DNA from: an uncultured Actinomycetes bacterium
GTDB taxonomy: Bacteria; Actinomycetota; Actinomycetes; Streptosporangiales; Streptosporangiaceae
NCBI GenBank assembly: GCA_963758795.1
Contig: CAVWXG010000002.1
Coordinates: forward strand, 13,762-77,761
DNA length: 64,000 nt
Direction of reading: 5' to 3'
A program made the position numbers and the translations under genes. The notes under the pieces are model-generated. The model was not told where the DNA came from. It did no database searches and worked only from the letters and a program-made list of their open reading frames with translations. Shown piece after piece: positions 1 to 64,000 of this stretch (positions within the stretch are counted from its first letter, which is position 1; each line of letters opens with the position of its first letter).

Positions 1-514
1 CGGCGACGCCGACGATGGTGTCCGCCAGCCGGAGAATGGGCTGCTGCCAGGCGTGCTGGGGGCTGACGGCGGCGACGACTAGGATCACCGCGGTGGTGAT
101 CCCGGCCGTGACCGCGTCGCCGGGCCGACCCAGCAGCATGACCGCGAGGGCGCTCGCGCCGACCAGCACCGCCAGCGCCCAGGCGTGGAAGGGCAGGAAG
201 GCCAGGTAGATCAGGCAGAGCACGAAGCTGACGGAGGTGGCCGACATCCGGCTGACCGCGGCGGCCACGCTCTTGCCGTAGCTGTCGCGCAGGACGAAGA
301 TCGTGGCGAGCACGGCCCACATGCCGCCCAGCAGATCGTCATCCCGTGACACCGAGTACACCCGGGACAGCAGGGTCCTGGCCAGCCAGTAGCTGATCAG
401 GCACGCCACCGCGAGAACGACGCACTCCACGACGGCCGTGCGGGCTTCTCGGGGCTGCAGCCAGCTAGGGCGACCGCTCGGCCGGTTAGACCGCTCCGGC
501 GCGGGCTGCGCCAC
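1..514 (-). CDS. FUSC-family (aromatic acid exporter-like) membrane protein, N-terminal part; 3-prime end lies outside the window
   Basis: Not in the ORF track because it runs off the edge. My reverse translation reads ..WLQPREARTAVVECVVLAVACLISYWLARTLLSRVYSVSRDDDLLGGMWAVLATIFVLRDSYGKSVAAAVSRM.., with hydrophobic helices typical of FUSC N-termini. GTG at 514 is a candidate start. Confidence 0.45.
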   Translation of the reverse strand, partial: MAQPAPERSNRPSGRPSWLQPREARTAVVECVVLAVACLISYWLARTLLSRVYSVSRDDDLLGGMWAVLATIFVLRDSYGKSVAAAVSRMSATSVSFVLCLIYLAFLPFHAWALAVLVGASALAVMLLGRPGDAVTAGITTAVILVVAAVSPQHAWQQPILRLADTIVGVA

Positions 515-531
515 GGGGCTCGAAGCAGGGG

Positions 532-2268
532 TCACTCGACCTCCAGTTCCCGCAGGTTGCTCTTGGTGAGCTCGATGAGTTCTGATCCTTCGCCGGACAG
601 GACGGTCCTGGTCGCCCACAGGGTGAAGCCCTTGATCTGCCCGTAGGTGAGCTTGGGCGGCAGCGAGAGTTCCTGCCGCGCAACGCGCACGTCGACTAGG
701 GCGGGGCCGTCGTGGGAGAATGCCGCGCGCAGCACGTCGTCCAGTTCGCTGGCCTTCTCGACCCGCGCGCCGAACAGCCCGGCGGCCCGCGCGATCCCGG
801 CGAAGTCCGGATCGACCAGATCGGTGCCGAAGCTCGGGATCCCGGCTGCCTTCATCTCCAGTTCCACGAACGACAGCGCGCCGTTGTTGAACACGACAAT
901 CTTGACCGGGAGCTGCTGCTGATGCAGCGTGAGCAGCTCGCCGAGCAGCATCGCCAGCCCGCCGTCGCCGGCCAGCGCGATGACCTGCCGGGCGGGGTAG
1001 GTGGCCTGGGCGCCGATGGCTTGCGACAAGCCGTTGGCCATGGACCCGTGGTTGAACGAGCCGACCAGCCGGCGCGTGCCGTTCATGTGCAGGTAGCGGG
1101 CCGCCCAGATGCACGGGGTGCCGACGTCGACGGTGAACACCGCGTCTTCGGCGGCCAGCCGGTCAATGGTGGCCGCGACGTGCTGCGGGTGCAGCGGGGA
1201 GTCGCCGGCCCGGTCGCGGGCCAGCTTGTCCAGCCGGGACCGGGCCCGCCGGTAGTGCTTGGTCATCCGGTCCAGGTGCGCCGTATGGGTCTTGGGCTCC
1301 AGCAGCGGCAGCAGCGCGTCGACCGTGTCCTTGACCGTGCCGACCAGCGGCACCCGCACCGGGACCCGCTTGCCGATCTGCTCGCCGCGCACGTCGACCT
1401 GGACCACCGGGACGCCGTCCGGGAGGAACGGCCGGTAAGGGAAGTCGGTGCCGAGCAGGACCAGCGCGTCGCAGTGCTCCATGGCCCGGTACCCGGAGCT
1501 GAACCCGATCAGCCCGGTCATCCCCACGTCGTACGGGTTGTCGTACTCCACGAACTCCTTGCCGCGGAACGCGTGCACCACCGGGGCCTTCAGCGCCCCG
1601 GCCAGCGCGATGAGCTGGTCGTGCGCCCCGGCGCAGCCCGCCCCGGCCAGGATCGTCACCGCACCGGCGGCATTCAGCACCTGCGCGGCGGCCGACAGCG
1701 ACTCGGTGTCCGGGCGGACGACCGGCGAGGTGGGCCGGATCGCAACCGGATCGGGACGGCCCGGGGCGTCGGCGAGGAATACCTCGCCGGGCACCACGAC
1801 CACGGCGACCCCGCCGCGGGCCAGCGCCGCGCGCATGGCCATCTCCAGCACCCGGGGGAGCTGCTCCGGGACGCTGACCAGCTCGCAGTACACGCTGCAC
1901 TCGACGAACAGCCGGTCCGGATGGGTCTCCTGGAAGTAGCCGTCGCCGATCTCCTCCCGCGGGATGTGCGCCGCGATGGCCAGCACCGGCACCCGGCTCC
2001 GGTTCGCGTCGAACAGCCCGTTGATCAGGTGCAGGTTGCCCGGCCCGCAGCTGCCCGCGCACACGGCCAGCTCCCCGGTCAGCGCGGCCTCCGCGGCCGC
2101 CGCGAACCCGGCGGCCTCCTCGTGCCGGACGTGCTCCCAGGTGATCTCGCCGTCGCGGCGCAACGCGTCGGTAAACCCGTTCAGCGAATCCCCCGGGAGC
2201 CCGTACACCCGGCGCACGCCGGATGCCTTCAGCGTCGACACCATGACCTCAGCCACCGTGGCAGTCAT
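532..2268 (-). CDS. poxB: Thiamine-diphosphate-dependent pyruvate dehydrogenase (quinone)/pyruvate oxidase family enzyme
   Basis: ORF 532..2358. MTATVAEVMVSTLKASGVRRVYGLPGDSLNGFTDAL..GSCGPGNLHLINGLFDA and the later GDGG..NN TPP-binding motifs are present. I chose the internal ATG at 2268 because homologs begin near MTATVAE. Confidence 0.85.
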   Translation of the reverse strand: MTATVAEVMVSTLKASGVRRVYGLPGDSLNGFTDALRRDGEITWEHVRHEEAAGFAAAAEAALTGELAVCAGSCGPGNLHLINGLFDANRSRVPVLAIAAHIPREEIGDGYFQETHPDRLFVECSVYCELVSVPEQLPRVLEMAMRAALARGGVAVVVVPGEVFLADAPGRPDPVAIRPTSPVVRPDTESLSAAAQVLNAAGAVTILAGAGCAGAHDQLIALAGALKAPVVHAFRGKEFVEYDNPYDVGMTGLIGFSSGYRAMEHCDALVLLGTDFPYRPFLPDGVPVVQVDVRGEQIGKRVPVRVPLVGTVKDTVDALLPLLEPKTHTAHLDRMTKHYRRARSRLDKLARDRAGDSPLHPQHVAATIDRLAAEDAVFTVDVGTPCIWAARYLHMNGTRRLVGSFNHGSMANGLSQAIGAQATYPARQVIALAGDGGLAMLLGELLTLHQQQLPVKIVVFNNGALSFVELEMKAAGIPSFGTDLVDPDFAGIARAAGLFGARVEKASELDDVLRAAFSHDGPALVDVRVARQELSLPPKLTYGQIKGFTLWATRTVLSGEGSELIELTKSNLRELEVE

Positions 2269-2507
2269 CGTCTGGTCCTCCCGTTTGCGTCGCCCGGAGC
2301 TCGGGTGAATTCCACGATCGTGTATGAGATCCCTTTTTTCGTCCCGGCTGGCGGCCAATGCGGCTACCGGCCAGCAGGGGGTTGGCCTGCCTGCCAGCCG
2401 GGTGAGGACCCGGGCTGGACGCGCACGCTGAGAGGAACTCGATGCCAGCCGTGCGCCGCACGACGTCGAGCAGGATGAACCGATTGCATCAAGCTCGCAG
2501 TTTTACG

Positions 2508-3878
2508 TCAACCGGTTGCCGGCTCGTACCCGAGGGGAAGCTCCGCTGTGAGGTGTGTCCCGGCCTCGGCCGCGCTGTCGAAGCGGATCGAGCCGCCCAG
2601 GGCCTCGACCCGGTCGGTGAGCCCGGCCAGGCCGGAACCACGAGCGGGATCGGCGCCGCCGATGCCGTCGTCGCGGGCCGACATCCGCGCCCGGGAAGCC
2701 ATCAACTTGGCGCGGCTGTCGGCGTTGGCGATCGCCGTCGCCACCAGCTCGGTGAACGAGGCCAGCCGAACCTCGGTGTCGGCCGGGAGCTGCTGGTCCC
2801 GGGTATAGGCCACCAGGATCAGGCCCCACGGCCGGCCCTCCACGCTGATCGGCACGCCCACCGACGAACGGAAACCCCAGCCGCGAGCGCCCGTGTCCCC
2901 GATGCTGCCCGTGACATTGACATAGGCGTCCAGCCGGGCGGCCCGGCCCGTCCGCAGCGTTAGCGTGCTCACGTTCCGGCCGCCCAGCTCGAACCGGCTG
3001 CCGGCCGGGCTGGGCAGAGCGACGCCGGTGGCCGTCCAGCCGCCCACGACCGTGATCATGTCCTGCGGATCGGACCGGATCAGGACCGTGTAGTCGACCG
3101 CCAGCAGCTCGCCGACCTCCTCGGCCACCGCCGCGAGCACCTCCTGCGGCGGAGTCGCGCGGGCCACCAGCACCGCCACCCGCCGCAACGCGGCCTGCTC
3201 CTCAGCCAGCCGGGCCAGGGCGGCGCGGCTGTCGGCGTTGGCGACCGCCGTCGCCACCAGCTCGGTGAAAGACACCAGCCGGGCCTCGGTGTCCGCCGGC
3301 AGCAGCTCAAGGGTCGAACCAGCGGCGATTAGGCCCCACAGACGGCCCTCGACGATGATCGGCGTCCCGACCGCCGACCGGAGCGCCGCCTCGCGGACGA
3401 CGGCGCCGAGTGCGCCCGAGGAGCTATCAGCGTAGCCGTCGACCCGGGTCGGACGACCGGTCTCGAACACGAGGGTGCCGAGGTTGTGCCCGCCAAGGGT
3501 CCTCCGGGTACCCACTGGAAAGCGGGCCACCGCGCCGCCCCAATGGGCGACGAAAGTAAGCGTGCCGTCGGGCTCGTAGCGGCACATGGTCGCCGAATCG
3601 ACCGGAAGCAGCCGCCCGACCTCCTCGCCCACCGCCGCGAACACCTCTTTCGGCGGAGTCGCCCGGGCTACCAGCGTGGCCACCCGCCGCAGCGCGGCCT
3701 GCTCCTCGGCCAGCTGACCCAGCCGCGCCTGATCGGGTGGGTCACGGCCCACCTCCCCGTCGGGGACACCGGGGGCTAGCGCGCTCACAAGGCGACAGTA
3801 ATCGGGTGCCTGGCGGCCGGCAACGTCAACGGCCCGCAGGACCTGGCCACTTGTGTCCTTGCGCCCGATCGCTGCCAT
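2508..3878 (-). CDS. Tandem GAF-domain sensor derived from a HisKA_3-type histidine kinase; the kinase core is deleted in frame
   Basis: Two GAF modules (..VGTPIIVEGRLWGLIAAGS.. and ..VGVPISVEGRPWGLILVAY..) are each followed by FTELVATA(V/I)ANADSRA. After ASRAR the sequence jumps directly to RDDGIGGADPARGSGLAGLTDRVEALGGSI, the HATPase C-terminal tail. The paralog at 18443..19837 keeps about 190 aa between these points. Confidence 0.7.
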   Translation of the reverse strand: MAAIGRKDTSGQVLRAVDVAGRQAPDYCRLVSALAPGVPDGEVGRDPPDQARLGQLAEEQAALRRVATLVARATPPKEVFAAVGEEVGRLLPVDSATMCRYEPDGTLTFVAHWGGAVARFPVGTRRTLGGHNLGTLVFETGRPTRVDGYADSSSGALGAVVREAALRSAVGTPIIVEGRLWGLIAAGSTLELLPADTEARLVSFTELVATAVANADSRAALARLAEEQAALRRVAVLVARATPPQEVLAAVAEEVGELLAVDYTVLIRSDPQDMITVVGGWTATGVALPSPAGSRFELGGRNVSTLTLRTGRAARLDAYVNVTGSIGDTGARGWGFRSSVGVPISVEGRPWGLILVAYTRDQQLPADTEVRLASFTELVATAIANADSRAKLMASRARMSARDDGIGGADPARGSGLAGLTDRVEALGGSIRFDSAAEAGTHLTAELPLGYEPATG

Positions 3879-3885
3879 CCCGGAT

Positions 3886-3901
3886 TTCCTGCTAGCCGGT
3901 A
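3886..3901. promoter_or_regulatory. 7-2-7 palindromic box TTCCTGC-TA-GCCGGTA
   Basis: Read directly from the sequence. It lies 8 nt upstream of the ATG at 3878 (GAF sensor, minus) and 81 nt upstream of the MFS remnant start (plus). Confidence 0.5.
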
Positions 3902-3981
3902 GCTGAGTTGGCAGCTCGCCGTAAAGACAGCGACACCCTCAGGCGTAGATCGTGGATGGTGACCCCAGGCGGGAGACGCAG

Positions 3982-4182
3982 ATGTCGACGAAGACTGATA
4001 CCAGCGCAGCCGTGGTGCGCAGCCTGATCCCGGCACGGCTGGACCGGCTGCCGTGGACCCGGTTCCACACCAGGCTGATCATGGCGCTGGGCACCGCCTG
4101 GACCCTGGACGGCCTGGAGATAACCCTGGCCGGCGCGGTCGCGGGCGTACTGACCAACTCCGACACGCTGCACATGTCCCCG
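3982..4182 (+). pseudogene. MFS transporter N-terminal remnant
   Basis: MSTKTDTSAAVVRSLIPARLDRLPWTRFHTRLIMALGTAWTLDGLEITLAGAVAGVLTNSDTLHMS matches the first TM region of metabolite:H+ symporter-type MFS proteins. Similarity is lost afterwards, and an unrelated C-terminal fragment follows in another frame. Confidence 0.6.
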
Positions 4183-4337
4183 GCCGTCGCTCCGCTGTCC
4201 AAGGCGGCCTACTCCCCGGGCATGCTGCCCTCGGGGACGAGCACACCATCACCTCCAGCCGCTGGCCGGACGACCTGCCGGCGTTCTGTGCCCGGATCGT
4301 GGAGCGGTTCGCCGCGAGCTCATGATGAGATAGGACC

Positions 4338-5423
4338 ATGGCAGGCAAGACAACGATCACGCATCCGCTGCTTCGACTCGGCCGGCTGCAGCTGGACCCC
4401 GCGCTGCGCGCCCTGCAGCCGGGTTCGGCCGCATCCGGCCTGGTGGTGACGGCCACGGTCGCCGTGCCGGATACGCCGGATGAGGGGTCGTATGCGTGGG
4501 ATGTGGCCTGGGCCGATGCTGCCCGTGAGGCCGGGCGGCTGGGTGCCGATCAGGGCACCGCCCAGGCGCTGGCCATCGGCGCCGGCCAGGCCCAGCCGGG
4601 CGGCACCCGCGTCGTGGTCGCGGCGCACGGGGAGGTTTTGCTCGCCCGGTGGCTCCCGCCCGGGGTCGGCGCGAGTTCGGTGCGGGTGGGCCCGCTGCCG
4701 CACTTGCAGGAGGCGGCAGTGGCCGCGGCGCGGCGGCCGGCTTACGTGGTCGTGCTGGCCGACCGTGACGGCACCGACATCATCGCGCATGCCGGTGGTG
4801 ACCAGCTGCCCGCCAAGCCGTTCTCCGTCGGCCGCCGTCCCGGCGCGCAGAGCGACCCTCATCCGGACCGGCCGCCCGGGCTGCACCACGGCGAGCGGCA
4901 CCTGACCGACAGCGAGCCGGAAAGCGGCGGCCAGCTGAACGCCGAGTTCATCGCCGGGCGCGTGTCCGAGGCCGCGGACAGCGTGGCCGCGCACATTGTC
5001 CTCGGCGCGGGTGATCAGCATATTCTCGACGCTGTCGCGGGTCATCTGCCGGATTCGGTCGGGCCGGTCAGCGCTATCGCAGGAGGCCGCGAGCCCGATG
5101 GCCTCGACGATCACCTCAGCGCCGTGATTGGCGCCGCCCTCGACGAGATCACCGCCGCGGCCATCAGCGCGGTCGGGGATCTGGTGGCCTCGCGCACCGG
5201 GGAGCCGGACCCTGGCGCGGTTCGTGGCCTTGATGCCGTCGCGGATCAGCTGGCCACCCAGCAGGTCGCGGTGCTGCTGGTAGCGGCGGACGTGACCCTG
5301 GAAGACGGCCTGGTCTGGGCCGCGATCCACCAGGACGCGATCATCGCGCAGCTGCCGGAACGCACCGGCCCGCTGGCCGGCGAGGCAGCCGCCGCGTTGC
5401 TCCGCCGCGGGTCTGTCTCGTAA
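4338..5423 (+). CDS. baeRF2 / Vms1-Ankzf1-like (Rv2629-family) protein
   Basis: 361-aa ORF. The block RVVVAAHGEVLLARWLPPGV..SVRVGPLPHLQEAAVAAARRPAYVVVLADRDGTDIIAH parallels my memory of M. tuberculosis Rv2629 (..RALIATGEQVLVNEHLIGPP..RRPTYVFAAVDHTGADVKLY). Confidence 0.55.
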   Translation: MAGKTTITHPLLRLGRLQLDPALRALQPGSAASGLVVTATVAVPDTPDEGSYAWDVAWADAAREAGRLGADQGTAQALAIGAGQAQPGGTRVVVAAHGEVLLARWLPPGVGASSVRVGPLPHLQEAAVAAARRPAYVVVLADRDGTDIIAHAGGDQLPAKPFSVGRRPGAQSDPHPDRPPGLHHGERHLTDSEPESGGQLNAEFIAGRVSEAADSVAAHIVLGAGDQHILDAVAGHLPDSVGPVSAIAGGREPDGLDDHLSAVIGAALDEITAAAISAVGDLVASRTGEPDPGAVRGLDAVADQLATQQVAVLLVAADVTLEDGLVWAAIHQDAIIAQLPERTGPLAGEAAAALLRRGSVS

Positions 5424-5449
5424 GCCGCGGCCGTCAGCGCTTCTTTTCT

Positions 5450-5806
5450 TTACCGCTTTTCTTTGCCGCGCGCGAACAGGTCGCGCCAGTCTTCCTCGGC
5501 GATTTGGACGTCGTACTTGCTGGCCGCTGCCCGGATGCGCTGCCAGGCTTGGTCCCGCTCCTCGTCGGTGACTCCTTCCACCTGGTCGAACCGCGCAATC
5601 GCGTTCCGCACGTGCGCCGCATCGCTGAGGGGTTCTTTGCGCTCGGAGGGAAAGGCGAACTCCGCGTCAGGCAGGCGGTCCTTTTCCGCGGTGCTCAGGC
5701 CCTCCGAACTGGGCGGGATATCCTCTCCGTGAGCGCGCTCGCTCTGAACCTCACGAGCCTTCTCGATGTTGCGTCGGGCCGCCTCTTTTTGCTTCTCCGT
5801 CGACAT
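5450..5806 (-). CDS. DUF6582-like conserved hypothetical protein
   Basis: The motif AEFAFPSERKEPLSDAAHVRNAIARFDQVEGVTDEERDQAWQRI is typical of this actinobacterial family. Confidence 0.7.
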   Translation of the reverse strand: MSTEKQKEAARRNIEKAREVQSERAHGEDIPPSSEGLSTAEKDRLPDAEFAFPSERKEPLSDAAHVRNAIARFDQVEGVTDEERDQAWQRIRAAASKYDVQIAEEDWRDLFARGKEKR

Positions 5807-5983
5807 GGTCCGAACCTCCGTTAGGGTGTTGGTCCGCTAAAAGCGCAGTCGGTGAGCCTCCCGGACACGACGAGCCGACTAACCACGTTAGTACTCCTGG
5901 TGCCTGGTTGCTCAGCCCATGAACGCGCACGCACGCACCTAATCCTCATTGTGACTGCTCTGACGACTGAAGCCGTCAGCTTC

Positions 5984-6187
5984 TCAGGCCGCATGTGCCT
6001 GATCAGAGCCCAGACCGGCCCTGGATGCTATGTTGACCGCCCCGTTGATGTCGGCGTCGATCGCGCCGTGGGCCGGGCAGATGACGGTGTCCTGCCTTGG
6101 GCGGGTACATCTTCGCCCGCACAGGTGGCCGACCTGAGCGAAGCGCTGCGGGCCAGCCTGGCCGCGGCGAGTTAGGCTCGAAGGCAT
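5984..6187 (-). mobile_element. tnpB: Remnant of an IS200/IS605- or IS607-type TnpB (OrfB) C-terminus
   Basis: The tail ..VICPAHGAIDADINGAVNIASRAGLG is the Zn-ribbon/RuvC-III end of TnpB. The upstream part is frameshifted and there is no intact N-terminus or tnpA. Confidence 0.5.
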
Positions 6188-6218
6188 GGCCCTTAGCAGG
6201 AAATGGGTAATTGACCTG

Positions 6219-6366
6219 ATGAATCAATTGGGTTACCCCGAGGCAGCCGAAGAGGCGTCGCGGGTTCTCCCCGATCCGGTTTGACCTCGAGGAGCTCGAG
6301 AAGTTCAGCGACCGGCACGGCATTTCCCGTGCCGAACTGGCAAGCCGGATGGGAGGCAGCCCTTAA
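6219..6366 (+). pseudogene. Small conserved actinobacterial ORF (..LPDPVDLEELEKFSDRHGISRAELASRMGGSP) interrupted by a +1 frameshift
   Basis: MNQLGYPEAAEEASRVLPDPV runs into TGA, and the rest continues in the next frame. One extra T is present in CCGGTTTGACCTC near 6281. Confidence 0.4.
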
Positions 6367-6442
6367 CTGGCAAGCCAGTAGCTGGCCAGGATGGAAGTCA
6401 TGCCGGGATTGACCAGGGCATCGACAACCGCCGGGAGGCATC

Positions 6443-7381
6443 ATGGACACACTGCAGTTCGGAGTCTTCCTTTCTCCCCGTGCCGCTGACATCGGAAGGC
6501 TGCGCGAGCACGTGCAGGTGGCGGAGGCGGAGGCGGAGGCGGAGGCGGAGGCGGAGGCGGCAGGATTCGACTACGTATCCATCCAGGACCACCCCTCCGT
6601 ACCGGACTTTCTCGACACCTTCGCCCTGATCGGCACCCTCATCGGCCAGACCAGCCGGCTCCGGTTCGTGACCAACGTCGCCAACCTGCCGCTGCGGCCT
6701 GCCCAGATGCTGGCCAAGACCAGCGCGAGCCTGGACGTGCTATCCGGCGGCCGGTTCGAGCTCGGCATCGGAGCCGGCCGGGCCTGGGACCAGATCGCCG
6801 GGCTGGGCGGCCCGCGGCGCAACCCCCGCGAGGCCGTGGCCGCGGTCAGCGAGGCGATCGACGTACTGCACGCCCTATGGCTTCCCGACCGCAGGGCCAG
6901 CCTGCCCGGCCCTTACTATCCGCTTACCGCGGACACCGGGCCCGCTCCCGCTCACCGCATCGGCATCTGGCTCGGCGCCGTCGGCCCTCAGATGCTCGAC
7001 CTGACCGGCCGCAAGGCGGACGGCTGGATCGCGCCGCTCGCCACCGGCTACGAGACCAAGCCCGCAGCCCAGGACCGCATCGACAGCGCGGCTCGGGCGG
7101 CCGGCCGGGACCCGGCCAGCATCCACCGCGTCATCCAGCTCGTCGGCGCCGTGACCGGTACCCCGTACACGATCGGCCGCCCGCGCTCCGGCCCCGGCGG
7201 CCAGCCGATCCGCACCACTCCGGACATCTGGGCCAGCATCATCGCCGAATTCGCCGCCGAGGAGCGGTTCGACACCGTCAACCTGGTCCTCGAGCAGGAA
7301 ACCAGCGACCAGCTACGGCTGTTCGCCGCCGAGGTGATACCGCTCGCCCGCGCCGCCACCTCAGGCGCCTCGGACCGCTAG
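6443..7381 (+). CDS. LLM-class (luciferase-like) flavin/F420-dependent oxidoreductase
   Basis: ..GFDYVSIQDHPSVPDFLDTFALIGTLIGQTSRLRFVTNVANLPLRPAQMLAKTSASLDVLSGGRFELGIGAG.. Confidence 0.85.
   Translation: MDTLQFGVFLSPRAADIGRLREHVQVAEAEAEAEAEAEAAGFDYVSIQDHPSVPDFLDTFALIGTLIGQTSRLRFVTNVANLPLRPAQMLAKTSASLDVLSGGRFELGIGAGRAWDQIAGLGGPRRNPREAVAAVSEAIDVLHALWLPDRRASLPGPYYPLTADTGPAPAHRIGIWLGAVGPQMLDLTGRKADGWIAPLATGYETKPAAQDRIDSAARAAGRDPASIHRVIQLVGAVTGTPYTIGRPRSGPGGQPIRTTPDIWASIIAEFAAEERFDTVNLVLEQETSDQLRLFAAEVIPLARAATSGASDR
6521..6560 (+). repeat. (GCGGAG)x6 in-frame microsatellite encoding (AE)6 inside the LLM gene
   Basis: Counted directly: six perfect hexamers plus GCGG. Confidence 0.95.
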
Positions 7382-7959
7382 CTCACCGGCGAAGGCGGGC
7401 AGTCCCGCGCGAACCAGGCTGCGGCAAACGGACAGGCCGACGCCGGCATCGGCGACCTGATTCGGGCCTTCGCCTTCGCGGGCGTCACCGACCGCCGGGC
7501 CTGGAGGCCGCCGTGACGGCGGGGTACCGATGGGCCAGGCCGGGTGGGAGGTGGTCCTGCTGTCGCCGACGGGGCCCAGCTTCGGCCAGTTCCGCGACTG
7601 CCGCGACCGCGGCGAAGCCTTCGCCCGCGCCATGCGCGCCATTTCGCCAACCATCCAACCACCAGGAGCGACCCGCCGAACCCAACCCCCGCCACATCCG
7701 ACTCATTAGACTATTAATTCGAATTATACAACAGAACAGGCCGGTAACGGTGAGATCGTCCAACCTGGTTGGCTATCATGTTTGATAAGAGTCTCAAGGC
7801 CAGGCTCGCAATCATTTTCCTGAACGGACGGTGCCGCGTGACCCAAGGACCGGTCTCCGCAGACCCCGGGCGGGACGACGACCCCGCCCAGCTCGTCCCC
7901 GCCCAGCTCGTCCCTGTCCGGCGCGTCCCGGGCCCAGCGAGCCCGGCGGCGGTCCGCGG

Positions 7960-8165
7960 CCCGCTGCGGATGAGTTCCCTGGCGGGCCGAGCACGCCGCC
8001 GGCCCCGGCGACCGGTTCACCGGCGCGTCCGATGACGAACTCACCGGGATGATCTGCGCGCTGGACCGGGCCGAGGCCGCCGCCTGCGTGCTCAAGCAGG
8101 CCGCCGTCGCCGAGCTCATCCGCCGCCGCCCCGAACCCGGCTGCCCGCCCGAAGGCCCGGCGCAG
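7960..8165 (+). pseudogene. DUF222 (13E12/HNH-associated) protein fragment, frameshifted and truncated
   Basis: ..AEHAAGPGDRFTGASDDELTGMICALDRAEAAACVLKQAAVAELIRRRPEPGCPPEGPAQ is the conserved central DUF222 block. No N-terminal start or HNH part is present. Confidence 0.55.
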
Positions 8166-8211
8166 AGTGCGGCGGCACGCGTATGTATGACTGACGTGGT
8201 ATCGTACGAGT

Positions 8212-8472
8212 ATGACAAACGCGATGACAGTCCGGCTCGACGAGGAGACATCCCGCGAGCTCGCCGAACTCGCCGGGCACTACCCGAGCCGGTCCGCTGC
8301 CATCCAGGACGCCATTCACATTGCGTGGCGGCAACTCCAGGCCGACAAGCTGGAAGCTGGGTACGCTGCCGCGATTGCCGACAACCCGCACTACCCTTAC
8401 GAGTCGGCCGAGGAAGCCGCCGTGCTGCGTGCGCGCCGCCGCGCCCGGCAAGAGCGCGACACGCTCACGTGA
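8212..8472 (+). CDS. Ribbon-helix-helix antitoxin (MazE-like)
   Basis: MTNAMTVRLDEETSRELAELAGHYPSRSAAIQDAI.. Its stop overlaps the toxin start (GTGA). Confidence 0.7.
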   Translation: MTNAMTVRLDEETSRELAELAGHYPSRSAAIQDAIHIAWRQLQADKLEAGYAAAIADNPHYPYESAEEAAVLRARRRARQERDTLT

Positions 8473-8783
8473 CCGCCAGCCCGCAACGAGGCCAGGTCTA
8501 CCGCTGCGACCTCGGCTACGGCCTCAAGCCATGGCTTGTGGTATCCAACAACGCGCGCAACCGCCTGCTCGATGACATCATCGCGATCAGGCTCACCACC
8601 ATGGCGCGTGACCTGCCGACCTGGATCAAGCTCTCCCCGGCCGACCCGCTCACCGGATACGCCAACGCCGACTGCATCGAGCAGCTGGGCAAGGACGAGC
8701 TCGGCGAATACCTCGGCGGCTTGTCACCGGCCTCCATGCGTGGCGTGAACCAGGCCCTGGCGATAGCACTGGCCCTTACCTAA
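8469..8783 (+). CDS. mazF: PemK/MazF-family type II toxin
   Basis: From the GTG at 8469: VTASPQRGQVYRCDLGYGLKPWLVVSNNARNRLLDDIIAIRLTT... Confidence 0.8.
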   Translation: MTASPQRGQVYRCDLGYGLKPWLVVSNNARNRLLDDIIAIRLTTMARDLPTWIKLSPADPLTGYANADCIEQLGKDELGEYLGGLSPASMRGVNQALAIALALT

Positions 8784-8837
8784 AGGACGCGACCGACAGC
8801 ACAAACCCGCGCGTGGCCCGGTGCAGGCAACCCGCGG

Positions 8838-8920
8838 CTGACCGAGGCGATGCGCGGCACGCTGAAGCCGGAGGAAACTCCTGGCGGCGGCCTGACCATG
8901 GCCCTCTCGGTGCCTGTTGC
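8838..8920 (+). pseudogene. Histidine-kinase C-terminal tail remnant
   Basis: LTEAMRGTLKPEETPGGGLTMALSVPVA resembles the end of a HATPase_c domain (..GGTL...PGGGF.V...LPV). Confidence 0.3.
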
Positions 8921-9030
8921 GCGCGGGTCGGCCGAGGCAGACCTTAACTCGCCTGGCAGGCGCGAGCGCTTGTCTGACCGGGTAGGTAGTGGTTCGCTGT
9001 TCGTGTGAGTTCTGGCGGGAGCGTCGTTGA

Positions 9031-9137
9031 GCGGGGCTTATCGGGCTCGGGGACCGGATCGAGGCGCTCGGCGGCACGCGGCACATCGCCAGCCCGCCCG
9101 GCGGCGGCACCACCCTGCTCATCCAGATCCCAGCCGC
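9031..9137 (+). pseudogene. Histidine-kinase C-terminal tail remnant
   Basis: AGLIGLGDRIEALGGTRHIASPPGGGTTLLIQIPAA follows directly after a TGA; there is no upstream kinase sequence. Confidence 0.5.
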
Positions 9138-9187
9138 CCGCCACGATACCCGAGGCCACCCGGACCATAGACCGGGTGAGCCGGGCA

Positions 9188-9526
9188 TCACACGGTTCTT
9201 GCGATTTGCGGACGCCCATCGTCCGTCGGCCTCCGGTCGTGGTGCCGCTCTAGTTCGGTCAGGCCGCCCCAGATCCCGTGGGCCCGCGTCCGCAGCGCGA
9301 ACTCCAGGCACTGCCGCCGGACCGGGCAGCCTGCGCAGATCGCCTTAGCCTCGGCTATCTGTTCCAGCGACTTACCGGATTCCGAAAGCGGGAAGAACAA
9401 CTCGGGGTCAGCCGATCGGCAGGCGGCAGCCGATCGCCAGCTCGCCCTTGTGACCAGCCGGGCCGGCGTAGCGTAGCCCGAGACCTGGTCCAGCCCGCCG
9501 ACGACCTTGTTGTCGTTGGTTCCCAC
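9188..9526 (-). CDS. WhiB-family transcription factor
   Basis: ..AACRSADPELFFP..AKAICAGCPVRRQCLEFALRTRAHGIWGGLTELER. GTG start is preceded by GGAAGGAG. Confidence 0.9.
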   Translation of the reverse strand: MGTNDNKVVGGLDQVSGYATPARLVTRASWRSAAACRSADPELFFPLSESGKSLEQIAEAKAICAGCPVRRQCLEFALRTRAHGIWGGLTELERHHDRRPTDDGRPQIARTV

Positions 9527-9583
9527 GCTGGCTCCTTCCGTTCGCCTGGTCGCAGCGGATCGGACGACGATCCTGGCAGGACC

Positions 9584-9647
9584 GCTTTCGGGCTGCGCTA
9601 AGCGTTGCTCCTGGCTTGGTGAGCCGGCATCACGCAGTTTGGGTGAT
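9584..9647. repeat. Copy 1 of a roughly 64-bp shared upstream element (core GGCTTGGTGAGCCGGCATCACGCAGT)
   Basis: Aligned by eye with 11977..12040. The 27-nt core matches at 25/27, and a GCTG(C/T)GCTAA block is shared at conserved spacing. Confidence 0.6.
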
Positions 9648-9697
9648 ATCTCACGCTCGGGTGAAGCGGTTGGGACGCACCTGCGCGGTGGAGAAAA

Positions 9698-9713
9698 TTC
9701 CGGCTAGCCGGTA
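9698..9713. promoter_or_regulatory. 7-2-7 palindromic box TTCCGGC-TA-GCCGGTA
   Basis: The inner 12 bp CCGGCTAGCCGG is a perfect palindrome. It lies 28 nt upstream of the LuxR-type gene ATG (9741) and 172 nt upstream of whiB (9526). Confidence 0.55.
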
Positions 9714-9740
9714 GACGCGTTTCATGCCTGCCAGGAAGAC

Positions 9741-11804
9741 ATGACCACTCGCCAAGGGCGATCGTTGGCACGTACGCATAGTGCATCTGCCGATATCACA
9801 GTGAGCGTCATGAGCCCTGCCGTCCGAACCCAGACCGCCGATGCCGAGCCGGCTTCAGTCCCTGCCGTCATGGCAGGGACGGTCTTCCGCCGCGGGCTGT
9901 TCGCGCGGCTCGGGAGAGCCGCGCGCGTCACCCAGCTGTCGGCGCCGGCCGGCAGCGGGAAGACCTTTCTGCTGCGGTCCTGGATCGGCGAGGCGGGGCT
10001 GGCCGATCGCGTGGCCTGGGTTTCGGTGCCGGGCGGGGAACGTGACCCGCAGCGATTCTGGATCTCGGTGGCCGGCGCGCTGCGAGACACCGCGGCGGGG
10101 GCCACGCTGGTGCGGGCCGTGACGGCGGAGCCGGATCTAGACGGCTGGGCGATGGTCGAGCGGCTGCTGGCGGATCTGGGCTCGCTGCGGGACCGGATCT
10201 GGCTGGTGATCGACGATGTGCACGAGCTGGACTCAAGCGAGGCGCTGCGCCAGCTGGAACTGCTGGTGATGCGCGGGCCGGCCGAGCTGCGGTTCGTGCT
10301 CGCCACCCGTCGGGACGTGCGGCTGGGTCTGCACCGGTTGCGGCTGGAGGGGGACCTGACCGAGATCCGCGCCGCCGATCTCCGGTTTACCGCCGACGAG
10401 GCGCAGGCGCTGCTGGCAGCGGCCGGCGTGGCGTTGCCTGCTTCGGCGCTGGCGCTGTTGCACCAGCGGACCGAGGGCTGGGCGGCCGGGCTGCGGCTGG
10501 CTGCACTGTCGCTGGCCGGGCACCCGGATCCGGGCCGGATCGCGGCCGAGTTCTCTGGCAGCGAGCGCACGGTCGCCGAGTACCTGCTGGCCGAGGTGCT
10601 GGAGCGCCAGCCGGAGGAGGTCCGGCAGCTGCTGCTGCGGACCTCTGTGCTCGACCAGGTCAACGGCCCGCTGGCCAATGTCCTGTGCGGACGGTCGGGC
10701 GGCGAACAGGTTTTGCAGGAGCTGGAACAGGCTGGCACGTTCGTGGTCGCGGTGGATGCACGCCGGTCCTGGTTCCGCTACCACCAGATGTTCGCCGACA
10801 TGCTGCAACTCCAGCTACGGCGCAGCGCGCCGGGTGAACTTTCCGCGCTGCATAGCATCGCCGCCGGGTGGTATGCCGAGCACGGGCACGCGGTCGAGGC
10901 GGTCCGCCATGCCCAGGCCGCGCAGGACTGGAGCCTGGCTGCTCGCCTGCCCGGTCTTGTCCTCAACGGGCAGGGCGCCACCGCGCGCGAGCTCCTGGCC
11001 GGATTCTCGGCCAGTGCCGTTACGGCCGATGCGGAGCTGGCCACGCTGCGGGCGGGCTACGAGGTGACCGATGGGTCGCTGGAGGCGGCGGAGCGGAAGC
11101 TGGCCCCCGCCAACGCCGCGGACGCCGCGGACGCCGCGCCACTGGTGCAGGGGGCTGGGGAGGACCTGCGGACACTGGCGCTGGTCAGCCTAGGTGCCGC
11201 CGAGCTCTGGTTTCTTCGCACCGAAGAGGCGGAACGGCACCTCGAGCAAGCCGTCGCCCCGGCGCACCGGATCGGGCGGCCCTTCCCCGAGGCCGGTGCC
11301 TTGGCACACGGTGCGTGGGCGGCAGGCGTCCGGTCGTTCGCGCTCGCGGTCGACCGGAGCACGCAGGCGACCGAGCTGGACCGACGGCATGGCTGGACCG
11401 AGGAGCCGATCGTTGCCGTCGCTTATCTGGCCCTCGGGGTCACCAGGGTCTGGCAAATGCGGCTCGAAGAGGCGGAGCCGTTGCTGGACCACGCCGAGCT
11501 GCAGGGGAGTCTGGGGGGATGGCATCCCCCCAGAAGCGGGAGGGGCTGGGGGGGTCGTCCCCCCGAAGAAAAACAGCTAAAACTTCTAAGAGAGCCGCTC
11601 ACCGACAGCGAGACCCGCGTCCTGCGCTACCTGCCGACCAACCTGTCCGCGCCGGAGATCGCGGGCCAGCTGTCCGTGTCGGTGAACACCGTCCGGACCC
11701 ACATGCGCCACGTGTACGAGAAGCTCGGCGCGCACCGTCGTGCGGGTGCCGTGGAGCGGGCCCGCGTCCTCGGCCTGCTCGCCCCTTCCCCGCGCCGGGC
11801 CTGA
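9741..11804 (+). CDS. MalT/LuxR-type large regulator (P-loop NTPase, helical repeats, C-terminal LuxR HTH)
   Basis: Walker A ..[16 protein letters not shown].. The C-terminus is ..[46 protein letters not shown]. Confidence 0.85.
11497..11592 (+). repeat. In-frame G6/C6 hairpin-module insertion inside the LuxR-type gene
   Basis: CTGGGGGGAT-GGC-ATCCCCCCAG (11511..11533) has a perfect 10-bp stem. It is followed by G7-TCGT-C6 and then a low-GC tail GAAGAAAAACAGCTAAAACTTCTAAGAGAG. It translates as [28 protein letters not shown] just before the HTH. Confidence 0.6.
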
Positions 11805-11821
11805 GGCTTCCCGGCCCGAAG

Positions 11822-11962
11822 AAGATCGGCGTGTCGTTGCCGACCACGTCGTAGTTGCCCTCGGCGGTGTAGAGCTTAATCGCGACGCCGCGGATACTCG
11901 TCGCTCTCAACCGGAATGCCGGCATCCGTCGTCTGAATCGGGTTGGGTCGCGTTCTGGTCAT
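11822..11962 (-). pseudogene. Catalase remnant (N-terminus joined out of frame to an internal segment, then truncated)
   Basis: [23 protein letters not shown].. with RBS GAAGGAG, followed in another frame by ..[25 protein letters not shown]. In intact catalases these two blocks are about 90 aa apart. Confidence 0.65.
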
Positions 11963-11976
11963 GTAGATCTCCTTCG

Positions 11977-12040
11977 ATTGCTTCGCTGTGCTAACCCTCA
12001 CGCCCGGCTTGGTGAGCCGCCATCACGTAGTCCTGATGAT
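11977..12040. repeat. Copy 2 of the roughly 64-bp shared upstream element (core GGCTTGGTGAGCCGCCATCACGTAGT)
   Basis: See 9584..9647. This copy lies upstream of the catalase remnant start. Confidence 0.6.
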
Positions 12041-12070
12041 TTGCGTCGGCCGCCCGCTCGCGGTCAAGGG

Positions 12071-12439
12071 TTATAGCCGCCGGCCGAGGATCCGGCTTAT
12101 CGCCTGCGCCGACAGCTCCGGCTTCACCAAGAATCCGGCCGCCGGGCTTTCGGCGATCAGCTCCGCATAGTCGGTTTCGGCGCGCGCCGAGATCAAGATC
12201 ACCTCGGCGCGGCCGGCCTGCCCGTCCTGGGCCAGGAGCCGGGTCAGGTCAAAGCCGCTCTCGCTGCCGAGCCCGATGTCGACCAGGATGACGTCCGGCC
12301 GCAGCACGCGGGCCTGCCGGAGCGCCCCGGCGCTGTCCGAGGCCACGCCCACCACCGTCACGCCGTCTCGCTGCAGCAGAACACTCGCCGCCTTGAGGAA
12401 GGCGTCGCTGTCATCAACCAGCAGGCACCGTATCGACAC
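12071..12439 (-). CDS. Single-domain response regulator (receiver only)
   Basis: ..CLLVDDSDAFLKAASVLL..RPDVILVDIGLGSESGFDL..; GTG start. Confidence 0.85.
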   Translation of the reverse strand: MSIRCLLVDDSDAFLKAASVLLQRDGVTVVGVASDSAGALRQARVLRPDVILVDIGLGSESGFDLTRLLAQDGQAGRAEVILISARAETDYAELIAESPAAGFLVKPELSAQAISRILGRRL

Positions 12440-12473
12440 GCGCTCATGGTGCCAGGTATACCTTGCGGTCGCA

Positions 12474-12489
12474 TTACGGCTAGCAGGAA
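12474..12489. promoter_or_regulatory. 7-2-7 palindromic box TTACGGC-TA-GCAGGAA, with an adjacent everted pair CCAGGTA-TACCTTG at 12452..12465
   Basis: Read directly. It lies 35 nt upstream of the receiver gene GTG (12439). Confidence 0.5.
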
Positions 12490-12529
12490 TTCCGCTGTGG
12501 TTCCCGCAGCGGACGGCGGCGTGGGGAGC

Positions 12530-13307
12530 TCACGTCCTGGCCTCATCCGTCCGCAGGTCGAAGAGCTGGCGCAGCGCGTCGAGGTAGACAGGCCCGTCCG
12601 GGCCAGCCGAGAACTGTTTGGCCCGGACGGTCGGCTGGTGCAAGATCTTGCGCAAGATGCGGTGCACGGTGGCCGCCGTCTCGGCCCGCTGCTGGTCGCT
12701 GAGGTCCGGGAGCCGGTCGTGCAGCCGGGCCAGCTCGGCGTCCGCGAGCTGCCTGATCTGCGCGTGCATCGCGGCGATGACGGGCGCCGCGATCGCCTGG
12801 TCCTGCCGGGCAGTGTACGCCGCGGCCTCGGCGGCGACGATCGCGCGGACCTGGGGGATCTGGCTCGGTACCGCCCGGTCGGCCAGGTGCCAGCCCAGGG
12901 CGGCGATATCCACGAGCGTCAGGCCGGCCAGCCGCCCCACGGCGGGGTCCACGTCGGGTGGCATGCCCAGGTCAAGCACGACCAGCGGCCGACCGCCGAC
13001 CCGGGCCCGGGCGGCGCGCAACTGCCCGGCGAGCACGACGGGGGCGGCGGCGCCGGTCGCGGTGACCAGGAGGTCGGCGTCGACGAGCGCGGCAGGCGAC
13101 CGCCCGGGCTACCGGTCCGGCCGGGCCGTGCGCGGCCGCGTAGACCTCGACCCGGTTGCAGGTCGACAAGACGGCCACCTCGTCGACGGACGGCACAGCG
13201 TGCAACCGGGCCAGCACACTGCCACGTTGTGCAGCCGGAACAGCCAGCTTCTCAAGTGTCTCCGGCGTCGCGATCCGGTGGGAGACGCCGAGATTCACGA
13301 TCGTCAT
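12530..13307 (-). pseudogene. hemA: Glutamyl-tRNA reductase (hemA-like) with an internal deletion and frameshift
   Basis: N-terminus MTIVNLGVSHRIATPETLEKL..VLSTCNRVEVYA (ORF 12972..13307). The C-terminal part ..LVVLDLGMPPDVDP..RQLADAELARL..HQPTVRAK.. is in another frame (ORF 12530..13036). Total length is about 259 codons against about 440 expected. Confidence 0.7.
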
Positions 13308-13386
13308 CGCGGTGACCGTCTAGTCTCGTGAGCTTCCGCGTCCGGGTCGTGGCCGAAGCTCGGCCCGTGACGCCATGACGCCACGA

Positions 13387-13713
13387 TCAGCTCGCGAGAG
13401 CGAGTGGTCGCACCCTCGGAGCTGGGGTCATTGCGGGCAGCGGATAGACCTTGCGGATCGTCGCCAGCGCCCAGCACATCCTGGCGGCCGCGGTGTCCGG
13501 GTGGTCGCCGAACTCGCCGGCCATCCGGGCCGCACAGCCGCCGCTTCCCAGCCGCCGCAGCGTCGTCGCGACGGCGGCGCGGATCTGGTGGGGCGAGGTC
13601 GAGCCGGAAGGCTGCAGGGTCGACGCGAACAGCGCCTCGGCCCGGACCGCCTCGAACGTGCGCGACATCTCGCATTCGGCAAGCGATGTCTTGGCCGTCG
13701 CAATCTCCGCCAT
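13387..13713 (-). CDS. Conserved actinobacterial hypothetical protein
   Basis: MAEIATAKTSLAECEMSRTFEAVRAEALFASTLQPSGSTSPHQIRAAVATTLRRLGSGGCAARMAGEFGDHPDTAAARMCWA.. resembles a recurrent small family of unknown function. ATG at 13713 has the [11 protein letters not shown]. Confidence 0.55.
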   Translation of the reverse strand: MAEIATAKTSLAECEMSRTFEAVRAEALFASTLQPSGSTSPHQIRAAVATTLRRLGSGGCAARMAGEFGDHPDTAAARMCWALATIRKVYPLPAMTPAPRVRPLALAS

Positions 13714-13823
13714 GACTCTCGCCTCGCTTCCTTCGACGTTTGCGGCCACTGGGTTCGCGCCGCATGTTCTCCAGCTTCGCGGTCGGGCCCGGTTATGTCT
13801 TCGCAGCCAGCGGCCAGCCCGGC

Positions 13824-13839
13824 TACCTGCCACCAGGTA
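13824..13839. promoter_or_regulatory. 7-2-7 variant box TACCTGC-CA-CCAGGTA, followed by TACGGGAATTCCCGC
   Basis: The outer half-sites are exact reverse complements. GGGAATTCCC is a perfect 10-bp palindrome immediately 3-prime. Confidence 0.45.
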
Positions 13840-13887
13840 TACGGGAATTCCCGCCAGCAATAGGGGCCGTGCGGGTCAGCTGATTCT

Positions 13888-14601
13888 TTAGCGGGTTTCG
13901 AGGAACCTGAGGACGGCCAGGACCCGCCGGTGCTCGGTCTCGCTTTCCGGCAAGTCGAGCTTGGTCAAGATCGCCCGGACATGCTTTTCCACCGTGCCCT
14001 CGGTCACGAAAATCCGCCGCGCGATACCCGCGTTCGACGCGCCCTCCGCCATCAAAGCGAGCACCTCGCGCTCCCGAGGCGACAGCACATCCAGCGGATC
14101 ACGACGCCGCCGCACCCGGATCAGCTCCTGCACCAGCGACGGATCCACCACCGACCCGCCCGCCGCGATCCGCCCCACCGTCTCGATGAACTCCGCCACA
14201 TCCGTCACCCGGCTCTTCAGCAGATACCCGGTACCCTGCCCGCCGGCCAGCAGCTCCATCGCCTCCTCCACCTCCACATGAGCCGACAGCACGATGATCG
14301 CCGTACCCGGCAGCTCCGCCCGGATCACCCGCGCCGCCTGCAGCCCCTCGGTGGCATGCCCCGGCGGCATCCGGATGTCAATGATCGCCACCTCCGGCCG
14401 CACCGACCGGACCAGCGCCACCAACTCAGGCCCGGTCCCGGCCTGCCCCGCCACCTCAAACCCGGACCGCTCCAGCAAACTCGCCAGGCCCTCACGCAAC
14501 AGCACATCATCATCGGCCAGCACAACCCGGGACCCAGCCCGGCCCGCCGCCGCCGCCGCCGCTATCTCTGGAGATGTCACCACCCCCCGATTATCGGTCA
14601 C
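13888..14601 (-). CDS. NarL/FixJ-family response regulator (receiver plus LuxR-type HTH)
   Basis: ..RVVLADDDVLLREGLASLL..AIIDIRMPP.. and ..LSPREREVLALMAEGASNAGIARRIFVTEGTVEKHV.. Confidence 0.9.
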   Translation of the reverse strand: MTDNRGVVTSPEIAAAAAAGRAGSRVVLADDDVLLREGLASLLERSGFEVAGQAGTGPELVALVRSVRPEVAIIDIRMPPGHATEGLQAARVIRAELPGTAIIVLSAHVEVEEAMELLAGGQGTGYLLKSRVTDVAEFIETVGRIAAGGSVVDPSLVQELIRVRRRRDPLDVLSPREREVLALMAEGASNAGIARRIFVTEGTVEKHVRAILTKLDLPESETEHRRVLAVLRFLETR

Positions 14602-14786
14602 GGGCAGCCGCCCGCGGCAGGGTCTGCAGCAGCGGGCGTGAGTGTTCTCTTTTTCCCTGTGCCCAGTCGGTGACAGTCACGAGTCCGCATCCTTCCATTC
14701 CCGGTCGTTCCGATATACCGTGCTGCTTGTCGCCAACAATTGCGCATCGCCGTGGCCCTGTCCTTACCGAACCCGCCCGGACCCGC

Positions 14787-14802
14787 TACCTGCTAGCTGG
14801 TA
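14787..14802. promoter_or_regulatory. 7-2-7 palindromic box TACCTGC-TA-GCTGGTA
   Basis: Sits in the divergent spacer between the NarL-type RR (start 14601) and the aldo/keto reductase (start 14951). Confidence 0.5.
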
Positions 14803-14812
14803 AGGCCGGACG

Positions 14813-14847
14813 GCCGCCACCGTCCCCCCACCACGGGGGCTGGCGGC
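14813..14847. repeat. C6/G5 hairpin module GCCGCCACCGTCCCCCC-ACCAC-GGGGGCTGGCGGC
   Basis: Read directly; it is an imperfect extended stem. Confidence 0.5.
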
Positions 14848-14950
14848 GATGCCGCGGCACACCCCGGTCGGCCATGCTAACCGCGCAGTCGAATATCAAC
14901 CATAGGCCCGGCCGGGCAGGCCGGCCAGACGGCGATAAGGGAGAACCACG

Positions 14951-15982
14951 ATGACTACTTCTCTGCCCACTATCCGACTGGGCCGCACCGGCATGGAGCT
15001 GACCCGGGTCGGGTTCGGGGCCTGGGCCATCGGCGGCGGCGGCTGGGCCTTCGCCTGGGGCTGCCAGGACGACGCCGAGTCGATCGCCGCCATCCGCACC
15101 GCGGTGGGGTCCGGAGTGAACTGGATCGACACCGCCGCCGTCTACGGGCTCGGCCATTCCGAGGAAGTGGTCGCCGCCGCGCTGGCCGGCTTCCCCGAGT
15201 CGGACCGGCCGTACGTGTTCACCAAGGGTGGCCTGGTCTGGGACCCGGCCGACCGGACCGCGGCGCCGCGCCGGGTGGGCGCCCCGGCCAGCCTGCGGGC
15301 CGAGGTCGAGGCCTCGCTGCGGCGGCTGCGGGTGGACCGGATCGACCTGTACCAGATGCACTGGCCCGCCGAAGACGGCACCCCGGTGGAGGAGTACTGG
15401 CAGGTCTTCGCCGACCTCAAGCGCGAAGGCAAGGTCCGCGCGATCGGGCTGTCCAACCACTACATCTGGCAGCTGGATGAAGCCGAACCCGTCGCGGCCG
15501 TGGACGCCATCCAGCCCCAGTTCAGCCTGATCCACCGCGACGCCGCCAACGACGTGCTGCCGTGGGCCCACGAGCACCACACCGGCGTCATCGTCTACAG
15601 CCCGATGGCCTCCGGCCTGCTCACCGGCGCCTTCACCGCTGCCCGGGCCGCCACCCTGGACCCCGGCGACTGGCGCCGCGGCCACCCCGACTTCACCGAG
15701 CCCGCCCTGACCGCCAACCTGGCCCTGGCCGCCGCGCTGGACCCGGTCGCCGAGCGGCACGGCGTCACCCCCGCCGCCGTCGCGGTCGCCTGGACCCTGT
15801 CCTTTCCCGCCGTCACCGGCGCTATCGTCGGCGCCCGGACACCGCAGCAGGTCAGCGGCTGGCTGCCCGCCGCGACCCTGGAGCTGAAGGAAGACGACCT
15901 GGCCGAGATCGCCGCCGCCGTCCACGCCACCGGGGCCGGCACCGGACCCGCAGCACCACCTGCCGCTCCCCCGTCCCAGTAA
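14951..15982 (+). CDS. Aldo/keto reductase
   Basis: ..[49 protein letters not shown].. Confidence 0.9.
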
Positions 15983-16017
15983 GCCAGACCACACTCCAGC
16001 GAGCCAGACCACACTCC
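15983..16017. repeat. Direct repeat GCCAGACCACACTCC x2 (period 20) immediately after the AKR stop codon
   Basis: Counted directly: 15983..15997 and 16003..16017. Confidence 0.9.
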
Positions 16018-16019
16018 GG

Positions 16020-16250
16020 AGTCGTGGGTGACGGTGACGAGCGTGAGGCCACGCTCGCGCCACAGCTGTCCCAGCAGGGCCATGATCCCGTCGCGCGTGC
16101 CTTCGTCGAGGTTGCCGGTGGGCTCGTCCGCGAGGAGCCCCTGGTTTTTGACCAGGGCCCGGGCGATCGCAACCCGCTGCTGCTGGCCGCCAGACAGTCG
16201 CCTGTTGCAGTCAATGCGGAGGTCTTGCGATCTCGTTGCGCCTGCCTGCG
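16020..16250 (-). pseudogene. ABC transporter ATP-binding protein fragment (signature motif to H-loop only)
   Basis: ..[61 protein letters not shown]. There is no Walker A part, and the fragment ends in the direct repeat. Confidence 0.65.
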
Positions 16251-16307
16251 AGCTTCCTGTTCCGGCCGCCCGGCCTTGCGGTCGCGCAGGCGACCGCCAC
16301 CATCCGT

Positions 16308-17768
16308 TCAGGTTCCGCTTTCCACGCTCGCGGCGAGCGGCAGGCGGAGGTGAAACGCGGCCCCCCGGCCGGGCTGGGAGTCGACGGTGATGTCTCCGCC
16401 GTGGGCAGCGGCCAGCGAAGCCGCGATCGACAGGCCGAGCCCGGCGCCACCGCGGGCACGCGTCCTGGCGTCGTCGGTCCGGTAGAAGCGCTCGAATACG
16501 CGCGCGGCCTGTTCCGCGGTCATCCCGGGCCCGTTATCCGCGACGATGACCTCCCCGAGGCCGGTGGTACCGGTCACGGACACGGTGACCGCAGCGCGCG
16601 GCGGGGTGTGCTGGGCGGCGTTGCCGATCAGGTTATCGATGACCTGCCGCAGCCGTTCGGTATCGGCGTAGACGATGACCGGGTCGCCGTCCAGCAGGGT
16701 GATCGGGCGGTCCGGGTTGACGATGCGGGCGGCCTGGACCGCCTGCGCCGCGATGCTGGCCAGGTCGACGTGGCGTCGGTCCAGCGGGCGGTCGGTGTCG
16801 AATCTAGCCAGCAGGAGGAGGTCCTCCACCAGCCGCCCCATCCGGCCGGCCTCGTGCTGGATGAGGGTCATCAGCCGCAGCAGTTCGGTGGGACTGGCCG
16901 CGGTGCCCTGCTGCAAGCCGAATTCGGCCAGTCCCCGCACCGATGTCAGCGGCGTGCGCAGCTCATGGCTCGCGTCGGCGACGAACTGCCGCATCCGGTC
17001 TTCGGACCGCAGCGCCCGTGCCTCGCCGTCCGCGCGGGCCCGGTACGCGGTCTCCAGCTGGCCGAGCATGGTGTCCAGGGCATCCGCGAGCCGGCCCACC
17101 TCGGTGCCGCCGGACCGATGGTCGATGCGCCGCGACAGGTCACCACGCGCAATCGCCGCGGCCGTCGCCTCGATCCGGCTGAGCGGTGCCAGGCTGGCGC
17201 GCACCAGCGGCAGCCCCACGACGGCCAGCACCGCGATGGCGATCGCCCCGGCCAGCGCGTCCGCGATCTCCAGCCGGGTGACGGTGCTGTTCAGATCATC
17301 GAGGCTGAAGGCGACGACCGCGTGCCGACCGCCGGAGAGCGGCCGCACCAGGACACGCCACGAGTGCGCGGGCGCGTCGGCCGCCGGCGCGGTGAACGGG
17401 TTCCCCTCGTCTGCGAGTTGCGCAGCGGACAGCTTCGGGGCGCCGGCATCGTGCGGTGGTGTCTCCGCCGTCTGGACCTGGCCGTCCGCGCTGACCACCT
17501 CGACCAGGAACTGAGTCGGCAGGGTCGGCTGCTGACCACTTGGCCGAACGGGCAGGTGTGATTGCTCAAGAACGCGGCTGGTGACCACGGCGAAGTCGCT
17601 TAGCTGGGCGTCGGCGCGGTCATACAGGTAACTGCGCAGCAGCGCCGTGCCGAGCAAGCCGGTCACCAGCGAGGTCAGGGCGACGAGGATGGCGGCGGCC
17701 GCCATCACCCTGGCCCGCAGCGACGCGCCCGCCAGGACTCGCCGTGGCCGGCCCGGCCACGTCCTCAC
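16308..17768 (-). CDS. Sensor histidine kinase (TM-HAMP-HisKA-HATPase)
   Basis: ..[18 protein letters not shown].. and ..[29 protein letters not shown].. GTG at 17768 overlaps the RR stop (GTGA). Confidence 0.9.
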
Positions 17769-18430
17769 GGCGGCGGAATCCGCAGGACATAGCCGACCCC
17801 GCGGATGGTGTGAATCAGGTGTGGCTCCCCCTGGTCGACCTTGCGCCGCAGGTAGCTGACGCAAGGCTCGACCACATTGCCGTCGCCGGCCGGGTTGTGG
17901 TCCCAGACATGATCAAGTATCTGCCGCTTGGACAGGACCCGGCCGGCGTTGAGCATCAGGTACCGCAGCAGCCGGAACTCGGTGGGCGTCACCGCGATGA
18001 CGGTGCCATCCCGCCTGACCTCGTGGCCGTCTTCGTCGAGTTCCAGGCCGGCCACGCGCAGCCGCGAGGTCGCGGCCGGACGGCCGGTGCGCCGCAGCAC
18101 CGCCCGGATGCGTTCCAGCACCTCGTCCAGGCTGAACGGCTTGGTGATGTAGTCGTCACCGCCCAGCGCCAGGCCGGCCACTCGCTCGCGGACACCGTCC
18201 CGAGCGGTCAGGAAGATGACCGGAACATCCGGGCCGGCCGACCGCATCCGGCGCATCACCTCGAACCCGTCGCCGTCCGGCATCATGATGTCCAGCAGGA
18301 CCAGGTCGGGCCGTGACGCCGCCACGGCGCGCAGCGCGTCGGCACCGCTGGCCGCGGTCGTCACCTCGAATCCGGCGAACCGGAGCGATCCAGACAGCAG
18401 TTCCAGGATCGTTTGCTCGTCCTCGACCAC
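17765..18430 (-). CDS. OmpR/PhoB-family response regulator
   Basis: ..VVEDEQTILELLSGSLRFAGFEV..PDLVLLDIMMPDGDG.. with a winged-helix C-terminus. The only start codon (GTG 18430) falls inside the conserved LLVVEDE strand; see findings. Confidence 0.8.
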   Translation of the reverse strand: MVEDEQTILELLSGSLRFAGFEVTTAASGADALRAVAASRPDLVLLDIMMPDGDGFEVMRRMRSAGPDVPVIFLTARDGVRERVAGLALGGDDYITKPFSLDEVLERIRAVLRRTGRPAATSRLRVAGLELDEDGHEVRRDGTVIAVTPTEFRLLRYLMLNAGRVLSKRQILDHVWDHNPAGDGNVVEPCVSYLRRKVDQGEPHLIHTIRGVGYVLRIPPP

Positions 18431-18442
18431 GAGCAGCCCCGC

Positions 18443-19837
18443 GACCGTCTTGCGGACCGGCCAGGCCGCCCGGGTCGACTACCGCGAAGTACCCGGCGGG
18501 GAGCGCTTCGTCCATGAGGGGCTGCGGTCCGCGGTCGGCACGCCGATCCACGTCGAGGGTCGGCTGTGGGGGATGATCGCCGTCGGGTCAAGGCAGGAGA
18601 CATTGCCGCCCGACACCGAGCACCGGATGACGCAGTTCACCGACTTGGTCGCGACCGCGGTCGCGAACGCGCAAAACCGGGGCGCGCTGGAGGCGAGCCG
18701 TGACGAGCTCGCTCGCCTACTGGCGGAGCAGGCCGCGCTGCGCCGGGTCGCCACGCTGGTGGCTCGCGGTATCGACCCGGTCGAGATCTTCTCGGCGGTC
18801 GCCGGGGAATTCGGCCGCCTGCTTGACGCGGACAACGCCGGCATCAGCCGCTTCGACCCGGATGGGCCCTCGGTCGTGATCGTCGGCAGCGTCGGGGAGG
18901 ACGCGGCCACGGTGCCGATCGGGACGCAGGTGGAAATCCCCGACTACTTTGCCGTGGCGGTGGTATGGCGGACCGGCCGCTCGGCCCAGGTCGACGAGGA
19001 CATGTGGGACGGACTCCCGGGCCCGGCCGCCGACCGGCTGCGCAAGCTGGGAATCCGCTCGATGGTGGCGAGCCCGATCATCGTCGAGAGCCGCCTGTGG
19101 GGCGTGGTGAACGTGTCGTCCAGGCAAGGGCCGTTTCCTGCCGACGCCGCCGACCGCCTGGCGGACTTCACCGAACTCCTCGCCACGGCCGTCGGGAACG
19201 CCGAGAGCCAGGGCGAGCTGGCCGCGTCGCGGGCACGGGTCGTGACGGCTGCGGATCAGGCCCGGCGGCGGATCGAGCGGGACCTGCACGACGGGACCCA
19301 GCAGCGCCTGGTCTCGCTCGGCCTGGAGCTTCGCCTCACGCAGTCCATGGTGCCTGCCGGGCTGCCCGAGCTCAAGACGGAGATCGGCCGGGTCGCGGAC
19401 GAGCTCACCGGGGTGGTAGAGGACCTGCGGGAGATCGCCCGCGGCATCCACCCGGCGATCTTGTCCGAAGGCGGGCTGGGGCCGGCCCTGCGGACGCTGG
19501 GCCGCCGGGCCGCGGTCGCGGTCGAGCTCGAGGTGGCCGGGAGTACCCGGCTGCCGGAGCCGGTCGAGGTAGCCGCGTATTACGTCGTCTCCGAGGCGCT
19601 CACCAACGCGACCAAGCACGCGCACGCCACAGTCGTGCGCGTCGCGGTCGAGGAACGGGACGACGGCCTGCACCTGTCGGTTCGCGACGACGGCGCGGGC
19701 GGCGCCGATCCCGCCCGCGGTTCGGGCCTGATCGGCCTCCGCGACCGGGCCGAAGCGCTGGCGGATCGCTCGAGATCAGCAGCCCGCCGGGCGAAGGGAC
19801 CCTGATGAGTGTCCAGCTCCCACTGCAGCTCCACTGA
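18443..19837 (+). pseudogene. GAF-GAF-HisKA_3-HATPase sensor kinase (DevS/DosT-like architecture), 5-prime truncated and frameshifted near the 3-prime end
   Basis: Recognisable sequence begins mid-GAF (..VLRTGQAARVDY..VGTPIHVEGRLWGMIAVGS). It has a full DHp ..ERDLHDGTQQRLVSLGLEL.. and an ATP-binding domain. After ..RDRAEAL the tail GGSLEISSPPGEGTLMSVQLPLQLH continues in the -1 frame (ORF 18965..19837). Confidence 0.75.
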
Positions 19838-19871
19838 TGTTGTTGGGTAACGGCCTTAGCCGAGGGCATCC

Positions 19872-20870
19872 CTACCTCGGGCGGTGGTGGTGGTGCTCGA
19901 TTGAGGCGGTGGTCTTGCCGAAGTACATCAGTTCCCACAGCGCCGGCGCCGTGACGGTCTCGGGCACCGGGTCGCTGCCGATGCGCTCGACGGTGACCCG
20001 GCCGGTGAAGCGCATGTAGGCGCCGTCGAATCCGGCGATCCGGGCCAGGACGCACTTGGCGCCCTAGACGGATTCGATCATGCGGGCCTGCACGATCGTG
20101 TTCTCGCGGCGGAAGGTGACGCGGTAGTGCTCGCCGCCGTCGGCAGTAGCGTCGTAGTCGTAGACCGTGGTGTCGGCGACCGGCTTGCCTGTGACCGGGT
20201 CCGGATGCTCGCCGGTTTTCTTGAAACGGACCAGGCTACTGTCGTCGGCCACGATCTTGCCGTCCCTGGCGAGCATGAAGATGGGCACCTGGGTGTAGCC
20301 GTACTTGCGCTCCGCGGTGATGTGCGCGGCGATCACGCAGTAGCCACCGGCCTCGGCACGCGCCCAGTACCAGTGATGGATCAGCTGCGGCATCGCCGCG
20401 TCGCCCCAGTCGTGGTCGTGGTACCCGGTGCCGGCCAGCGTCCGGGTCTGGCCATCAATAGTGAGGGTGGCCTCGACGGTGCCCTGGGGGACCGATGGCA
20501 GCCATGCGAACAGGTGCGGCTGGTCGTCTCCGAACACGATGTGCCCGGTCTCTGGCCGCCAGGATGGCACCTGCCCGGTCAGGATGACGTCTGCGGTCAC
20601 CCCGTCGATATCGGTGTGGATACGGTAGGTGTGCAGGTCCCCAGCCAAGGTGTTCGCGCCCACTCGGACATCGCAGCGGTCCGCGGCGAACGCGAAGTCG
20701 TCGCGGGCGTGCAGCGCACGCTCCACGTGCGTTCCGTCTGGCCGGTCCAGCTGGAAGGTGACCACGGGGCTGGCCGGCTGCTTGATGCCGCGACCGCCCC
20801 GGATGTCCTTGGCCATGAAGTTGATGACCAAGGTCGAGCCGTCGTCCTCATCTGGCCGGGCATCCGCTGG
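19872..20870 (-). pseudogene. CrtC/AttH-like (hydroxyneurosporene synthase family, lipocalin-like) gene with an in-frame TAG and a missing N-terminus
   Basis: ..GTGYHDHDWGDAAMPQLIHHWYWARA.. ORF 20064..20831 ends at TAG. Homology-like sequence (GAKCVLARIAGFDGAYMRFTGRVTVERIG..ALWELMYFGK) continues in the same frame for 63 more codons. Confidence 0.6.
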
Positions 20871-20989
20871 GCCAGCACGCGGCGGTCACGACGCGTACGC
20901 GGTTCGCGATCGCCCCGGCTGCATGAGTGGCTCGGGTTGCGGTAAGAGCGCGGACCCGGGTCGGGCTCACGCCGGACCGGTTCAGCCGG

Positions 20990-21268
20990 TCAGCGCGGCA
21001 CCGGTGCGCGCCGCAGGGCGTGCCGTTCTTCCTCTGTCGTGCCGCCCCAGATGCCGGAAACCTGTCCGAGGTCCAGGGCCCAGCGCAGGCACGGTGTTGT
21101 CACCGGGCAGCGCTGGCATACCCGCTTGGCCGCCTCGATGTCGGTCAGGGACGCGCCGGACGTACTAATCGGGAAGAACAGGTCAGGATCCAGCCGGCTG
21201 CAGGCGGCGTGATCACGCCAGTTCGTGCACTCGGCCCCGGTCGAGCGCCATCGGTTTGCCGCCGCCAT
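20990..21268 (-). CDS. WhiB-family transcription factor
   Basis: ..HAACSRLDPDLFFP..AKRVCQRCPVTTPCLRWALDLGQVSGIWGGTTEEER. The start is either ATG 21268 or the upstream ATG 21349. Confidence 0.85.
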   Translation of the reverse strand: MAAANRWRSTGAECTNWRDHAACSRLDPDLFFPISTSGASLTDIEAAKRVCQRCPVTTPCLRWALDLGQVSGIWGGTTEEERHALRRAPVPR

Positions 21269-21378
21269 CTCGCCACCTCCTCGGTGCTGCCTCACCCTCC
21301 TCGACGATCTCGCAGTGCCCGGCCTGGTCACATCGGTGCCAGCGGCCATCCGGGTCCCCCACTAGCCGGATCCGCGGT

Positions 21379-21394
21379 TACCTGCTAGCCGGTA
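21379..21394. promoter_or_regulatory. 7-2-7 palindromic box TACCTGC-TA-GCCGGTA
   Basis: Lies 30 nt upstream of ATG 21349 (whiB frame) and 58 nt upstream of ATG 21452. About 45 bp on its right side is about 80% identical to the flank of the box at 3886. Confidence 0.55.
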
Positions 21395-21451
21395 GCGGAG
21401 TTTGGCGCTCGCCGTGACGACATAGCGCCCGGAACACGTCATGATGGGGCC

Positions 21452-21883
21452 ATGACGGAGGACGCGATGATCTCGCTGCTGTCGGCGGCCACCCGCATCG
21501 CCTGCGGGAAGATGACCCCGCAGCACCTCAACGCGCTGCACGCCAGCGTCGAGCAGGCCTCCTGCCTGCCGGCCAGGCCTGACTGGGAGCGCAAGGCCAC
21601 CGCGCACGCCGAGCTGTTCACCCTGCTGGGCGACCTGACCGGTGACGGCGACCTGGCGCAGCTGGTGAGCTCGGCGGCCGGGCGGCTGCAGGACCTCGTC
21701 CTGACGGTCGGCCCGGCGGCCGATGGCATCATCTTGAGCTCGCGCCGCAGGCTGCTGCGCGAGTTGAGGGCCTGGGACGCCGACGGCGCGGCTCAGGAGG
21801 TGGAGCGCCACCTCGGCGGCCTGAACTACATGGGACGCGTGGCGGGCGGAGCCGGTTCCGGCAGGCTTAGCCGGGCCAGCTAG
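21452..21883 (+). CDS. FCD-domain protein (GntR/FadR C-terminal domain only, no wHTH)
   Basis: The helical pattern ..LNALHASVEQA..AHAELFTLLGDLTGDGDLAQLV..RRRLLRELRAWDADGAAQEVERHL is consistent with an FCD domain. At 143 aa it is too short to include the DNA-binding domain. Confidence 0.55.
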   Translation: MTEDAMISLLSAATRIACGKMTPQHLNALHASVEQASCLPARPDWERKATAHAELFTLLGDLTGDGDLAQLVSSAAGRLQDLVLTVGPAADGIILSSRRRLLRELRAWDADGAAQEVERHLGGLNYMGRVAGGAGSGRLSRAS

Positions 21884-21930
21884 CCGTCAGCGGCCGTCGC
21901 CGTCAGCGGCCCTCGGCGTCAGCGGCCCTC
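21883..21930. repeat. Three tandem 16-bp units GSCGTCAGCGGCCSTC spanning the convergent stops of the FCD and ankyrin genes
   Basis: CGTCAGCGGCC occurs at 21885, 21901 and 21917. The ankyrin stop (TGA) is inside the third unit. Confidence 0.9.
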
Positions 21931-22200
21931 GAAGAGCGCGACCGGGTCGTCCAGGCCGAACAGCCGGGCGGTCTCGATAGCCGACGGGCTCCCCGCGGTG
22001 GGGTCGGCGCCGCGTTCCAGCAGGACCGAGACCGTCTGCGCGTGACCGTGGTAGGCAGCGAGCATGACCAGGGCGTCGCCCTTGTCGTTGCAGAGGTTGG
22101 CCGGAACGCCGGCATCCACATAAGCGGCCAGGGTGCCGGTGTCGCCCTGACGGGCGAGGTTGAAGACCTTCGCGGCGAACTGGAGGTTGGCCGGGTCAGG
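21919..22200 (-). pseudogene. Ankyrin-repeat protein lacking a start codon and about one repeat
   Basis: PDPANLQFAAKVFNLARQGDTGTLAAYVDAGVPANLCNDKGDALVMLAAYHGHAQTVSVLLERGADPTAGSPSAIETARLFG.. The first in-frame start (GTG 22119) lies inside the first repeat. LLERGADP..GSPSA looks like a fusion of two repeat ends. Confidence 0.5.
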
Positions 22201-22379
22201 CCTGCTTGGTCTCCCAGAAGATCTTGCCGATCTCCTCGATCTTGGTCAGCAGCTGGTCGGCTACGGCCGGGTCGGGGCTGCCCTTGGTACCCGAGGACCC
22301 GGCCAGCTTGGTGGCCTCGTTGAACAGCTCGTTCAGCTGCGGACGGGGGTGCGTCTTTCCCGCAGGCGGCCAACTTCAG

Positions 22380-22395
22380 TTCCGGCTAGCGGGTA
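22380..22395. promoter_or_regulatory. 7-2-7 palindromic box TTCCGGC-TA-GCGGGTA
   Basis: Read directly; it lies 159 nt upstream of the cupin gene ATG (22554). Confidence 0.45.
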
Positions 22396-22553
22396 CGCGG
22401 GGGCGACGTCGGACCGGCCGGCTCGGATCTCATCCTGTCATCGACTCAGCCCGAGCTGAGAGTGTGCCGGGAGGTTGCTGCAGGTGGCCCGATCTTCACC
22501 GGCCTTTCACAAACCGGCCGCACGCTGCCCTTACCGATGTAAGGAGAAACGAT

Positions 22554-23063
22554 ATGAGCACGATGATCCGGCCAACCTCACCCGCCAGCGTGCCGCCCGC
22601 CAGGCTACTCGGCCCGCGGCTGCTCGCCGACGTGGTGCAGGGCCTGGCGGCCTGCCCGGCGGACTGGATCGCCCGGGTCCGGCTGAACCCTGCGGGCCGC
22701 TGGTATGAGCGGATCCACCTCGACGACAGCCACGAAGTCTGGGTGATCAGCTGGCTGCCCGGCCAGGCCACCGGGTTTCATGATCATGGCGGGTCGGCGG
22801 GCGCGTTCGCGGTGGTCTGGGGAACCTTGATGGAGCGCCGGGTGGCCGCCGTGACCACCGGGCAAGTGGTGGCGAAGCCGGTCGGGGCGGGGGGTTCGCG
22901 GGCGTTTGGCCCGCGCTACATCCATGACGTGCGCAACGCCGCCGCCTCGACGGTGGCGGTGAGCGTGCACGCATACTCACCGCCGCTGCCGGAGATGACG
23001 CGCTATGACCTCACGCCGGGCGGGCTGGTGAAGCTGGCTACCGAAGGCGCCGCCGCGTGGTGA
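22554..23063 (+). CDS. Cysteine dioxygenase type I-like cupin protein
   Basis: ..HEVWVISWLPGQATGFHDHGGSAGAFAVVWGTL..YIHDVRN..VSVHAYSPPL. RBS AAGGAG is 8 nt upstream of the ATG. Confidence 0.75.
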   Translation: MSTMIRPTSPASVPPARLLGPRLLADVVQGLAACPADWIARVRLNPAGRWYERIHLDDSHEVWVISWLPGQATGFHDHGGSAGAFAVVWGTLMERRVAAVTTGQVVAKPVGAGGSRAFGPRYIHDVRNAAASTVAVSVHAYSPPLPEMTRYDLTPGGLVKLATEGAAAW

Positions 23064-23409
23064 CGTCCCCTGCTCCCAGCCAGAGCCTTGCCACTATCGA
23101 GTACCGCGGCATCGACCATGCTGCTCCGGCCACCGGGCCGTTTCGTGGTTCCCCACCAGGCAGGCCGAGGGATTCGGCGAGGTTCCATCCTGCGGTCACC
23201 ATTAGCCGCCAGGGACGGGGCAGCTCAAGGTATTCCGGATGCGGCGAGCGGCCAGTTACCCGGGTAGCTGCGGGTGGAGCAGGCCGGCGATACGTTCGTA
23301 GGCTCATGCCCTTGCTCCTCGCCGCGGGCCAACAGGCCCAGCGCCTAGGCGTTGTCCCGCAGGGCTGGGTCCCGTTCAGGGTGTGCTGGTCGCGGCTTCA
23401 TCGGGGCGG

Positions 23410-24120
23410 CTAGTCGTCGGCGCCGATGACCTGGAAGTCCTGGTTGACGAAGATGTGGTGGGGCCAGTTGACGCCGATGTAGTGCACCTCGTACTGGCCG
23501 TTCCCGATGGCCACCACACGGTCCACGACGCCGCCCGGGTAGGCGGCCAGCGCCGCTTCGGTCGCCTTGTCCGCGGTGGTACCGGTGACGATCGTGCCCG
23601 ACCCTTGGGTGTAGTCCGCGGGGATCTGGCCGACCGTCTCGGAGGTGCCCTGCTTGCCCTGGGTGTAGCCGATCACCTGTCCTCCCGGGTTCGATCCGCT
23701 GGTGCTGGACGGCTGCACGATGACCTGGGCGGCGGTGATGGTCGTGTTGTCGGTGGTGCCCAGGACCAGGACGGGTTCACCGGTGGTGACGGCGGCGGAC
23801 GTGGCCGTGCTCGTCCCCTTCTCGTAGGTGGTGGCGGACGCCTCCTTGATGGTCACCTTCTGGCCGGTGGCGGTGGTCAGCGTGAACCCGGAGGAGGACA
23901 CGCTGGTGATCGTTCCCGCTGACCCGCCCGCGGCCGGGCCGGACCGGGCGTTGGAGCCCCCGCCGGATCCGGATCCGCCGGCCGGGCTGCTGCTGCTGGC
24001 GGCGGTGGGCGCGGCCGAGGCGCTGCCGGAAGTCGCGGCGACGATCCCGTAGGAACCGCCCGCGATCACCACGGCCGCGGCTACGGCCGCGGTGACCTTG
24101 CTGCGTGTGCTGGAAAACAT
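23410..24120 (-). CDS. Secreted protein with Ser/Gly-rich linker, DUF5666-like middle and PepSY-like C-terminal domain
   Basis: Signal-like N-terminus MFSSTRSKVTAAVAAAVVIAGGSYGIVAA. The C-terminus is ..KATEAALAAYPGGVVDRVVAIGNGQYEVHYIGVNWPHHIFVNQDFQVIG. Confidence 0.65.
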   Translation of the reverse strand: MFSSTRSKVTAAVAAAVVIAGGSYGIVAATSGSASAAPTAASSSSPAGGSGSGGGSNARSGPAAGGSAGTITSVSSSGFTLTTATGQKVTIKEASATTYEKGTSTATSAAVTTGEPVLVLGTTDNTTITAAQVIVQPSSTSGSNPGGQVIGYTQGKQGTSETVGQIPADYTQGSGTIVTGTTADKATEAALAAYPGGVVDRVVAIGNGQYEVHYIGVNWPHHIFVNQDFQVIGADD

Positions 24121-24566
24121 GTGCCTGACTCCTGTGGTCGAGGACTCCTGTCATCGAGGTCCTTGCTTTCAGTTATCGCAGGCCGCGCGGGAGATGCCCT
24201 GGATAGAGCCTGGAAGGTGGCCGCGAGGTCGTGCGGCATGGGCTCAGGGCCAAGGCATCCGCAAACGTCCGGCAAGGGAACGCCAAGGACGCCGGGATCA
24301 CGGGATCAATCCAAGCCCACAGAAACCGGTCAAGAGGGGCCTATCGGACCGGGTCTTAGCGGCGGCCCCGGCGCGCCGGGTAATTTTCGCGATGTCCGCG
24401 CGGGAGCGCACGTGGCGTTCGCCTGCTCCTTGTGGGTCTCGCATGTCCCAGGGTTCATGCCTGTCACGGGCGTGACATCTTCTGCTGCTCAACGGCGTGT
24501 TGTCGGGTGGCCCGGGGCGTCTCAGCCTCGTTCACCACCCACGGGCCGCGCCGCCACCGCACCGAT

Positions 24567-24602
24567 GGAACATCGGGCCGGATGGGACCGGCCCGATGTT
24601 CC
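24567..24602. other. Perfect 15-bp stem hairpin GGAACATCGGGCCGG-ATGGGA-CCGGCCCGATGTTCC in an 870-bp non-coding gap
   Basis: Checked base by base; there is no flanking T-run. Confidence 0.6.
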
Positions 24603-24988
24603 ACCGGGTCGGCCCGATCACGGGGCGGCAGCACCCGGCTGCGCCGGTTTTAGGATATTAAGGTTGCTTTGACGGTTTCCCGGATGGACGGGGCGACGGT
24701 CGTTACCATCCCGAGATATGCGCCAGAGCCCTGGGGTCCACAAACTTTCCATTTAGCCCAAATCTTCCGCGGTAAGCGGGGGACACTCCGTGGTATTTGG
24801 TGCTTATATCCCCATATGGCGGGCAGGTGGCCGGCTGCGCTGACTGCGAAGCGAACGGCTGCGCGACAGCCTCAGATGGGGCCTTCTCGGCGGCGAGCAT
24901 TGGGTGGAGCCAGTAGATCGTCTCCGCCATCCGCGTCGGCCAGCTCCTGGTCGTTGGCGACCCGGGTGACGCTGCTGGCCCGGGGCCG

Positions 24989-26617
24989 TTACCGCGACGT
25001 CCAGGTCTCCCCGAAGTCCAGGCTCACGACGCTGATCGCCGAACCGGCCAGGTCGGCGGCGAGCTGGGCCGGGGCCGGGTCGGCCGGGTCGTGGTGCACG
25101 GTAAGCACCGTCGACACGCCCAGCCAGCGGGCGGCCACGGCCGCCTCGGCCGGATGCAGCTCGACGATCTTCCCGGCGCCTAGCCACAGGCCGCCGATGC
25201 CGAGGACGGCGATGTCGGGCCGGTGCAGCTCGCCCCAGGTGCGCAGGTCACCAGACAGCGACGTGTCGCCGCCGCAGAAGATGCGGGTTCCGGCCGCCGT
25301 GGTCAGCAGGAAGCTCTGCGGCTCATCGGCCACGAACCCGCCGTCAACGGTCATCGTGGACTCGTGCCGTGCGGGCAAGGATTTCAGGGTGACGTCACGG
25401 AACCGCACCTCCACCCCCGACACCGTCGCCGCCAGGCGCGACAGCGGCAGGCCCGCTTTAAGCGCGGCCCGCAGCAGAGCGGAGCCGCAGACCAGGGCGG
25501 CGTCTCCGGCCAGGGCCAGTTCCAGTGCCTGGCCGCGATGGTCGTACCCGGCGTGGGTGACGACGATGACGTCGACTCCGGTCAGCGTCTCCGGCGGCAC
25601 CGGGCTCTCCGGGATCCCGCTGTGGATTCCCTCCGAACCGGACAGGTACGGATCCACCAGCACCCGGGTCCCGTATTCGGTGACGATCTCGTAGCCCGCC
25701 CAGCCGATCCGCCGGATCGACAGCGGCCCATGCGGCTCACCGGAGATGCCAGCGAGCCGGCCGGCAGCAAAGGCGGCGACGCGAGAGAGCAGGACCTGCG
25801 ACGCGTCCAGAGACAGGATCGGGAAGCCATGAGGCATACCCTCGAACACCTCCAGATTGACCGGCACTCCGGCGGCGAGCGCCCGATCGGCGAATCGGAC
25901 GGCGTCATCACGCAGCATCTCGGCGTCCCCGCACGCGATCAGCAGGGGCGGCAGGCCTGTGCAGTCGCCAGCCAGCGGGGACTGCGGCGCGCCGGCCGGG
26001 TCAGCGGAGGCTAGGTACGCGGACGTGACCTGCTGGGTCTCGGCGAGCGTCACCACGTCCCGGCCGTCGTTGGCGGCCAGCGATCCCCCGCTGAGCGTGA
26101 AGTCGGTGATCGGTGAGATGGCCACGGCCGCGGCCGGCATGGGCCAGCCGCGGTCACGCAGCGCCAGCAGCGCCGACAGCGTGAGCGTGCCGCCCGCGGA
26201 GTGGCCGGCCATGACGATCCGGCCGGCCGGCGTGCCCTGGGCCAGCAGGGCCTGGTACGCCTGGAGCACATCATCCAGTGCCGCCGGGTACGGGTTCTCG
26301 GGTGCGAGCCGGTAGTGCAGGTGCAGCACCGGCAGCCGGGTGGCGGTCGCGAGCCCGGCGGCGTAGACCCCGGCCGGCTCGTCGAACTGGAACCGGCGGG
26401 CGTGCAGGTAAAGCAGCACGCCATCGCCGTTCGAGCCGGGCGCGGCCACCCATTCGCCGCGCACCGACCCGGACCGGAACGGGCGGGCGGCAAAGGCCGT
26501 CGCCGGTCTGCCGAGCCGGTTCAGCAGCGCTGCGCCGGAGTCGGCCGCGCCATGAATCTCCGCGACGAGCCGGGCGACGGCCCGCAGATCGGACTCCGTC
26601 GCGGGATGACTGATCAT
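24989..26617 (-). CDS. Fusion protein: alpha/beta-hydrolase fold-3 (esterase/lipase-like) N-domain plus MBL-fold metallo-hydrolase C-domain
   Basis: N-domain: ..LLYLHARRFQF..LHYRLAPENPYPAALDD..MAGHSAGG..MPHGF. C-domain: ..IRRIGWAGYEIVTEYGTRVLVDPYL..VIVVTHAGYDH..FCGGDTS.. Confidence 0.8.
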   Translation of the reverse strand: MISHPATESDLRAVARLVAEIHGAADSGAALLNRLGRPATAFAARPFRSGSVRGEWVAAPGSNGDGVLLYLHARRFQFDEPAGVYAAGLATATRLPVLHLHYRLAPENPYPAALDDVLQAYQALLAQGTPAGRIVMAGHSAGGTLTLSALLALRDRGWPMPAAAVAISPITDFTLSGGSLAANDGRDVVTLAETQQVTSAYLASADPAGAPQSPLAGDCTGLPPLLIACGDAEMLRDDAVRFADRALAAGVPVNLEVFEGMPHGFPILSLDASQVLLSRVAAFAAGRLAGISGEPHGPLSIRRIGWAGYEIVTEYGTRVLVDPYLSGSEGIHSGIPESPVPPETLTGVDVIVVTHAGYDHRGQALELALAGDAALVCGSALLRAALKAGLPLSRLAATVSGVEVRFRDVTLKSLPARHESTMTVDGGFVADEPQSFLLTTAAGTRIFCGGDTSLSGDLRTWGELHRPDIAVLGIGGLWLGAGKIVELHPAEAAVAARWLGVSTVLTVHHDPADPAPAQLAADLAGSAISVVSLDFGETWTSR

Positions 26618-26748
26618 GCGGCCATCCTTCCAGGGCAGGCAACTCGCGGCCAGGGCAGAAGGATGCGGAGCCCGGTAACTCGGGGCGCCGGTTCGCCCGC
26701 TGCGGGCTTCCGGTCACCAGCAATCCAACGGAACGGGCCGTGGTTTCA

Positions 26749-28269
26749 TCAGTCAACGCAGGGAATTCCGTCCTTGGCGGTGACCGCGCCGCCCTGCGCA
26801 CCGGTGGTGGGGATGGCGACCGCCGAGGACGAGGACGAGGACGAGGGCGTGGCGGCGGTGGTCGGCAAGGTGGAGTCCGCGCCGAGCATGACCTCCACGT
26901 GGCCGGCGGCCACCGTGGAACTCGCCGTCGCGGTCACGCCGAACTCCGAAGCGATCATGCTGGCACTCGCCGACGCGCCCGCGCCGTACAGCACCCCGGT
27001 CGTTGAAAGCGCGCTGGTGTCCCCGATCTGCCCAGCCGTGTAGCCCTGCTTGACCAGCGCGGCTGAGACCTCCGCGGCCAGCCCTGCGGTGTTGCCGCCG
27101 TTGTACACGTCCACGGTGGTCTTGGCGGCGTCGGCGCTGCTCTCGACCGTCGGCTTGGGGCTCGGCGAGCTAGACGAGGCCGCGGGCGGGTAGAACGTGT
27201 CCTGCACGATCTCCTTGATGTAGGGGGGATTGACCTCGTTGGCGTCCTGGCCGTCGATGGTCTCGTAACCCACGATCGGCAGCGTGTGGAAGACCAGGTT
27301 GCCGCTGGTCAGGTTGCGCATCTGCAGGGCGAAGTCGAGGAGGTTCCAGCCAGCGTCGGTGATCACGTACTGCTTGGCCACCGAGAGCAGCGCGTCGATC
27401 TTGGTCAGGTCGTTGAGCACTCCCTCGTTCCGCAGTTGCTGGATCACTGAGTCGAGGAACGCCTGCTGGCGGTGCGTACGGTCTAGGTCGCCGTTGGCCA
27501 GGCCGTCGCGCTGGCGGACGAACGCCAGCGCCATCGAGGGGCCGAGATGCTGAAGGCCGGCCTTATGGGCGTAAAAGCCGGAGTTGGTGTCGTAAGGGAC
27601 CGGATGGAGGAGGCAGACCTCCACCCCTCCGAAGACACTGGCCAGCTCGTAGAAGCCGTCCAGGTTAACCTCGGCGAAGTGGTCGATGTGCACCCCGGTC
27701 AGCTGCTCCACCGTGGCCACGGTGGCCGCCCGGCCGGCCTCGTTGCCCGCGAAGGCGATCTGGTCCTGGCTCATGTTGGGGTGCTGGGTCCGGAGCGTGC
27801 CCTCCTCGGCCGCCATGGCCAGGCCGTAGGCCTGGTCGATCTTGCCCTGGGCCTGCCCGTCGTAGGGGGTGGGGAAGGTAACCCAGTCATCGCGCGGGAT
27901 AGAGAAGCCAACCGCCTTCTTGCCGCCGGTCGGTATGTGGATCAGGATCAGCGTGTTCGTGGCGTTCCCGCCGACCCCGTTCGCCACGCCCTGCGCGCTC
28001 CCGGCGTGCAGCGCGTTCAGGACGTTGTTCGGCAGGATGTTGCCGTTCCAGTCGGTGCGGCTCTCCAGGCCCATCAGCAGGATGTTCTGCGCGCCGATCG
28101 AGGGACCGGACACGATGGCGTTCGAGCCGCCGATGTTGCTTATGTCGCGGACGACAAAATAGGAAAAGCCGCTAATCGCCAGCACCAGGGCCGCCCCGAC
28201 GCAGCACAGCGTGTATCCAGCCTTTCCGACTGCGCCCCACAACGGGGCCGTCGAAGCCGGCCTAACCAT
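26749..28269 (-). CDS. LCP (LytR-CpsA-Psr) family cell-wall polymer ligase with LytR_C domain
   Basis: N-terminal TM, ..NILLMGLESRTD..NTLILIHIP..GFSIPRDDWV.., and a C-terminal ..VDVYNGGNTAGLAAEVS.. domain. Confidence 0.85.
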   Translation of the reverse strand: MVRPASTAPLWGAVGKAGYTLCCVGAALVLAISGFSYFVVRDISNIGGSNAIVSGPSIGAQNILLMGLESRTDWNGNILPNNVLNALHAGSAQGVANGVGGNATNTLILIHIPTGGKKAVGFSIPRDDWVTFPTPYDGQAQGKIDQAYGLAMAAEEGTLRTQHPNMSQDQIAFAGNEAGRAATVATVEQLTGVHIDHFAEVNLDGFYELASVFGGVEVCLLHPVPYDTNSGFYAHKAGLQHLGPSMALAFVRQRDGLANGDLDRTHRQQAFLDSVIQQLRNEGVLNDLTKIDALLSVAKQYVITDAGWNLLDFALQMRNLTSGNLVFHTLPIVGYETIDGQDANEVNPPYIKEIVQDTFYPPAASSSSPSPKPTVESSADAAKTTVDVYNGGNTAGLAAEVSAALVKQGYTAGQIGDTSALSTTGVLYGAGASASASMIASEFGVTATASSTVAAGHVEVMLGADSTLPTTAATPSSSSSSSAVAIPTTGAQGGAVTAKDGIPCVD

Positions 28270-28372
28270 GGCATTTTTCTCCAGCAGTCCCGGCTCTGGA
28301 TCGTTACCATTCCGTGAAGCCTACCTTCGTGTCGCCGTCACTACTTCACAACGGCTAACATCCGAAGCACAT

Positions 28373-29874
28373 ATGAACGACCCCCTTTGGCGCGAACCGC
28401 GCCCGAGCAGGCCGTACGGTAGCGATCCTGGAGCCGCGCCGCGCGACCGCGATTCCCGACCGCCCGTGGGCATTTGGACGACGCCGACGGGAACTCCGAT
28501 GATGCCAGCGGACACCCCGGCGATGCCAGCAGGCGCGCCGACGATGCCCGCAGACGGTCCGCGAGTCCCCGCAGGCCGTCCACGAGTCCCGGCGGGCGGT
28601 CCGCGAGTCCCGGCAGGCGGTCCGGTCACGCCCGCAGGCGGTCCCAGAGTTCCCGCAGGCGGTCCGGTCACGCCCGCAGGCGGTCCGCGAGTCCCCGCAG
28701 GCGGTCCGCGAGTCCCGGCGGGTAGTCCGCGAGTTCCCGCAGGCGGTTCGGTCATGCCAACGGCGGGCACGCCGAGGACGGTAGCGGGCAGCCCCGGGGG
28801 GCCCGAGGCCGGGGCACCCGGACGCGATGCCGACTGGAACGGCCGCGATCCGGGCGGGATCGATCCCAGGATCCGTGATCCCCGCTGGAACGGCCGTGAT
28901 TCCGGCGCACCGACACGCAGGATGCCGAACCCGCCTGACCCGAATCCGGCCCGCCGCCCGGGGAGAACGCCACCCGGCGGAGCCCGGCCCACGATAAGCC
29001 AACCCGGCCGCCCGCCGCTCGGCGCAGCGCCGCCGGGCGCGGGGCCGCTGAGCGCAATGCCGCCGGGCGCAATGCCGCCGGGCGCGGAGTGCCGCCGGGC
29101 GCAGTGCCGCCGGGCGCAGTGCCGCCGGGCGCAGTGCCGCCGGGCACCCAGGAAGCCCGCCGGGCGCAGGCATCGAGCGGGCGAGGGAACCCGCGCCCGC
29201 GGAAACCGAGGCGGTTCGGCTCGCTGCAGGGCGGCCTCGGAGTGTGCCTCATCGTCGGCAGCACGGCGATCGGCGTGATCGCCACCATGGCGACCGGGCG
29301 CGCACCCGGTTTCATGCTCGGGCTCTTCGTGGTCACCGGCACCGTCGTCGCCGCCATGGCCGTCCGGCCCCGGGACGGACGGCTGATCTTCCCGGTCCCG
29401 GTGCTCGCTTACCTGGTCGGCGCGCTGGTCGCCGGGATCATCTATAACCGGTCCGAAGACGCGTCCAAGACGGCGGACGCCATCGGCGCGGCCCAGTGGA
29501 TCGCGAACGGATTCTTTTCGATGGCCTTGGCCACCGCGGCGGCCATCGTGCTGATCGTCGTCCGCTGGTTCTTCTGGCGCCACCGGCGGAAGGCCGACTC
29601 GGCTGGCGGCCCAGGCCGCCAGCCCCGGCCTGACCCGGCGGCCGCTGCGGGTTCCCGGTACGCGGCGGGTTACCCGGACTCCCGGTACCCGGCGGGTTAC
29701 CCGGACTCCCAGTACCCGGTGGATTACCGTGCCCAGGGTCGCCGGCCAGACGGCGCGGGCGCCGGGAACTCCGGCGATGAGCACCCACCAGGGTCCGCAC
29801 GGGACTACCGCCGGCCCCGACCCCCAGCGCCTCGCCCCGGATCAGGGCCCTACAACTTTTCCAGCGGAGCGTAG
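28373..29874 (+). CDS. Proline-rich repeat protein with C-terminal multi-TM (DUF6542-like) domain; the reading frame shifts by +2 inside a 15-bp repeat tract
   Basis: ORF 28211..29278 (start ATG 28373) has 10 x PAGGPRV heptads and AMPPG units. The TM part ..LGVCLIVGSTAIGVIATMATG..LGLFVVTGTVVAAMAV.. is in ORF 29089..29874. The aberrant 17-nt unit is GCGGAGTGCCGCCGGGC at 29084..29100. Confidence 0.55.
28547..28756 (+). repeat. 10 tandem 21-bp units (PAGGPRV heptads)
   Basis: Counted directly. Confidence 0.9.
29054..29145 (+). repeat. 15-bp tandem units GCA(A/G)TGCCGCCGGGC (A[M/V]PPG) with one 17-nt unit
   Basis: Counted directly. Confidence 0.9.
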
Positions 29875-32120
29875 CGCAGCACCAGGTGCTTGACGCCATA
29901 GTCGGCGCCAAAGTCGATCTTGGCCTCGGCCTGGTCGCCATAGCCGTCTGTGGACACCACGGTGCCCAGCCCGAACTTGTCGTGGGTCACCATGTCCCCG
30001 GGCGACAGGGCGGGCACCGGGCGATTCCCTGGCGACCGGGTCCCGGGCAACTGCGCCATCCGCTCCTGCGCCGGCCGGACCGCGGACATCGCCGCGTCCG
30101 CGTCACGGCGCCACTCGATGAGGCCGGCCGGGATCTCGCCGAGGAACCGCGACTGCTTGTGGAACGAGGGACGACCCCACCAGTTCCTGGCCACGGCGCG
30201 GGTCAGGTACAGCCGCCGCTCGGCCCGGGTGATGCCGACATAGGCCAGCCGGCGCTCCTCTTCCAGCTCCTTCGGGTTGTTCAGCGAGCGCTGATGCGGG
30301 AACACCTCTTCTTCCATCCCGGTCAGGAATACCACGGGGAACTCAAGTCCCTTGGCCGTGTGCAGCGTCATCATCGTCACCAGGCCGCCGTGCTCTTCGC
30401 CCTCGGGAATCTCGTCGGCGTCGGCGACCAGCGACACCTGCTCGAGGAACTCGGCGAGCGTCCCCTCCTCGTGGGCGCCGTCGAACTCGCGGGCCACGGA
30501 CACGAGCTCCTTGAGGTTCTCCACCCGGCTGACGTCCTGCAGGTCGGTGGAGGACTCAAGCGACTCCTGGTACCCGGTGCGGTCCAGGACCGCCTCGGCG
30601 AGCTCGGCCACCGGAACCGCGTCGGCGAGTTCGGCGAGCCCGTCCATGAGCGTGTTGAACCCCGCGATGGCGCTGGCGGACCGGGCCGCCAGCCCCGGCA
30701 CGTCGGACGGGCGGGCCAGCGCCTGGGCGAACGTGATCCGCTCCCGCTGCGCGAACGCGGCCACGTACTCCTCCGCCCGGTCGCCGATACCGCGCTTGGG
30801 TACGTTAAGCACCCGGCGCAGCGACACCTCATCGGCTGGATTGGCGATCAGCCGCAGGTAGGCGAGCAGATCGCGGACCTCGCGCCGTTCGTAGAACCTG
30901 ACCCCGCCGACCACCCGGTACGGCAGCCCGACCCGGATGAACACTTCCTCGAACACGCGGGACTGCGCGTTGGTCCGGTAGAAGACCGCCACCTGGCCCG
31001 GCGTGGCCTGGCCGGCGTCGGTCAGCCGGTCGACCTCCTCGGCCACGAACGCGGCCTCGTCGTGCTCGTTGTCGGCCACATAACCCACGATCGGCGGGCC
31101 CGCGCCCGCCTCAGACCACAGGTTCTTCGGTTTCCTGCCCCGGTTCAGCGAGACCACCGCGTTGGCGGCGGCCAGGATGTTCTGGGTGGAACGGTAGTTC
31201 TGTTCGAGCAGAATGACCGTGGCGTCCGGATAGTCCAGCTCGAACTCGACAATGTTGCGTATCGACGCGCCGCGGAAAGCGTAGATGGACTGGTCCGCGT
31301 CGCCGACGACGCATAGCTCGGCGGGCGGGAGAGATGGGTCCGGGGTGTCGGCACTGCCCGTTCCGACTGAATTAAGCGGAGTACCGCCGGAAACAAGCTC
31401 CCTGATCAGGACGTACTGCGCGTGGTTGGTGTCCTGGTACTCGTCCACCAGCACGTGCCGGAAGCGGCGGCGGTATTGCCCGGCGACCTCGGGTATCGCC
31501 TGGAAGAGGTTGACCGTGACCATGATCAGGTCATCGAAGTCCATCGCGCCGGCCGCGAACAGGCGGCGCTGGTACTCGCTGTACGCCTCGGCCAGCACCT
31601 TTTCCCTGGCCGTCTGCGCGCTGGCCGCGAACGTCTCGTGGTCGATCAGCTCGTTCTTGAGGTTCGAGACCTGGGCGGCCATCGGCTTCGGCGGGAACTG
31701 CTTGGCGTCGAGCTCGAGTTCGCGGCAGACCAGCGCCATCAGGCGCTGGGAGTCCCCCTGGTCGTAGATGGAAAACGACGAGGGGTAGCCGAACCGCCTG
31801 GCCTCCCGGCGCAGGATGCGCACGCAGGCCGAGTGGAACGTCATCACCCACATGGCCCTGGACCGCGGGCCGACCAGGGCGGCGACGCGGCCGGCCATCT
31901 CGCCGGCGGCCTTATTGGTGAAGGTAATGGCCAGGATCTCGTGCGGCGCCACGTCCCGCGCGGCCAGCAGGTAAGCGATCCGGTGGGTGAGCACGCGGGT
32001 CTTCCCCGAGCCCGCGCCGGCCACGATCAGCAGCGGACTGCCCTCATGCACCACGGCAGCGCGCTGCTGCGGATTGAGTCCGTCAAGGAGAGCGTCTATT
32101 GCGAGGGCGGCCACCTCCAT
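29850..32120 (-). CDS. pcrA: ATP-dependent DNA helicase PcrA (UvrD family)
   Basis: ..LNPQQRAAVVHEGSPLLIVAGAGSGKTRVLTHRIAYLL..ILAITFTNKAAGEM..VDEYQDTN.. Confidence 0.9.
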   Translation of the reverse strand: MEVAALAIDALLDGLNPQQRAAVVHEGSPLLIVAGAGSGKTRVLTHRIAYLLAARDVAPHEILAITFTNKAAGEMAGRVAALVGPRSRAMWVMTFHSACVRILRREARRFGYPSSFSIYDQGDSQRLMALVCRELELDAKQFPPKPMAAQVSNLKNELIDHETFAASAQTAREKVLAEAYSEYQRRLFAAGAMDFDDLIMVTVNLFQAIPEVAGQYRRRFRHVLVDEYQDTNHAQYVLIRELVSGGTPLNSVGTGSADTPDPSLPPAELCVVGDADQSIYAFRGASIRNIVEFELDYPDATVILLEQNYRSTQNILAAANAVVSLNRGRKPKNLWSEAGAGPPIVGYVADNEHDEAAFVAEEVDRLTDAGQATPGQVAVFYRTNAQSRVFEEVFIRVGLPYRVVGGVRFYERREVRDLLAYLRLIANPADEVSLRRVLNVPKRGIGDRAEEYVAAFAQRERITFAQALARPSDVPGLAARSASAIAGFNTLMDGLAELADAVPVAELAEAVLDRTGYQESLESSTDLQDVSRVENLKELVSVAREFDGAHEEGTLAEFLEQVSLVADADEIPEGEEHGGLVTMMTLHTAKGLEFPVVFLTGMEEEVFPHQRSLNNPKELEEERRLAYVGITRAERRLYLTRAVARNWWGRPSFHKQSRFLGEIPAGLIEWRRDADAAMSAVRPAQERMAQLPGTRSPGNRPVPALSPGDMVTHDKFGLGTVVSTDGYGDQAEAKIDFGADYGVKHLVLRYAPLEKL

Positions 32121-32370
32121 AGGGTAGGCGGTCGCACCGACAAAAAGGCAGTGCGCGCGTCCCGCCGCCTCGTCGGTACCAGGAATCGTATTACGCCAAA
32201 AGCTGGGAGAACGTCACAATATGGACATTAGGCCGAGACGTCATCAAGTCGCGGGATATATGTTCTTCTCCCCCCGGGAGATGCGTGCTATGGGCTATTC
32301 TGGCCGTCTTGACCGATAGTTGGATACGACGGGGACCGCGCATGCCTCGCCTCTGAACCGTGGGGGTGCC

Positions 32371-35130
32371 ATGGGATCGCGTAGCCGATCCATACGGCTC
32401 CGCATTTACTTCCTGGTGGCGATCCCGCTCGTCGCCATGGTCGGACTGCTCGCCTACGTGGCGGGCACCTCGGTCAACAACGCCATCAACCTGGACCGCG
32501 CCCCCAACCTGATCAACAAGACCTCGCTGCCGACCGCGGTCTTCGTCAATTACCTGCAGGCCGAGCGCGCGGCCGCGGTGATCTACCTGTCCGCGCCCAC
32601 GCGGGCCAACCTAGCCGCCTATAACACGGCCGTCGCGAACACCGGCCAGAACTCCACGGCGTTCCGGGCGGCCATGACCTCTGCGGCCACGGTCCGCAGC
32701 GAGACCCCCAACGAGGCGGCGGCGATCAACGCCATGCTCGGCAGCCTGGGCAAGCTCACGCTGCTTGAAGAGGGAGTCCGCGCGCGGGCGGTCCAGCCGC
32801 TGGCCGCGCTCACCGCCTACAGCCAGGGCATCGCCGCCGAGCCCGCGCTGTTCCTGACCGAAGCCGACAGCGAGACCGGGGCGGTGAGCCAGGCGCTGGG
32901 CCTGATCGCGACCGTGCAGGCCAGGGAGGAGCTCTCGCAGGAGTGGGCGCTACTCGGGGGCATGCTGGCCGGAAACCGGATAACCAGTAACGACCGCATC
33001 GCGTTCACCCAGGCAGCAGCGACCCGGCAGGCCGACCTGCGCTCCGCGCAGTCCATCCTGACCCCGGCCAACCTGGCCGTCTACAACGCTGCCCAGGCCG
33101 GTTCCGCGGCCGCGCAAAGCAACCTCGCCGGTATCGAGCAGGCCGTGGCCGCAGGCGCCCCGATCAGGCGGCTGCCGACCACCCAGGCCCAGTGGCAGCA
33201 GACGGCGGGCACGCTGCTGCAGGACTACTACAAGGGCGGCGTCGCGGTCTCGCAAGCGGAGCTGGTGACCGATCACCAGGCCAGCCGGTCGGCGTGGATC
33301 CGGGTCGCGGTGACGAGCGGCATCGCGCTGCTCGGGCTGCTCCTCACCATCGTGGTGACCACCCTGGTCGCTCGCAGCATCATCCGGCGCCTGCGCGGGC
33401 TCGAACGCTCGGCCCTCACCGTGGCCCAGCACCAGCTGCCCGACGTGATCGGCCGGCTGAGGCGAGGCGAGGACGTTGACGTGGAGCACGAAGCGGCGCC
33501 GCTGCCGGGCAGCCCGGGCAAGATCGGCGGGGACGAGATCGACCGGGTCGGACAGTCCTTCGACCTGGTCCGGCAGACCGCGATCCGGGCCGCGGTGGAG
33601 GAGGCCAGGCTCCGGCGAGGGCTCAACGACGTGTTCCGCAGCCTGGCCCGGCGCAGCCAGTCGCTGCTGCACCGCCAGCTGACCCTGCTCGACCAGATGG
33701 AACGGCGGGCCACCGACCCCGAGGCCCTCGACGACCTGTTCCGGCTCGATCACCTCACCACCCGGATGCGCCGGCACGCAGAAGGCCTGGTCATCCTGGC
33801 CGGCGCGCCACCGGGCCGGTCCTGGAGCAACCCGGTGCGGATGATCGACGTGATGCGCGGCGCGATCGCGGAAGTCGAGGACTACGCCCGGGTCGCGGTC
33901 GCCACCCGGAGCCAGGCCTGGCTCTCCGGCTCGGCCGTCGCGGACGTCATCCACCTGCTGGCCGAGCTCATCGAGAACGCCACCACGCTCTCGCCGCCTT
34001 ACACCTCGGTCCGGGTGTCCGGGGATATCGTCGCCAGCGGATTCGCGATCGAAGTCGAGGATCGCGGGCTCGGGATGGGCCCGGAGCGGATGGCGGAACT
34101 CAACGCCCGGCTGGCCGAGCCGCCTGAGTTCAACCCGGCCGACAGCGACCAGCTCGGCCTGTTCGTCGTCGGCCAGCTCGCCAAGCGGCACGGCATCCGG
34201 GTCACGCTCAAGGCGTCACCTTACGGCGGCACCGCAGCCATCGTTCTGATACCGCGCCAGCTGGTGGTGACCGAGGACGCGTTCCGGCCGGTACTGGCCG
34301 GCGAGCCCGCGGCGATCGCGATGGCGCAGCGCACGACCAACGGCAACGACGGACGCGCGGCGGAGCTCACTGCCGTCTCGGCGTTTTCCGGGTTCCCCAG
34401 CCCGCCCGAGCTCCGCAGCCCGCCCGAGCTCCGCATCTCCGGCCCGCTGCGGCGATCCCAGGGGCTGGCCTTCCCTGAGCTGGCCTTCCCTGAGCTGGCC
34501 TTCCCTGAGCTGGCCTCCCCTGAGCTGGCCTCCCAGAGCCTGGTCCCGGAGCCTGGAGCGGCGCCGGCACCGGAGGCGGTACCGGGCGCGGTGCTGGAGC
34601 CTGAAGCGGTGCCCGAAACGGAGCCGAGGCCAGGGGCGCAGCCCTTCGACGTGTTCGCGCCGCTACGCCGCGGCCAGGTCCCGGGCGCGCCCGGGACCGG
34701 CTCTCCGCCGGATGCAGCCCCGGGATCAGCTTCGTACCCGGCCCCGGACCCGGCGTCAGCGCCGTACTCCGGCGCCGCAGCGGGCGTTCCTGACATGCTG
34801 GGAGCGCCCGCCACCCCGATGACGGCGGTGGCCTCGTCCCCGCCGGACCAGGGACTTCCGCGGCGGGTCAGGCAGGCGAGCCTGGCACCCCAGCTTCGCG
34901 GCGACCCGCCGCGGCGCCGGGTCACCACGGCCCGCGGAGGCCCGTCGAGCGGGCCCACGCCCGCGGAAATCCGCCGGACCGTGTCAGCTCTTCAGCGCGG
35001 CTGGCAGGAGGGGCGGTCCCGGCACGGCGCGCCCTCCGAACCCCCCAGCCCGGGTTTGCCTCCCGGTGCGGGCGGCGGCCACGATTCAACCGCGGACGAA
35101 CAAGCAGGTGGCGAAGCCGATGGAACCTGA
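32371..35130 (+). CDS. cvnA: Conservon sensor kinase-like protein (CvnA-type; nitrate/nitrite-sensing-like N-domain, HAMP, HATPase) with a long Pro-rich repetitive tail
   Basis: ..IRLRIYFLVAIPLVAMVGLLAY.., HAMP ..IIRRLRGLERSAL.., ..LLAELIENATTLSPP..EVEDRGLGM.. Start chosen at ATG 32371; the ORF track starts at TTG 32320. Confidence 0.8.
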   Translation: MGSRSRSIRLRIYFLVAIPLVAMVGLLAYVAGTSVNNAINLDRAPNLINKTSLPTAVFVNYLQAERAAAVIYLSAPTRANLAAYNTAVANTGQNSTAFRAAMTSAATVRSETPNEAAAINAMLGSLGKLTLLEEGVRARAVQPLAALTAYSQGIAAEPALFLTEADSETGAVSQALGLIATVQAREELSQEWALLGGMLAGNRITSNDRIAFTQAAATRQADLRSAQSILTPANLAVYNAAQAGSAAAQSNLAGIEQAVAAGAPIRRLPTTQAQWQQTAGTLLQDYYKGGVAVSQAELVTDHQASRSAWIRVAVTSGIALLGLLLTIVVTTLVARSIIRRLRGLERSALTVAQHQLPDVIGRLRRGEDVDVEHEAAPLPGSPGKIGGDEIDRVGQSFDLVRQTAIRAAVEEARLRRGLNDVFRSLARRSQSLLHRQLTLLDQMERRATDPEALDDLFRLDHLTTRMRRHAEGLVILAGAPPGRSWSNPVRMIDVMRGAIAEVEDYARVAVATRSQAWLSGSAVADVIHLLAELIENATTLSPPYTSVRVSGDIVASGFAIEVEDRGLGMGPERMAELNARLAEPPEFNPADSDQLGLFVVGQLAKRHGIRVTLKASPYGGTAAIVLIPRQLVVTEDAFRPVLAGEPAAIAMAQRTTNGNDGRAAELTAVSAFSGFPSPPELRSPPELRISGPLRRSQGLAFPELAFPELAFPELASPELASQSLVPEPGAAPAPEAVPGAVLEPEAVPETEPRPGAQPFDVFAPLRRGQVPGAPGTGSPPDAAPGSASYPAPDPASAPYSGAAAGVPDMLGAPATPMTAVASSPPDQGLPRRVRQASLAPQLRGDPPRRRVTTARGGPSSGPTPAEIRRTVSALQRGWQEGRSRHGAPSEPPSPGLPPGAGGGHDSTADEQAGGEADGT
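34465..34538 (+). repeat. 15-bp tandem units CTGGCCTTCCCTGAG (ELAFP) x about 5 in the cvnA tail
   Basis: Counted directly. Confidence 0.9.
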
Positions 35131-35548
35131 TATCGGTACGCCGGCCCGGATGGGCCGGCTCGACTGGCTACTCGATGATCTCGTCCGGCGGGTCGGCCCG
35201 ATCGGCAGGGCTGTCATCTTGTCCGCCGATGGCATCGCGCTGGGCGCATCGAGCACGCTCGAGCGCGAGGACGCCGAGCACCTGGCCGCGCTGGCCGCCG
35301 GATTCCAATCGCTGGCCCGCGGCGCCGGACAGCATTTCGGCGGCGGCTCGGTCCGGCAGACGATCATCGAAATGGAATCAGGATTCCTGCTCGTCAGCGC
35401 CGCGGGCAGCGGGACATGCCTCGCGGTGATCGCCGAACCGGGCTGCGACCTTGGCCTGGTCGCCTATGAGATGGCCGTCCTGATCTCCAGATCTTCAGAA
35501 CACATCCGGGTCAACGCGCGCGCGTCCGCCGCCACCGGCTGGGCGTAA
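35120..35548 (+). CDS. cvnB: Roadblock/LC7 (MglB-like) protein, conservon CvnB
   Basis: ..LDWLLDDLVRRVGPIGRAVILSADGIALGAS..GFLLVSAAG.. Confidence 0.85.
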   Translation: MEPDIGTPARMGRLDWLLDDLVRRVGPIGRAVILSADGIALGASSTLEREDAEHLAALAAGFQSLARGAGQHFGGGSVRQTIIEMESGFLLVSAAGSGTCLAVIAEPGCDLGLVAYEMAVLISRSSEHIRVNARASAATGWA

Positions 35549-35557
35549 CGAGGCGCC

Positions 35558-35932
35558 ATGCCGTCCGACGACGAACGATGGATGGATGCCGAGGCCGGAC
35601 CGGTGGTCCGGCCTTATGCCCTCACCCAGGGCCGGACGAGGCACACGGGTGCATCGTTTGACCTGGTCGCGACCGTCATGGCCACGCACGCCCGGGTCGC
35701 CGATCCTACCTCGCTGGCACCCGAGCACATGAACGTGCTGCAGCTCGCCCGGGCACCGACAACCGTCGCAGACATCGCCTCTGACGTTGATCTTCCGCTC
35801 GGCGTCGTCCGCATCATCCTTGCCGATCTACGGGAACTCGGCCTGGTCGCGATCAGCACCCCGGTCGCGCGGGCCGAGCGGATCGACTCGCACACTCTCA
35901 GGGAGGTCCTCAATGGACTACGGGGCCTATGA
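35558..35932 (+). CDS. cvnC: DUF742 protein, conservon CvnC
   Basis: ..VVRPYALTQGRTR..LDLVATV.., ..VADIASDVDLPLGVVRIILADL.. Confidence 0.85.
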   Translation: MPSDDERWMDAEAGPVVRPYALTQGRTRHTGASFDLVATVMATHARVADPTSLAPEHMNVLQLARAPTTVADIASDVDLPLGVVRIILADLRELGLVAISTPVARAERIDSHTLREVLNGLRGL

Positions 35933-36530
35933 CCCGGCGGGCGGCCAGTCAAGCAGTCCGCCCCCGCCCCGCGCGATAAAGATCCTGCTGGCCGGCGGCT
36001 TCGGGGTGGGCAAGACCACGCTCGTCGGTGCGGTGAGTGAGATCAAGCCGCTGCGGACCGAGGAGCTACTGTCCGAGGGCAGCTTGCACACTGACCGCAC
36101 CGAAGGCGTCGAGGCCAAGACGACGACCACGGTCGCGATGGACTTCGGCCGGATCAGCCTGCGCAGTGATCTGGTGCTCTATCTCTTCGGCACACCCGGC
36201 CAGCAGCGGTTCTGGTTCATGTGGGATGAGCTTGCGATCGGCGCGCTGGGGGCCGTGGTCCTCGCTGATACCCGGCGGCTGGCCGACAGCTTCCCCGCGA
36301 TCGACTACTTCGAGCGCCGGGAGATACCGTTCATCGTCGCGCTGAACTGCTTCGACGGCGCCCGGCAGTACGCCATCGAAGACGTCAGGATGGCCTTGGA
36401 CCTTGAGCCCGGTGTCCCGATGGTCCTATGCGACGCACGCAGCCGGGAATCCTCCAAGGAGGTGCTGATTGCCTTGGTCGAGCACGTCCTGGCCACCGCG
36501 TCGCAGGAAGCTGTGTCAGGGATCGCGTAG
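35913..36530 (+). CDS. cvnD: Ras-like small GTPase (ATP/GTP-binding protein), conservon CvnD
   Basis: ..IKILLAGGFGVGKTTLVGAVSEI..LYLFGTPGQQRFWFMWDEL.. Confidence 0.9.
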   Translation: MDYGAYDPAGGQSSSPPPPRAIKILLAGGFGVGKTTLVGAVSEIKPLRTEELLSEGSLHTDRTEGVEAKTTTTVAMDFGRISLRSDLVLYLFGTPGQQRFWFMWDELAIGALGAVVLADTRRLADSFPAIDYFERREIPFIVALNCFDGARQYAIEDVRMALDLEPGVPMVLCDARSRESSKEVLIALVEHVLATASQEAVSGIA

Positions 36531-36971
36531 CACGGCCCAGACCGCCTTGCCGTGCCCGGCGATCGGGCTCCAGCCCCACACGTGACTGAGCGCCGCGACG
36601 ATCTGCAGGCCGCGACCGCTTTCCCCGCCCCAGTCGGGCTGCCGCGGCATCGGCGTCTCGTTGGCTGGATCGATGACCGCCAGCATGACCTCGCCGACCC
36701 GCCTGAGCATGCACAACCGCAGCACGGCCAGGCCAGCACCCGGGTTGGCGCGGATCAGGCCGGCCCGGGTGCCGTGCAGAACGGCGTTGACCACCAGCTC
36801 ATCGATGATCATCTCGCCGTCATCGGCCAGCGCCTCTAGGCCCCAGCAGGTCAGCAGCTCCCGGACGAAGTAGCGAGCGGTCCTGGCTTCCTCCGGCCGG
36901 GCGCTGAGGGCACGGGAGGTAACCGCCGGGGTCTCCCACCACGCGGAGGGCACAGGCAGCAGTCGCGGCAT
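36516..36971 (-). CDS. HATPase-type ATP-binding protein (anti-sigma-factor/RsbW-like; abaA/whiJ-locus type)
   Basis: ..ARTARYFVRELLTCWGLEALADDGEMIIDELVVNAVLHG..GESGRGLQIVAALSHVWGW.. The start is uncertain: ATG 36971, 37070 or 37205. Confidence 0.7.
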   Translation of the reverse strand: MPRLLPVPSAWWETPAVTSRALSARPEEARTARYFVRELLTCWGLEALADDGEMIIDELVVNAVLHGTRAGLIRANPGAGLAVLRLCMLRRVGEVMLAVIDPANETPMPRQPDWGGESGRGLQIVAALSHVWGWSPIAGHGKAVWAVLRDP

Positions 36972-37323
36972 GCTGCGCGTGACGGCGGGCCGCCAGACGC
37001 TGACTTCGTCGTCGTCATCCCCGGTACCTGTAGCGACACTGAGATGGGCCAACGCAACAGCTTCCTGCATGTCAGCGGGCCTAAAACGATTGCCCGTCAC
37101 GGTGTTAACTGCGTGCTTAACGCTATGTTGCCTGATATATTGTGCAAATGCAAGACCGGATGCACGTTCATCCGCTTTGTGCAGACGGTCTCCGGATGGG
37201 CCCACGGGGGACTAGCGGGCAGGCGAATCGCATCAGGAACTTACTCACCAGTTGCTCACATAAGAATTACACTGAGTGAACCTTTCAGGCCTGCAGCGTT
37301 GAACCTGTCGGAAGGGGATAAAT

Positions 37324-37620
37324 ATGGCCATTACCTACAACGGCATGCTCGCCGCAGAACTCGGCGATGTCCGCTGGCTGAAGAGCTGGCACAGTAACCC
37401 GAATGGCGCGTGCGTCGAGCTGGCCACGCTGCCCAGCGGGGAGATCGCGATGCGCAACTCGCGGTTCCCGGCCGGTCCCGTCCTGCTCTATACTCTGGCA
37501 GAGATCACCGCATTCCTGGCCGGAGCCAAGGATGGCGAATTCGATCATCTCCTCGCCGAAACTAGCCAGCTACCCCCCAGTAACAGCGCTAACGGCCGGC
37601 GCGCGGCGACACTACAGTGA
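37324..37620 (+). CDS. DUF397 domain protein
   Basis: ..WLKSWHSNPNGACVELATLPSGEIAMRNSRFPAGPVLLYTLAEITAFLAGAKDGEFD. Confidence 0.8.
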   Translation: MAITYNGMLAAELGDVRWLKSWHSNPNGACVELATLPSGEIAMRNSRFPAGPVLLYTLAEITAFLAGAKDGEFDHLLAETSQLPPSNSANGRRAATLQ

Positions 37621-37754
37621 CGGATCGGCCAACTGGACCCTTCCGACCTGCGAGAATACGGAGAGATCAGGACTTCTATTGAATTGTCACGGAACCCCCT
37701 TTCGCAGGAGTTAGATCACGTGGGAGACTGGTCCACACCCTGCCTGGATCTAGG

Positions 37755-38681
37755 GTGACGACGATGCGAGGAGTGCCGATGGTCTCATCCGAAGACTCGG
37801 CCTGGGATGTGCCTCCAAGCATTTTCGGCACGCGGGCGGGCGGTCCCACCGTTCAGCGCCTCGTGCTCGGCAGTCAGCTGCACCAGCTGCGCGAGTCACG
37901 CGGAATTACCGCAGAGCAGGCCGCCGAGGCCATCCGGGGTTCTCATTCCAAGATCAGCCGAATGGAACACGGCCGGGTCGGCTTCAAGGAGCGGGACGTG
38001 GGCGACCTCCTGACGCTGTATGGCGTTACCGACAGCGAAGAACGCGCGGCGCTGCTGAACCTGGCCAGGGAAGCGAATACGCCCGGGTGGTGGCACGCCT
38101 ACTCGGACATCCTGCCGAACTGGCTGGAGCCTTACGTCGGCCTGGAGGCGGCGGCATCGGTCATCCGGATCTACGAAGTCCAGCTCGTGCCCGGGCTGCT
38201 CCAGACCGAAGCGTATGCTCGCGCGCTGATCCGGCAGGGTTCGGCGGCCAGCGATGACGAGATCGCCCGGCGGGGCGAGCTGAGGGCCAGCCGCCAGGAA
38301 ATCCTCCGCAGGCCGGACGCGCCGCAGTTGTGGGCCGTCGTCGACGAGGGCGCGCTGCGTCGCCCCGTCGGCACCAGGGACGTGACCCGCGAGCAGCTGC
38401 GGTACCTCATCGAGATCGCGGAACACCCGGCGGTCACTCTCCAGATCCTGCCGTTCCAGGCGGGCGCGCATTCCGCCATGGGCGGTCCGTTCACCATCTT
38501 GCGCTTCGCCGAGCCCGACCTGCAGGACGTCGTGTACATCGAGCAGCTGACCAGCGCGCTCTACCTGGACAAGCCCGTCGAGGTGGACAGCTACCTCGAG
38601 GTCATGGAGCAGCTCTGCCTGCAGGCCGAGCCTGCCGCGAACACCACGAACGTGCTCAGCCAGCTCCTCGCCGATATCTGA
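37755..38681 (+). CDS. XRE-family HTH regulator with DUF5753 domain (WhiJ/Scr1-like)
   Basis: ..LGSQLHQLRESRGITAEQAAEAIRGSHSKISRMEHG..LVPGLLQTEAYARALI.. Confidence 0.85.
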   Translation: MTTMRGVPMVSSEDSAWDVPPSIFGTRAGGPTVQRLVLGSQLHQLRESRGITAEQAAEAIRGSHSKISRMEHGRVGFKERDVGDLLTLYGVTDSEERAALLNLAREANTPGWWHAYSDILPNWLEPYVGLEAAASVIRIYEVQLVPGLLQTEAYARALIRQGSAASDDEIARRGELRASRQEILRRPDAPQLWAVVDEGALRRPVGTRDVTREQLRYLIEIAEHPAVTLQILPFQAGAHSAMGGPFTILRFAEPDLQDVVYIEQLTSALYLDKPVEVDSYLEVMEQLCLQAEPAANTTNVLSQLLADI

Positions 38682-38694
38682 CCCAGGCGCCGTC

Positions 38695-39906
38695 TCACCG
38701 GCCCGCCTGAGTCCGTTCCTCGCACGCCCAGGGCGAGCCGTAATCAGCCAGCAGAGCAAGGAACGGTCGCGCGGGCAGCGCTTCGGGACCAAGCACGCCG
38801 ACCCCGGACCAGGCGCCGGAGTCGATCAGCTCAAGCGCGACCACCGGGTTGACCGCGGTCTGCCAGACCACCGCCTGGGATCCGTACTCGGCCATCGACC
38901 ATGCGTTGTCGACCACGTGGTGCAGGTACACCTCACGCGGGGCACCGTCGGTGCCCGTGCCGGTCACCCAGGTGCCGGCACAGGTCAGCCCGCTCATCGC
39001 GGCCCCGAGCGTGGCCGGGTCTGGCAAGCACGCGGCCACCACGTCGCGAGGCGACACGGTCGCGGCACCGACCCGCACCGGTTTCGTCTGGTCCAGGCCT
39101 AGCTTGTGCAGGGTGCGCAGGACGCCGATGAACTCGGACCCGAGCCCGTACTTGAAGGTGACCCGCCGCGCCTGGACCCACCGCGGCATCAGCAGCACCT
39201 CCTCGTGCTCCACGTTCACGCATTCCACCGGCCCGATGCCGGCCGGGAAGGTGAAGACCTCGGGCTCGCTGAACGGCTCGGTGGTGAACCAGCCCCGGTC
39301 GCGTTCCCAGATCACCGGCGGGTTCAGGCACTCCTCGATCGTGGTCCAGATGGAGAACGTGGGGGCGAAGTCGTAGCCGGCCACCTCGAGATTCGCGCCG
39401 TCCCGCACGCCGAGCTCGCTGATCTCGCTGAACAGCTCATCGGCGGCGTAACGGGCGAATACGTCCGACAGCCCCGGCTCCACTCCCATACCCACCAGCG
39501 CGAGCCTGGATGCCCACTCCCAGGCCGGCGCCATCGCGAACTGGTCGTCACCCAGCTTGACTCCGGTCATCCGGTAGGGGGCATCCTGATGCGGATGAGA
39601 AAGTGACATCGCCATGTCCAGGTAGTGGGTGCGGGCCTGGAGCGCGGCACGGAACAGCGGCATGACGAAACGGGGGTCGGTCGCGTTCATGAGCACGTCG
39701 CAGCGGCGCTGGGTGAGCAGCTCCGCGGCCGCCCGCTCGTCCCTGGCGTCCAGCTGCACGGCCTCGAAGCCATCCCGGGCCGCCGCGGCGCGCTGCGCCC
39801 GGTCCAGGTCGTAGTCGGCGATCACCAGCTCGGCGAACCGGCGGCGGGCCGCGATCCGGGCAAATGCCGTGCCAACCCCGCCCGCGCCTACCAGCAGTAT
39901 CCGCAT
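38695..39906 (-). CDS. Saccharopine dehydrogenase family NAD(P)-binding protein
   Basis: MRILLVGAGGVGTAFARIAARR..VIADYDLDRAQ.. Confidence 0.8.
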   Translation of the reverse strand: MRILLVGAGGVGTAFARIAARRRFAELVIADYDLDRAQRAAAARDGFEAVQLDARDERAAAELLTQRRCDVLMNATDPRFVMPLFRAALQARTHYLDMAMSLSHPHQDAPYRMTGVKLGDDQFAMAPAWEWASRLALVGMGVEPGLSDVFARYAADELFSEISELGVRDGANLEVAGYDFAPTFSIWTTIEECLNPPVIWERDRGWFTTEPFSEPEVFTFPAGIGPVECVNVEHEEVLLMPRWVQARRVTFKYGLGSEFIGVLRTLHKLGLDQTKPVRVGAATVSPRDVVAACLPDPATLGAAMSGLTCAGTWVTGTGTDGAPREVYLHHVVDNAWSMAEYGSQAVVWQTAVNPVVALELIDSGAWSGVGVLGPEALPARPFLALLADYGSPWACEERTQAGR

Positions 39907-40149
39907 GGGCTGATCCTAGGCCCCTGCGGGCATACTTCGCCCAAAACCGCAGACGAGACCAGCCGTGACACCGAGCCGTTACTACGGATATCGTTGCCGG
40001 AACGCATCATTTGTGCTAGAACCGTAGTGTTTAGTGGTGCTGACGTTGCCGTCACACCCGGCCGATGACAGTTTGCGGCAACGGTCCGGCCGATCGGGGG
40101 CCGCCGTTCCAGCCCGGGCTATGCCGGGTTATAGCCAGGAGGGTGAGAC

Positions 40150-41706
40150 ATGGCCACGAGCACCACGCCAGAGCTTCAGCCGGTCGAAGAATACAAAGAC
40201 AAGGGCCTGAAGGGCGGCGCCCTCGGCCTGCTCTCAAGCATCGTGATGGGCGTCGCGTCGACGGCTCCCGCCTACAGCCTGGCGGCGACGCTGTTCTTCG
40301 TGGTGGCCGCGGTGGGGCTCAAGTCGCCCGCGGTCGCCTTCCTGGCCTTCATCCCGATGCTGCTCTGCTCGATCGGCTACAGCGAGATGAACAAGGCCGA
40401 CCCGGACTGCGGGACCACGTTCACCTGGGCGACCCGGGCGTTCGGCCCGAAGACCGGCTGGGCGGGCGGCTGGGCGATCGTGGCCGCCGACGTCCTGGTC
40501 ATGGCCAGCCTCGCCCAGGTGGCCGGACAGTACATGTTCCTGCTCTTCGGCGCGGACGGCATCGGCGATAACGCCACCAGCCCCTGGGTGCTGCTGACCG
40601 GCATCGCCTGGATCGTCGCGATGAGCTATATCTGCTACCGGGGCATTGAGGTCTCCGCGTGGTTCCAGCGCATCCTGCTGACCATCGAGATCATCATGCT
40701 CCTCGTGCTGGCGGTGACCGCGCTGGTCAAGACCGAGGTCAGCCACCCCGCCGGGTCGGTCCCCCCGAGCTTCAGCTGGCTGGTGCCGACCCACCTGAGC
40801 TTGTCCGCCTTCATCACCGGGATCATCCTGATGCTGTTCATCTACTGGGGCTGGGACACCGCGGTCTCGGTCAACGAGGAGACGAAGGACAAGGCCAAGA
40901 CGCCGGGCCGGGCGGCGATCATCTCCACCGTGATCCTGCTCTTCACCTACGTGATCGTCATCTTCGGCATCCAGTCGTTCGCCGGGATCGGCACCAAGGG
41001 CGTCGGGCTGGCCAACCAGGCGCACGAGTTCGACGTGCTGTCGGTCGCGGGCACGGCGATCTTCGGCGCCGGCGGGTTCGGCACGTTCCTGTCCCGGCTG
41101 CTCATCCTGATGGTGCTCACCTCGGCCTCTGCCTCGACACAGACGACAATCCTGCCGACCGCGCGCACCACCCTGTCGATGGCCGCCTACAAGGCCATCC
41201 CCGCGGCCTTCGCCAAGATCCACCCCCGGTACCTGACGCCGACCGTCTCCACCATCGTCATGGGCCTCGTCTCGATCGCCCTCTACATCCCGTTCAACTA
41301 CATCGCCGGGGGCAACCCGATCGGCGACGCGGTCACGGCCATCGGGCTCTACATCGCCTTCTACTATGGGCTGACCGCCTTGTCCTGTGTCTGGTATTAC
41401 CGCAAGACGTTGACCAGCAGCGCCCGGAACCTGTGGATGCAAGGCATTCTGCCTGCGCTGGGCTGGCTGATCATGTGGGGGGCGGGCATTTACAGCCTGC
41501 AGAGCGACTGGGTGGCGACCAACAGCCTCACCAGCTGGACCATACCGGGCCTGCGCTGGGAGGTCGGGGGGATCTTCCTGATCGCCCTTGGGGCCGCGCT
41601 GGTCGGCGTGCTCGGATTCATCTTCATGCGGGTGACCGCGCCCGCGTTCTTCAAGAAGCAGACCCTGACCCGGGGTACCCCGACCCTGGTGCCAGACGAG
41701 GGCTGA
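40150..41706 (+). CDS. APC-family amino acid/polyamine permease
   Basis: 12-TM-like profile; ..LLSSIVMGVASTAPAYSLAATL..IGYSEMNKADPDCGTTFTW.. Confidence 0.9.
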   Translation: MATSTTPELQPVEEYKDKGLKGGALGLLSSIVMGVASTAPAYSLAATLFFVVAAVGLKSPAVAFLAFIPMLLCSIGYSEMNKADPDCGTTFTWATRAFGPKTGWAGGWAIVAADVLVMASLAQVAGQYMFLLFGADGIGDNATSPWVLLTGIAWIVAMSYICYRGIEVSAWFQRILLTIEIIMLLVLAVTALVKTEVSHPAGSVPPSFSWLVPTHLSLSAFITGIILMLFIYWGWDTAVSVNEETKDKAKTPGRAAIISTVILLFTYVIVIFGIQSFAGIGTKGVGLANQAHEFDVLSVAGTAIFGAGGFGTFLSRLLILMVLTSASASTQTTILPTARTTLSMAAYKAIPAAFAKIHPRYLTPTVSTIVMGLVSIALYIPFNYIAGGNPIGDAVTAIGLYIAFYYGLTALSCVWYYRKTLTSSARNLWMQGILPALGWLIMWGAGIYSLQSDWVATNSLTSWTIPGLRWEVGGIFLIALGAALVGVLGFIFMRVTAPAFFKKQTLTRGTPTLVPDEG

Positions 41707-41738
41707 CCGGCCCGGTCCAGGGCCGGCTCCCCGTTAAG

Positions 41739-42467
41739 ATGGCGGACGTGCTGGATGACGCCGAGATCGCGCGGGTGCTCTCCATCACCGCGCATCCGGA
41801 TGACGTCGACTTCGGCGTCGCGGGAACGGTGGCGCGCTGGACCGAAGCCGGGATCGAGGTCATCTACTGCGTGGTGACCGACGGCGGCGCCGGCGGCTTC
41901 GACGAGGACTTCCCCCGGGACCAGATGCCGGCCCTGCGCCGGGCCGAGCAGGTGGCCGCCGCGAAGTGCGTCGGAGTTCACGACGTGCGTTTCCTCGGCT
42001 ATCCGGACGGCCGGGTGGAGGCCACCCTGGACCTGCGCCGGGACCTGGCCCGGGTGATCAGGCAGGTCCGCCCGGATCGCGTCGTGGTCCCCAGCCCGGA
42101 GCGGAACTACAACAGGATCGGCATCGGCCACCCCGACCACCGCGCGGTCGGCTCCGCCGCCCTGGACGCCGTCTACCCGGACGCGCGCAACCCGTTCGCG
42201 TTCCCCGAACTCCGCGAACGTGAGGCCCTCGCCGCGTGGACCGTCCGTGAGGTCTGGATCGCCGGCGGCGGGACACCCAATCACTACGTGGATGTGACCG
42301 ACACGTTCGCGCGCAAGGTCGCCGCCCTGCACGCCCATGAGAGCCAGACCGGCCACCTGGACGACCTGGCCGGACTTCTGCGGACTAGGCTGGCCCGCAC
42401 AGCTGGCCAGGCGGGCCTGCCGGACGGCCGTCTGGCCGAGGCTTTCCAGGTCCTTGACACCGCCTGA
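41739..42467 (+). CDS. PIG-L/LmbE-family deacetylase
   Basis: ..VLSITAHPDDVDFGVAGTVARW..EVIYCVVTDGGAGG..HPDHRAVG.. Confidence 0.85.
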   Translation: MADVLDDAEIARVLSITAHPDDVDFGVAGTVARWTEAGIEVIYCVVTDGGAGGFDEDFPRDQMPALRRAEQVAAAKCVGVHDVRFLGYPDGRVEATLDLRRDLARVIRQVRPDRVVVPSPERNYNRIGIGHPDHRAVGSAALDAVYPDARNPFAFPELREREALAAWTVREVWIAGGGTPNHYVDVTDTFARKVAALHAHESQTGHLDDLAGLLRTRLARTAGQAGLPDGRLAEAFQVLDTA

Positions 42468-42579
42468 GCGGCGCGGTTCGCCGGTGCGGACGCTGACGTA
42501 CCGTCGGTGTTTTTGCCGTTGCGGACCGGTAACCGGCATAATTCATTGATTGAATCCAGCCAGAGAGAGTGACCCGCTG

Positions 42580-43485
42580 ATGAGCATGGAGCTCGACCAC
42601 TCCTTTACCGTTCCCGTCCCGCCGGACCGCGCGTGGGAGGTGCTGCTCGACGTGGAAAGGATCGCGCCGTGCATGCCCGGCGCTACCGTCGAGGAGTTCG
42701 ACGGGGAAGTGGTGACCGGACGCATCAAGGTCAAGGTCGGTCCGGTGTCGCTGACCTACCGCGGGACCGCGAAGTTCACCGAGCGCGATCCCGACGCCCG
42801 GGTGGTGGTCGCGGACGCCTCAGGTAAGGAGACCCGCGGCGCGGGTACCGCCTCCGCGACCATCCGGTCGTCGCTGGAGCCCTCTGGGGAGGGGACCCGG
42901 GTCTCCATCCACACGACGATGAACGTGACCGGCCGGCCGGCCCAGTTCGGCCGCGGCGTGATCGCCGAAGTCGGCGGCAAGCTGGTGGAGAAGTTCGCGG
43001 AGAACCTGGCCCAGATGATCTCCGATGGCGGGGTCGGACCGGACGGCGCCAGTGGCTCGGCCGGCCCCGTCGCGGCTGATGCCGGCACGGCTGATGCCGG
43101 CACGGCTGATGCCGGCACGGCTGATGCCGGCACGGCCAGTTCGAGCATAGGCAGCTCGAGCACAGTCAGCTCGACCACGGCTAATTCGAGCGCAGCGACC
43201 AGCAGTGCGGAAAGCGCCGGAGACGGCAGTGCGGCGAACGGTTCCGCGGTGATCACTGACGCCGGGCCGGGTCCGACGGAATCCGCCGCCGCACCGGTGC
43301 CGGTACGGCCGGCGACCGTACCGCCTGTGGTGCAGAACGAGGACTCCATCAACCTGGTCAGGCTGGTCGGTCCCGCGATCCTCAAGCGGGTCCTTCCGGT
43401 CGCCGTCGGGATCGCGGCGCTGGTGCTGCTGAGCCGACATTGGCGGCATCGTCTCCACCGTGGTGAGGGCGGCAAGAAGGCCTGA
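42580..43485 (+). CDS. SRPBCC/CoxG-like protein with low-complexity linker and C-terminal TM anchor
   Basis: ..FTVPVPPDRAWEVLLDVERIAPCMPGATVEEFDGEVVTGRIKVKVGPVSLTYRGTAKF.. The start is ATG 42580 or 42586. Confidence 0.8.
   Translation: MSMELDHSFTVPVPPDRAWEVLLDVERIAPCMPGATVEEFDGEVVTGRIKVKVGPVSLTYRGTAKFTERDPDARVVVADASGKETRGAGTASATIRSSLEPSGEGTRVSIHTTMNVTGRPAQFGRGVIAEVGGKLVEKFAENLAQMISDGGVGPDGASGSAGPVAADAGTADAGTADAGTADAGTASSSIGSSSTVSSTTANSSAATSSAESAGDGSAANGSAVITDAGPGPTESAAAPVPVRPATVPPVVQNEDSINLVRLVGPAILKRVLPVAVGIAALVLLSRHWRHRLHRGEGGKKA
43075..43134 (+). repeat. GCTGATGCCGGCACG x4 (ADAGT) in the CoxG-like linker
   Basis: Counted directly. Confidence 0.95.
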
Positions 43486-43667
43486 CCGGCCGTGGGGCTG
43501 TCGTCAGCGCCGGAGACGCCTTAGCCAGAAAGAGCACTTTCGTTTCGCCGCTCAGCCCGAGCCTGAACACGGACCTGCGACAAGGTCGACTTCGAAGCCA
43601 TCGGTCCGCGCCGATATCGTCGAAGCCGACTCGCCGGGGCACCATCTGGCCAGGCGACTCGTGATCA

Positions 43668-43705
43668 CGAAGGGTTCACAGTCTGGCAAAACTGTGAACC
43701 CTTCG
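43668..43705. terminator. Perfect 15-bp stem hairpin CGAAGGGTTCACAGT-CTGGCAAA-ACTGTGAACCCTTCG between convergent genes
   Basis: Checked base by base. It lies between the CoxG-like gene (plus) and tsaD (minus). No strong U-tract is present, so terminator function is inferred only. Confidence 0.45.
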
Positions 43706-43741
43706 TGAAAACGTGAGGTGGCGCTGCGCGCCTCCATGGGG

Positions 43742-43773
43742 CGCGCTAGCGGACCGGGGCCGCGCTAGCGGAC
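43742..43773. repeat. CGCGCTAGCGGAC x2 (period 19); the second copy contains the tsaD stop codon
   Basis: Copies at 43742..43754 and 43761..43773; the stop is CTA at 43765..43767. Confidence 0.9.
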
Positions 43774-44799
43774 GACGACTTCGGTGACGGGCAGGGAGGA
43801 GTCGGCGGGCAGGTCCAGCGGGGAGGGTGCGATGCCGCGGGAGACAATCTCGGCGCCGAGAGCCGCGACCATGGCGCCGTTGTCGGTGCACAGTCCCGGT
43901 CTCGGCACCCGCAGCTTGATGCCGACCGACTCGCACCGCTCCGCGGCGAGGGATCGCAGCCTGGAGTTGGCCGCGACGCCGCCACCCACGATCAGGTCGG
44001 TGACGCCGTGCCGCTGGCAGGCCTGCACCGCCTTGCGGGTGAGCACGTCCGCGACGGCCTCTTGGAAGGACGCGGCTACGTCCGCGGCCGGGACCGGCTC
44101 CCCGGCCGCCCGGCGCGCCTCCACCCAGCGGGCCACCGCCGTTTTCAGGCCCGCGAAGGAGAAGTCGAGCGAGCCGTCGTGGTACTTGCCGCGCGGGAAG
44201 CTGATCGCGCCCGGATCACCGTTGCGGGCCGCCTTGTCGATCGGCGGTCCGCCGGGAAAGGGCATGCCGAGCACCCGTGCCACCTTGTCGTAGGCCTCGC
44301 CGGCCGCGTCGTCGACGGTGGCGCCGAGCGGAACAACCTCCTGGGCCACGTCCGGCACGAGCAGCAGCGAGGAATGCCCGCCGGAAACCAGCAGGGCCAC
44401 CGCCGGCGACGGCAGCGTGCCGTGTTCCAGCTGGTCGACCGCGATGTGCGCGGCCAGGTGATTAACGCCGTAGAGCGGCTTGCCCAGCGCGAACGCATAC
44501 GCCTTGGCCGCCGCCACCCCGACCAGCAGGGCACCGGCCAGCCCGGGACCCGCGGTGACCGCCACGGCGTCGATCTCGCCGGGACGGACGCCCGCGGTCG
44601 CGATCGCGCGGTCGAAGGTCGGGATCATCGCTTCCAGGTGCGCGCGGCTGGCGACCTCGGGTACCACACCGCCGAACCGCGCGTGTTCATCGACGCTGGA
44701 GGCCACGCTGTCGGCGAGCAGGTCGTGACCGCGGACCAGGCCGATACCGGTCTCGTCGCAGGATGTCTCGATGCCGAGCACCAGCGGGGACGCCATCAC
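43765..44799 (-). CDS. tsaD: tRNA N6-adenosine threonylcarbamoyltransferase TsaD
   Basis: ..[28 protein letters not shown].. Confidence 0.95.
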
Positions 44800-45275
44800 G
44801 CCAGTCCTTTCCGCATGACCACGGCGTCGACGCCGGACGGCTGGTAATAGCCGCGCCTGACCCCGACCTCGGTAAAGCCGTGCCGCAAGTAGAGCTGCCT
44901 GGCCCTGGGGTTGTCCTCACGCACCTCGAGCAAGACCTCCGTGCAGCCGCGGTTTCCCGCCTCGTCCAGCAGCGCGGTGAGCAGCGCCGTACCGGTCCCC
45001 TTGCCCCAGTGGGCCGGATCCACCGCCAGCGTCACCACATCGGCCTGCGGCCCGCCGGTAAACATCATCCCCGCGTACCCGATCAGCGTGTTGTCCTCCT
45101 CGGCCACCAGGTAGAGCCGGCGCGAGGCCGACTGCGCGAACTCCGCCGCGAACATCTCAGGCGTCCACGCGTCGTCAGGGAAAAGCTCCCGTTCCAGAGC
45201 CATGACCCCAGGCATGTCACGCTTGCTCATCCCCCGCAGCCGCAGCCCGCGGGTATCACGTCGACGGGCCTTCAC
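44796..45275 (-). CDS. rimI: Ribosomal-protein-alanine N-acetyltransferase RimI
   Basis: ..[44 protein letters not shown].. GTG 45275 overlaps the tsaB stop (GTGA). Confidence 0.9.
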
Positions 45276-45931
45276 GATGGCGTTACCCGCTTCGGCCGTC
45301 CCGGCTCCCTGGCATCGGGTCGCCGCAGGTACAGCGGATCCGCCGCCAGCAGCGGCGGCTGCGCCGATCCCGGCCCGGGCCGTCCCGCCACGATCTCGCA
45401 CAGCGTCCGGGCATCCGGGTAGGCAGGCCCGATCACCTCGCCGAACGCCTCCGGGTAAAGCTGGCCCCCGGTCCCGGCCACCGCGAGCCCGAGCGCCCCC
45501 GGGATGGAGCTGGCGGTGCTGACCAGGGGACCTTCCAGCCGGCGCCGGTCGGCGTCGTACCGCGCCCAGTAGACCTCCCGGCGGCGCGCGTCGGTCGCCA
45601 CGCAGAACTCCCCTGCCCCCGCGGCCGCTGCCGCGATCACATCGAGGGTACACACGCCGTGTACGGGAATCCCCAGCACGGACCCGAGGACCCTGGCGGT
45701 CACCACACCGACCCGCAGGCCGGTGTAAGGCCCGGGTCCCACCCCCACGGCCACCGCGGTCAGATCCGCGCGCGACGCACCCGCTTCCGCCATGACCTTC
45801 GCGATCATCGGCATGAGCAGCTCGCCATGTCGCCGGGCATCGACGGCGAACGCCTCGCCGACGACCCGGTCCCCGTCGTGGATGGCCACGCTCACCGCGG
45901 GAGTCGCCGTATCAAAACCCACCACAAGCAC
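45272..45931 (-). CDS. tsaB: tRNA threonylcarbamoyladenosine biosynthesis protein TsaB
   Basis: VLVVGFDTATPAVSVAIHDG..VGVGPGPYTGLRVG.. Start chosen at GTG 45931. Confidence 0.9.
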   Translation of the reverse strand: MLVVGFDTATPAVSVAIHDGDRVVGEAFAVDARRHGELLMPMIAKVMAEAGASRADLTAVAVGVGPGPYTGLRVGVVTARVLGSVLGIPVHGVCTLDVIAAAAAGAGEFCVATDARRREVYWARYDADRRRLEGPLVSTASSIPGALGLAVAGTGGQLYPEAFGEVIGPAYPDARTLCEIVAGRPGPGSAQPPLLAADPLYLRRPDAREPGRPKRVTPS

Positions 45932-46021
45932 GCCGACCAGCCTAGTGGGCGCGCGGCGTCGCCGAGCCCAACCGCGAGCCACGCCAGGGCGGCCGGTACG
46001 AGGGATCGGTGCCCAGCGGAT

Positions 46022-47023
46022 TCAGTGCAGGGAAGCCTCGGCCGCGCGGGCGAACGCCAGGGCGGCCGCCGACAGCGCGGACTGCGACACCGGCCCGTAG
46101 GACCCGCGGTTGGAGTGCTCAAGTCCATCCAGCGTGACCGTGACGACCACGTTGTGATAGCGCACGAGGACGGTTGCCACGTCGGTGGTCGCTCCGCCCG
46201 CCTGGAATACCTGCATGGCGCTGGACGCCTGGTTCCCCAATCCGGGCAGCGGGGTCACCGTGGCCCGGGGGTCGGGCGAGTTCTTCGGCGGGTCAGCGAT
46301 GCCCTGCAGTGTCGAATCGTACCCGTCGATCGCGGCGAAGGTAGCGCTGCCATCGCCGCTGGCCAGGCCGTTCGGTGCGTAGGCGAGCATGTTGAGTTGC
46401 ATCAGCCGGTAGACGGGCGGTGAGTCGACGGTCCAGTTACACGCGGATTCGGCCGCGCCGTTGACCGGCAGCGGAGAGGACTGGCCGACTTTCCCGGGCA
46501 GGTACTGCCGCACGGTGGCAGTGGGCACGGCGCCGCACGCGTTCGGCACCTGGCGGAGCTCTCCCGGCTGGAATGTCGTGATGAGCGTGCCCGGAGTGAC
46601 CGCGGCCGGCCCGGGCCCGCCTGGCAGCAGCAGGACCACCGCGATCGCGACCCCGGCTGCCAGCACCAGGCCGCCCGCCAGGAGGAGCCACCGCCGCCGC
46701 TTGCGGGCCGCCGCCCGCATGGCCCGGCCGCCCCGGCGCCCAGGCCGCGGCACATCCTCGTTCTCGTCCGCCTCGGGAACGGCCCATTGCGGTACCGAGT
46801 CATCCCGCCGGGAGGGACTGGCCGAACCGCCGGCGCCCGCGGGTGGCATGAGACGCTCGGCATCCCTGCGCCCGTCGTGACGCCCCCCGGGACCGGCGGG
46901 CGTCCCGGGACGAACCGGGGGCAGGTCTGCCCACGGCGGCGGATCCTCCTCGTCACGGTCAGGACGGTAGGACCTGGCCGGGACGGCGGGTCGGCGGGGC
47001 GGCAGGTATTCCTGCTCGGGCAC
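46022..47023 (-). CDS. Membrane-anchored hypothetical protein (Pro/Arg-rich cytoplasmic N-terminus, one TM, extracytoplasmic domain)
   Basis: ..RKRRRWLLLAGGLVLAAGVAIAVVLLL.. followed by a roughly 190-aa domain with paired Cys residues. Confidence 0.6.
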   Translation of the reverse strand: MPEQEYLPPRRPAVPARSYRPDRDEEDPPPWADLPPVRPGTPAGPGGRHDGRRDAERLMPPAGAGGSASPSRRDDSVPQWAVPEADENEDVPRPGRRGGRAMRAAARKRRRWLLLAGGLVLAAGVAIAVVLLLPGGPGPAAVTPGTLITTFQPGELRQVPNACGAVPTATVRQYLPGKVGQSSPLPVNGAAESACNWTVDSPPVYRLMQLNMLAYAPNGLASGDGSATFAAIDGYDSTLQGIADPPKNSPDPRATVTPLPGLGNQASSAMQVFQAGGATTDVATVLVRYHNVVVTVTLDGLEHSNRGSYGPVSQSALSAAALAFARAAEASLH

Positions 47024-47093
47024 GGCGCGCCTCCGGGATCGGGGAACGGTACGTAACGGGCGCGATACGCGAAAGGGGATCGATACAGCGGAA

Positions 47094-47606
47094 CTATAAA
47101 CGATCTACGGCGTCCATGAGCGCATCATTCCATCTGGCGCCGTGACCAATTAGCTGGACAGTCCGCACGTCGGAGTCCGGGTCGGGCTCGATCGAGATCT
47201 CGAGCCGGTCCTGCGCCAGGCCTTCGGCCAGACCGGCGCCCCACTCCACCACCGTGACCGCGGCCGCGGCGTCGGTGTCCAGGTCCAGATCGTCCACCTC
47301 GCTGATGCTGCCCAGACGATAGGCGTCCGCGTGGACCAGCGCCGGGCCGGACCCGGAGGCCCCGGAGACGACGGGGTGCACCCGGGCGATGACGAAGGTC
47401 GGGGAGGTGATGGGCCCGCGCACCCCCAGCCCGGCGCCGATGCCCTGCACCAGCGTGGTCTTGCCCGCTCCGAGCGGCCCGGTCAGGATCACCAGGTCCC
47501 CGGCCCGCAGCAGCCCGGCGAGCTGCCGGCCGAGGTCCCGCATGGCCACGTCGGTCGCGATCCGGGTGGTCGTGGGCAGGCGGCCGTGCCCGTTTGGAAA
47601 AATCAT
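47094..47606 (-). CDS. tsaE: tRNA threonylcarbamoyladenosine biosynthesis ATPase TsaE
   Basis: ..VILTGPLGAGKTTLVQGI..SPTFVI..HADAYRL.. The ATG overlaps the alr stop. Confidence 0.9.
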   Translation of the reverse strand: MIFPNGHGRLPTTTRIATDVAMRDLGRQLAGLLRAGDLVILTGPLGAGKTTLVQGIGAGLGVRGPITSPTFVIARVHPVVSGASGSGPALVHADAYRLGSISEVDDLDLDTDAAAAVTVVEWGAGLAEGLAQDRLEISIEPDPDSDVRTVQLIGHGARWNDALMDAVDRL

Positions 47607-48715
47607 CAGAGATCCCCGGGGTAGATTCTCGGTACCCGGGCGCCGATACCCGTGGCCATATCGTAGGAGATGGTGCCCAGGGCCTCGCCCCACTCCTGCG
47701 CGGTGGGCTCCCCGTCGTCTCCCGGGCCGAACAGCACCACCTCATCGCCCGCCGCGACCGGCTCGTCGCCGAAATCGACGACGAACTGGTCCATGCAGAC
47801 CGTACCCGCGATTGGCCAGCGGCGCCCGCGCGCGCTGACCAGCGACAGGCCGGCCGCGCCGCGCGGCACCCCATCGGCATAGCCGAGCGGCACCAGACCG
47901 AGGGTGGTCTCGCGGGCCGTGACGTAACGGTGACCGTAAGAAACGCCGGTACCGGAAGGAACCCGCTTGACCATGGCCAGCCGGGCGCGAAAGCTCATCG
48001 CTGGCCGCAGCCAGGACGGCGCGCCGCCCGGCAACGTGGACAGGCCGTAGCTGGCGCCGCCGAACCGCACCAGGTCCAACCGGGATTCTGGCACGGTCAG
48101 CCCGGCGGCGGTGTTGGCGATGTGCCTGACCTCGGGGGTGACACCGGCCTTCTCCGCGACCGCGACAGCTTCCGTGAACGCGGCCAGCTGGGCGTTGATC
48201 GACGGGTGCCCGGGCAGGTCGGCGCAGGCGAAGTGCGACCATAGGCCGACCACCCGGAGCAGATCGCGGGCCTGGGCGTCCAGAGCGGCGCCGACCAGAT
48301 CCGGCCAGTCCCGCGGGGTGGCTCCGCCCCGGCTCAGGCCGGTGTCGGCCTTCAGGTGCAGCCGGGCCGGCCTGTCCGCCCGGATCGCCGCGGCCGCGAC
48401 CTTGGCGACGAACTCGACCGAGCCGGCCGACAGGTCAACGCCGTGGGCGATCGCCTCGTCGGGCTCGCCGAAGGACATCAGGCAGAGCACCGGGGCGGTG
48501 ATCCCGGCCTGCCGGAGCGCGACCGCCTCGGCGGTGTCGACGACACCGAGCCAGCTGGCCCCGCCGGCCAGCGCCGCCCGGGCCGCCGGGACCATGCCGT
48601 GGCCGTACCCGTCCGCCTTCACTACGGCCATCACCTGGCTGCCGCGTACCCACTCGGAAAGCGCCGCGAGGTTGCCGGTGATCGCCCCGAGGTCGATGAA
48701 TGCCTGCCGGTCCAT
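47606..48715 (-). CDS. alr: Alanine racemase
   Basis: ..VVKADGYGHG.. and ..VSYGHRY.. Confidence 0.95.
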   Translation of the reverse strand: MDRQAFIDLGAITGNLAALSEWVRGSQVMAVVKADGYGHGMVPAARAALAGGASWLGVVDTAEAVALRQAGITAPVLCLMSFGEPDEAIAHGVDLSAGSVEFVAKVAAAAIRADRPARLHLKADTGLSRGGATPRDWPDLVGAALDAQARDLLRVVGLWSHFACADLPGHPSINAQLAAFTEAVAVAEKAGVTPEVRHIANTAAGLTVPESRLDLVRFGGASYGLSTLPGGAPSWLRPAMSFRARLAMVKRVPSGTGVSYGHRYVTARETTLGLVPLGYADGVPRGAAGLSLVSARGRRWPIAGTVCMDQFVVDFGDEPVAAGDEVVLFGPGDDGEPTAQEWGEALGTISYDMATGIGARVPRIYPGDL

Positions 48716-48720
48716 GGCGG

Positions 48721-50241
48721 CTACAGGCTCCGGAACGCGGCAGGCAGCGCCCGGACCAGATCGGAGGCCCCGATCGGGGCCTCGCCGGAGTCCGGGTCAG
48801 GGGCGGCGGCGAGCCGTCCGGCCAGGCCGTGCAGGTACGCGGCGGCCAGGCCGGCCTGAGCGGGCTCAAGGCCCTGCGCCAGCAGCGCGCCGGCCAGCCC
48901 GGACAGCACGTCACCGCTGCCCGCGGTGGCCAGCCACGGCGTACCGGTGGGGTTGACCAGGATCGGCTGGGACTCGGCCGGCGATGCGATGACGGTCGTG
49001 GATCCCTTCAGCAGCACGGTGACGCCAAGCTCGTCGGCCGCCCGCCGGGCGTGCTCGAGCCGCCGCGCCTCGACGCTGCGCCCGTCGGTGCCAAGCAGGC
49101 GGGACAGCTCACCGGCGTGCGGCGTGATGAGGGTCGGCGCCGCGCGCGGGAGCAGATCCTTGGCCTGGCTGAGGATCGTCAGCCCGTCCGCGTCCACCAG
49201 GACCGGCAGATCAGTGCCGAGAATCGCGGTCAGCCGCGCCACGGCGTCCGGGCCGGTTCCCATGCCAGGACCGGCCACCCACGCCTGCACCCGGCCCACC
49301 GAGCCGATCAGGTCCCAGTCAGGGTCGTCGGGATGCACCGTGAGCACGGTCTCGGGCCATACCTGCCGGACTAGCGCGGCGGCGGCCTGGGCGGTCACCA
49401 CCCGGACCATGCCGGCCCCGCCGTGCACCGCCCCGCCGGCGGAAAGCAGCGCGGCTCCAGTGAAACGATCGCTGCCCGCGAGCAGGCCGAGGACGCCCCG
49501 GCGGTACTTATCCGATTCCGGCCCGGGCCGGGGCAGCAGTTCGCTGATGTCGTGACGCTGCGGCGAGGCGGCCGCGGGTCCGTCCTTCAGGTAGGGACCA
49601 AGGCCGATATCCACCAGCTCCACGGTTCCGGCGTGCCCGGCACCGGGGTCTATCAGCAACCCGGGCTTGATCGCGCCGAAGGTCACGGTGACGTCGGCCC
49701 GGACCGCCGGGCCGTCGACGGCTCCGGTGTCGGCGTCGATGCCGCTGGGCAGGTCGACGGCCACCAGCGTCGCACCGGCCTGACGGCTCTGCTCGGCCCG
49801 CTGGGCCAGGCCGGCGAAGGGTTCCCGCAGGCCGCCCCGGCCGCCGATGCCGAGCAGGCCGTCAATGATCAGGTCGGCGCGGTCGATCGCACCGTCTTGG
49901 GGCGCACCGTCTTGGGGCGCCGGGTGGATCCGGCCGCCAGCGGCGCGGAGCGCGCTGGTTCCGCCCGCGTGGGCACCGGCCCCTGGCGTGATCGCGGTGA
50001 CGGACGCGCCGCGGCGGGCCAGCAGGGCGCCCGCGTACAGGGCGTCGCCGCCGTTGTCTCCGCTGCCCGCCAGCACGACGATCCGGGTCCCGTATACATG
50101 TCCGGGATCCTGGCCGAGCAGGGAGACGCACACCGAGGCGAGTCCCGCGGCGGCCCGCCCCATCAGCGCCCCGTCCGGGACGACCTCCATCAGCGCGCGT
50201 TCGGCCGCCCGGACGGCAGCCACCTGGTAAGCCTCTCGCAT
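48721..50241 (-). CDS. nnr: Bifunctional NAD(P)H-hydrate epimerase / ADP-dependent dehydratase
   Basis: ..VLAGSGDNGGDALYAG.. and ..TPHAGE..LKG..GSGDVLSG.. Confidence 0.9.
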   Translation of the reverse strand: MREAYQVAAVRAAERALMEVVPDGALMGRAAAGLASVCVSLLGQDPGHVYGTRIVVLAGSGDNGGDALYAGALLARRGASVTAITPGAGAHAGGTSALRAAGGRIHPAPQDGAPQDGAIDRADLIIDGLLGIGGRGGLREPFAGLAQRAEQSRQAGATLVAVDLPSGIDADTGAVDGPAVRADVTVTFGAIKPGLLIDPGAGHAGTVELVDIGLGPYLKDGPAAASPQRHDISELLPRPGPESDKYRRGVLGLLAGSDRFTGAALLSAGGAVHGGAGMVRVVTAQAAAALVRQVWPETVLTVHPDDPDWDLIGSVGRVQAWVAGPGMGTGPDAVARLTAILGTDLPVLVDADGLTILSQAKDLLPRAAPTLITPHAGELSRLLGTDGRSVEARRLEHARRAADELGVTVLLKGSTTVIASPAESQPILVNPTGTPWLATAGSGDVLSGLAGALLAQGLEPAQAGLAAAYLHGLAGRLAAAPDPDSGEAPIGASDLVRALPAAFRSL

Positions 50242-50248
50242 GGGGTTT

Positions 50249-51661
50249 CTAATGCCCGGCGAGGGCTAGCCGAACCTCGTCCGCGAGCTGACCCACGACG
50301 CGTTCGGCCAGGCTCGCGTCCTCGGCCTGGACCATCAGCCGGATCGTGGGCTCGGTTCCGCTCGGCCGAACCAGCACCCGCCCGTTCCCGCCCAGCCGTT
50401 TGCGCGCCCTGGCCACCGCCGCGGCGACCTCCGGCCCCAGCTGCGACGCAGCGCCGGGCACGTTGACCAGCACCTGAGGGTACTTCGGCATCATCTTCGC
50501 CGCCGCCGCCAGCGGCACCCCGCGCCGGTTCACCGCGGCAAGCAGCTGCAGGCTGGTCAGCACGCCGTCGCCCGTCGTGGCGTGCTCACCCATGATGATG
50601 TGCCCGGACTGCTCCCCGCCGAGCACGTAACCCCGCTCGCGCATGACCGTCGACACGTGCTTGTCCCCGACCGGCGTCTCGATCACCGCAATGCCGGCCT
50701 CTCGCATCGCCACATGGAAACCCTGGTTGGACATCACCGTGACCACGACCGTGTCACCCGTCAGCCGGCCCGCCTCTTTCAGCCCGGTCGCGAGCACGGT
50801 CAGGATCTGGTCCCCGTCCAGCGGCTGGCCGTCCCCGTCCACCGCCAGGCACCGGTCGGCGTCGCCGTCGTAGGCGATGCCCGCGTCCGCACCGTGCTCG
50901 AGGACCGCCGCGACCAGGGCATCGAGGGACGTCGAACCGCATCCGGCGTTGATGTTGAGCCCGTCGGGTTCGGCGCCGATGGTGACGACCTCCGCGCCAG
51001 CCCGGCGCAGCGCCTCGGGCGCCAGCTGGTAAGCCGCCCCGTGCGCGCAGTCGACCACGACCCGCAGGCCCGCCAGTGCCGACGGGCCTGGCAGCGTGGA
51101 CAGCAGGTGTTCCAGGTACCGCTCCTGCTCGACGGTGGCGTCACGGACCCGGCCGAATTCCGCGGCGGCCGACCCCGGTGTCCTGGGTTCCGGTATTTTC
51201 GGCTCCGGTGTCCCCTGTTCCAGTGTCCTGAGCCTGGCCTCGATCTCGTCTTCCACCGCGTCCGGCAGCTTGATGCCGCCACGCCCGAAGAACTTGATCC
51301 CGTTGTCCCTGGCCGGGTTGTGGCTCGCGGAGATGACAACGCCGAAGGCAGCGTTCAGGGCTCCGGTCAGGTAGGCCACCGCCGGCGTGGGAATGACCCC
51401 GAGCCGCACCACGTCGACGCCCGCGCCGGCCAAGCCGGCGACCACGGCGGCCTCCAGGAACTCCCCAGAAGCGCGCGGGTCGCGGCCGATGACGGCGAGC
51501 GCGCGCCCGGTACGGTCCGTATGGCCGACGACGCCGCCCAGAACGGCGGCGGCCGCCATGCTGAGATCCGTGGCCAGGCGCGCGGTCAGATCACAACCAG
51601 CTATACCCCGGACACCGTCCGTACCGAAGAGACGGTCGGGCTTATCCCCCGATTCACCCAT
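50249..51661 (-). CDS. glmM: Phosphoglucosamine mutase
   Basis: ..LFGTDGVRG..ISASHNPARDNGIKFF..DGDADR.. Confidence 0.95.
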   Translation of the reverse strand: MGESGDKPDRLFGTDGVRGIAGCDLTARLATDLSMAAAAVLGGVVGHTDRTGRALAVIGRDPRASGEFLEAAVVAGLAGAGVDVVRLGVIPTPAVAYLTGALNAAFGVVISASHNPARDNGIKFFGRGGIKLPDAVEDEIEARLRTLEQGTPEPKIPEPRTPGSAAAEFGRVRDATVEQERYLEHLLSTLPGPSALAGLRVVVDCAHGAAYQLAPEALRRAGAEVVTIGAEPDGLNINAGCGSTSLDALVAAVLEHGADAGIAYDGDADRCLAVDGDGQPLDGDQILTVLATGLKEAGRLTGDTVVVTVMSNQGFHVAMREAGIAVIETPVGDKHVSTVMRERGYVLGGEQSGHIIMGEHATTGDGVLTSLQLLAAVNRRGVPLAAAAKMMPKYPQVLVNVPGAASQLGPEVAAAVARARKRLGGNGRVLVRPSGTEPTIRLMVQAEDASLAERVVGQLADEVRLALAGH

Positions 51662-51727
51662 GTCGCTCCCGCTCGTTACTCTGCCCTGATGAGAGTGGCT
51701 CGGCTGCGTTGACGCGCGCTCGACAGG

Positions 51728-51773
51728 CCCTGCCCGAGCAGCACTTACCGCCCTGCCCGAGCAGCACTTACCG
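51728..51773. repeat. 23-bp unit CCCTGCCCGAGCAGCACTTACCG x2; the second copy contains the last codon and stop of rpsI
   Basis: Copies at 51728..51750 and 51751..51773 are perfect. The rpsI stop is TTA at 51768..51770. Confidence 0.95.
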
Positions 51774-52304
51774 CTTAGAGTACTGCGGCGCCTTACGGGC
51801 CTTCTTCAGGCCGTACTTCTTGCGCTCCTTGACCCGGGCGTCCCTGGTGACGAAGCCGGCCTTCTTCAGCGGCGGACGGTTCTCCGGGTCGAGCAAGATC
51901 AGCGACCGGGTCACGCCGAGGCGGAGCGCGCCGGCCTGCCCGGTGACGCCGCCGCCGGAGATCCGGGCCACCACATCGAACTGGCTCTCCGCGCCCAGGG
52001 TGACGAACGGCTCGTTGACCAGCTGCTGATGCACCTTGTTCGGGAAGTACACATCGAGCGACCTGCCGTTGATCGTCCACTGGCCGGAGCCGGGGAGGAT
52101 GCGGACCCTGGCGATCGCCTCCTTGCGGCGGCCGGTGCCGGCGGCGTGACCGGTCACGACCGGGCGCCGTGCCGCGGCACGCGCCGGACCGTCCTGCGCG
52201 GTTTCCGTCGTGTACTCCGACGGGACCTCCACGCCGTACTCGTCGTCAGCCAGCTCGGCGTCGTCCTCGACGCTCGGAGTGGTTACGCCAGTGGGCTCAG
52301 CCAC
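51768..52304 (-). CDS. rpsI: 30S ribosomal protein S9 with an acidic N-terminal extension
   Basis: ..[43 protein letters not shown]. Confidence 0.95.
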
Positions 52305-52332
52305 GGTTCTCTTCCTCGTACTTCCTGCTTGT

Positions 52333-52776
52333 TTACTGCTCGATCTGCGTGATCTCGTACGGCTGAGGCCGCTGCGCCTGATGCGGGTGGTCCGGGCCGG
52401 CGTACACCTTGAGCTTGCTCAGCGTCTTGCGGCCGAGCGAGTTCTTCGGCAGCATGCCCCGGACGGCCTTCTCCACGGCGCGCTCGGGGTTGCTGGCCAT
52501 CAGGTCAGCGTACGAGACCGCCCGCAGGCCGCCCGGGTACCCGGAATGCCGGTAAGCCTTCTTCTGCTCCAGCTTGTTGCCGCTGAGCGCCACCTTCGCC
52601 GCATTGATCACGACCACGAAATCGCCCGTGTCCACGTGCGGTGCGAAGATCGGCTTGTGCTTGCCCCGCAGCAGCACGGCGACGTGGCTGGCCAGGCGGC
52701 CGAGCACCACATCTGAAGCGTCGACGACATGCCACTGCCGGGTAATGTCACTGTCCTTCGGGCTGAAAGTGCGCAC
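52333..52776 (-). CDS. rplM: 50S ribosomal protein L13
   Basis: From GTG 52776: [30 protein letters not shown].. Confidence 0.95.
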
Positions 52777-53106
52777 AGTCCTAAGCCTTCGCGTATGTCT
52801 CGTTGATCTTCTCCGGCCCGCACCTGCTGGTGCCGACCGCCCCGGGCGCTCCGCCGGCGCGCCGCGCCGCAACGCGCGAATAATGCGCGCACGAAAGGCC
52901 CACCGCGTCCATGCCCGTCGCGCATGACGCCAATGCAGCATACTCCGCTTCACGCAGTGATGCCAAAGCGATGATGCCAAAGCCATACCGCCGGCGAGCC
53001 CGCCTGCCTGGGCCGCCGACGTCCGGCGTGCCGCCCGACGTCTTACCTGAGTGGGAAAGTTCTATACCACCCTACCTGGACAGACCAGGGCGATACCCTC
53101 AACGTT

Positions 53107-54417
53107 ATGGATCATCAGGGCGCGGAACGGAGCCGTTCGGGCGCGGATACGCCCAGGCAGGCATCCTGGCCGGGCCCAGGCCATCAGAACTCCGGGCCCT
53201 CGGCCGACAGCGCGTCGCAGGCCGTGCTGAGAACCCCCAGCGGGCCCCAGCGCGCCCCCGGACGGCCTGGCACCGCCACCGGACCCCAGCCCGCCACCGG
53301 ACCCCAGCGCGCCCCCGCACGCCCCGGCACCAGTACCGGACCCCAGCCCGCCACCGGACCCCAGCGGGCTGCTGGGCTCCAGCGGGCCCCGGGCGCGGAT
53401 ACTGGTGCGCAGCGCCGCCTCGGAGCCGGAACCGGAGCACAACCCGTCCTCGGTAACGGAACCGGCGGGCAGCCGACACTGGGCGCCCCGGGCTCGCCGG
53501 GGCCAGGCGGACGGACGCCGGTACGGGGCTTCCCGCCTGGGAATGAGCGGCCCGAGACGCCCCCGGGCGGGTTCTGGTACCCGTCGGACGGGGCGGGTCC
53601 GCCAGACGACGCGGAGTCCATCACCCGGGTCGACCCGCGGCCACCCCGTACGGTCACGGTGCCTACGGGCGGACGGCGGAGCGCGAAGGCGAAGCCGAAA
53701 CGGCGCCTGCGATCCCGGTCCGCGCTGCTGGCTGCGGTCGCCGTCGTGGTCCTGGCGGCCGGGTTCGGCGGATATAAGCTCTTTTACGAGCCGCGCGTCG
53801 ACGCGCCGGTGCCGCCCTCGCTGCGGCTGCCCACGACCGCTCCGGCGTCGCCGGACTTCGATCAGTCTCTGGGCAAATGGCAGCACATCGGATCCAGGAC
53901 CGAGGATCCCGCCCCGCTGACCGTCGAGGGGCTTTTCCCGCCGCAGTTTTTGCTGAACGGCAGCTCGTACGTCAGGACGGCCGCTAGCGTGACCAAGAAC
54001 TGCTCCCAGGCGGTGTACGGCACGCAACTGCAGGCGGCGCTGCAATCGGGTCAGTGCAGCCAGGTGGCGCGGGCGAGCTACATATCGGGTAACGGCCAGC
54101 TGATGGGCACCGTCGGCGTGGTGAACCTGGACACCTCGGCCGCGGCGCAAAAGGCCGGGCAGGCCACCGGGCCACAGGAGGTCATCGCGCCGCTCCCCGC
54201 GAAAAAGGGCGCCACCAGTAAGCTGGGCGGCGGGACCGGGGTCGTGCAGGCAGAGGTCAAGGGGCACTACCTGATCTTGATGTGGGCACAGCTCGCCGAC
54301 CTGAAGCCACCGTCGACCCCGGCCGCCAGGCAGCTCCTTGAGCAGTTCGCCGCCAACCTCGTGACCGGTAGCGCGAACATCAACCTGAGCACCCGGATGC
54401 TAGGCGGCAAGACCTAA
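53107..54417 (+). CDS. Pro-rich, single-TM hypothetical protein with extracytoplasmic domain; start uncertain
   Basis: ..KPKRRLRSRSALLAAVAVVVLAAGFGGYKLF.. followed by a roughly 220-aa domain. 57-bp tandem units lie at 53245..53358. Confidence 0.55.
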   Translation: MDHQGAERSRSGADTPRQASWPGPGHQNSGPSADSASQAVLRTPSGPQRAPGRPGTATGPQPATGPQRAPARPGTSTGPQPATGPQRAAGLQRAPGADTGAQRRLGAGTGAQPVLGNGTGGQPTLGAPGSPGPGGRTPVRGFPPGNERPETPPGGFWYPSDGAGPPDDAESITRVDPRPPRTVTVPTGGRRSAKAKPKRRLRSRSALLAAVAVVVLAAGFGGYKLFYEPRVDAPVPPSLRLPTTAPASPDFDQSLGKWQHIGSRTEDPAPLTVEGLFPPQFLLNGSSYVRTAASVTKNCSQAVYGTQLQAALQSGQCSQVARASYISGNGQLMGTVGVVNLDTSAAAQKAGQATGPQEVIAPLPAKKGATSKLGGGTGVVQAEVKGHYLILMWAQLADLKPPSTPAARQLLEQFAANLVTGSANINLSTRMLGGKT

Positions 54418-54502
54418 CCCGAGCCAAACGGGCACGGCGGTCACCAGGCCACCCCCGCCCCAAGAGCCCCTCGCCGTGCCGGGGGGCGGCGGTACGTAGT
54501 GC

Positions 54503-54550
54503 ATGGTTGCGGCAACCTGCACAGAAGAGTGTGTACGTTGCCACAACCAT
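54503..54550. other. Hairpin ATGGTTGCGGCAAC-(20 nt)-GTTGCCACAACCAT in a lower-GC convergent spacer
   Basis: 13 of 14 stem pairs checked directly. Confidence 0.5.
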
Positions 54551-54720
54551 ATAAACCGGGCTGGGGTGCACGGGTCGGATGTGATTGTTGGTGCGGGCGG
54601 TGCGCGCAGCGGGACCCGCCGACCGAAGACCGGCGCGCCGCCAGGCCTAAACGAGCCAAAGGGGCCGCCGCGCCGCCTGGACTGAGGAGCGAGGAACGAG
54701 CGACGAGGGAAGGCGGCGCG

Positions 54721-55593
54721 TTAAAAGCGCCCCGGAGGCGAGCGGAAGGTAGAGCGCCCCGGAGGCGAGAGGGGACGCAGCGTGCGCGTGTCGGCGGCCC
54801 GGGCCGCCAGCGCATCCGCGGGGGGATAGCCCACTTCCTCGAGGCACAGCCCGTGCGGTGCCATGACCCGGACCGCGGGATCGCGGACCGCGGCGGCGAG
54901 CACCTCGGCCGGCCAGCGGCCGGGCTTGCGTCCTTCGCCGACGGCGATGAGCGCACCGACGACAGAGCGCACCATGTTGTGGCAGAACGCGTCCGCCACC
55001 ACGGTTGCGACCGCGATGCCGTCATGGTCGCGATGCCAGCCCAGGGCGCGCAGCGACCGGATGGTGGTCGCCCCTGGCCGGCGGCGGCAGAAGGCCGCGA
55101 AGTCATGCTCGCCGAGGCAGGAAAGCGCCGCCTCGTTCATGGCCGTGACATCAAGCCGCCGGAAGTACCAGAGCGTTTCGTGCCGGCGCAGCGGATCCGC
55201 GGCGGCCGGATCGTCGCAGACGCGATAGGAGTAACGGCGCCACAACGCGGAGAACCGCGCGTCGAACCCGTCAGGCGCCTGGTCCGCGGCCCGGACACGG
55301 ATATCGGCGGGGAGCACCCCGGCTAGCCTGGCCACGGCCCGGCCGTCGGCCACGGCCCAGGCGACAGCGGGTACATCCGTATGGATGACCTGCCCGCGCG
55401 CGTGCACTCCGGCGTCCGTACGCCCGGCTACCGTCAGCTTCGGCGGTCCGGGCAGCCGCAGCACCCGGCCGAGCGCCGCGGCCAGTTCACCCTCCACCGT
55501 GCGCCGACCCGGCTGGGCGGCCCAGCCGGAAAACCCTGACCCGTCGTAGGAAAGATCAACCCGAATCCGAACGGTCCGTGGTTCTTCTTCCAA
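54721..55593 (-). CDS. truA: tRNA pseudouridine(38-40) synthase TruA
   Basis: ..[36 protein letters not shown].. Confidence 0.9.
54726..54769. repeat. AGCGCCCCGGAGGCGAG x2 (period 27, in frame) forming the truA C-terminus [15 protein letters not shown]-stop
   Basis: Copies at 54726..54742 and 54753..54769. Confidence 0.9.
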
Positions 55594-55644
55594 GCCAACC
55601 TCACGCGGGTCCGGGGTCAGCCGGTCAACGGCTCACGCGACCAG

Positions 55645-56223
55645 CTAGGCGTTCTCGCCTGCGTCCGTGTCTTCGACAACGTCCGTGTCATCGACGTCTG
55701 CGGCCTCGTCATCGACGTCCGTGTCTTCGACAACGTCCGCGTCATCGACGTCCGCGGCCTCGTCGGCCACGGGTGCCTCGTCGGCCACGGCGGTAGCCGT
55801 CGCCGGCGGTTCCGCAGCCTGCGGCTCGGCGCGGCGGGCCCGGCGGCGGGGCTTGGCCGCGACTGGCTCGCCCCGGACCAGCTCGATGATCGCCATCGCC
55901 GCGTTGTCACCCTTGCGGGGTCCGATCTTGGTGATGCGCGTGTAGCCGCCGTCTCGCTCGGAGAACTCCGGGGCGATCTCGGTGAATAGCTGGTGCACCA
56001 CGCCCTTGTCCGTGACCACGGTCAGCACGTGGCGGCGGGCATGCATGTCGCCGCGCTTGGCGAAGGTGATCAGCCGCTCGGCTACCGGGCGCAGCCTGCG
56101 GGCCTTGGCCTCGGTGGTGGTAATCCGGCCATGCTCGAACAGCGCGGTGGCCAGATTCGCCAGGATGTGCCGCTCATGGGCCGGGCTGCCGCCCAGACGG
56201 TGGCCCTTGGTGGGCGTGGGCAT
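55645..56223 (-). CDS. rplQ: 50S ribosomal protein L17 with a long acidic repetitive C-terminal extension
   Basis: [46 protein letters not shown].. The tail carries 54-bp tandem units (55663..55764) encoding D/E/V-rich sequence. Confidence 0.9.
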
Positions 56224-56296
56224 ACGGACCTCTCCTCGGTGTGCGTGGCCCCGGGGCACGTGACCCCGGGGCCTGTGGCCCCGTAGGGGGGCCACG
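56224..56296. repeat. G/C-run hairpin cluster in the rpoA-rplQ spacer
   Basis: GTGGCCCCGGGGCACGTGACCCCGGGGCCTGTGGCCCCGTAGGGGGGCCAC contains CCCCGGGG x2 and a GTGGCCCC/GGGGCCAC stem. Confidence 0.6.
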
Positions 56297-57310
56297 TCAG
56301 TACTGCTCGGTCTCCACGTAGCTGTCGTCGTCGTCGCTGTAGGCGCCGACCGCGCTGCTCGGGTCGAACCCGGGCGGCGAGTCCTTGAGCGCGAGGCCCA
56401 TGTCAACGAGCTTCTGCTTGACTTCCTCGATCGACTTGGCGCCGAAGTTCCTGATGTCAAGGAGATCCTGCTCGCTACGGCCGACAAGCTCGCCGACCGT
56501 GTGAATGCCCTCACGCTTCAGGCAGTTGTAGGAACGGACGGTGAGATTGAGGTCCTCGATCGGCAGGGCCAGATCCGCAGCCAGCGCGGCGTCGGTCGGC
56601 GATGGGCCGATGTCGATGCCCTCAGCGTCAACGTTGAGCTCGCGGGCCAGCCCGAACAGCTCGACGAGCGTCTTGCCGGCGCTGGCCACCGCGTCCCTGG
56701 GGCGCATGCACGGCTTGGTCTCGACGTCGAGGATGAGCCGGTCGAAGTCGGTTCGCTGCTCGACACGGGTGGCTTCCACCTTGTACGTCACCCGCAGCAC
56801 GGGTGAGTAGATGGAGTCGATCGGCACCCGGCCGATCTCCTGGCCGGGCTGCTTGTTCTGCGTCGCCGAGACGTAGCCGCGACCGCGCTCGACGGTCAGC
56901 TCCATCTCGAGCTTGCCCTTGGCGTTCAGGGTGGCGACGTGCAGCTCGGGATTGTGCACCTCGACGCCGGCCGGCGGCGCGATGTCAGCCGCGGTCACCT
57001 CGCCGGGTCCCTGCTTACGCAGGTACATCACGACCGGCTCGTCGTGCTCGGAGGACACCACCAGCTCCTTCAGGTTCAGGATGATGTCGGTGACATCTTC
57101 CTTCACGCCCGGAACCGTGGAGAACTCGTGCAGGACGCCTTCGATCCTGATGCTCGTGACGGCCGCCCCCGGGATCGAGGACAGCAGGGTACGCCGGAGC
57201 GAGTTGCCGATGGTGTAACCGAAACCGGGCTCGAGCGGCTCGATCACGAACCGGGACCGGAATTCGTCTACCTGCTCCTCGGCGAGCGAGGGGCGCTGAG
57301 CGATGAGCAT
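56297..57310 (-). CDS. rpoA: DNA-directed RNA polymerase alpha subunit
   Basis: [40 protein letters not shown].. Confidence 0.97.
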
Positions 57311-57351
57311 GAAACTTCCTTTCCGCGACGCCCGCTATATGACGCGCAGTA

Positions 57352-57455
57352 TCTCCCCCGGGGGGCGGAGCCCCCCCGGTGACCCCCCTGCTCAGGGGGG
57401 CTCCGCCCCCCTGACACCCCCTGGGGAGCCCCTTCGGGGCCCCGGAGGTGGGTAG
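57352..57455. repeat. G6/C6-run hairpin cluster in the rpsD-rpoA spacer
   Basis: The chain is C5G6-CGGAG-C7-GGTGA-C6-TGCTCA-G6-CTCCG-C6-TGACA-C5-T-G4-AG-C4-TTC-G4C4. GGGGGGCGGAGCCCCCC and GGGGGGCTCCGCCCCCC are reverse complements of each other. Confidence 0.7.
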
Positions 57456-57465
57456 GGGCGGGTGT

Positions 57466-57525
57466 TACTTCATTACTTCAGGTACTTCATTTACTTCGGG
57501 CCGCTGTTAGTTCGAGTGGTACTTG
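57466..57525. repeat. Degenerate tandem copies of the rpsD 3-prime end
   Basis: TTACTTCA, TTACTTCA, GGTACTTCA and TTTACTTCG (57466..57498) are copies of the last 8 nt. TTAGTTCGAGTGGTACTTG (57507..57525) matches the real terminal 19 nt TTACTTCGAGTAGTACTCG (57526..57544) at 16/19. Confidence 0.85.
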
Positions 57526-58152
57526 TTACTTCGAGTAGTACTCGACGATTAGCTGTTCTTGGACTTGGGTGTCGATCTGGGCTCGGACGGGAAGGGAGTG
57601 GACCAGGATGCGCATCTTGTCGGGGACCACTTCGAGCCAGGCGGGTACGATGCGCTCGCCGGCCTCGGCCCGGGCAACGACGAACGGGGTCATCTCGAGG
57701 AACTTGGGCATCACCTCGACGATGTCGTTCTCGCTGACCCGGTAGGACGGGATGTCGACCTTCCTGCCGTTCACCGTGAAGTGGCCATGGGTCACCAGCT
57801 GGCGAGCCATGTCGCGGCTCTTGGCGAAGCCCGCGCGGAACACAACGTTGTCCAGGCGGCGCTCAAGCAGCTGGAGCATGGTCTCGCCGGTCCGGCCGTG
57901 CTTGCTGGCCGCTTCCACGTAGTAGCCGTGGAACTGCCGCTCCAGGATGCCGTAGATCCGGCGGGCCTTCTGCTTCTCCCTGATCTGCGTCAGGTAGTCG
58001 CCTTCCTTCGGGCGGTTCCTGCCGTGCTCGCCCGGCGGGTAAGGCCGGATCTCGATCGGGCACTTCGGCGAGTCGCACTTGGCGCCCTTCAGGAAGAGCT
58101 TGGTCTTCTCCCGGCGGCAAAGCTTGCAGTCCGGGCCTGTGTATCGAGCCAT
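57526..58152 (-). CDS. rpsD: 30S ribosomal protein S4
   Basis: MARYTGPDCKLCRREKTKLFLKGAKC.. Confidence 0.97.
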   Translation of the reverse strand: MARYTGPDCKLCRREKTKLFLKGAKCDSPKCPIEIRPYPPGEHGRNRPKEGDYLTQIREKQKARRIYGILERQFHGYYVEAASKHGRTGETMLQLLERRLDNVVFRAGFAKSRDMARQLVTHGHFTVNGRKVDIPSYRVSENDIVEVMPKFLEMTPFVVARAEAGERIVPAWLEVVPDKMRILVHSLPVRAQIDTQVQEQLIVEYYSK

Positions 58153-58177
58153 CTGTCGCTATCTCCTGTCAGCCCGG

Positions 58178-58585
58178 TCAGACCCGGCGCCGCTTGGGCG
58201 GCCGGCAGCCATTGTGCGGTACGGGGGTCATGTCCTGAATCGAGCCGACCTCAAGCCCGGTCGCCTGCAGCGACCTGATGGCGGTCTCCCGGCCCGAGCC
58301 CGGGCCCTTGACGAAGACGTCGACCTTGCGCATACCGTGTTCCATCGCGCGGCGCGCCGCGGCTTCCGCCGCCATCTGGGCGGCGTACGGCGTCGACTTG
58401 CGCGATCCCTTGAACCCGACCTGCCCGGCGGACGCCCATGAGATGACGTTGCCTGTGGGGTCGGTAATCGAGACGATCGTGTTGTTGAACGTGCTCCTGA
58501 TGTGAGCATGCCCGTGAGCGATGTTCTTCCGCTCTTTACGGCGCACCTTCTTGGCGGCCTGGCTACGGCTTTTTGCTGGCGGCAT
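58178..58585 (-). CDS. rpsK: 30S ribosomal protein S11
   Basis: ..[29 protein letters not shown].. Confidence 0.97.
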
Positions 58586-58634
58586 ATCTCTCTTTTGCGC
58601 TTCCTATGAGGTGATCGGTCCGCGGGTTTCCGGA

Positions 58635-59015
58635 CTACTTCTTCCCGGCCTTCTTCTTGCCGGCCACCGTCTTCTTCTTGCCCTTGCGGGTTCGCGCGTT
58701 GGTCTGGGTCCGCTGCCCGTGCACCGGAAGCCCGCGACGATGGCGGATTCCCTGGTAGCAGCCGATCTCGACCTTCCGCCTGATGTCGGCCTGGACCTCG
58801 CGGCGCAGGTCACCTTCGACCTGGTAGGTGGAGTCGATCCAGTCACGGAGCTTCATCAGGTCGTCGTCGGTAAGGCTGTTGACCCTGGTGTCCCCGCTGA
58901 CGCCGGTCGCCTCCAGCGTCTGCAGCGCCCTGGTGCGGCCGATGCCATAGATATAGGTGAGCGCGACCTCGAGCCGCTTATCGCGGGGGAGGTCCACTCC
59001 AGAAAGCCTGGCCAT
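58635..59015 (-). CDS. rpsM: 30S ribosomal protein S13
   Basis: [26 protein letters not shown].. Confidence 0.97.
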
Positions 59016-59156
59016 GTGCGGGCAGTTCTCCTTCGTCTCGCGGAGGTTCTTCGCACCGCCTCCATGCCCTGCCCGGACATGGCCCCGGCCTCCGTCCGGG
59101 GGTCGCAGCGTGATCTCGCTGCTGCGGCGCGCGTTACTTTATCGTGCGGCGGGGCG

Positions 59157-59270
59157 TCAGCCCTGCCGCTGCTTGTGCCTCGGATCGGTGCAGATGACCA
59201 TGACGCGGCCGTGCCGACGGATGATCCGGCACTTGCTGCAGATCTTCTTGACGCTCGGCTTGACCTTCAC
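59157..59270 (-). CDS. rpmJ: 50S ribosomal protein L36
   Basis: Below the ORF-track size cutoff. My translation from GTG 59270 is [37 protein letters not shown]-stop. Confidence 0.9.
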
Positions 59271-59313
59271 GGCGTTCTCTCCAGCTACGTATTGCTTGTC
59301 TTGCGATGGCTTG

Positions 59314-59535
59314 TTACTTGTACCGGTACACGATCCGCCCGCGAGTCAGGTCGTAAGGGCTGAGCTCTACGACAACCCGGTCGTCAGGCAGGATGCGGAT
59401 GTAGTGCATCCGCATTTTCCCGCTGATATGGGCGAGAACCTTGTGCCCGTTCTCCAGCTCCACCCGGAAGAAGGCGTTCGGGAGTGACTCGACAACTGTG
59501 CCTTCGATCTCAATGGCGCCGTCTTTCTTGGGCAT
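59314..59535 (-). CDS. infA: Translation initiation factor IF-1
   Basis: [42 protein letters not shown].. Confidence 0.95.
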
Positions 59536-59826
59536 GTCCTCCGCTGCTTCGCTGCTTAGTAATGGTCCGCGCCTAGGCGCGGTTTGGTGGCCGTGCTTGC
59601 CGGGGGCCTGCCCCGCCAGGCTCATGTCCGTGCTGGCTTACGCCAGCGGGACGGGAGAACCGGGAAGGACCCTCGTAGGCCGGCACCGTGCTCGCGTCCG
59701 CGAACCCCCGCGTACCGACCGCTAGAAACCCAGCAGATGGGCCGGTGACGAGTGTACTCGACCCGCAGCCCCAACGCGAACCGCCCGGATGGACGGCCGT
59801 GATATAAGACACCCACCGGCCCGGCT

Positions 59827-60285
59827 CTATTCCCGCGGGCGTTGCGCCCGCCGGATCAGCACCCAGATCCACGGTATCGCGATCAGGGCCCACCACGGAA
59901 ACCAGGTCCCGCCGCCGACCACGGCCGCGACCGCCCAGATGGCGACCAGGGCCGACGTTACCACCGCCCAGGCTCCCATGGCGACGGTCCCGGGCGTGAA
60001 CCTGACCGGGCTGCCTGAGCCACCGGAATCGGCCGGCAGGAGCGACTGCCCCCGGTGCGGCGGGATCCGCCGCAAGGATGCGTCCGGCAGCTGGTACAGG
60101 TCGATGGCCGGCAGGTCCGCCATCAGCTCCTCGAGCTCGCCAACCGTTTTGGCGTCCAGGGCCTTGTTCATCCGGTCATGAAATTCCTCGGCGGTCAGCC
60201 GGCCCGCGGCGTGGTGCTCGCGCAGCAGCGCGGTGGTGCGGTCACGATCCGCATCCGAGGCGCGGATCCGCGGGTCACCGGGCAC
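59827..60285 (-). CDS. DUF1707 domain membrane protein
   Basis: ..IRASDADRDRTTALLREHHAAGRLTAEEFHDRM.. plus C-terminal TM helices. Confidence 0.8.
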   Translation of the reverse strand: MPGDPRIRASDADRDRTTALLREHHAAGRLTAEEFHDRMNKALDAKTVGELEELMADLPAIDLYQLPDASLRRIPPHRGQSLLPADSGGSGSPVRFTPGTVAMGAWAVVTSALVAIWAVAAVVGGGTWFPWWALIAIPWIWVLIRRAQRPRE

Positions 60286-60355
60286 CGGTCACCCTCCTAG
60301 GTCGGCCGAATACTCACAAGGTCGGTTCTTCTAGTATCGCCGAGGCTTCTCTCCG

Positions 60356-61159
60356 CTAAGGCCGCCCCCATCCCCCCAACTTCTCAAATCCGGAGACCCC
60401 GCCGTCTTCGGCGGTAAGCACCCACGGTCCGTCGGCTGTGATCGCGGTGGTGTGCTCGAAGTGCGCGGCCCAGCTTCCGTCGGCGGTGATGACGGTCCAG
60501 CCGTCCTCGAGCACGACCGTCTCCTCGCTGCCCAGCATCACCATGGGCTCGATGGCCAGCGCCATGCCCGGCCGCAGCCGCGGCCCGCGGCCCGCGCGGC
60601 CGTAGTTGGGCACCGGCGGGTCCATGTGCATCGCGCTGCCGATGCCGTGTCCGGTGTACTCCTCGACCACGCCGTAGCTCCCGGCCCCGCGCACGCTCGA
60701 CTCCACCGCGTGCGAGATGTCGCCGAGCCGGTGGCCGGCCTGTGCCTGTGCGAGCCCGCGCCACAGCGCGGTCTCGCAGGTTTGCAGCAGGCTGGCGTGC
60801 TCGGCGGAGATGGACCCGACGCCGACGGTCACCGCCGCGTCGCCGTGCCACCCGTCCACGATCGCGCCGCAGTCGATGGAGACGATGTCCCCGTCGCGCA
60901 GCCGTCGGCTCTGGCTCGGGATGCCGTGCACGATCTCCTCGTTTACCGACGTACAGATCGAGGCGGGATACCCGTGGTAGCCCTTGAATGACGGGATGGC
61001 CCCGGCGACCCGGATCTCGTGCTCGGCGAGCGCGTCAAGCTCGGCGGTGGTGACGCCCGGGGCGACGGCCTCGGCCAGGGTGCGCAGCGTACGGGCGACC
61101 ACCAGCCCGGCCGCCCGCATCACCTTGATCTGTTCAGGCGTCTTGATCTCGATCGCCAC
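60356..61159 (-). CDS. map: Type I methionyl aminopeptidase
   Basis: From GTG 61159 (RBS GGGAGG upstream): VAIEIKTPEQIKVMRAAG..HGIP..DIVSIDCGA.. The ORF track starts 10 codons earlier at TTG 61189. Confidence 0.9.
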   Translation of the reverse strand: MAIEIKTPEQIKVMRAAGLVVARTLRTLAEAVAPGVTTAELDALAEHEIRVAGAIPSFKGYHGYPASICTSVNEEIVHGIPSQSRRLRDGDIVSIDCGAIVDGWHGDAAVTVGVGSISAEHASLLQTCETALWRGLAQAQAGHRLGDISHAVESSVRGAGSYGVVEEYTGHGIGSAMHMDPPVPNYGRAGRGPRLRPGMALAIEPMVMLGSEETVVLEDGWTVITADGSWAAHFEHTTAITADGPWVLTAEDGGVSGFEKLGGWGRP

Positions 61160-61191
61160 CCCCCAACCGCCTCCCCATTCCCTCTTCAACG

Positions 61192-61845
61192 TCAGCGCAC
61201 GAACGGGCGGAGCGCGGCCAGCGCCCGGCTGGTGATCTCTTCCACCGGGCCGGTCGCGTCGATGCCGATCAGGATGTTCTCGTCGGCGTAGAACGAGACA
61301 AGCGGCGAGGTCTGCTCGGCGTAGACCTCGATCCGGTGCCTGATGGTGTTCTCGGAGTCGTCATCTCGCTGGAAGAGCTCGCCGCCGCAGTCGTCGCAGA
61401 TGCCATTGCGGGCGGGCGGATCGTAAAGGACGTGCCAGACCCGCTCGCAGCGACGGCAGGTCCTGCGGCCCGAGAGCCGCCGGACCACTTCGTCCTCGTC
61501 CACGACCAGCTCGAGCACGACGCTCAGCCGCGCGTCCCACTCCGACAGCATCTTCTTCAGCGTCTCGGCCTGCGGGACGTTCCGGGGGAAGCCGTCAAGC
61601 AGGAAGCCCTCCTGGGTGTCGTCCTCGGCGAGCCGGTCCCTGACCATCGCGACGGTCACCTCGTCCGGAACCAGGTCACCGCGCTCCATGAACTCCTTGG
61701 CCTTACGGCCAAGCTCGGTGTTCCTGGTCACGTTGTACCGGAAAATGTCACCTGTCGAGATCCTCGGGATCGCCAGGTGTGACGCTATGAACTGGGCCTG
61801 TGTCCCCTTGCCCGCACCGGGGGGCCCGACGAGGACGATGCGCAC
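61192..61845 (-). CDS. adk: Adenylate kinase
   Basis: [17 protein letters not shown].. The GTG start overlaps the secY stop (TAGTG). Confidence 0.95.
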
Positions 61846-63170
61846 TATCGCAAGAAACCCTCATAGTTACGCTGTTGCAACTGGCTCTCGATCTGTTTCA
61901 CGGTGTCAAGCCCCACGCCAACCATGATCAGCAGGCTGACTCCGCTGAACGGGAACTCGTTAGCGACCCCGATGGCGGACAGCGCCACCAGCGGGAACAG
62001 CGCAATGACGCCCAGGTAGGCCGACCCTGGCGCGGTCAGCCTGCTGAGCACGTACCTGAGGTACTCGGCGGTCGGGCGACCGGGCCGGATGCCGGGAATG
62101 AAGCCGCCGTACTTCTTCATGTTGTCGGCCACTTCGTCTGGGTTGAAGGTAATCGACACGTAGAAGTACGTGAACCCGATGATCAGCAGGAAGAACGTGA
62201 GCATGTAAATGGGCGAGCCGCTCTGCTCGATGTTCCGGTCGACCCAGGCCACCCAGCCCGACGTACTGTTCTTGCCGAACAGCTGCGCGGCCAGCGTCGG
62301 GATGTAGAGCAACGAGGAGGCGAAAATAACCGGGATCACGCCGGCCTGGTTGACCTTCATCGGGATATAGGTCGAGGTGCCGCCGTACATCCGGCGGCCT
62401 ACCATCCGCTTGGCGTACTGCACGGGAATCCGGCGCTGCGCCTGCTCCATGAACACGATGAACGCGACGATGAAGACCACGACGACGACGGCGACGGCCG
62501 CGTAGAAGGGCGACTTATCCCGGTAGATGGCCAGTATCTCGCCGGGGATGACCGAGATCACCGTGGTAAAGATCAGCACCGACATGCCGTTGCCAACGCC
62601 GCGGTCGGTGATCAGCTCACCCATCCACATGATGACCGTGGTGCCCGCCACCATGGTGATGACCATCGTGGCGATAGTGAAGACCGAGGCGTTCGGGATG
62701 ATCGGGTTGTCGCCGGCGACGCCGCATCCGTTGAACAGGGTGCCAGACCTGGCCAGCTCGATGTACCCGGTGGACTGAAGGACCGCCAGGCCCACGGTGA
62801 GGTACCTGGTGTACTGGGTGATCTTGGCCTGGCCGGCCTGCCCCTCCTGCTTCAGCGTCTCCAGCCGCGGGATCACGACCGTGAGCAGCTGCAGGATGAT
62901 GCTGGCGGTGATGTAAGGCATGATGCCGAGCGCGAACACCGACAAGTGCAGCAGCGCCTGGCCGCTGAGCAGGTTGACGATGCCGAGAACGCCCGCCGTG
63001 GGACTGCCCGCGGCCGTCGCGGCGTTGGAGCAGATCGTCACGTTCTTCTCGTCGATGCCCGGCGTCGGAAGCGAGGCACCGAACCGGAACAGGGCGATGA
63101 GGCCAAGCGTGATTAGCATCTTCTTGCGAAGATCCGGCGTCTGGAACGCCCGCACGAAGGCCGTCAGCAT
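61845..63170 (-). CDS. secY: Preprotein translocase subunit SecY
   Basis: ..[33 protein letters not shown].. Confidence 0.97.
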
Positions 63171-63258
63171 GCGCAGTCCTCGGTTCGGTCGATCGGGCAG
63201 TCCACGTATCTTACCCGGCAGGTCATGCGTTGTCTCCCTGGAAGCGTTACTCGAACCA

Positions 63259-63297
63259 ACGAACGAACACGGGCCGTGAGTGCCCGTGTTCGTTCGT
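63259..63297 (-). terminator. 16-bp perfect stem hairpin ACGAACGAACACGGGC-(7 nt)-GCCCGTGTTCGTTCGT between rplO and secY
   Basis: Checked base by base; it begins 7 nt after the rplO stop. It could be an attenuator, a processing site or a partial terminator. Confidence 0.5.
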
Positions 63298-63303
63298 CGC
63301 AGC

Positions 63304-63843
63304 CTAGGAGAGCGCGGTGACCGTCCCGCCGGCTTGCTCGATTTTCGCCACTGCCGTGGCCGAGAACGCGTGCGCAGTCACCCGCAGCGCCACCGGCAGG
63401 TCGCCGGTGCCGAGCACCTTGATCAGTTCACCCTTGCGAGCCGCACCCCTGGCCACCATGTTCTCCGGGGTCACGTCGCCGCCCTCGGGGAACAGCTGAG
63501 CCAGCCGGCCGGTGTTCACCACCTGGTAGCTGGTGCCGAAGCCGGCGTTGGAGAAGCCCTTCAGCTTCGGCACCCGGCGGTGCAGCGGCATCTGGCCGCC
63601 CTCGAAGCCGAGCCGGACCGTGTTACGCGCCTTGGTGCCCTTGGTGCCGCGCCCGGCGGTCTTGCCCTTGGACGCCTCGCCGCGGCCGACCCTGGTCTTG
63701 GCCCTATGCGCGCCCGGCGCGGGCCGGAGGTGGTGCAGCTTGAGCCCGCGCCCGCCCGCGCTCTGCGGGGCGGCTGTGCTCTGCGGCCCGGCTGCGCTCT
63801 GCGGGGCGGCTGTGCCCTTTTCGTCCGTATTGTCAGTGCTCAT
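63304..63843 (-). CDS. rplO: 50S ribosomal protein L15 with a repetitive N-terminal extension
   Basis: ..[36 protein letters not shown].. It is preceded by [20 protein letters not shown], encoded by 18/36-bp repeats at 63758..63814. Confidence 0.9.
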
Positions 63844-64000
63844 CTCCGGCCACTTCCTCCACCGTCACCAGGTGGCGCACGGTCTTGATCATGCCGCGGA
63901 ACTCCGGGCGATCCGGCTTGACGACCGCCTGGCCGATCCGGCGCAGCCCGAGCGACCGCAGCGAGTTCCGCTGCGCGCTGTTCCCGCCGATCTTCGACTT
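63833..64000 (-). CDS. rpmD: 50S ribosomal protein L30; 5-prime end outside the window
   Basis: My translation is ..[55 protein letters not shown]-stop. It overlaps the rplO start. Confidence 0.85.

Follow-up and report, generated by a model that had tools for sequence, protein, structure and literature searches.

The window analysed here, a 64,000-nucleotide stretch of DNA from an uncultured Actinomycetes bacterium, contains a genuine repeated 16-bp palindrome that is most likely bound by a widespread, unstudied actinobacterial response regulator (RR) encoded among the copies. It is quite probable that the palindrome is the predicted operator of the RR at 13888-14601, through which this protein would activate the regulon of a conserved gene module at two promoter layouts. 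This reading draws on the motif itself, its enrichment, its two-way linkage to the module and a fixed promoter geometry. We infer which protein binds, whether it activates or represses, the feedback and the signal; the link between the RR and the motif comes from co-localisation.

The palindrome in the window

The palindrome has the consensus aTT[C/G]CnGCTAGCnG[G/C]AAt, and its six strong copies (at 3886, 9698, 12474, 14787, 21379 and 22380) reach 19-28 bits when scored with a position weight matrix (PWM) that draws solely on other genomes' sites and excludes the window's own copies (Table 1). With the same matrix, the null maximum per 64 kb had a mean of 11.7 bits and a largest value of 18.2 bits. 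Exact matches to TWCCNGCTAGCNGGWA number five in the window versus none expected from 100 shuffles, and seven matches are found with up to two mismatches versus 0.34 expected. The hexamer GCTAGC occurs 14 times in the window, the full motif surrounding only six of these occurrences.

The initial annotation had listed seven clear copies, every one at the right coordinate; six proved strong, and the copy at 13824 is borderline, the near-invariant GCTAGC core being broken twice. A weaker copy proposed at 2365 reaches 4.9 bits, which is inside the noise, and is to be dropped. The confinement of the motif to the first 23 kb holds, since beyond 24 kb the matrix yields one borderline match only (26708, 13.5 bits), in line with the initial observation that the intergenic DNA of the housekeeping half is free of copies. 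Pfam also agrees with the gene classes first assigned to the neighbours: a GAF protein, two WhiB proteins, a MalT-like LuxR regulator, a receiver-only protein, a NarL-type RR, an aldo/keto reductase (AKR) and a cysteine-dioxygenase (CDO)-like protein. A megablast search of positions 9000-15000 against a plasmid collection gave no matches.

Table 1. Palindrome copies, a predicted promoter element and genes of the module or candidate targets in the window
Feature	Position	Strand	Context or role	Evidence
Strong copy TTCCTGCTAGCCGGTA	3886..3901	.	Between GAF-GAF gene (-) and MFS-like fragment ORF followed by Rv2629-family gene (+)	Exact match, 23.2 bits
Weak secondary copy	3909..3924	.	23 bp from the 3886 copy	PWM, 8.3 bits
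Strong copy TTCCGGCTAGCCGGTA	9698..9713	.	Between WhiB gene 9188-9526 (-) and MalT-like LuxR gene (+)	Exact match, 24.5 bits
Strongest copy TTACGGCTAGCAGGAA	12474..12489	.	Promoter of receiver-only gene	27.7 bits
Predicted extended -10, TGgcAccaT	12446..12454	-	Receiver gene	Alignment and TGnnAnnnT offset counts
Degenerate copy TACCTGCCACCAGGTA	13824..13839	.	Directly downstream of RR gene, in decayed DNA	Two core mismatches, 15.4 bits
Strong copy TACCTGCTAGCTGGTA	14787..14802	.	Between RR gene (-) and aldo/keto reductase gene (+)	Exact match, 22.2 bits
Strong copy TACCTGCTAGCCGGTA	21379..21394	.	Between WhiB gene 20990-21349 (-) and FCD-domain gene (+)	Exact match, 21.2 bits
Strong copy TTCCGGCTAGCGGGTA	22380..22395	.	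Between ankyrin-repeat gene (-) and CDO-like gene (+)	Exact match, 19.1 bits; Pfam for genes
NarL/FixJ-type RR (receiver + GerE HTH)	13888..14601	-	Proposed binder of the palindrome	Pfam
Single-domain receiver (REC)	12071..12439	-	Most conserved motif target	Pfam, Response_reg only
GAF-GAF-HisKA_3-HATPase sensor kinase	18216..19805	+		Pfam
GAF-GAF paralogue of kinase without His-box (DHp) part	2508..3878	-		Pfam
hemA-like (glutamyl-tRNA reductase paralogue) pseudogene	12533..13307	-		Two-frame alignment
Aldo/keto reductase	14951..15982	+	Candidate target	Pfam; AKR genes downstream of a motif copy in 7 loci
WhiB-family gene	9188..9526	-	Candidate target of 9698 site	Pfam; WhiB target cluster
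WhiB-family gene	20990..21349	-	Candidate target of 21379 site	Pfam; WhiB target cluster
MalT-like AAA+/LuxR regulator	9741..11804	+	Candidate target rather than binder	Pfam, NCBIfam

A conserved three-gene module linked to the motif

Judged by homology, the RR belongs to a module conserved across Actinomycetota whose members are a NarL-type RR, a receiver with this one domain only (REC) and a cytoplasmic GAF-GAF-HisKA_3 histidine kinase. The RR has the domain content of the NarL/FixJ type (Response_reg, E = 1.6e-16; GerE, E = 2.5e-14) and is the sole DNA-binding protein of the conserved module. Its homologues in 80 genomes of Actinomycetes, Acidimicrobiia and Thermoleophilia are 67-86% identical, and both the recognition-helix segment EGTVEKHV and the acceptor Asp (AIIDIRMPP) are at least 95% conserved among them. 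REC homologues were found in 47 of the 80 loci, with the site at a fixed upstream distance; the protein, linked to HK/RR genes and with a conserved acceptor-Asp region, is a candidate phosphate-sink-type receiver with putative phosphotransfer. Kinase homologues likewise occur in 47 loci, where most of their genes neighbour the RR gene or diverge from it; the window's kinase is the likely partner of the RR. In tblastn comparisons of the GAF-GAF paralogue at 2508..3878, kinase homologues align only with its GAF parts and its final ~95 residues. The hemA-like pseudogene aligns, in two frames, with residues 1-64 and 238-425 of its orthologues in two related loci, L004 and L006; the intact gene of L006 has a motif copy upstream and is a predicted regulon member in relatives.

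The 80 loci, which were selected by RR homology, contain 82 motif copies with at most one mismatch, versus about one expected (0-2 in Markov simulations); 27 of the loci have no copy at this threshold. The initial annotation had proposed a PWM scan of related genomes for intergenic enrichment, and such enrichment was found, 114 of 137 copies falling in the 15.5% of DNA not called coding. Copy density is highest in the 1 kb past the RR gene (27/83 copies, 43 full-length loci), and the receiver gene promoter is the peak location of copies among the 80 loci. Flanks of these copies show no conservation past +/-1 nt of the 16-mer. Genes in the loci were called with a home-made GC3 caller, and start-codon distances there are therefore approximate. 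Target families recurring over the loci are RR/REC, GAF kinase, AKR, WhiB, 6PGDH-like, MIP, HD and catalase.

The sole check on the RR-based choice of loci was a reverse test, in which metagenome stretches were fetched by the motif alone. At GC >= 0.64, module genes were present in 14 of 38 stretches, nine with an RR homologue (63-89% identity) and five with REC or kinase; at lower GC, they were present in none of 82. The RR family is very abundant in soil metagenomes, where all 7,999 scored candidates had E <= 1e-40 and carried generic names only; its cultured carriers include Microbispora, Nonomuraea, Kribbella and Mycolicibacterium sediminis. Literature searches by motif and by system returned no description, only cloning primers or unrelated systems. 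Altogether, the co-occurrence of the motif with the RR, the receiver-only gene and the GAF kinase across Actinomycetota lends comparative support to the initial view of the palindrome as the operator of a regulon.

Promoter geometry and predicted regulation

In about 24 promoters of REC orthologues that span several orders and classes, the start codon follows 34-36 nt after the end of the site; in the window, the end of the 12474 site and the receiver GTG start are 34 nt apart. The element TGnnAnnnT occurs 19-20 nt past the site in 43 of 272 flanks versus 0-1 at most other offsets (maximum 3). Of 136 sites, 62 have the shorter AnnnT at offset 23/24, versus 7-18 at control offsets, with a second peak at offset 46/47 (37 sites). 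The distances to the -10-like elements are fixed, with site centres near -42.5 or -65.5, some of the predicted -10 hexamers having no final T. In the distal layout, the site lies upstream of a -35-like nnGACa hexamer. The receiver transcript is predicted to be leaderless, as the GTG start lies 6 nt downstream of the predicted extended -10.

On the plus side of the 3886 site, a -35-like AAGACA stands 22 nt past the site, with GATCGT 18 nt beyond that, and the plus side of the 9698 site has the same -35-like/-10-like layout. Secondary sites at a phasing of 23-24 bp, as beside the 3886 copy, were seen again in other genomes. The 14787 site is a candidate autoregulatory site of the RR; in other loci, too, motif copies precede RR orthologues and AKR genes. 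The WhiB and FCD-domain genes flanking the 21379 site have counterparts among the candidate targets in locus L006.

Several other readings of the elements around the palindrome were rejected. A sigma-54-like interpretation of the recurrent CTGGCnnCGATGC element is ruled out by its GG-to-GC spacing and because Actinobacteria are not known to have sigma-54; a third weak core at 46-47 bp, combined with a -10 hexamer, accounts for the element better. An ECF-type promoter (GGAA-N17-CGT) is ruled out by an inconsistent downstream CGT and by the symmetry of the motif. AAGGAC is ruled out as a Shine-Dalgarno sequence by its inconsistent spacing to start codons, and suits a -35-like hexamer that precedes nAnnnT by 18 nt.

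The fixed spacing between site and -10 suggests activation by the phosphorylated RR. In the proposed mechanism, the GAF domains of the kinase would sense a ligand or redox signal and so control RR phosphorylation, and an RR dimer would occupy the 7-2-7 inverted repeat, at times together with a weaker second site 23-24 bp away. The RR would activate transcription from both layouts: one with the site in place of the -35 element (centre ~-42.5) and followed by an extended -10, often with a leaderless mRNA, as predicted for the receiver gene; the other with the site (centre ~-65.5) upstream of the -35-like nnGACa. Predicted targets in the window are the genes for the RR, the receiver, two WhiB proteins, the aldo/keto reductase, the MalT-like regulator, the FCD-domain, CDO-like and ankyrin proteins, and the GAF paralogue. 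Induction of the receiver would probably provide negative feedback as a phosphate sink.

Known systems and alternative readings

NarL and NarP of E. coli, dimeric regulators with a receiver and a GerE-type HTH, use 7-2-7 sites with the heptamer TACYYMT. The likeness to these sites noted in the initial annotation stands for the layout: two inverted heptamers with a 2-bp gap, predicted to bind a dimer of the same domain type, with outer TACC...GGTA in several window copies and with sites single or phased near promoters. It fails for the sequence, since across the family the heptamer reads TTSCNGC and the GCTAGC centre hardly varies. In addition, the RR scores 94.2 bits with the NCBIfam NarL model (cut-off 250) and 80.4 bits with the NarP model (cut-off 343), its partner is a soluble GAF-GAF kinase and not NarX/NarQ, the host phylum is different, and no link to nitrate genes is seen here. 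MacRS of Streptomyces coelicolor is another actinobacterial system in which a NarL-type RR has a 7-2-7 palindromic operator (TGAGTACnnGTACTCA), as predicted here; however, the box sequence differs, MacS is not known to have a GAF sensor, and the match to the MacS-family kinase model is weak and partial (22.5 bits versus a cut-off of 300).

Closer in architecture are DosR/DevR-DosS/DosT of Mycobacterium tuberculosis and OsdR/OsdK of S. coelicolor, which also pair an actinobacterial NarL-type RR with a GAF-GAF-HisKA_3 kinase. In them, too, copies of a palindromic box cluster round the regulator gene, the regulator controls its own gene, and proximal sites overlap the -35 region; the last two features are predictions here. 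The local gene content, with an Rv2629-family gene and a poxB-like gene nearby, looks stress- or dormancy-related, and among solved structures DevR matches the RR best. A divergent DosR/DevR (OsdR) dormancy regulon, with the palindrome as a drifted DosR box, is nevertheless very doubtful and largely refuted as far as membership is concerned. At 88 bits the DevR match is weak, VraR and NarL matching the RR at least as well, and the RR reaches no NCBIfam equivalog cut-off. Alignment to 3C3W places Gly, Glu and Lys in the RR at the positions of Lys179, Lys182 and Asn183, the base contacts of the DosR recognition helix (PMC4082495). As the initial annotation had held for the DosR box, the enriched motif is distinct from both this box (TTSGGGACTWWAGTCCCSAA) and the 16-bp palindromic OsdR box (AGGGCCGATCGGCCCT; PMC5069765), and the latter has four matches in the window with up to two mismatches versus 11.7 expected. 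The GAF domains of the kinase match no DosS/DosT haem-GAF structures, a phmmer comparison with PDB sequences finding DevS and DosT through the ATP-binding domain only (E = 2.7e-7 and 8.6e-5), and the module here adds a conserved single-domain receiver with the motif in its promoter. On sequence grounds, the system is not DosR/OsdR.

Rather unlikely, although less so than a DosR origin, is that the same RR binds the palindrome but mainly represses, occluding promoters or 5' ends until a change in its phosphorylation relieves them. Some sites lie close to ATGs (the 3886 site 8 nt from the annotated GAF-gene start, the 9698 site 28 nt from the longest-ORF start on the LuxR side, the 21379 site 30 nt from the WhiB start, where no clean -10 is seen), each being a one-sided misfit to the activation layouts, and a third weak core, where it lies 46-47 bp from a strong site, would cover part of the -10/spacer region of distal-site promoters. 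However, these start codons are uncertain: the distances of 28-35 nt given initially are right for the longest ORFs, but the public call starts the LuxR gene ~129 nt further downstream, and the WhiB start at 21349 is in doubt. Moreover, both geometries are activator positions, the commonest having the site at the -35 position with an extended -10 and no -35, and the second having it upstream of a -35-like hexamer. It is improbable that the operator belongs to another regulator, the RR module being among its targets. The MalT-like LuxR protein, initially proposed as a binder alongside the RR, has a GerE HTH and adjoins a strong site, but is rejected because none of the 80 loci chosen by RR homology encodes a homologue of it. 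Co-localisation would be compatible with an unlinked conserved factor; however, the RR is the one DNA-binding protein found together with the motif whichever way the test is run, and a dimeric 7-2-7 palindrome suits a NarL-type HTH, so that the evidence points to the RR. Finally, the core is a 6-bp palindrome with the rare CTAG, and all copies are clustered inside 20 kb, as might be expected of a dispersed repeat or MITE, a restriction/methylation target (GCTAGC) or chance. This explanation is refuted by the flank and phasing analyses: a MITE or repeat is rejected because the flanks are not conserved, no copies are expected by chance, most GCTAGC hexamers of the window stand outside the motif, phasing to -10-like elements is fixed, and the motif is kept upstream of orthologous genes across classes.

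With the palindrome read as the operator of the RR, it is possible, though we hold this only tentatively, that a phylum-wide, hitherto unrecognised three-component system of GAF kinase, NarL-type regulator and feedback receiver runs a compact stress/redox regulon (WhiB regulators, catalase, aldo/keto reductases, a hemA paralogue, aquaporin and an Rv2629-like hibernation factor) through a single operator placed at either of two fixed activator positions. Such a system would give soil Actinomycetota, environmental mycobacteria among them, a second "dormancy-like" circuit that is independent of DosR. No new kind of mechanism is revealed; the system adds an example of a two-component system with a receiver of presumed feedback function. 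The sharp operator, the fixed geometry and the short recurrent target list make the regulon directly testable, and provide annotators with a motif for predicting co-regulated genes in uncultured Actinomycetota.

Palindrome copies and their surroundings in the window

In the window, which has a G+C content of about 70%, exact matches to TWCCNGCTAGCNGGWA were found at 3886, 9698, 14787, 21379 and 22380, while 100 dinucleotide-preserving shuffles of the window gave an expectation of 0. With up to two mismatches, copies 12474 and 13824 join these five (0.34 expected). A position weight matrix (PWM) derived from sites of other genomes only, with no window sites, assigned 19.1-27.7 bits to six window copies; the maximum in simulated 64-kb sequences averaged 11.7 bits, the highest being 18.2. 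Copy 13824 is degenerate, as it scores 15.4 bits and its near-invariant core is broken twice. The clustering of the 16-bp 7-2-7 palindrome reported in the initial annotation is thus borne out, while the weak copy proposed at 2365 (4.9 bits) is unsupported. Past 24 kb, the rest of the window contains a single borderline match, TTCCGGTCACCAGCAA at 26708-26723 (13.5 bits), at the 5' end of a hydrolase ORF immediately downstream of a LytR-family gene; it could be a chance match or a weak outlying site.

The gene classes originally named around the copies agree with our annotation.

Features of the window in and around the region with palindrome copies
Feature	Position	Strand	Remarks
TPP enzyme (poxB-like)	532-2358		
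GAF-GAF protein	2508-3878	-	
ORF beginning as MFS transporter N-terminus	3952-4449	+	MSTKTD...LDRLPWTRFH..., similarity then lost; downstream of site 3886
Rv2629-family (baeRF) protein	4338-5423	+	
ORF with PemK/MazF toxin domain	8049-8783	+	domain C-terminal, residues 146-240
GAF kinase C-terminus remnant	9031-9132	+	34 residues, 50-65% identical; near WhiB gene, in otherwise unassigned DNA
WhiB	9188-9526		
MalT-like AAA+/LuxR regulator	9741-11804		
Receiver-only protein	12071-12439		
hemA-like pseudogene (glutamyl-tRNA reductase paralogue)	12533-13307	-	alignment covers residues 1-64 and 238-425 of the L004/L006 orthologues and uses two different frames
NarL-type response regulator (RR)	13888-14601		
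Aldo/keto reductase	14951-15982		
HAMP kinase and OmpR-type regulator	16308-18430		
GAF-GAF-HisKA_3 kinase	18216-19805		
WhiB	20990-21349		
FCD-domain protein	21452-21883		
Ankyrin-repeat protein	21919-22245		
CDO-like protein	ends 23063		

Instead of sitting side by side, the genes of the RR, the receiver and the complete GAF kinase are spread across 8 kb. Between the aldo/keto reductase gene and the GAF kinase lies an unrelated second two-component pair, made up of a HAMP kinase and an OmpR-type regulator. Taken as longest ORFs, the genes of the OmpR regulator and the GAF kinase share about 214 nt, and therefore one start is mis-set. The window corresponds to a metagenome contig in ENA. The MalT-like regulator has 687 aa in its longest ORF and 644 aa in the public ENA gene call, which puts the start (~9870) about 129 nt further along than the ATG at 9741, itself 28 nt from the site. 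The PemK/MazF ORF lies within the regulator-rich region, with no motif copy near it in the window.

Several genes of the module described below or of its putative regulon are decayed in the window. The hemA-like pseudogene has lost residues ~65-237 compared with its orthologues in loci L004 and L006 of related genomes; the gene is intact in relatives and in L006 has an upstream motif copy. The degenerate copy 13824 falls inside the decayed stretch. In the GAF-GAF protein, a kinase paralogue, the His-box (DHp) region is missing: its alignment with full-length GAF kinases takes in their GAF parts and final ~95 residues. The gene probably encodes a kinase-dead sensor or is itself in decay. The MFS-like ORF is likely a gene fragment, and the Rv2629-family gene that follows on the same strand could be co-transcribed with it.

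Association of the motif with a two-component module

Using the RR protein as a query, we gathered 80 genome loci with 10-kb flanks (1.28 Mb in total) from Streptosporangiaceae, Kribbella, Jiangella, environmental Mycobacterium, Frankiales, Acidimicrobiia, Thermoleophilia and others, with RR homologues 67-86% identical. Cultured carriers include Microbispora sp. CA-135349 (NZ_CP192001.1), Nonomuraea sp. CA-141351 (NZ_CP191982.1), Kribbella and Mycolicibacterium sediminis. The pattern of the initial annotation, with at most one mismatch, occurs 82 times in these loci versus 0-2 times in second-order Markov simulations. The count matrix yields the consensus aTT[C/G]CnGCTAGCnG[G/C]AAt; because conservation is confined to the 16-mer and one flanking base on each side, the copies are no part of a longer repeat. 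A somewhat looser pattern gives 137 copies, of which 114 fall into DNA left uncalled by a GC3-based gene caller; such DNA constitutes 15.5% of the loci sequence. The 43 full-length loci together hold 83 copies, and 27 of these sit in the one kilobase immediately after the RR gene.

Homologues of the receiver-only protein are present in 47 of the 80 loci, as are those of the GAF-GAF-HisKA_3 kinase. In the usual layout, the kinase gene either neighbours the RR gene or diverges from it, the receiver gene is convergent with the RR gene, and the receiver promoter holds a motif copy; in mycobacterial loci this promoter region is common to the divergent GAF kinase gene. Clustering of genes directly downstream of motif copies revealed RR or receiver genes (27 loci), GAF kinases (12), aldo/keto reductases (7), 6PGDH-like dehydrogenases (5), MIP channels (4), WhiB (3), HD-domain proteins (3) and catalase (2). 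The best-conserved feature of the putative regulon is a receiver-only protein whose gene the predicted operator would control directly.

As these loci had been picked through the RR, metagenome contigs were scanned for TTCCNGCTAGCNGGAA alone, and the 120 stretches retrieved were then checked for encoded genes. Among 38 stretches with G+C of at least 0.64, many of them on contigs just 1-3 kb long, nine encode an RR homologue beside the site (63-89% identity) and five further ones encode a receiver or kinase; none of the 82 lower-G+C stretches contains module genes. By our estimate, a gene with about one copy per genome should turn up in far fewer than 1% of random stretches this size, and therefore the link between motif and module holds both ways.

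Promoter geometry

When upstream regions of receiver orthologues were aligned on the site, the distance from site end to start codon was 34-36 nt in about 24 loci, which represent several orders and two or more classes, and 46-52 nt, with GGAGG in between, in mycobacterial loci. Both sets, mycobacterial included, contain TGnnAnnnT 19-20 nt after the site, a predicted extended -10 element with the key A-11 and T-7. A count over all 272 site flanks gave 43 instances of this string at offsets 19-20; most other offsets had 0-1, and none had more than 3. Of the 136 sites, 62 have AnnnT at offset 23/24 on one or both sides, versus 7-18 at control offsets. A -10 element at this fixed offset would place the site centre near -42.5, in place of the -35 element, and many receiver genes may have leaderless mRNA. 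The window receiver promoter has TGgcAccaT at 12454-12446, followed by 6 nt and GTG at 12439.

A second AnnnT peak, at offsets 46/47 (37 sites), marks another putative layout with the site centre near -65.5, in which the site is followed after 22 nt by a -35-like nnGACa hexamer and after another 18 nt by a -10-like hexamer. It is seen in the window at 3886 (+ side), 9698 (+ side), 14787 (- side, RR gene) and 21379 (+ side). Moreover, weaker secondary copies occur 23-24 bp (17 pair entries) and 46-47 bp (8) from strong ones, and none at neighbouring spacings. This phasing, observed in L002, L005, L011, L012, L039, L061, L075 and other loci, and in the window at 3909 beside 3886, suggests cooperative arrays of dimers. 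Both layouts correspond to activator-type positions as judged from sequence, and the phosphorylated RR would activate target promoters.

Candidate binder and relation to known systems

The loci, the reverse scan and the promoter geometry support the initial view of the palindrome as an operator, and it very probably serves the module of RR, receiver and GAF kinase. Two local binders had been suggested, the RR and the MalT-like LuxR regulator. The latter lacks homologues in all 80 motif-linked loci when window proteins are compared with them, and the RR, the sole DNA-binding protein in the conserved module, is quite likely to be the binder. Its recognition-helix segment EGTVEKHV and acceptor Asp are conserved in at least 95% of the 80 homologues, in line with a motif that varies little between classes. 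Activation by the RR is favoured more moderately, and the explanation as a whole, with the RR binding the operator of its module and activating, appears likely.

The motif had been considered distinct from the DosR box, and this holds. OsdR, the Streptomyces orthologue of DevR, recognises AGGGCCGATCGGCCCT (PMC5069765), a different sequence with no enrichment in the window (4 matches versus 11.7 expected). In the DosR-DNA complex, bases are contacted by Lys179, Lys182 and Asn183 (PMC4082495), which the DevR alignment shows replaced by Gly, Glu and Lys in this RR. DevR is the nearest solved structure to the RR, yet a weak one (88 bits), no better than VraR or NarL, and no NCBIfam equivalog cut-off is approached by the RR. 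The kinase shares the domain order of DosS/DosT, but its GAF domains have no sequence match to haem-binding GAF structures, and its ATP-binding domain alone matches DevS/DosT, weakly. Given the replaced contact residues, the different box, the weak DevR match and the lack of a GAF match, the system would work like a NarL/DosR-type circuit yet stands outside both orthologous groups.

All 7,999 scored RR homologues (E ≤ 1e-40) bear only generic names, e.g., 'DNA-binding NarL/FixJ family response regulator'. Several close homologues are labelled 'serine/threonine-protein kinase PknK' by one source, probably an annotation transfer via the LuxR-type C-terminal region. Full-text searches by motif string or system description, subscription-only literature being outside their scope, returned nothing relevant, and the operator and regulon appear undescribed in the literature searched.

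Phosphate-sink receivers occur in other two-component systems. By analogy, induction of the receiver would drain phosphate from the kinase and limit the response. The finding would amount to an operator, with its regulon, for a two-component system of the NarL family, a kind already known; it is of moderate interest, because this unstudied RR family is widespread and highly conserved.
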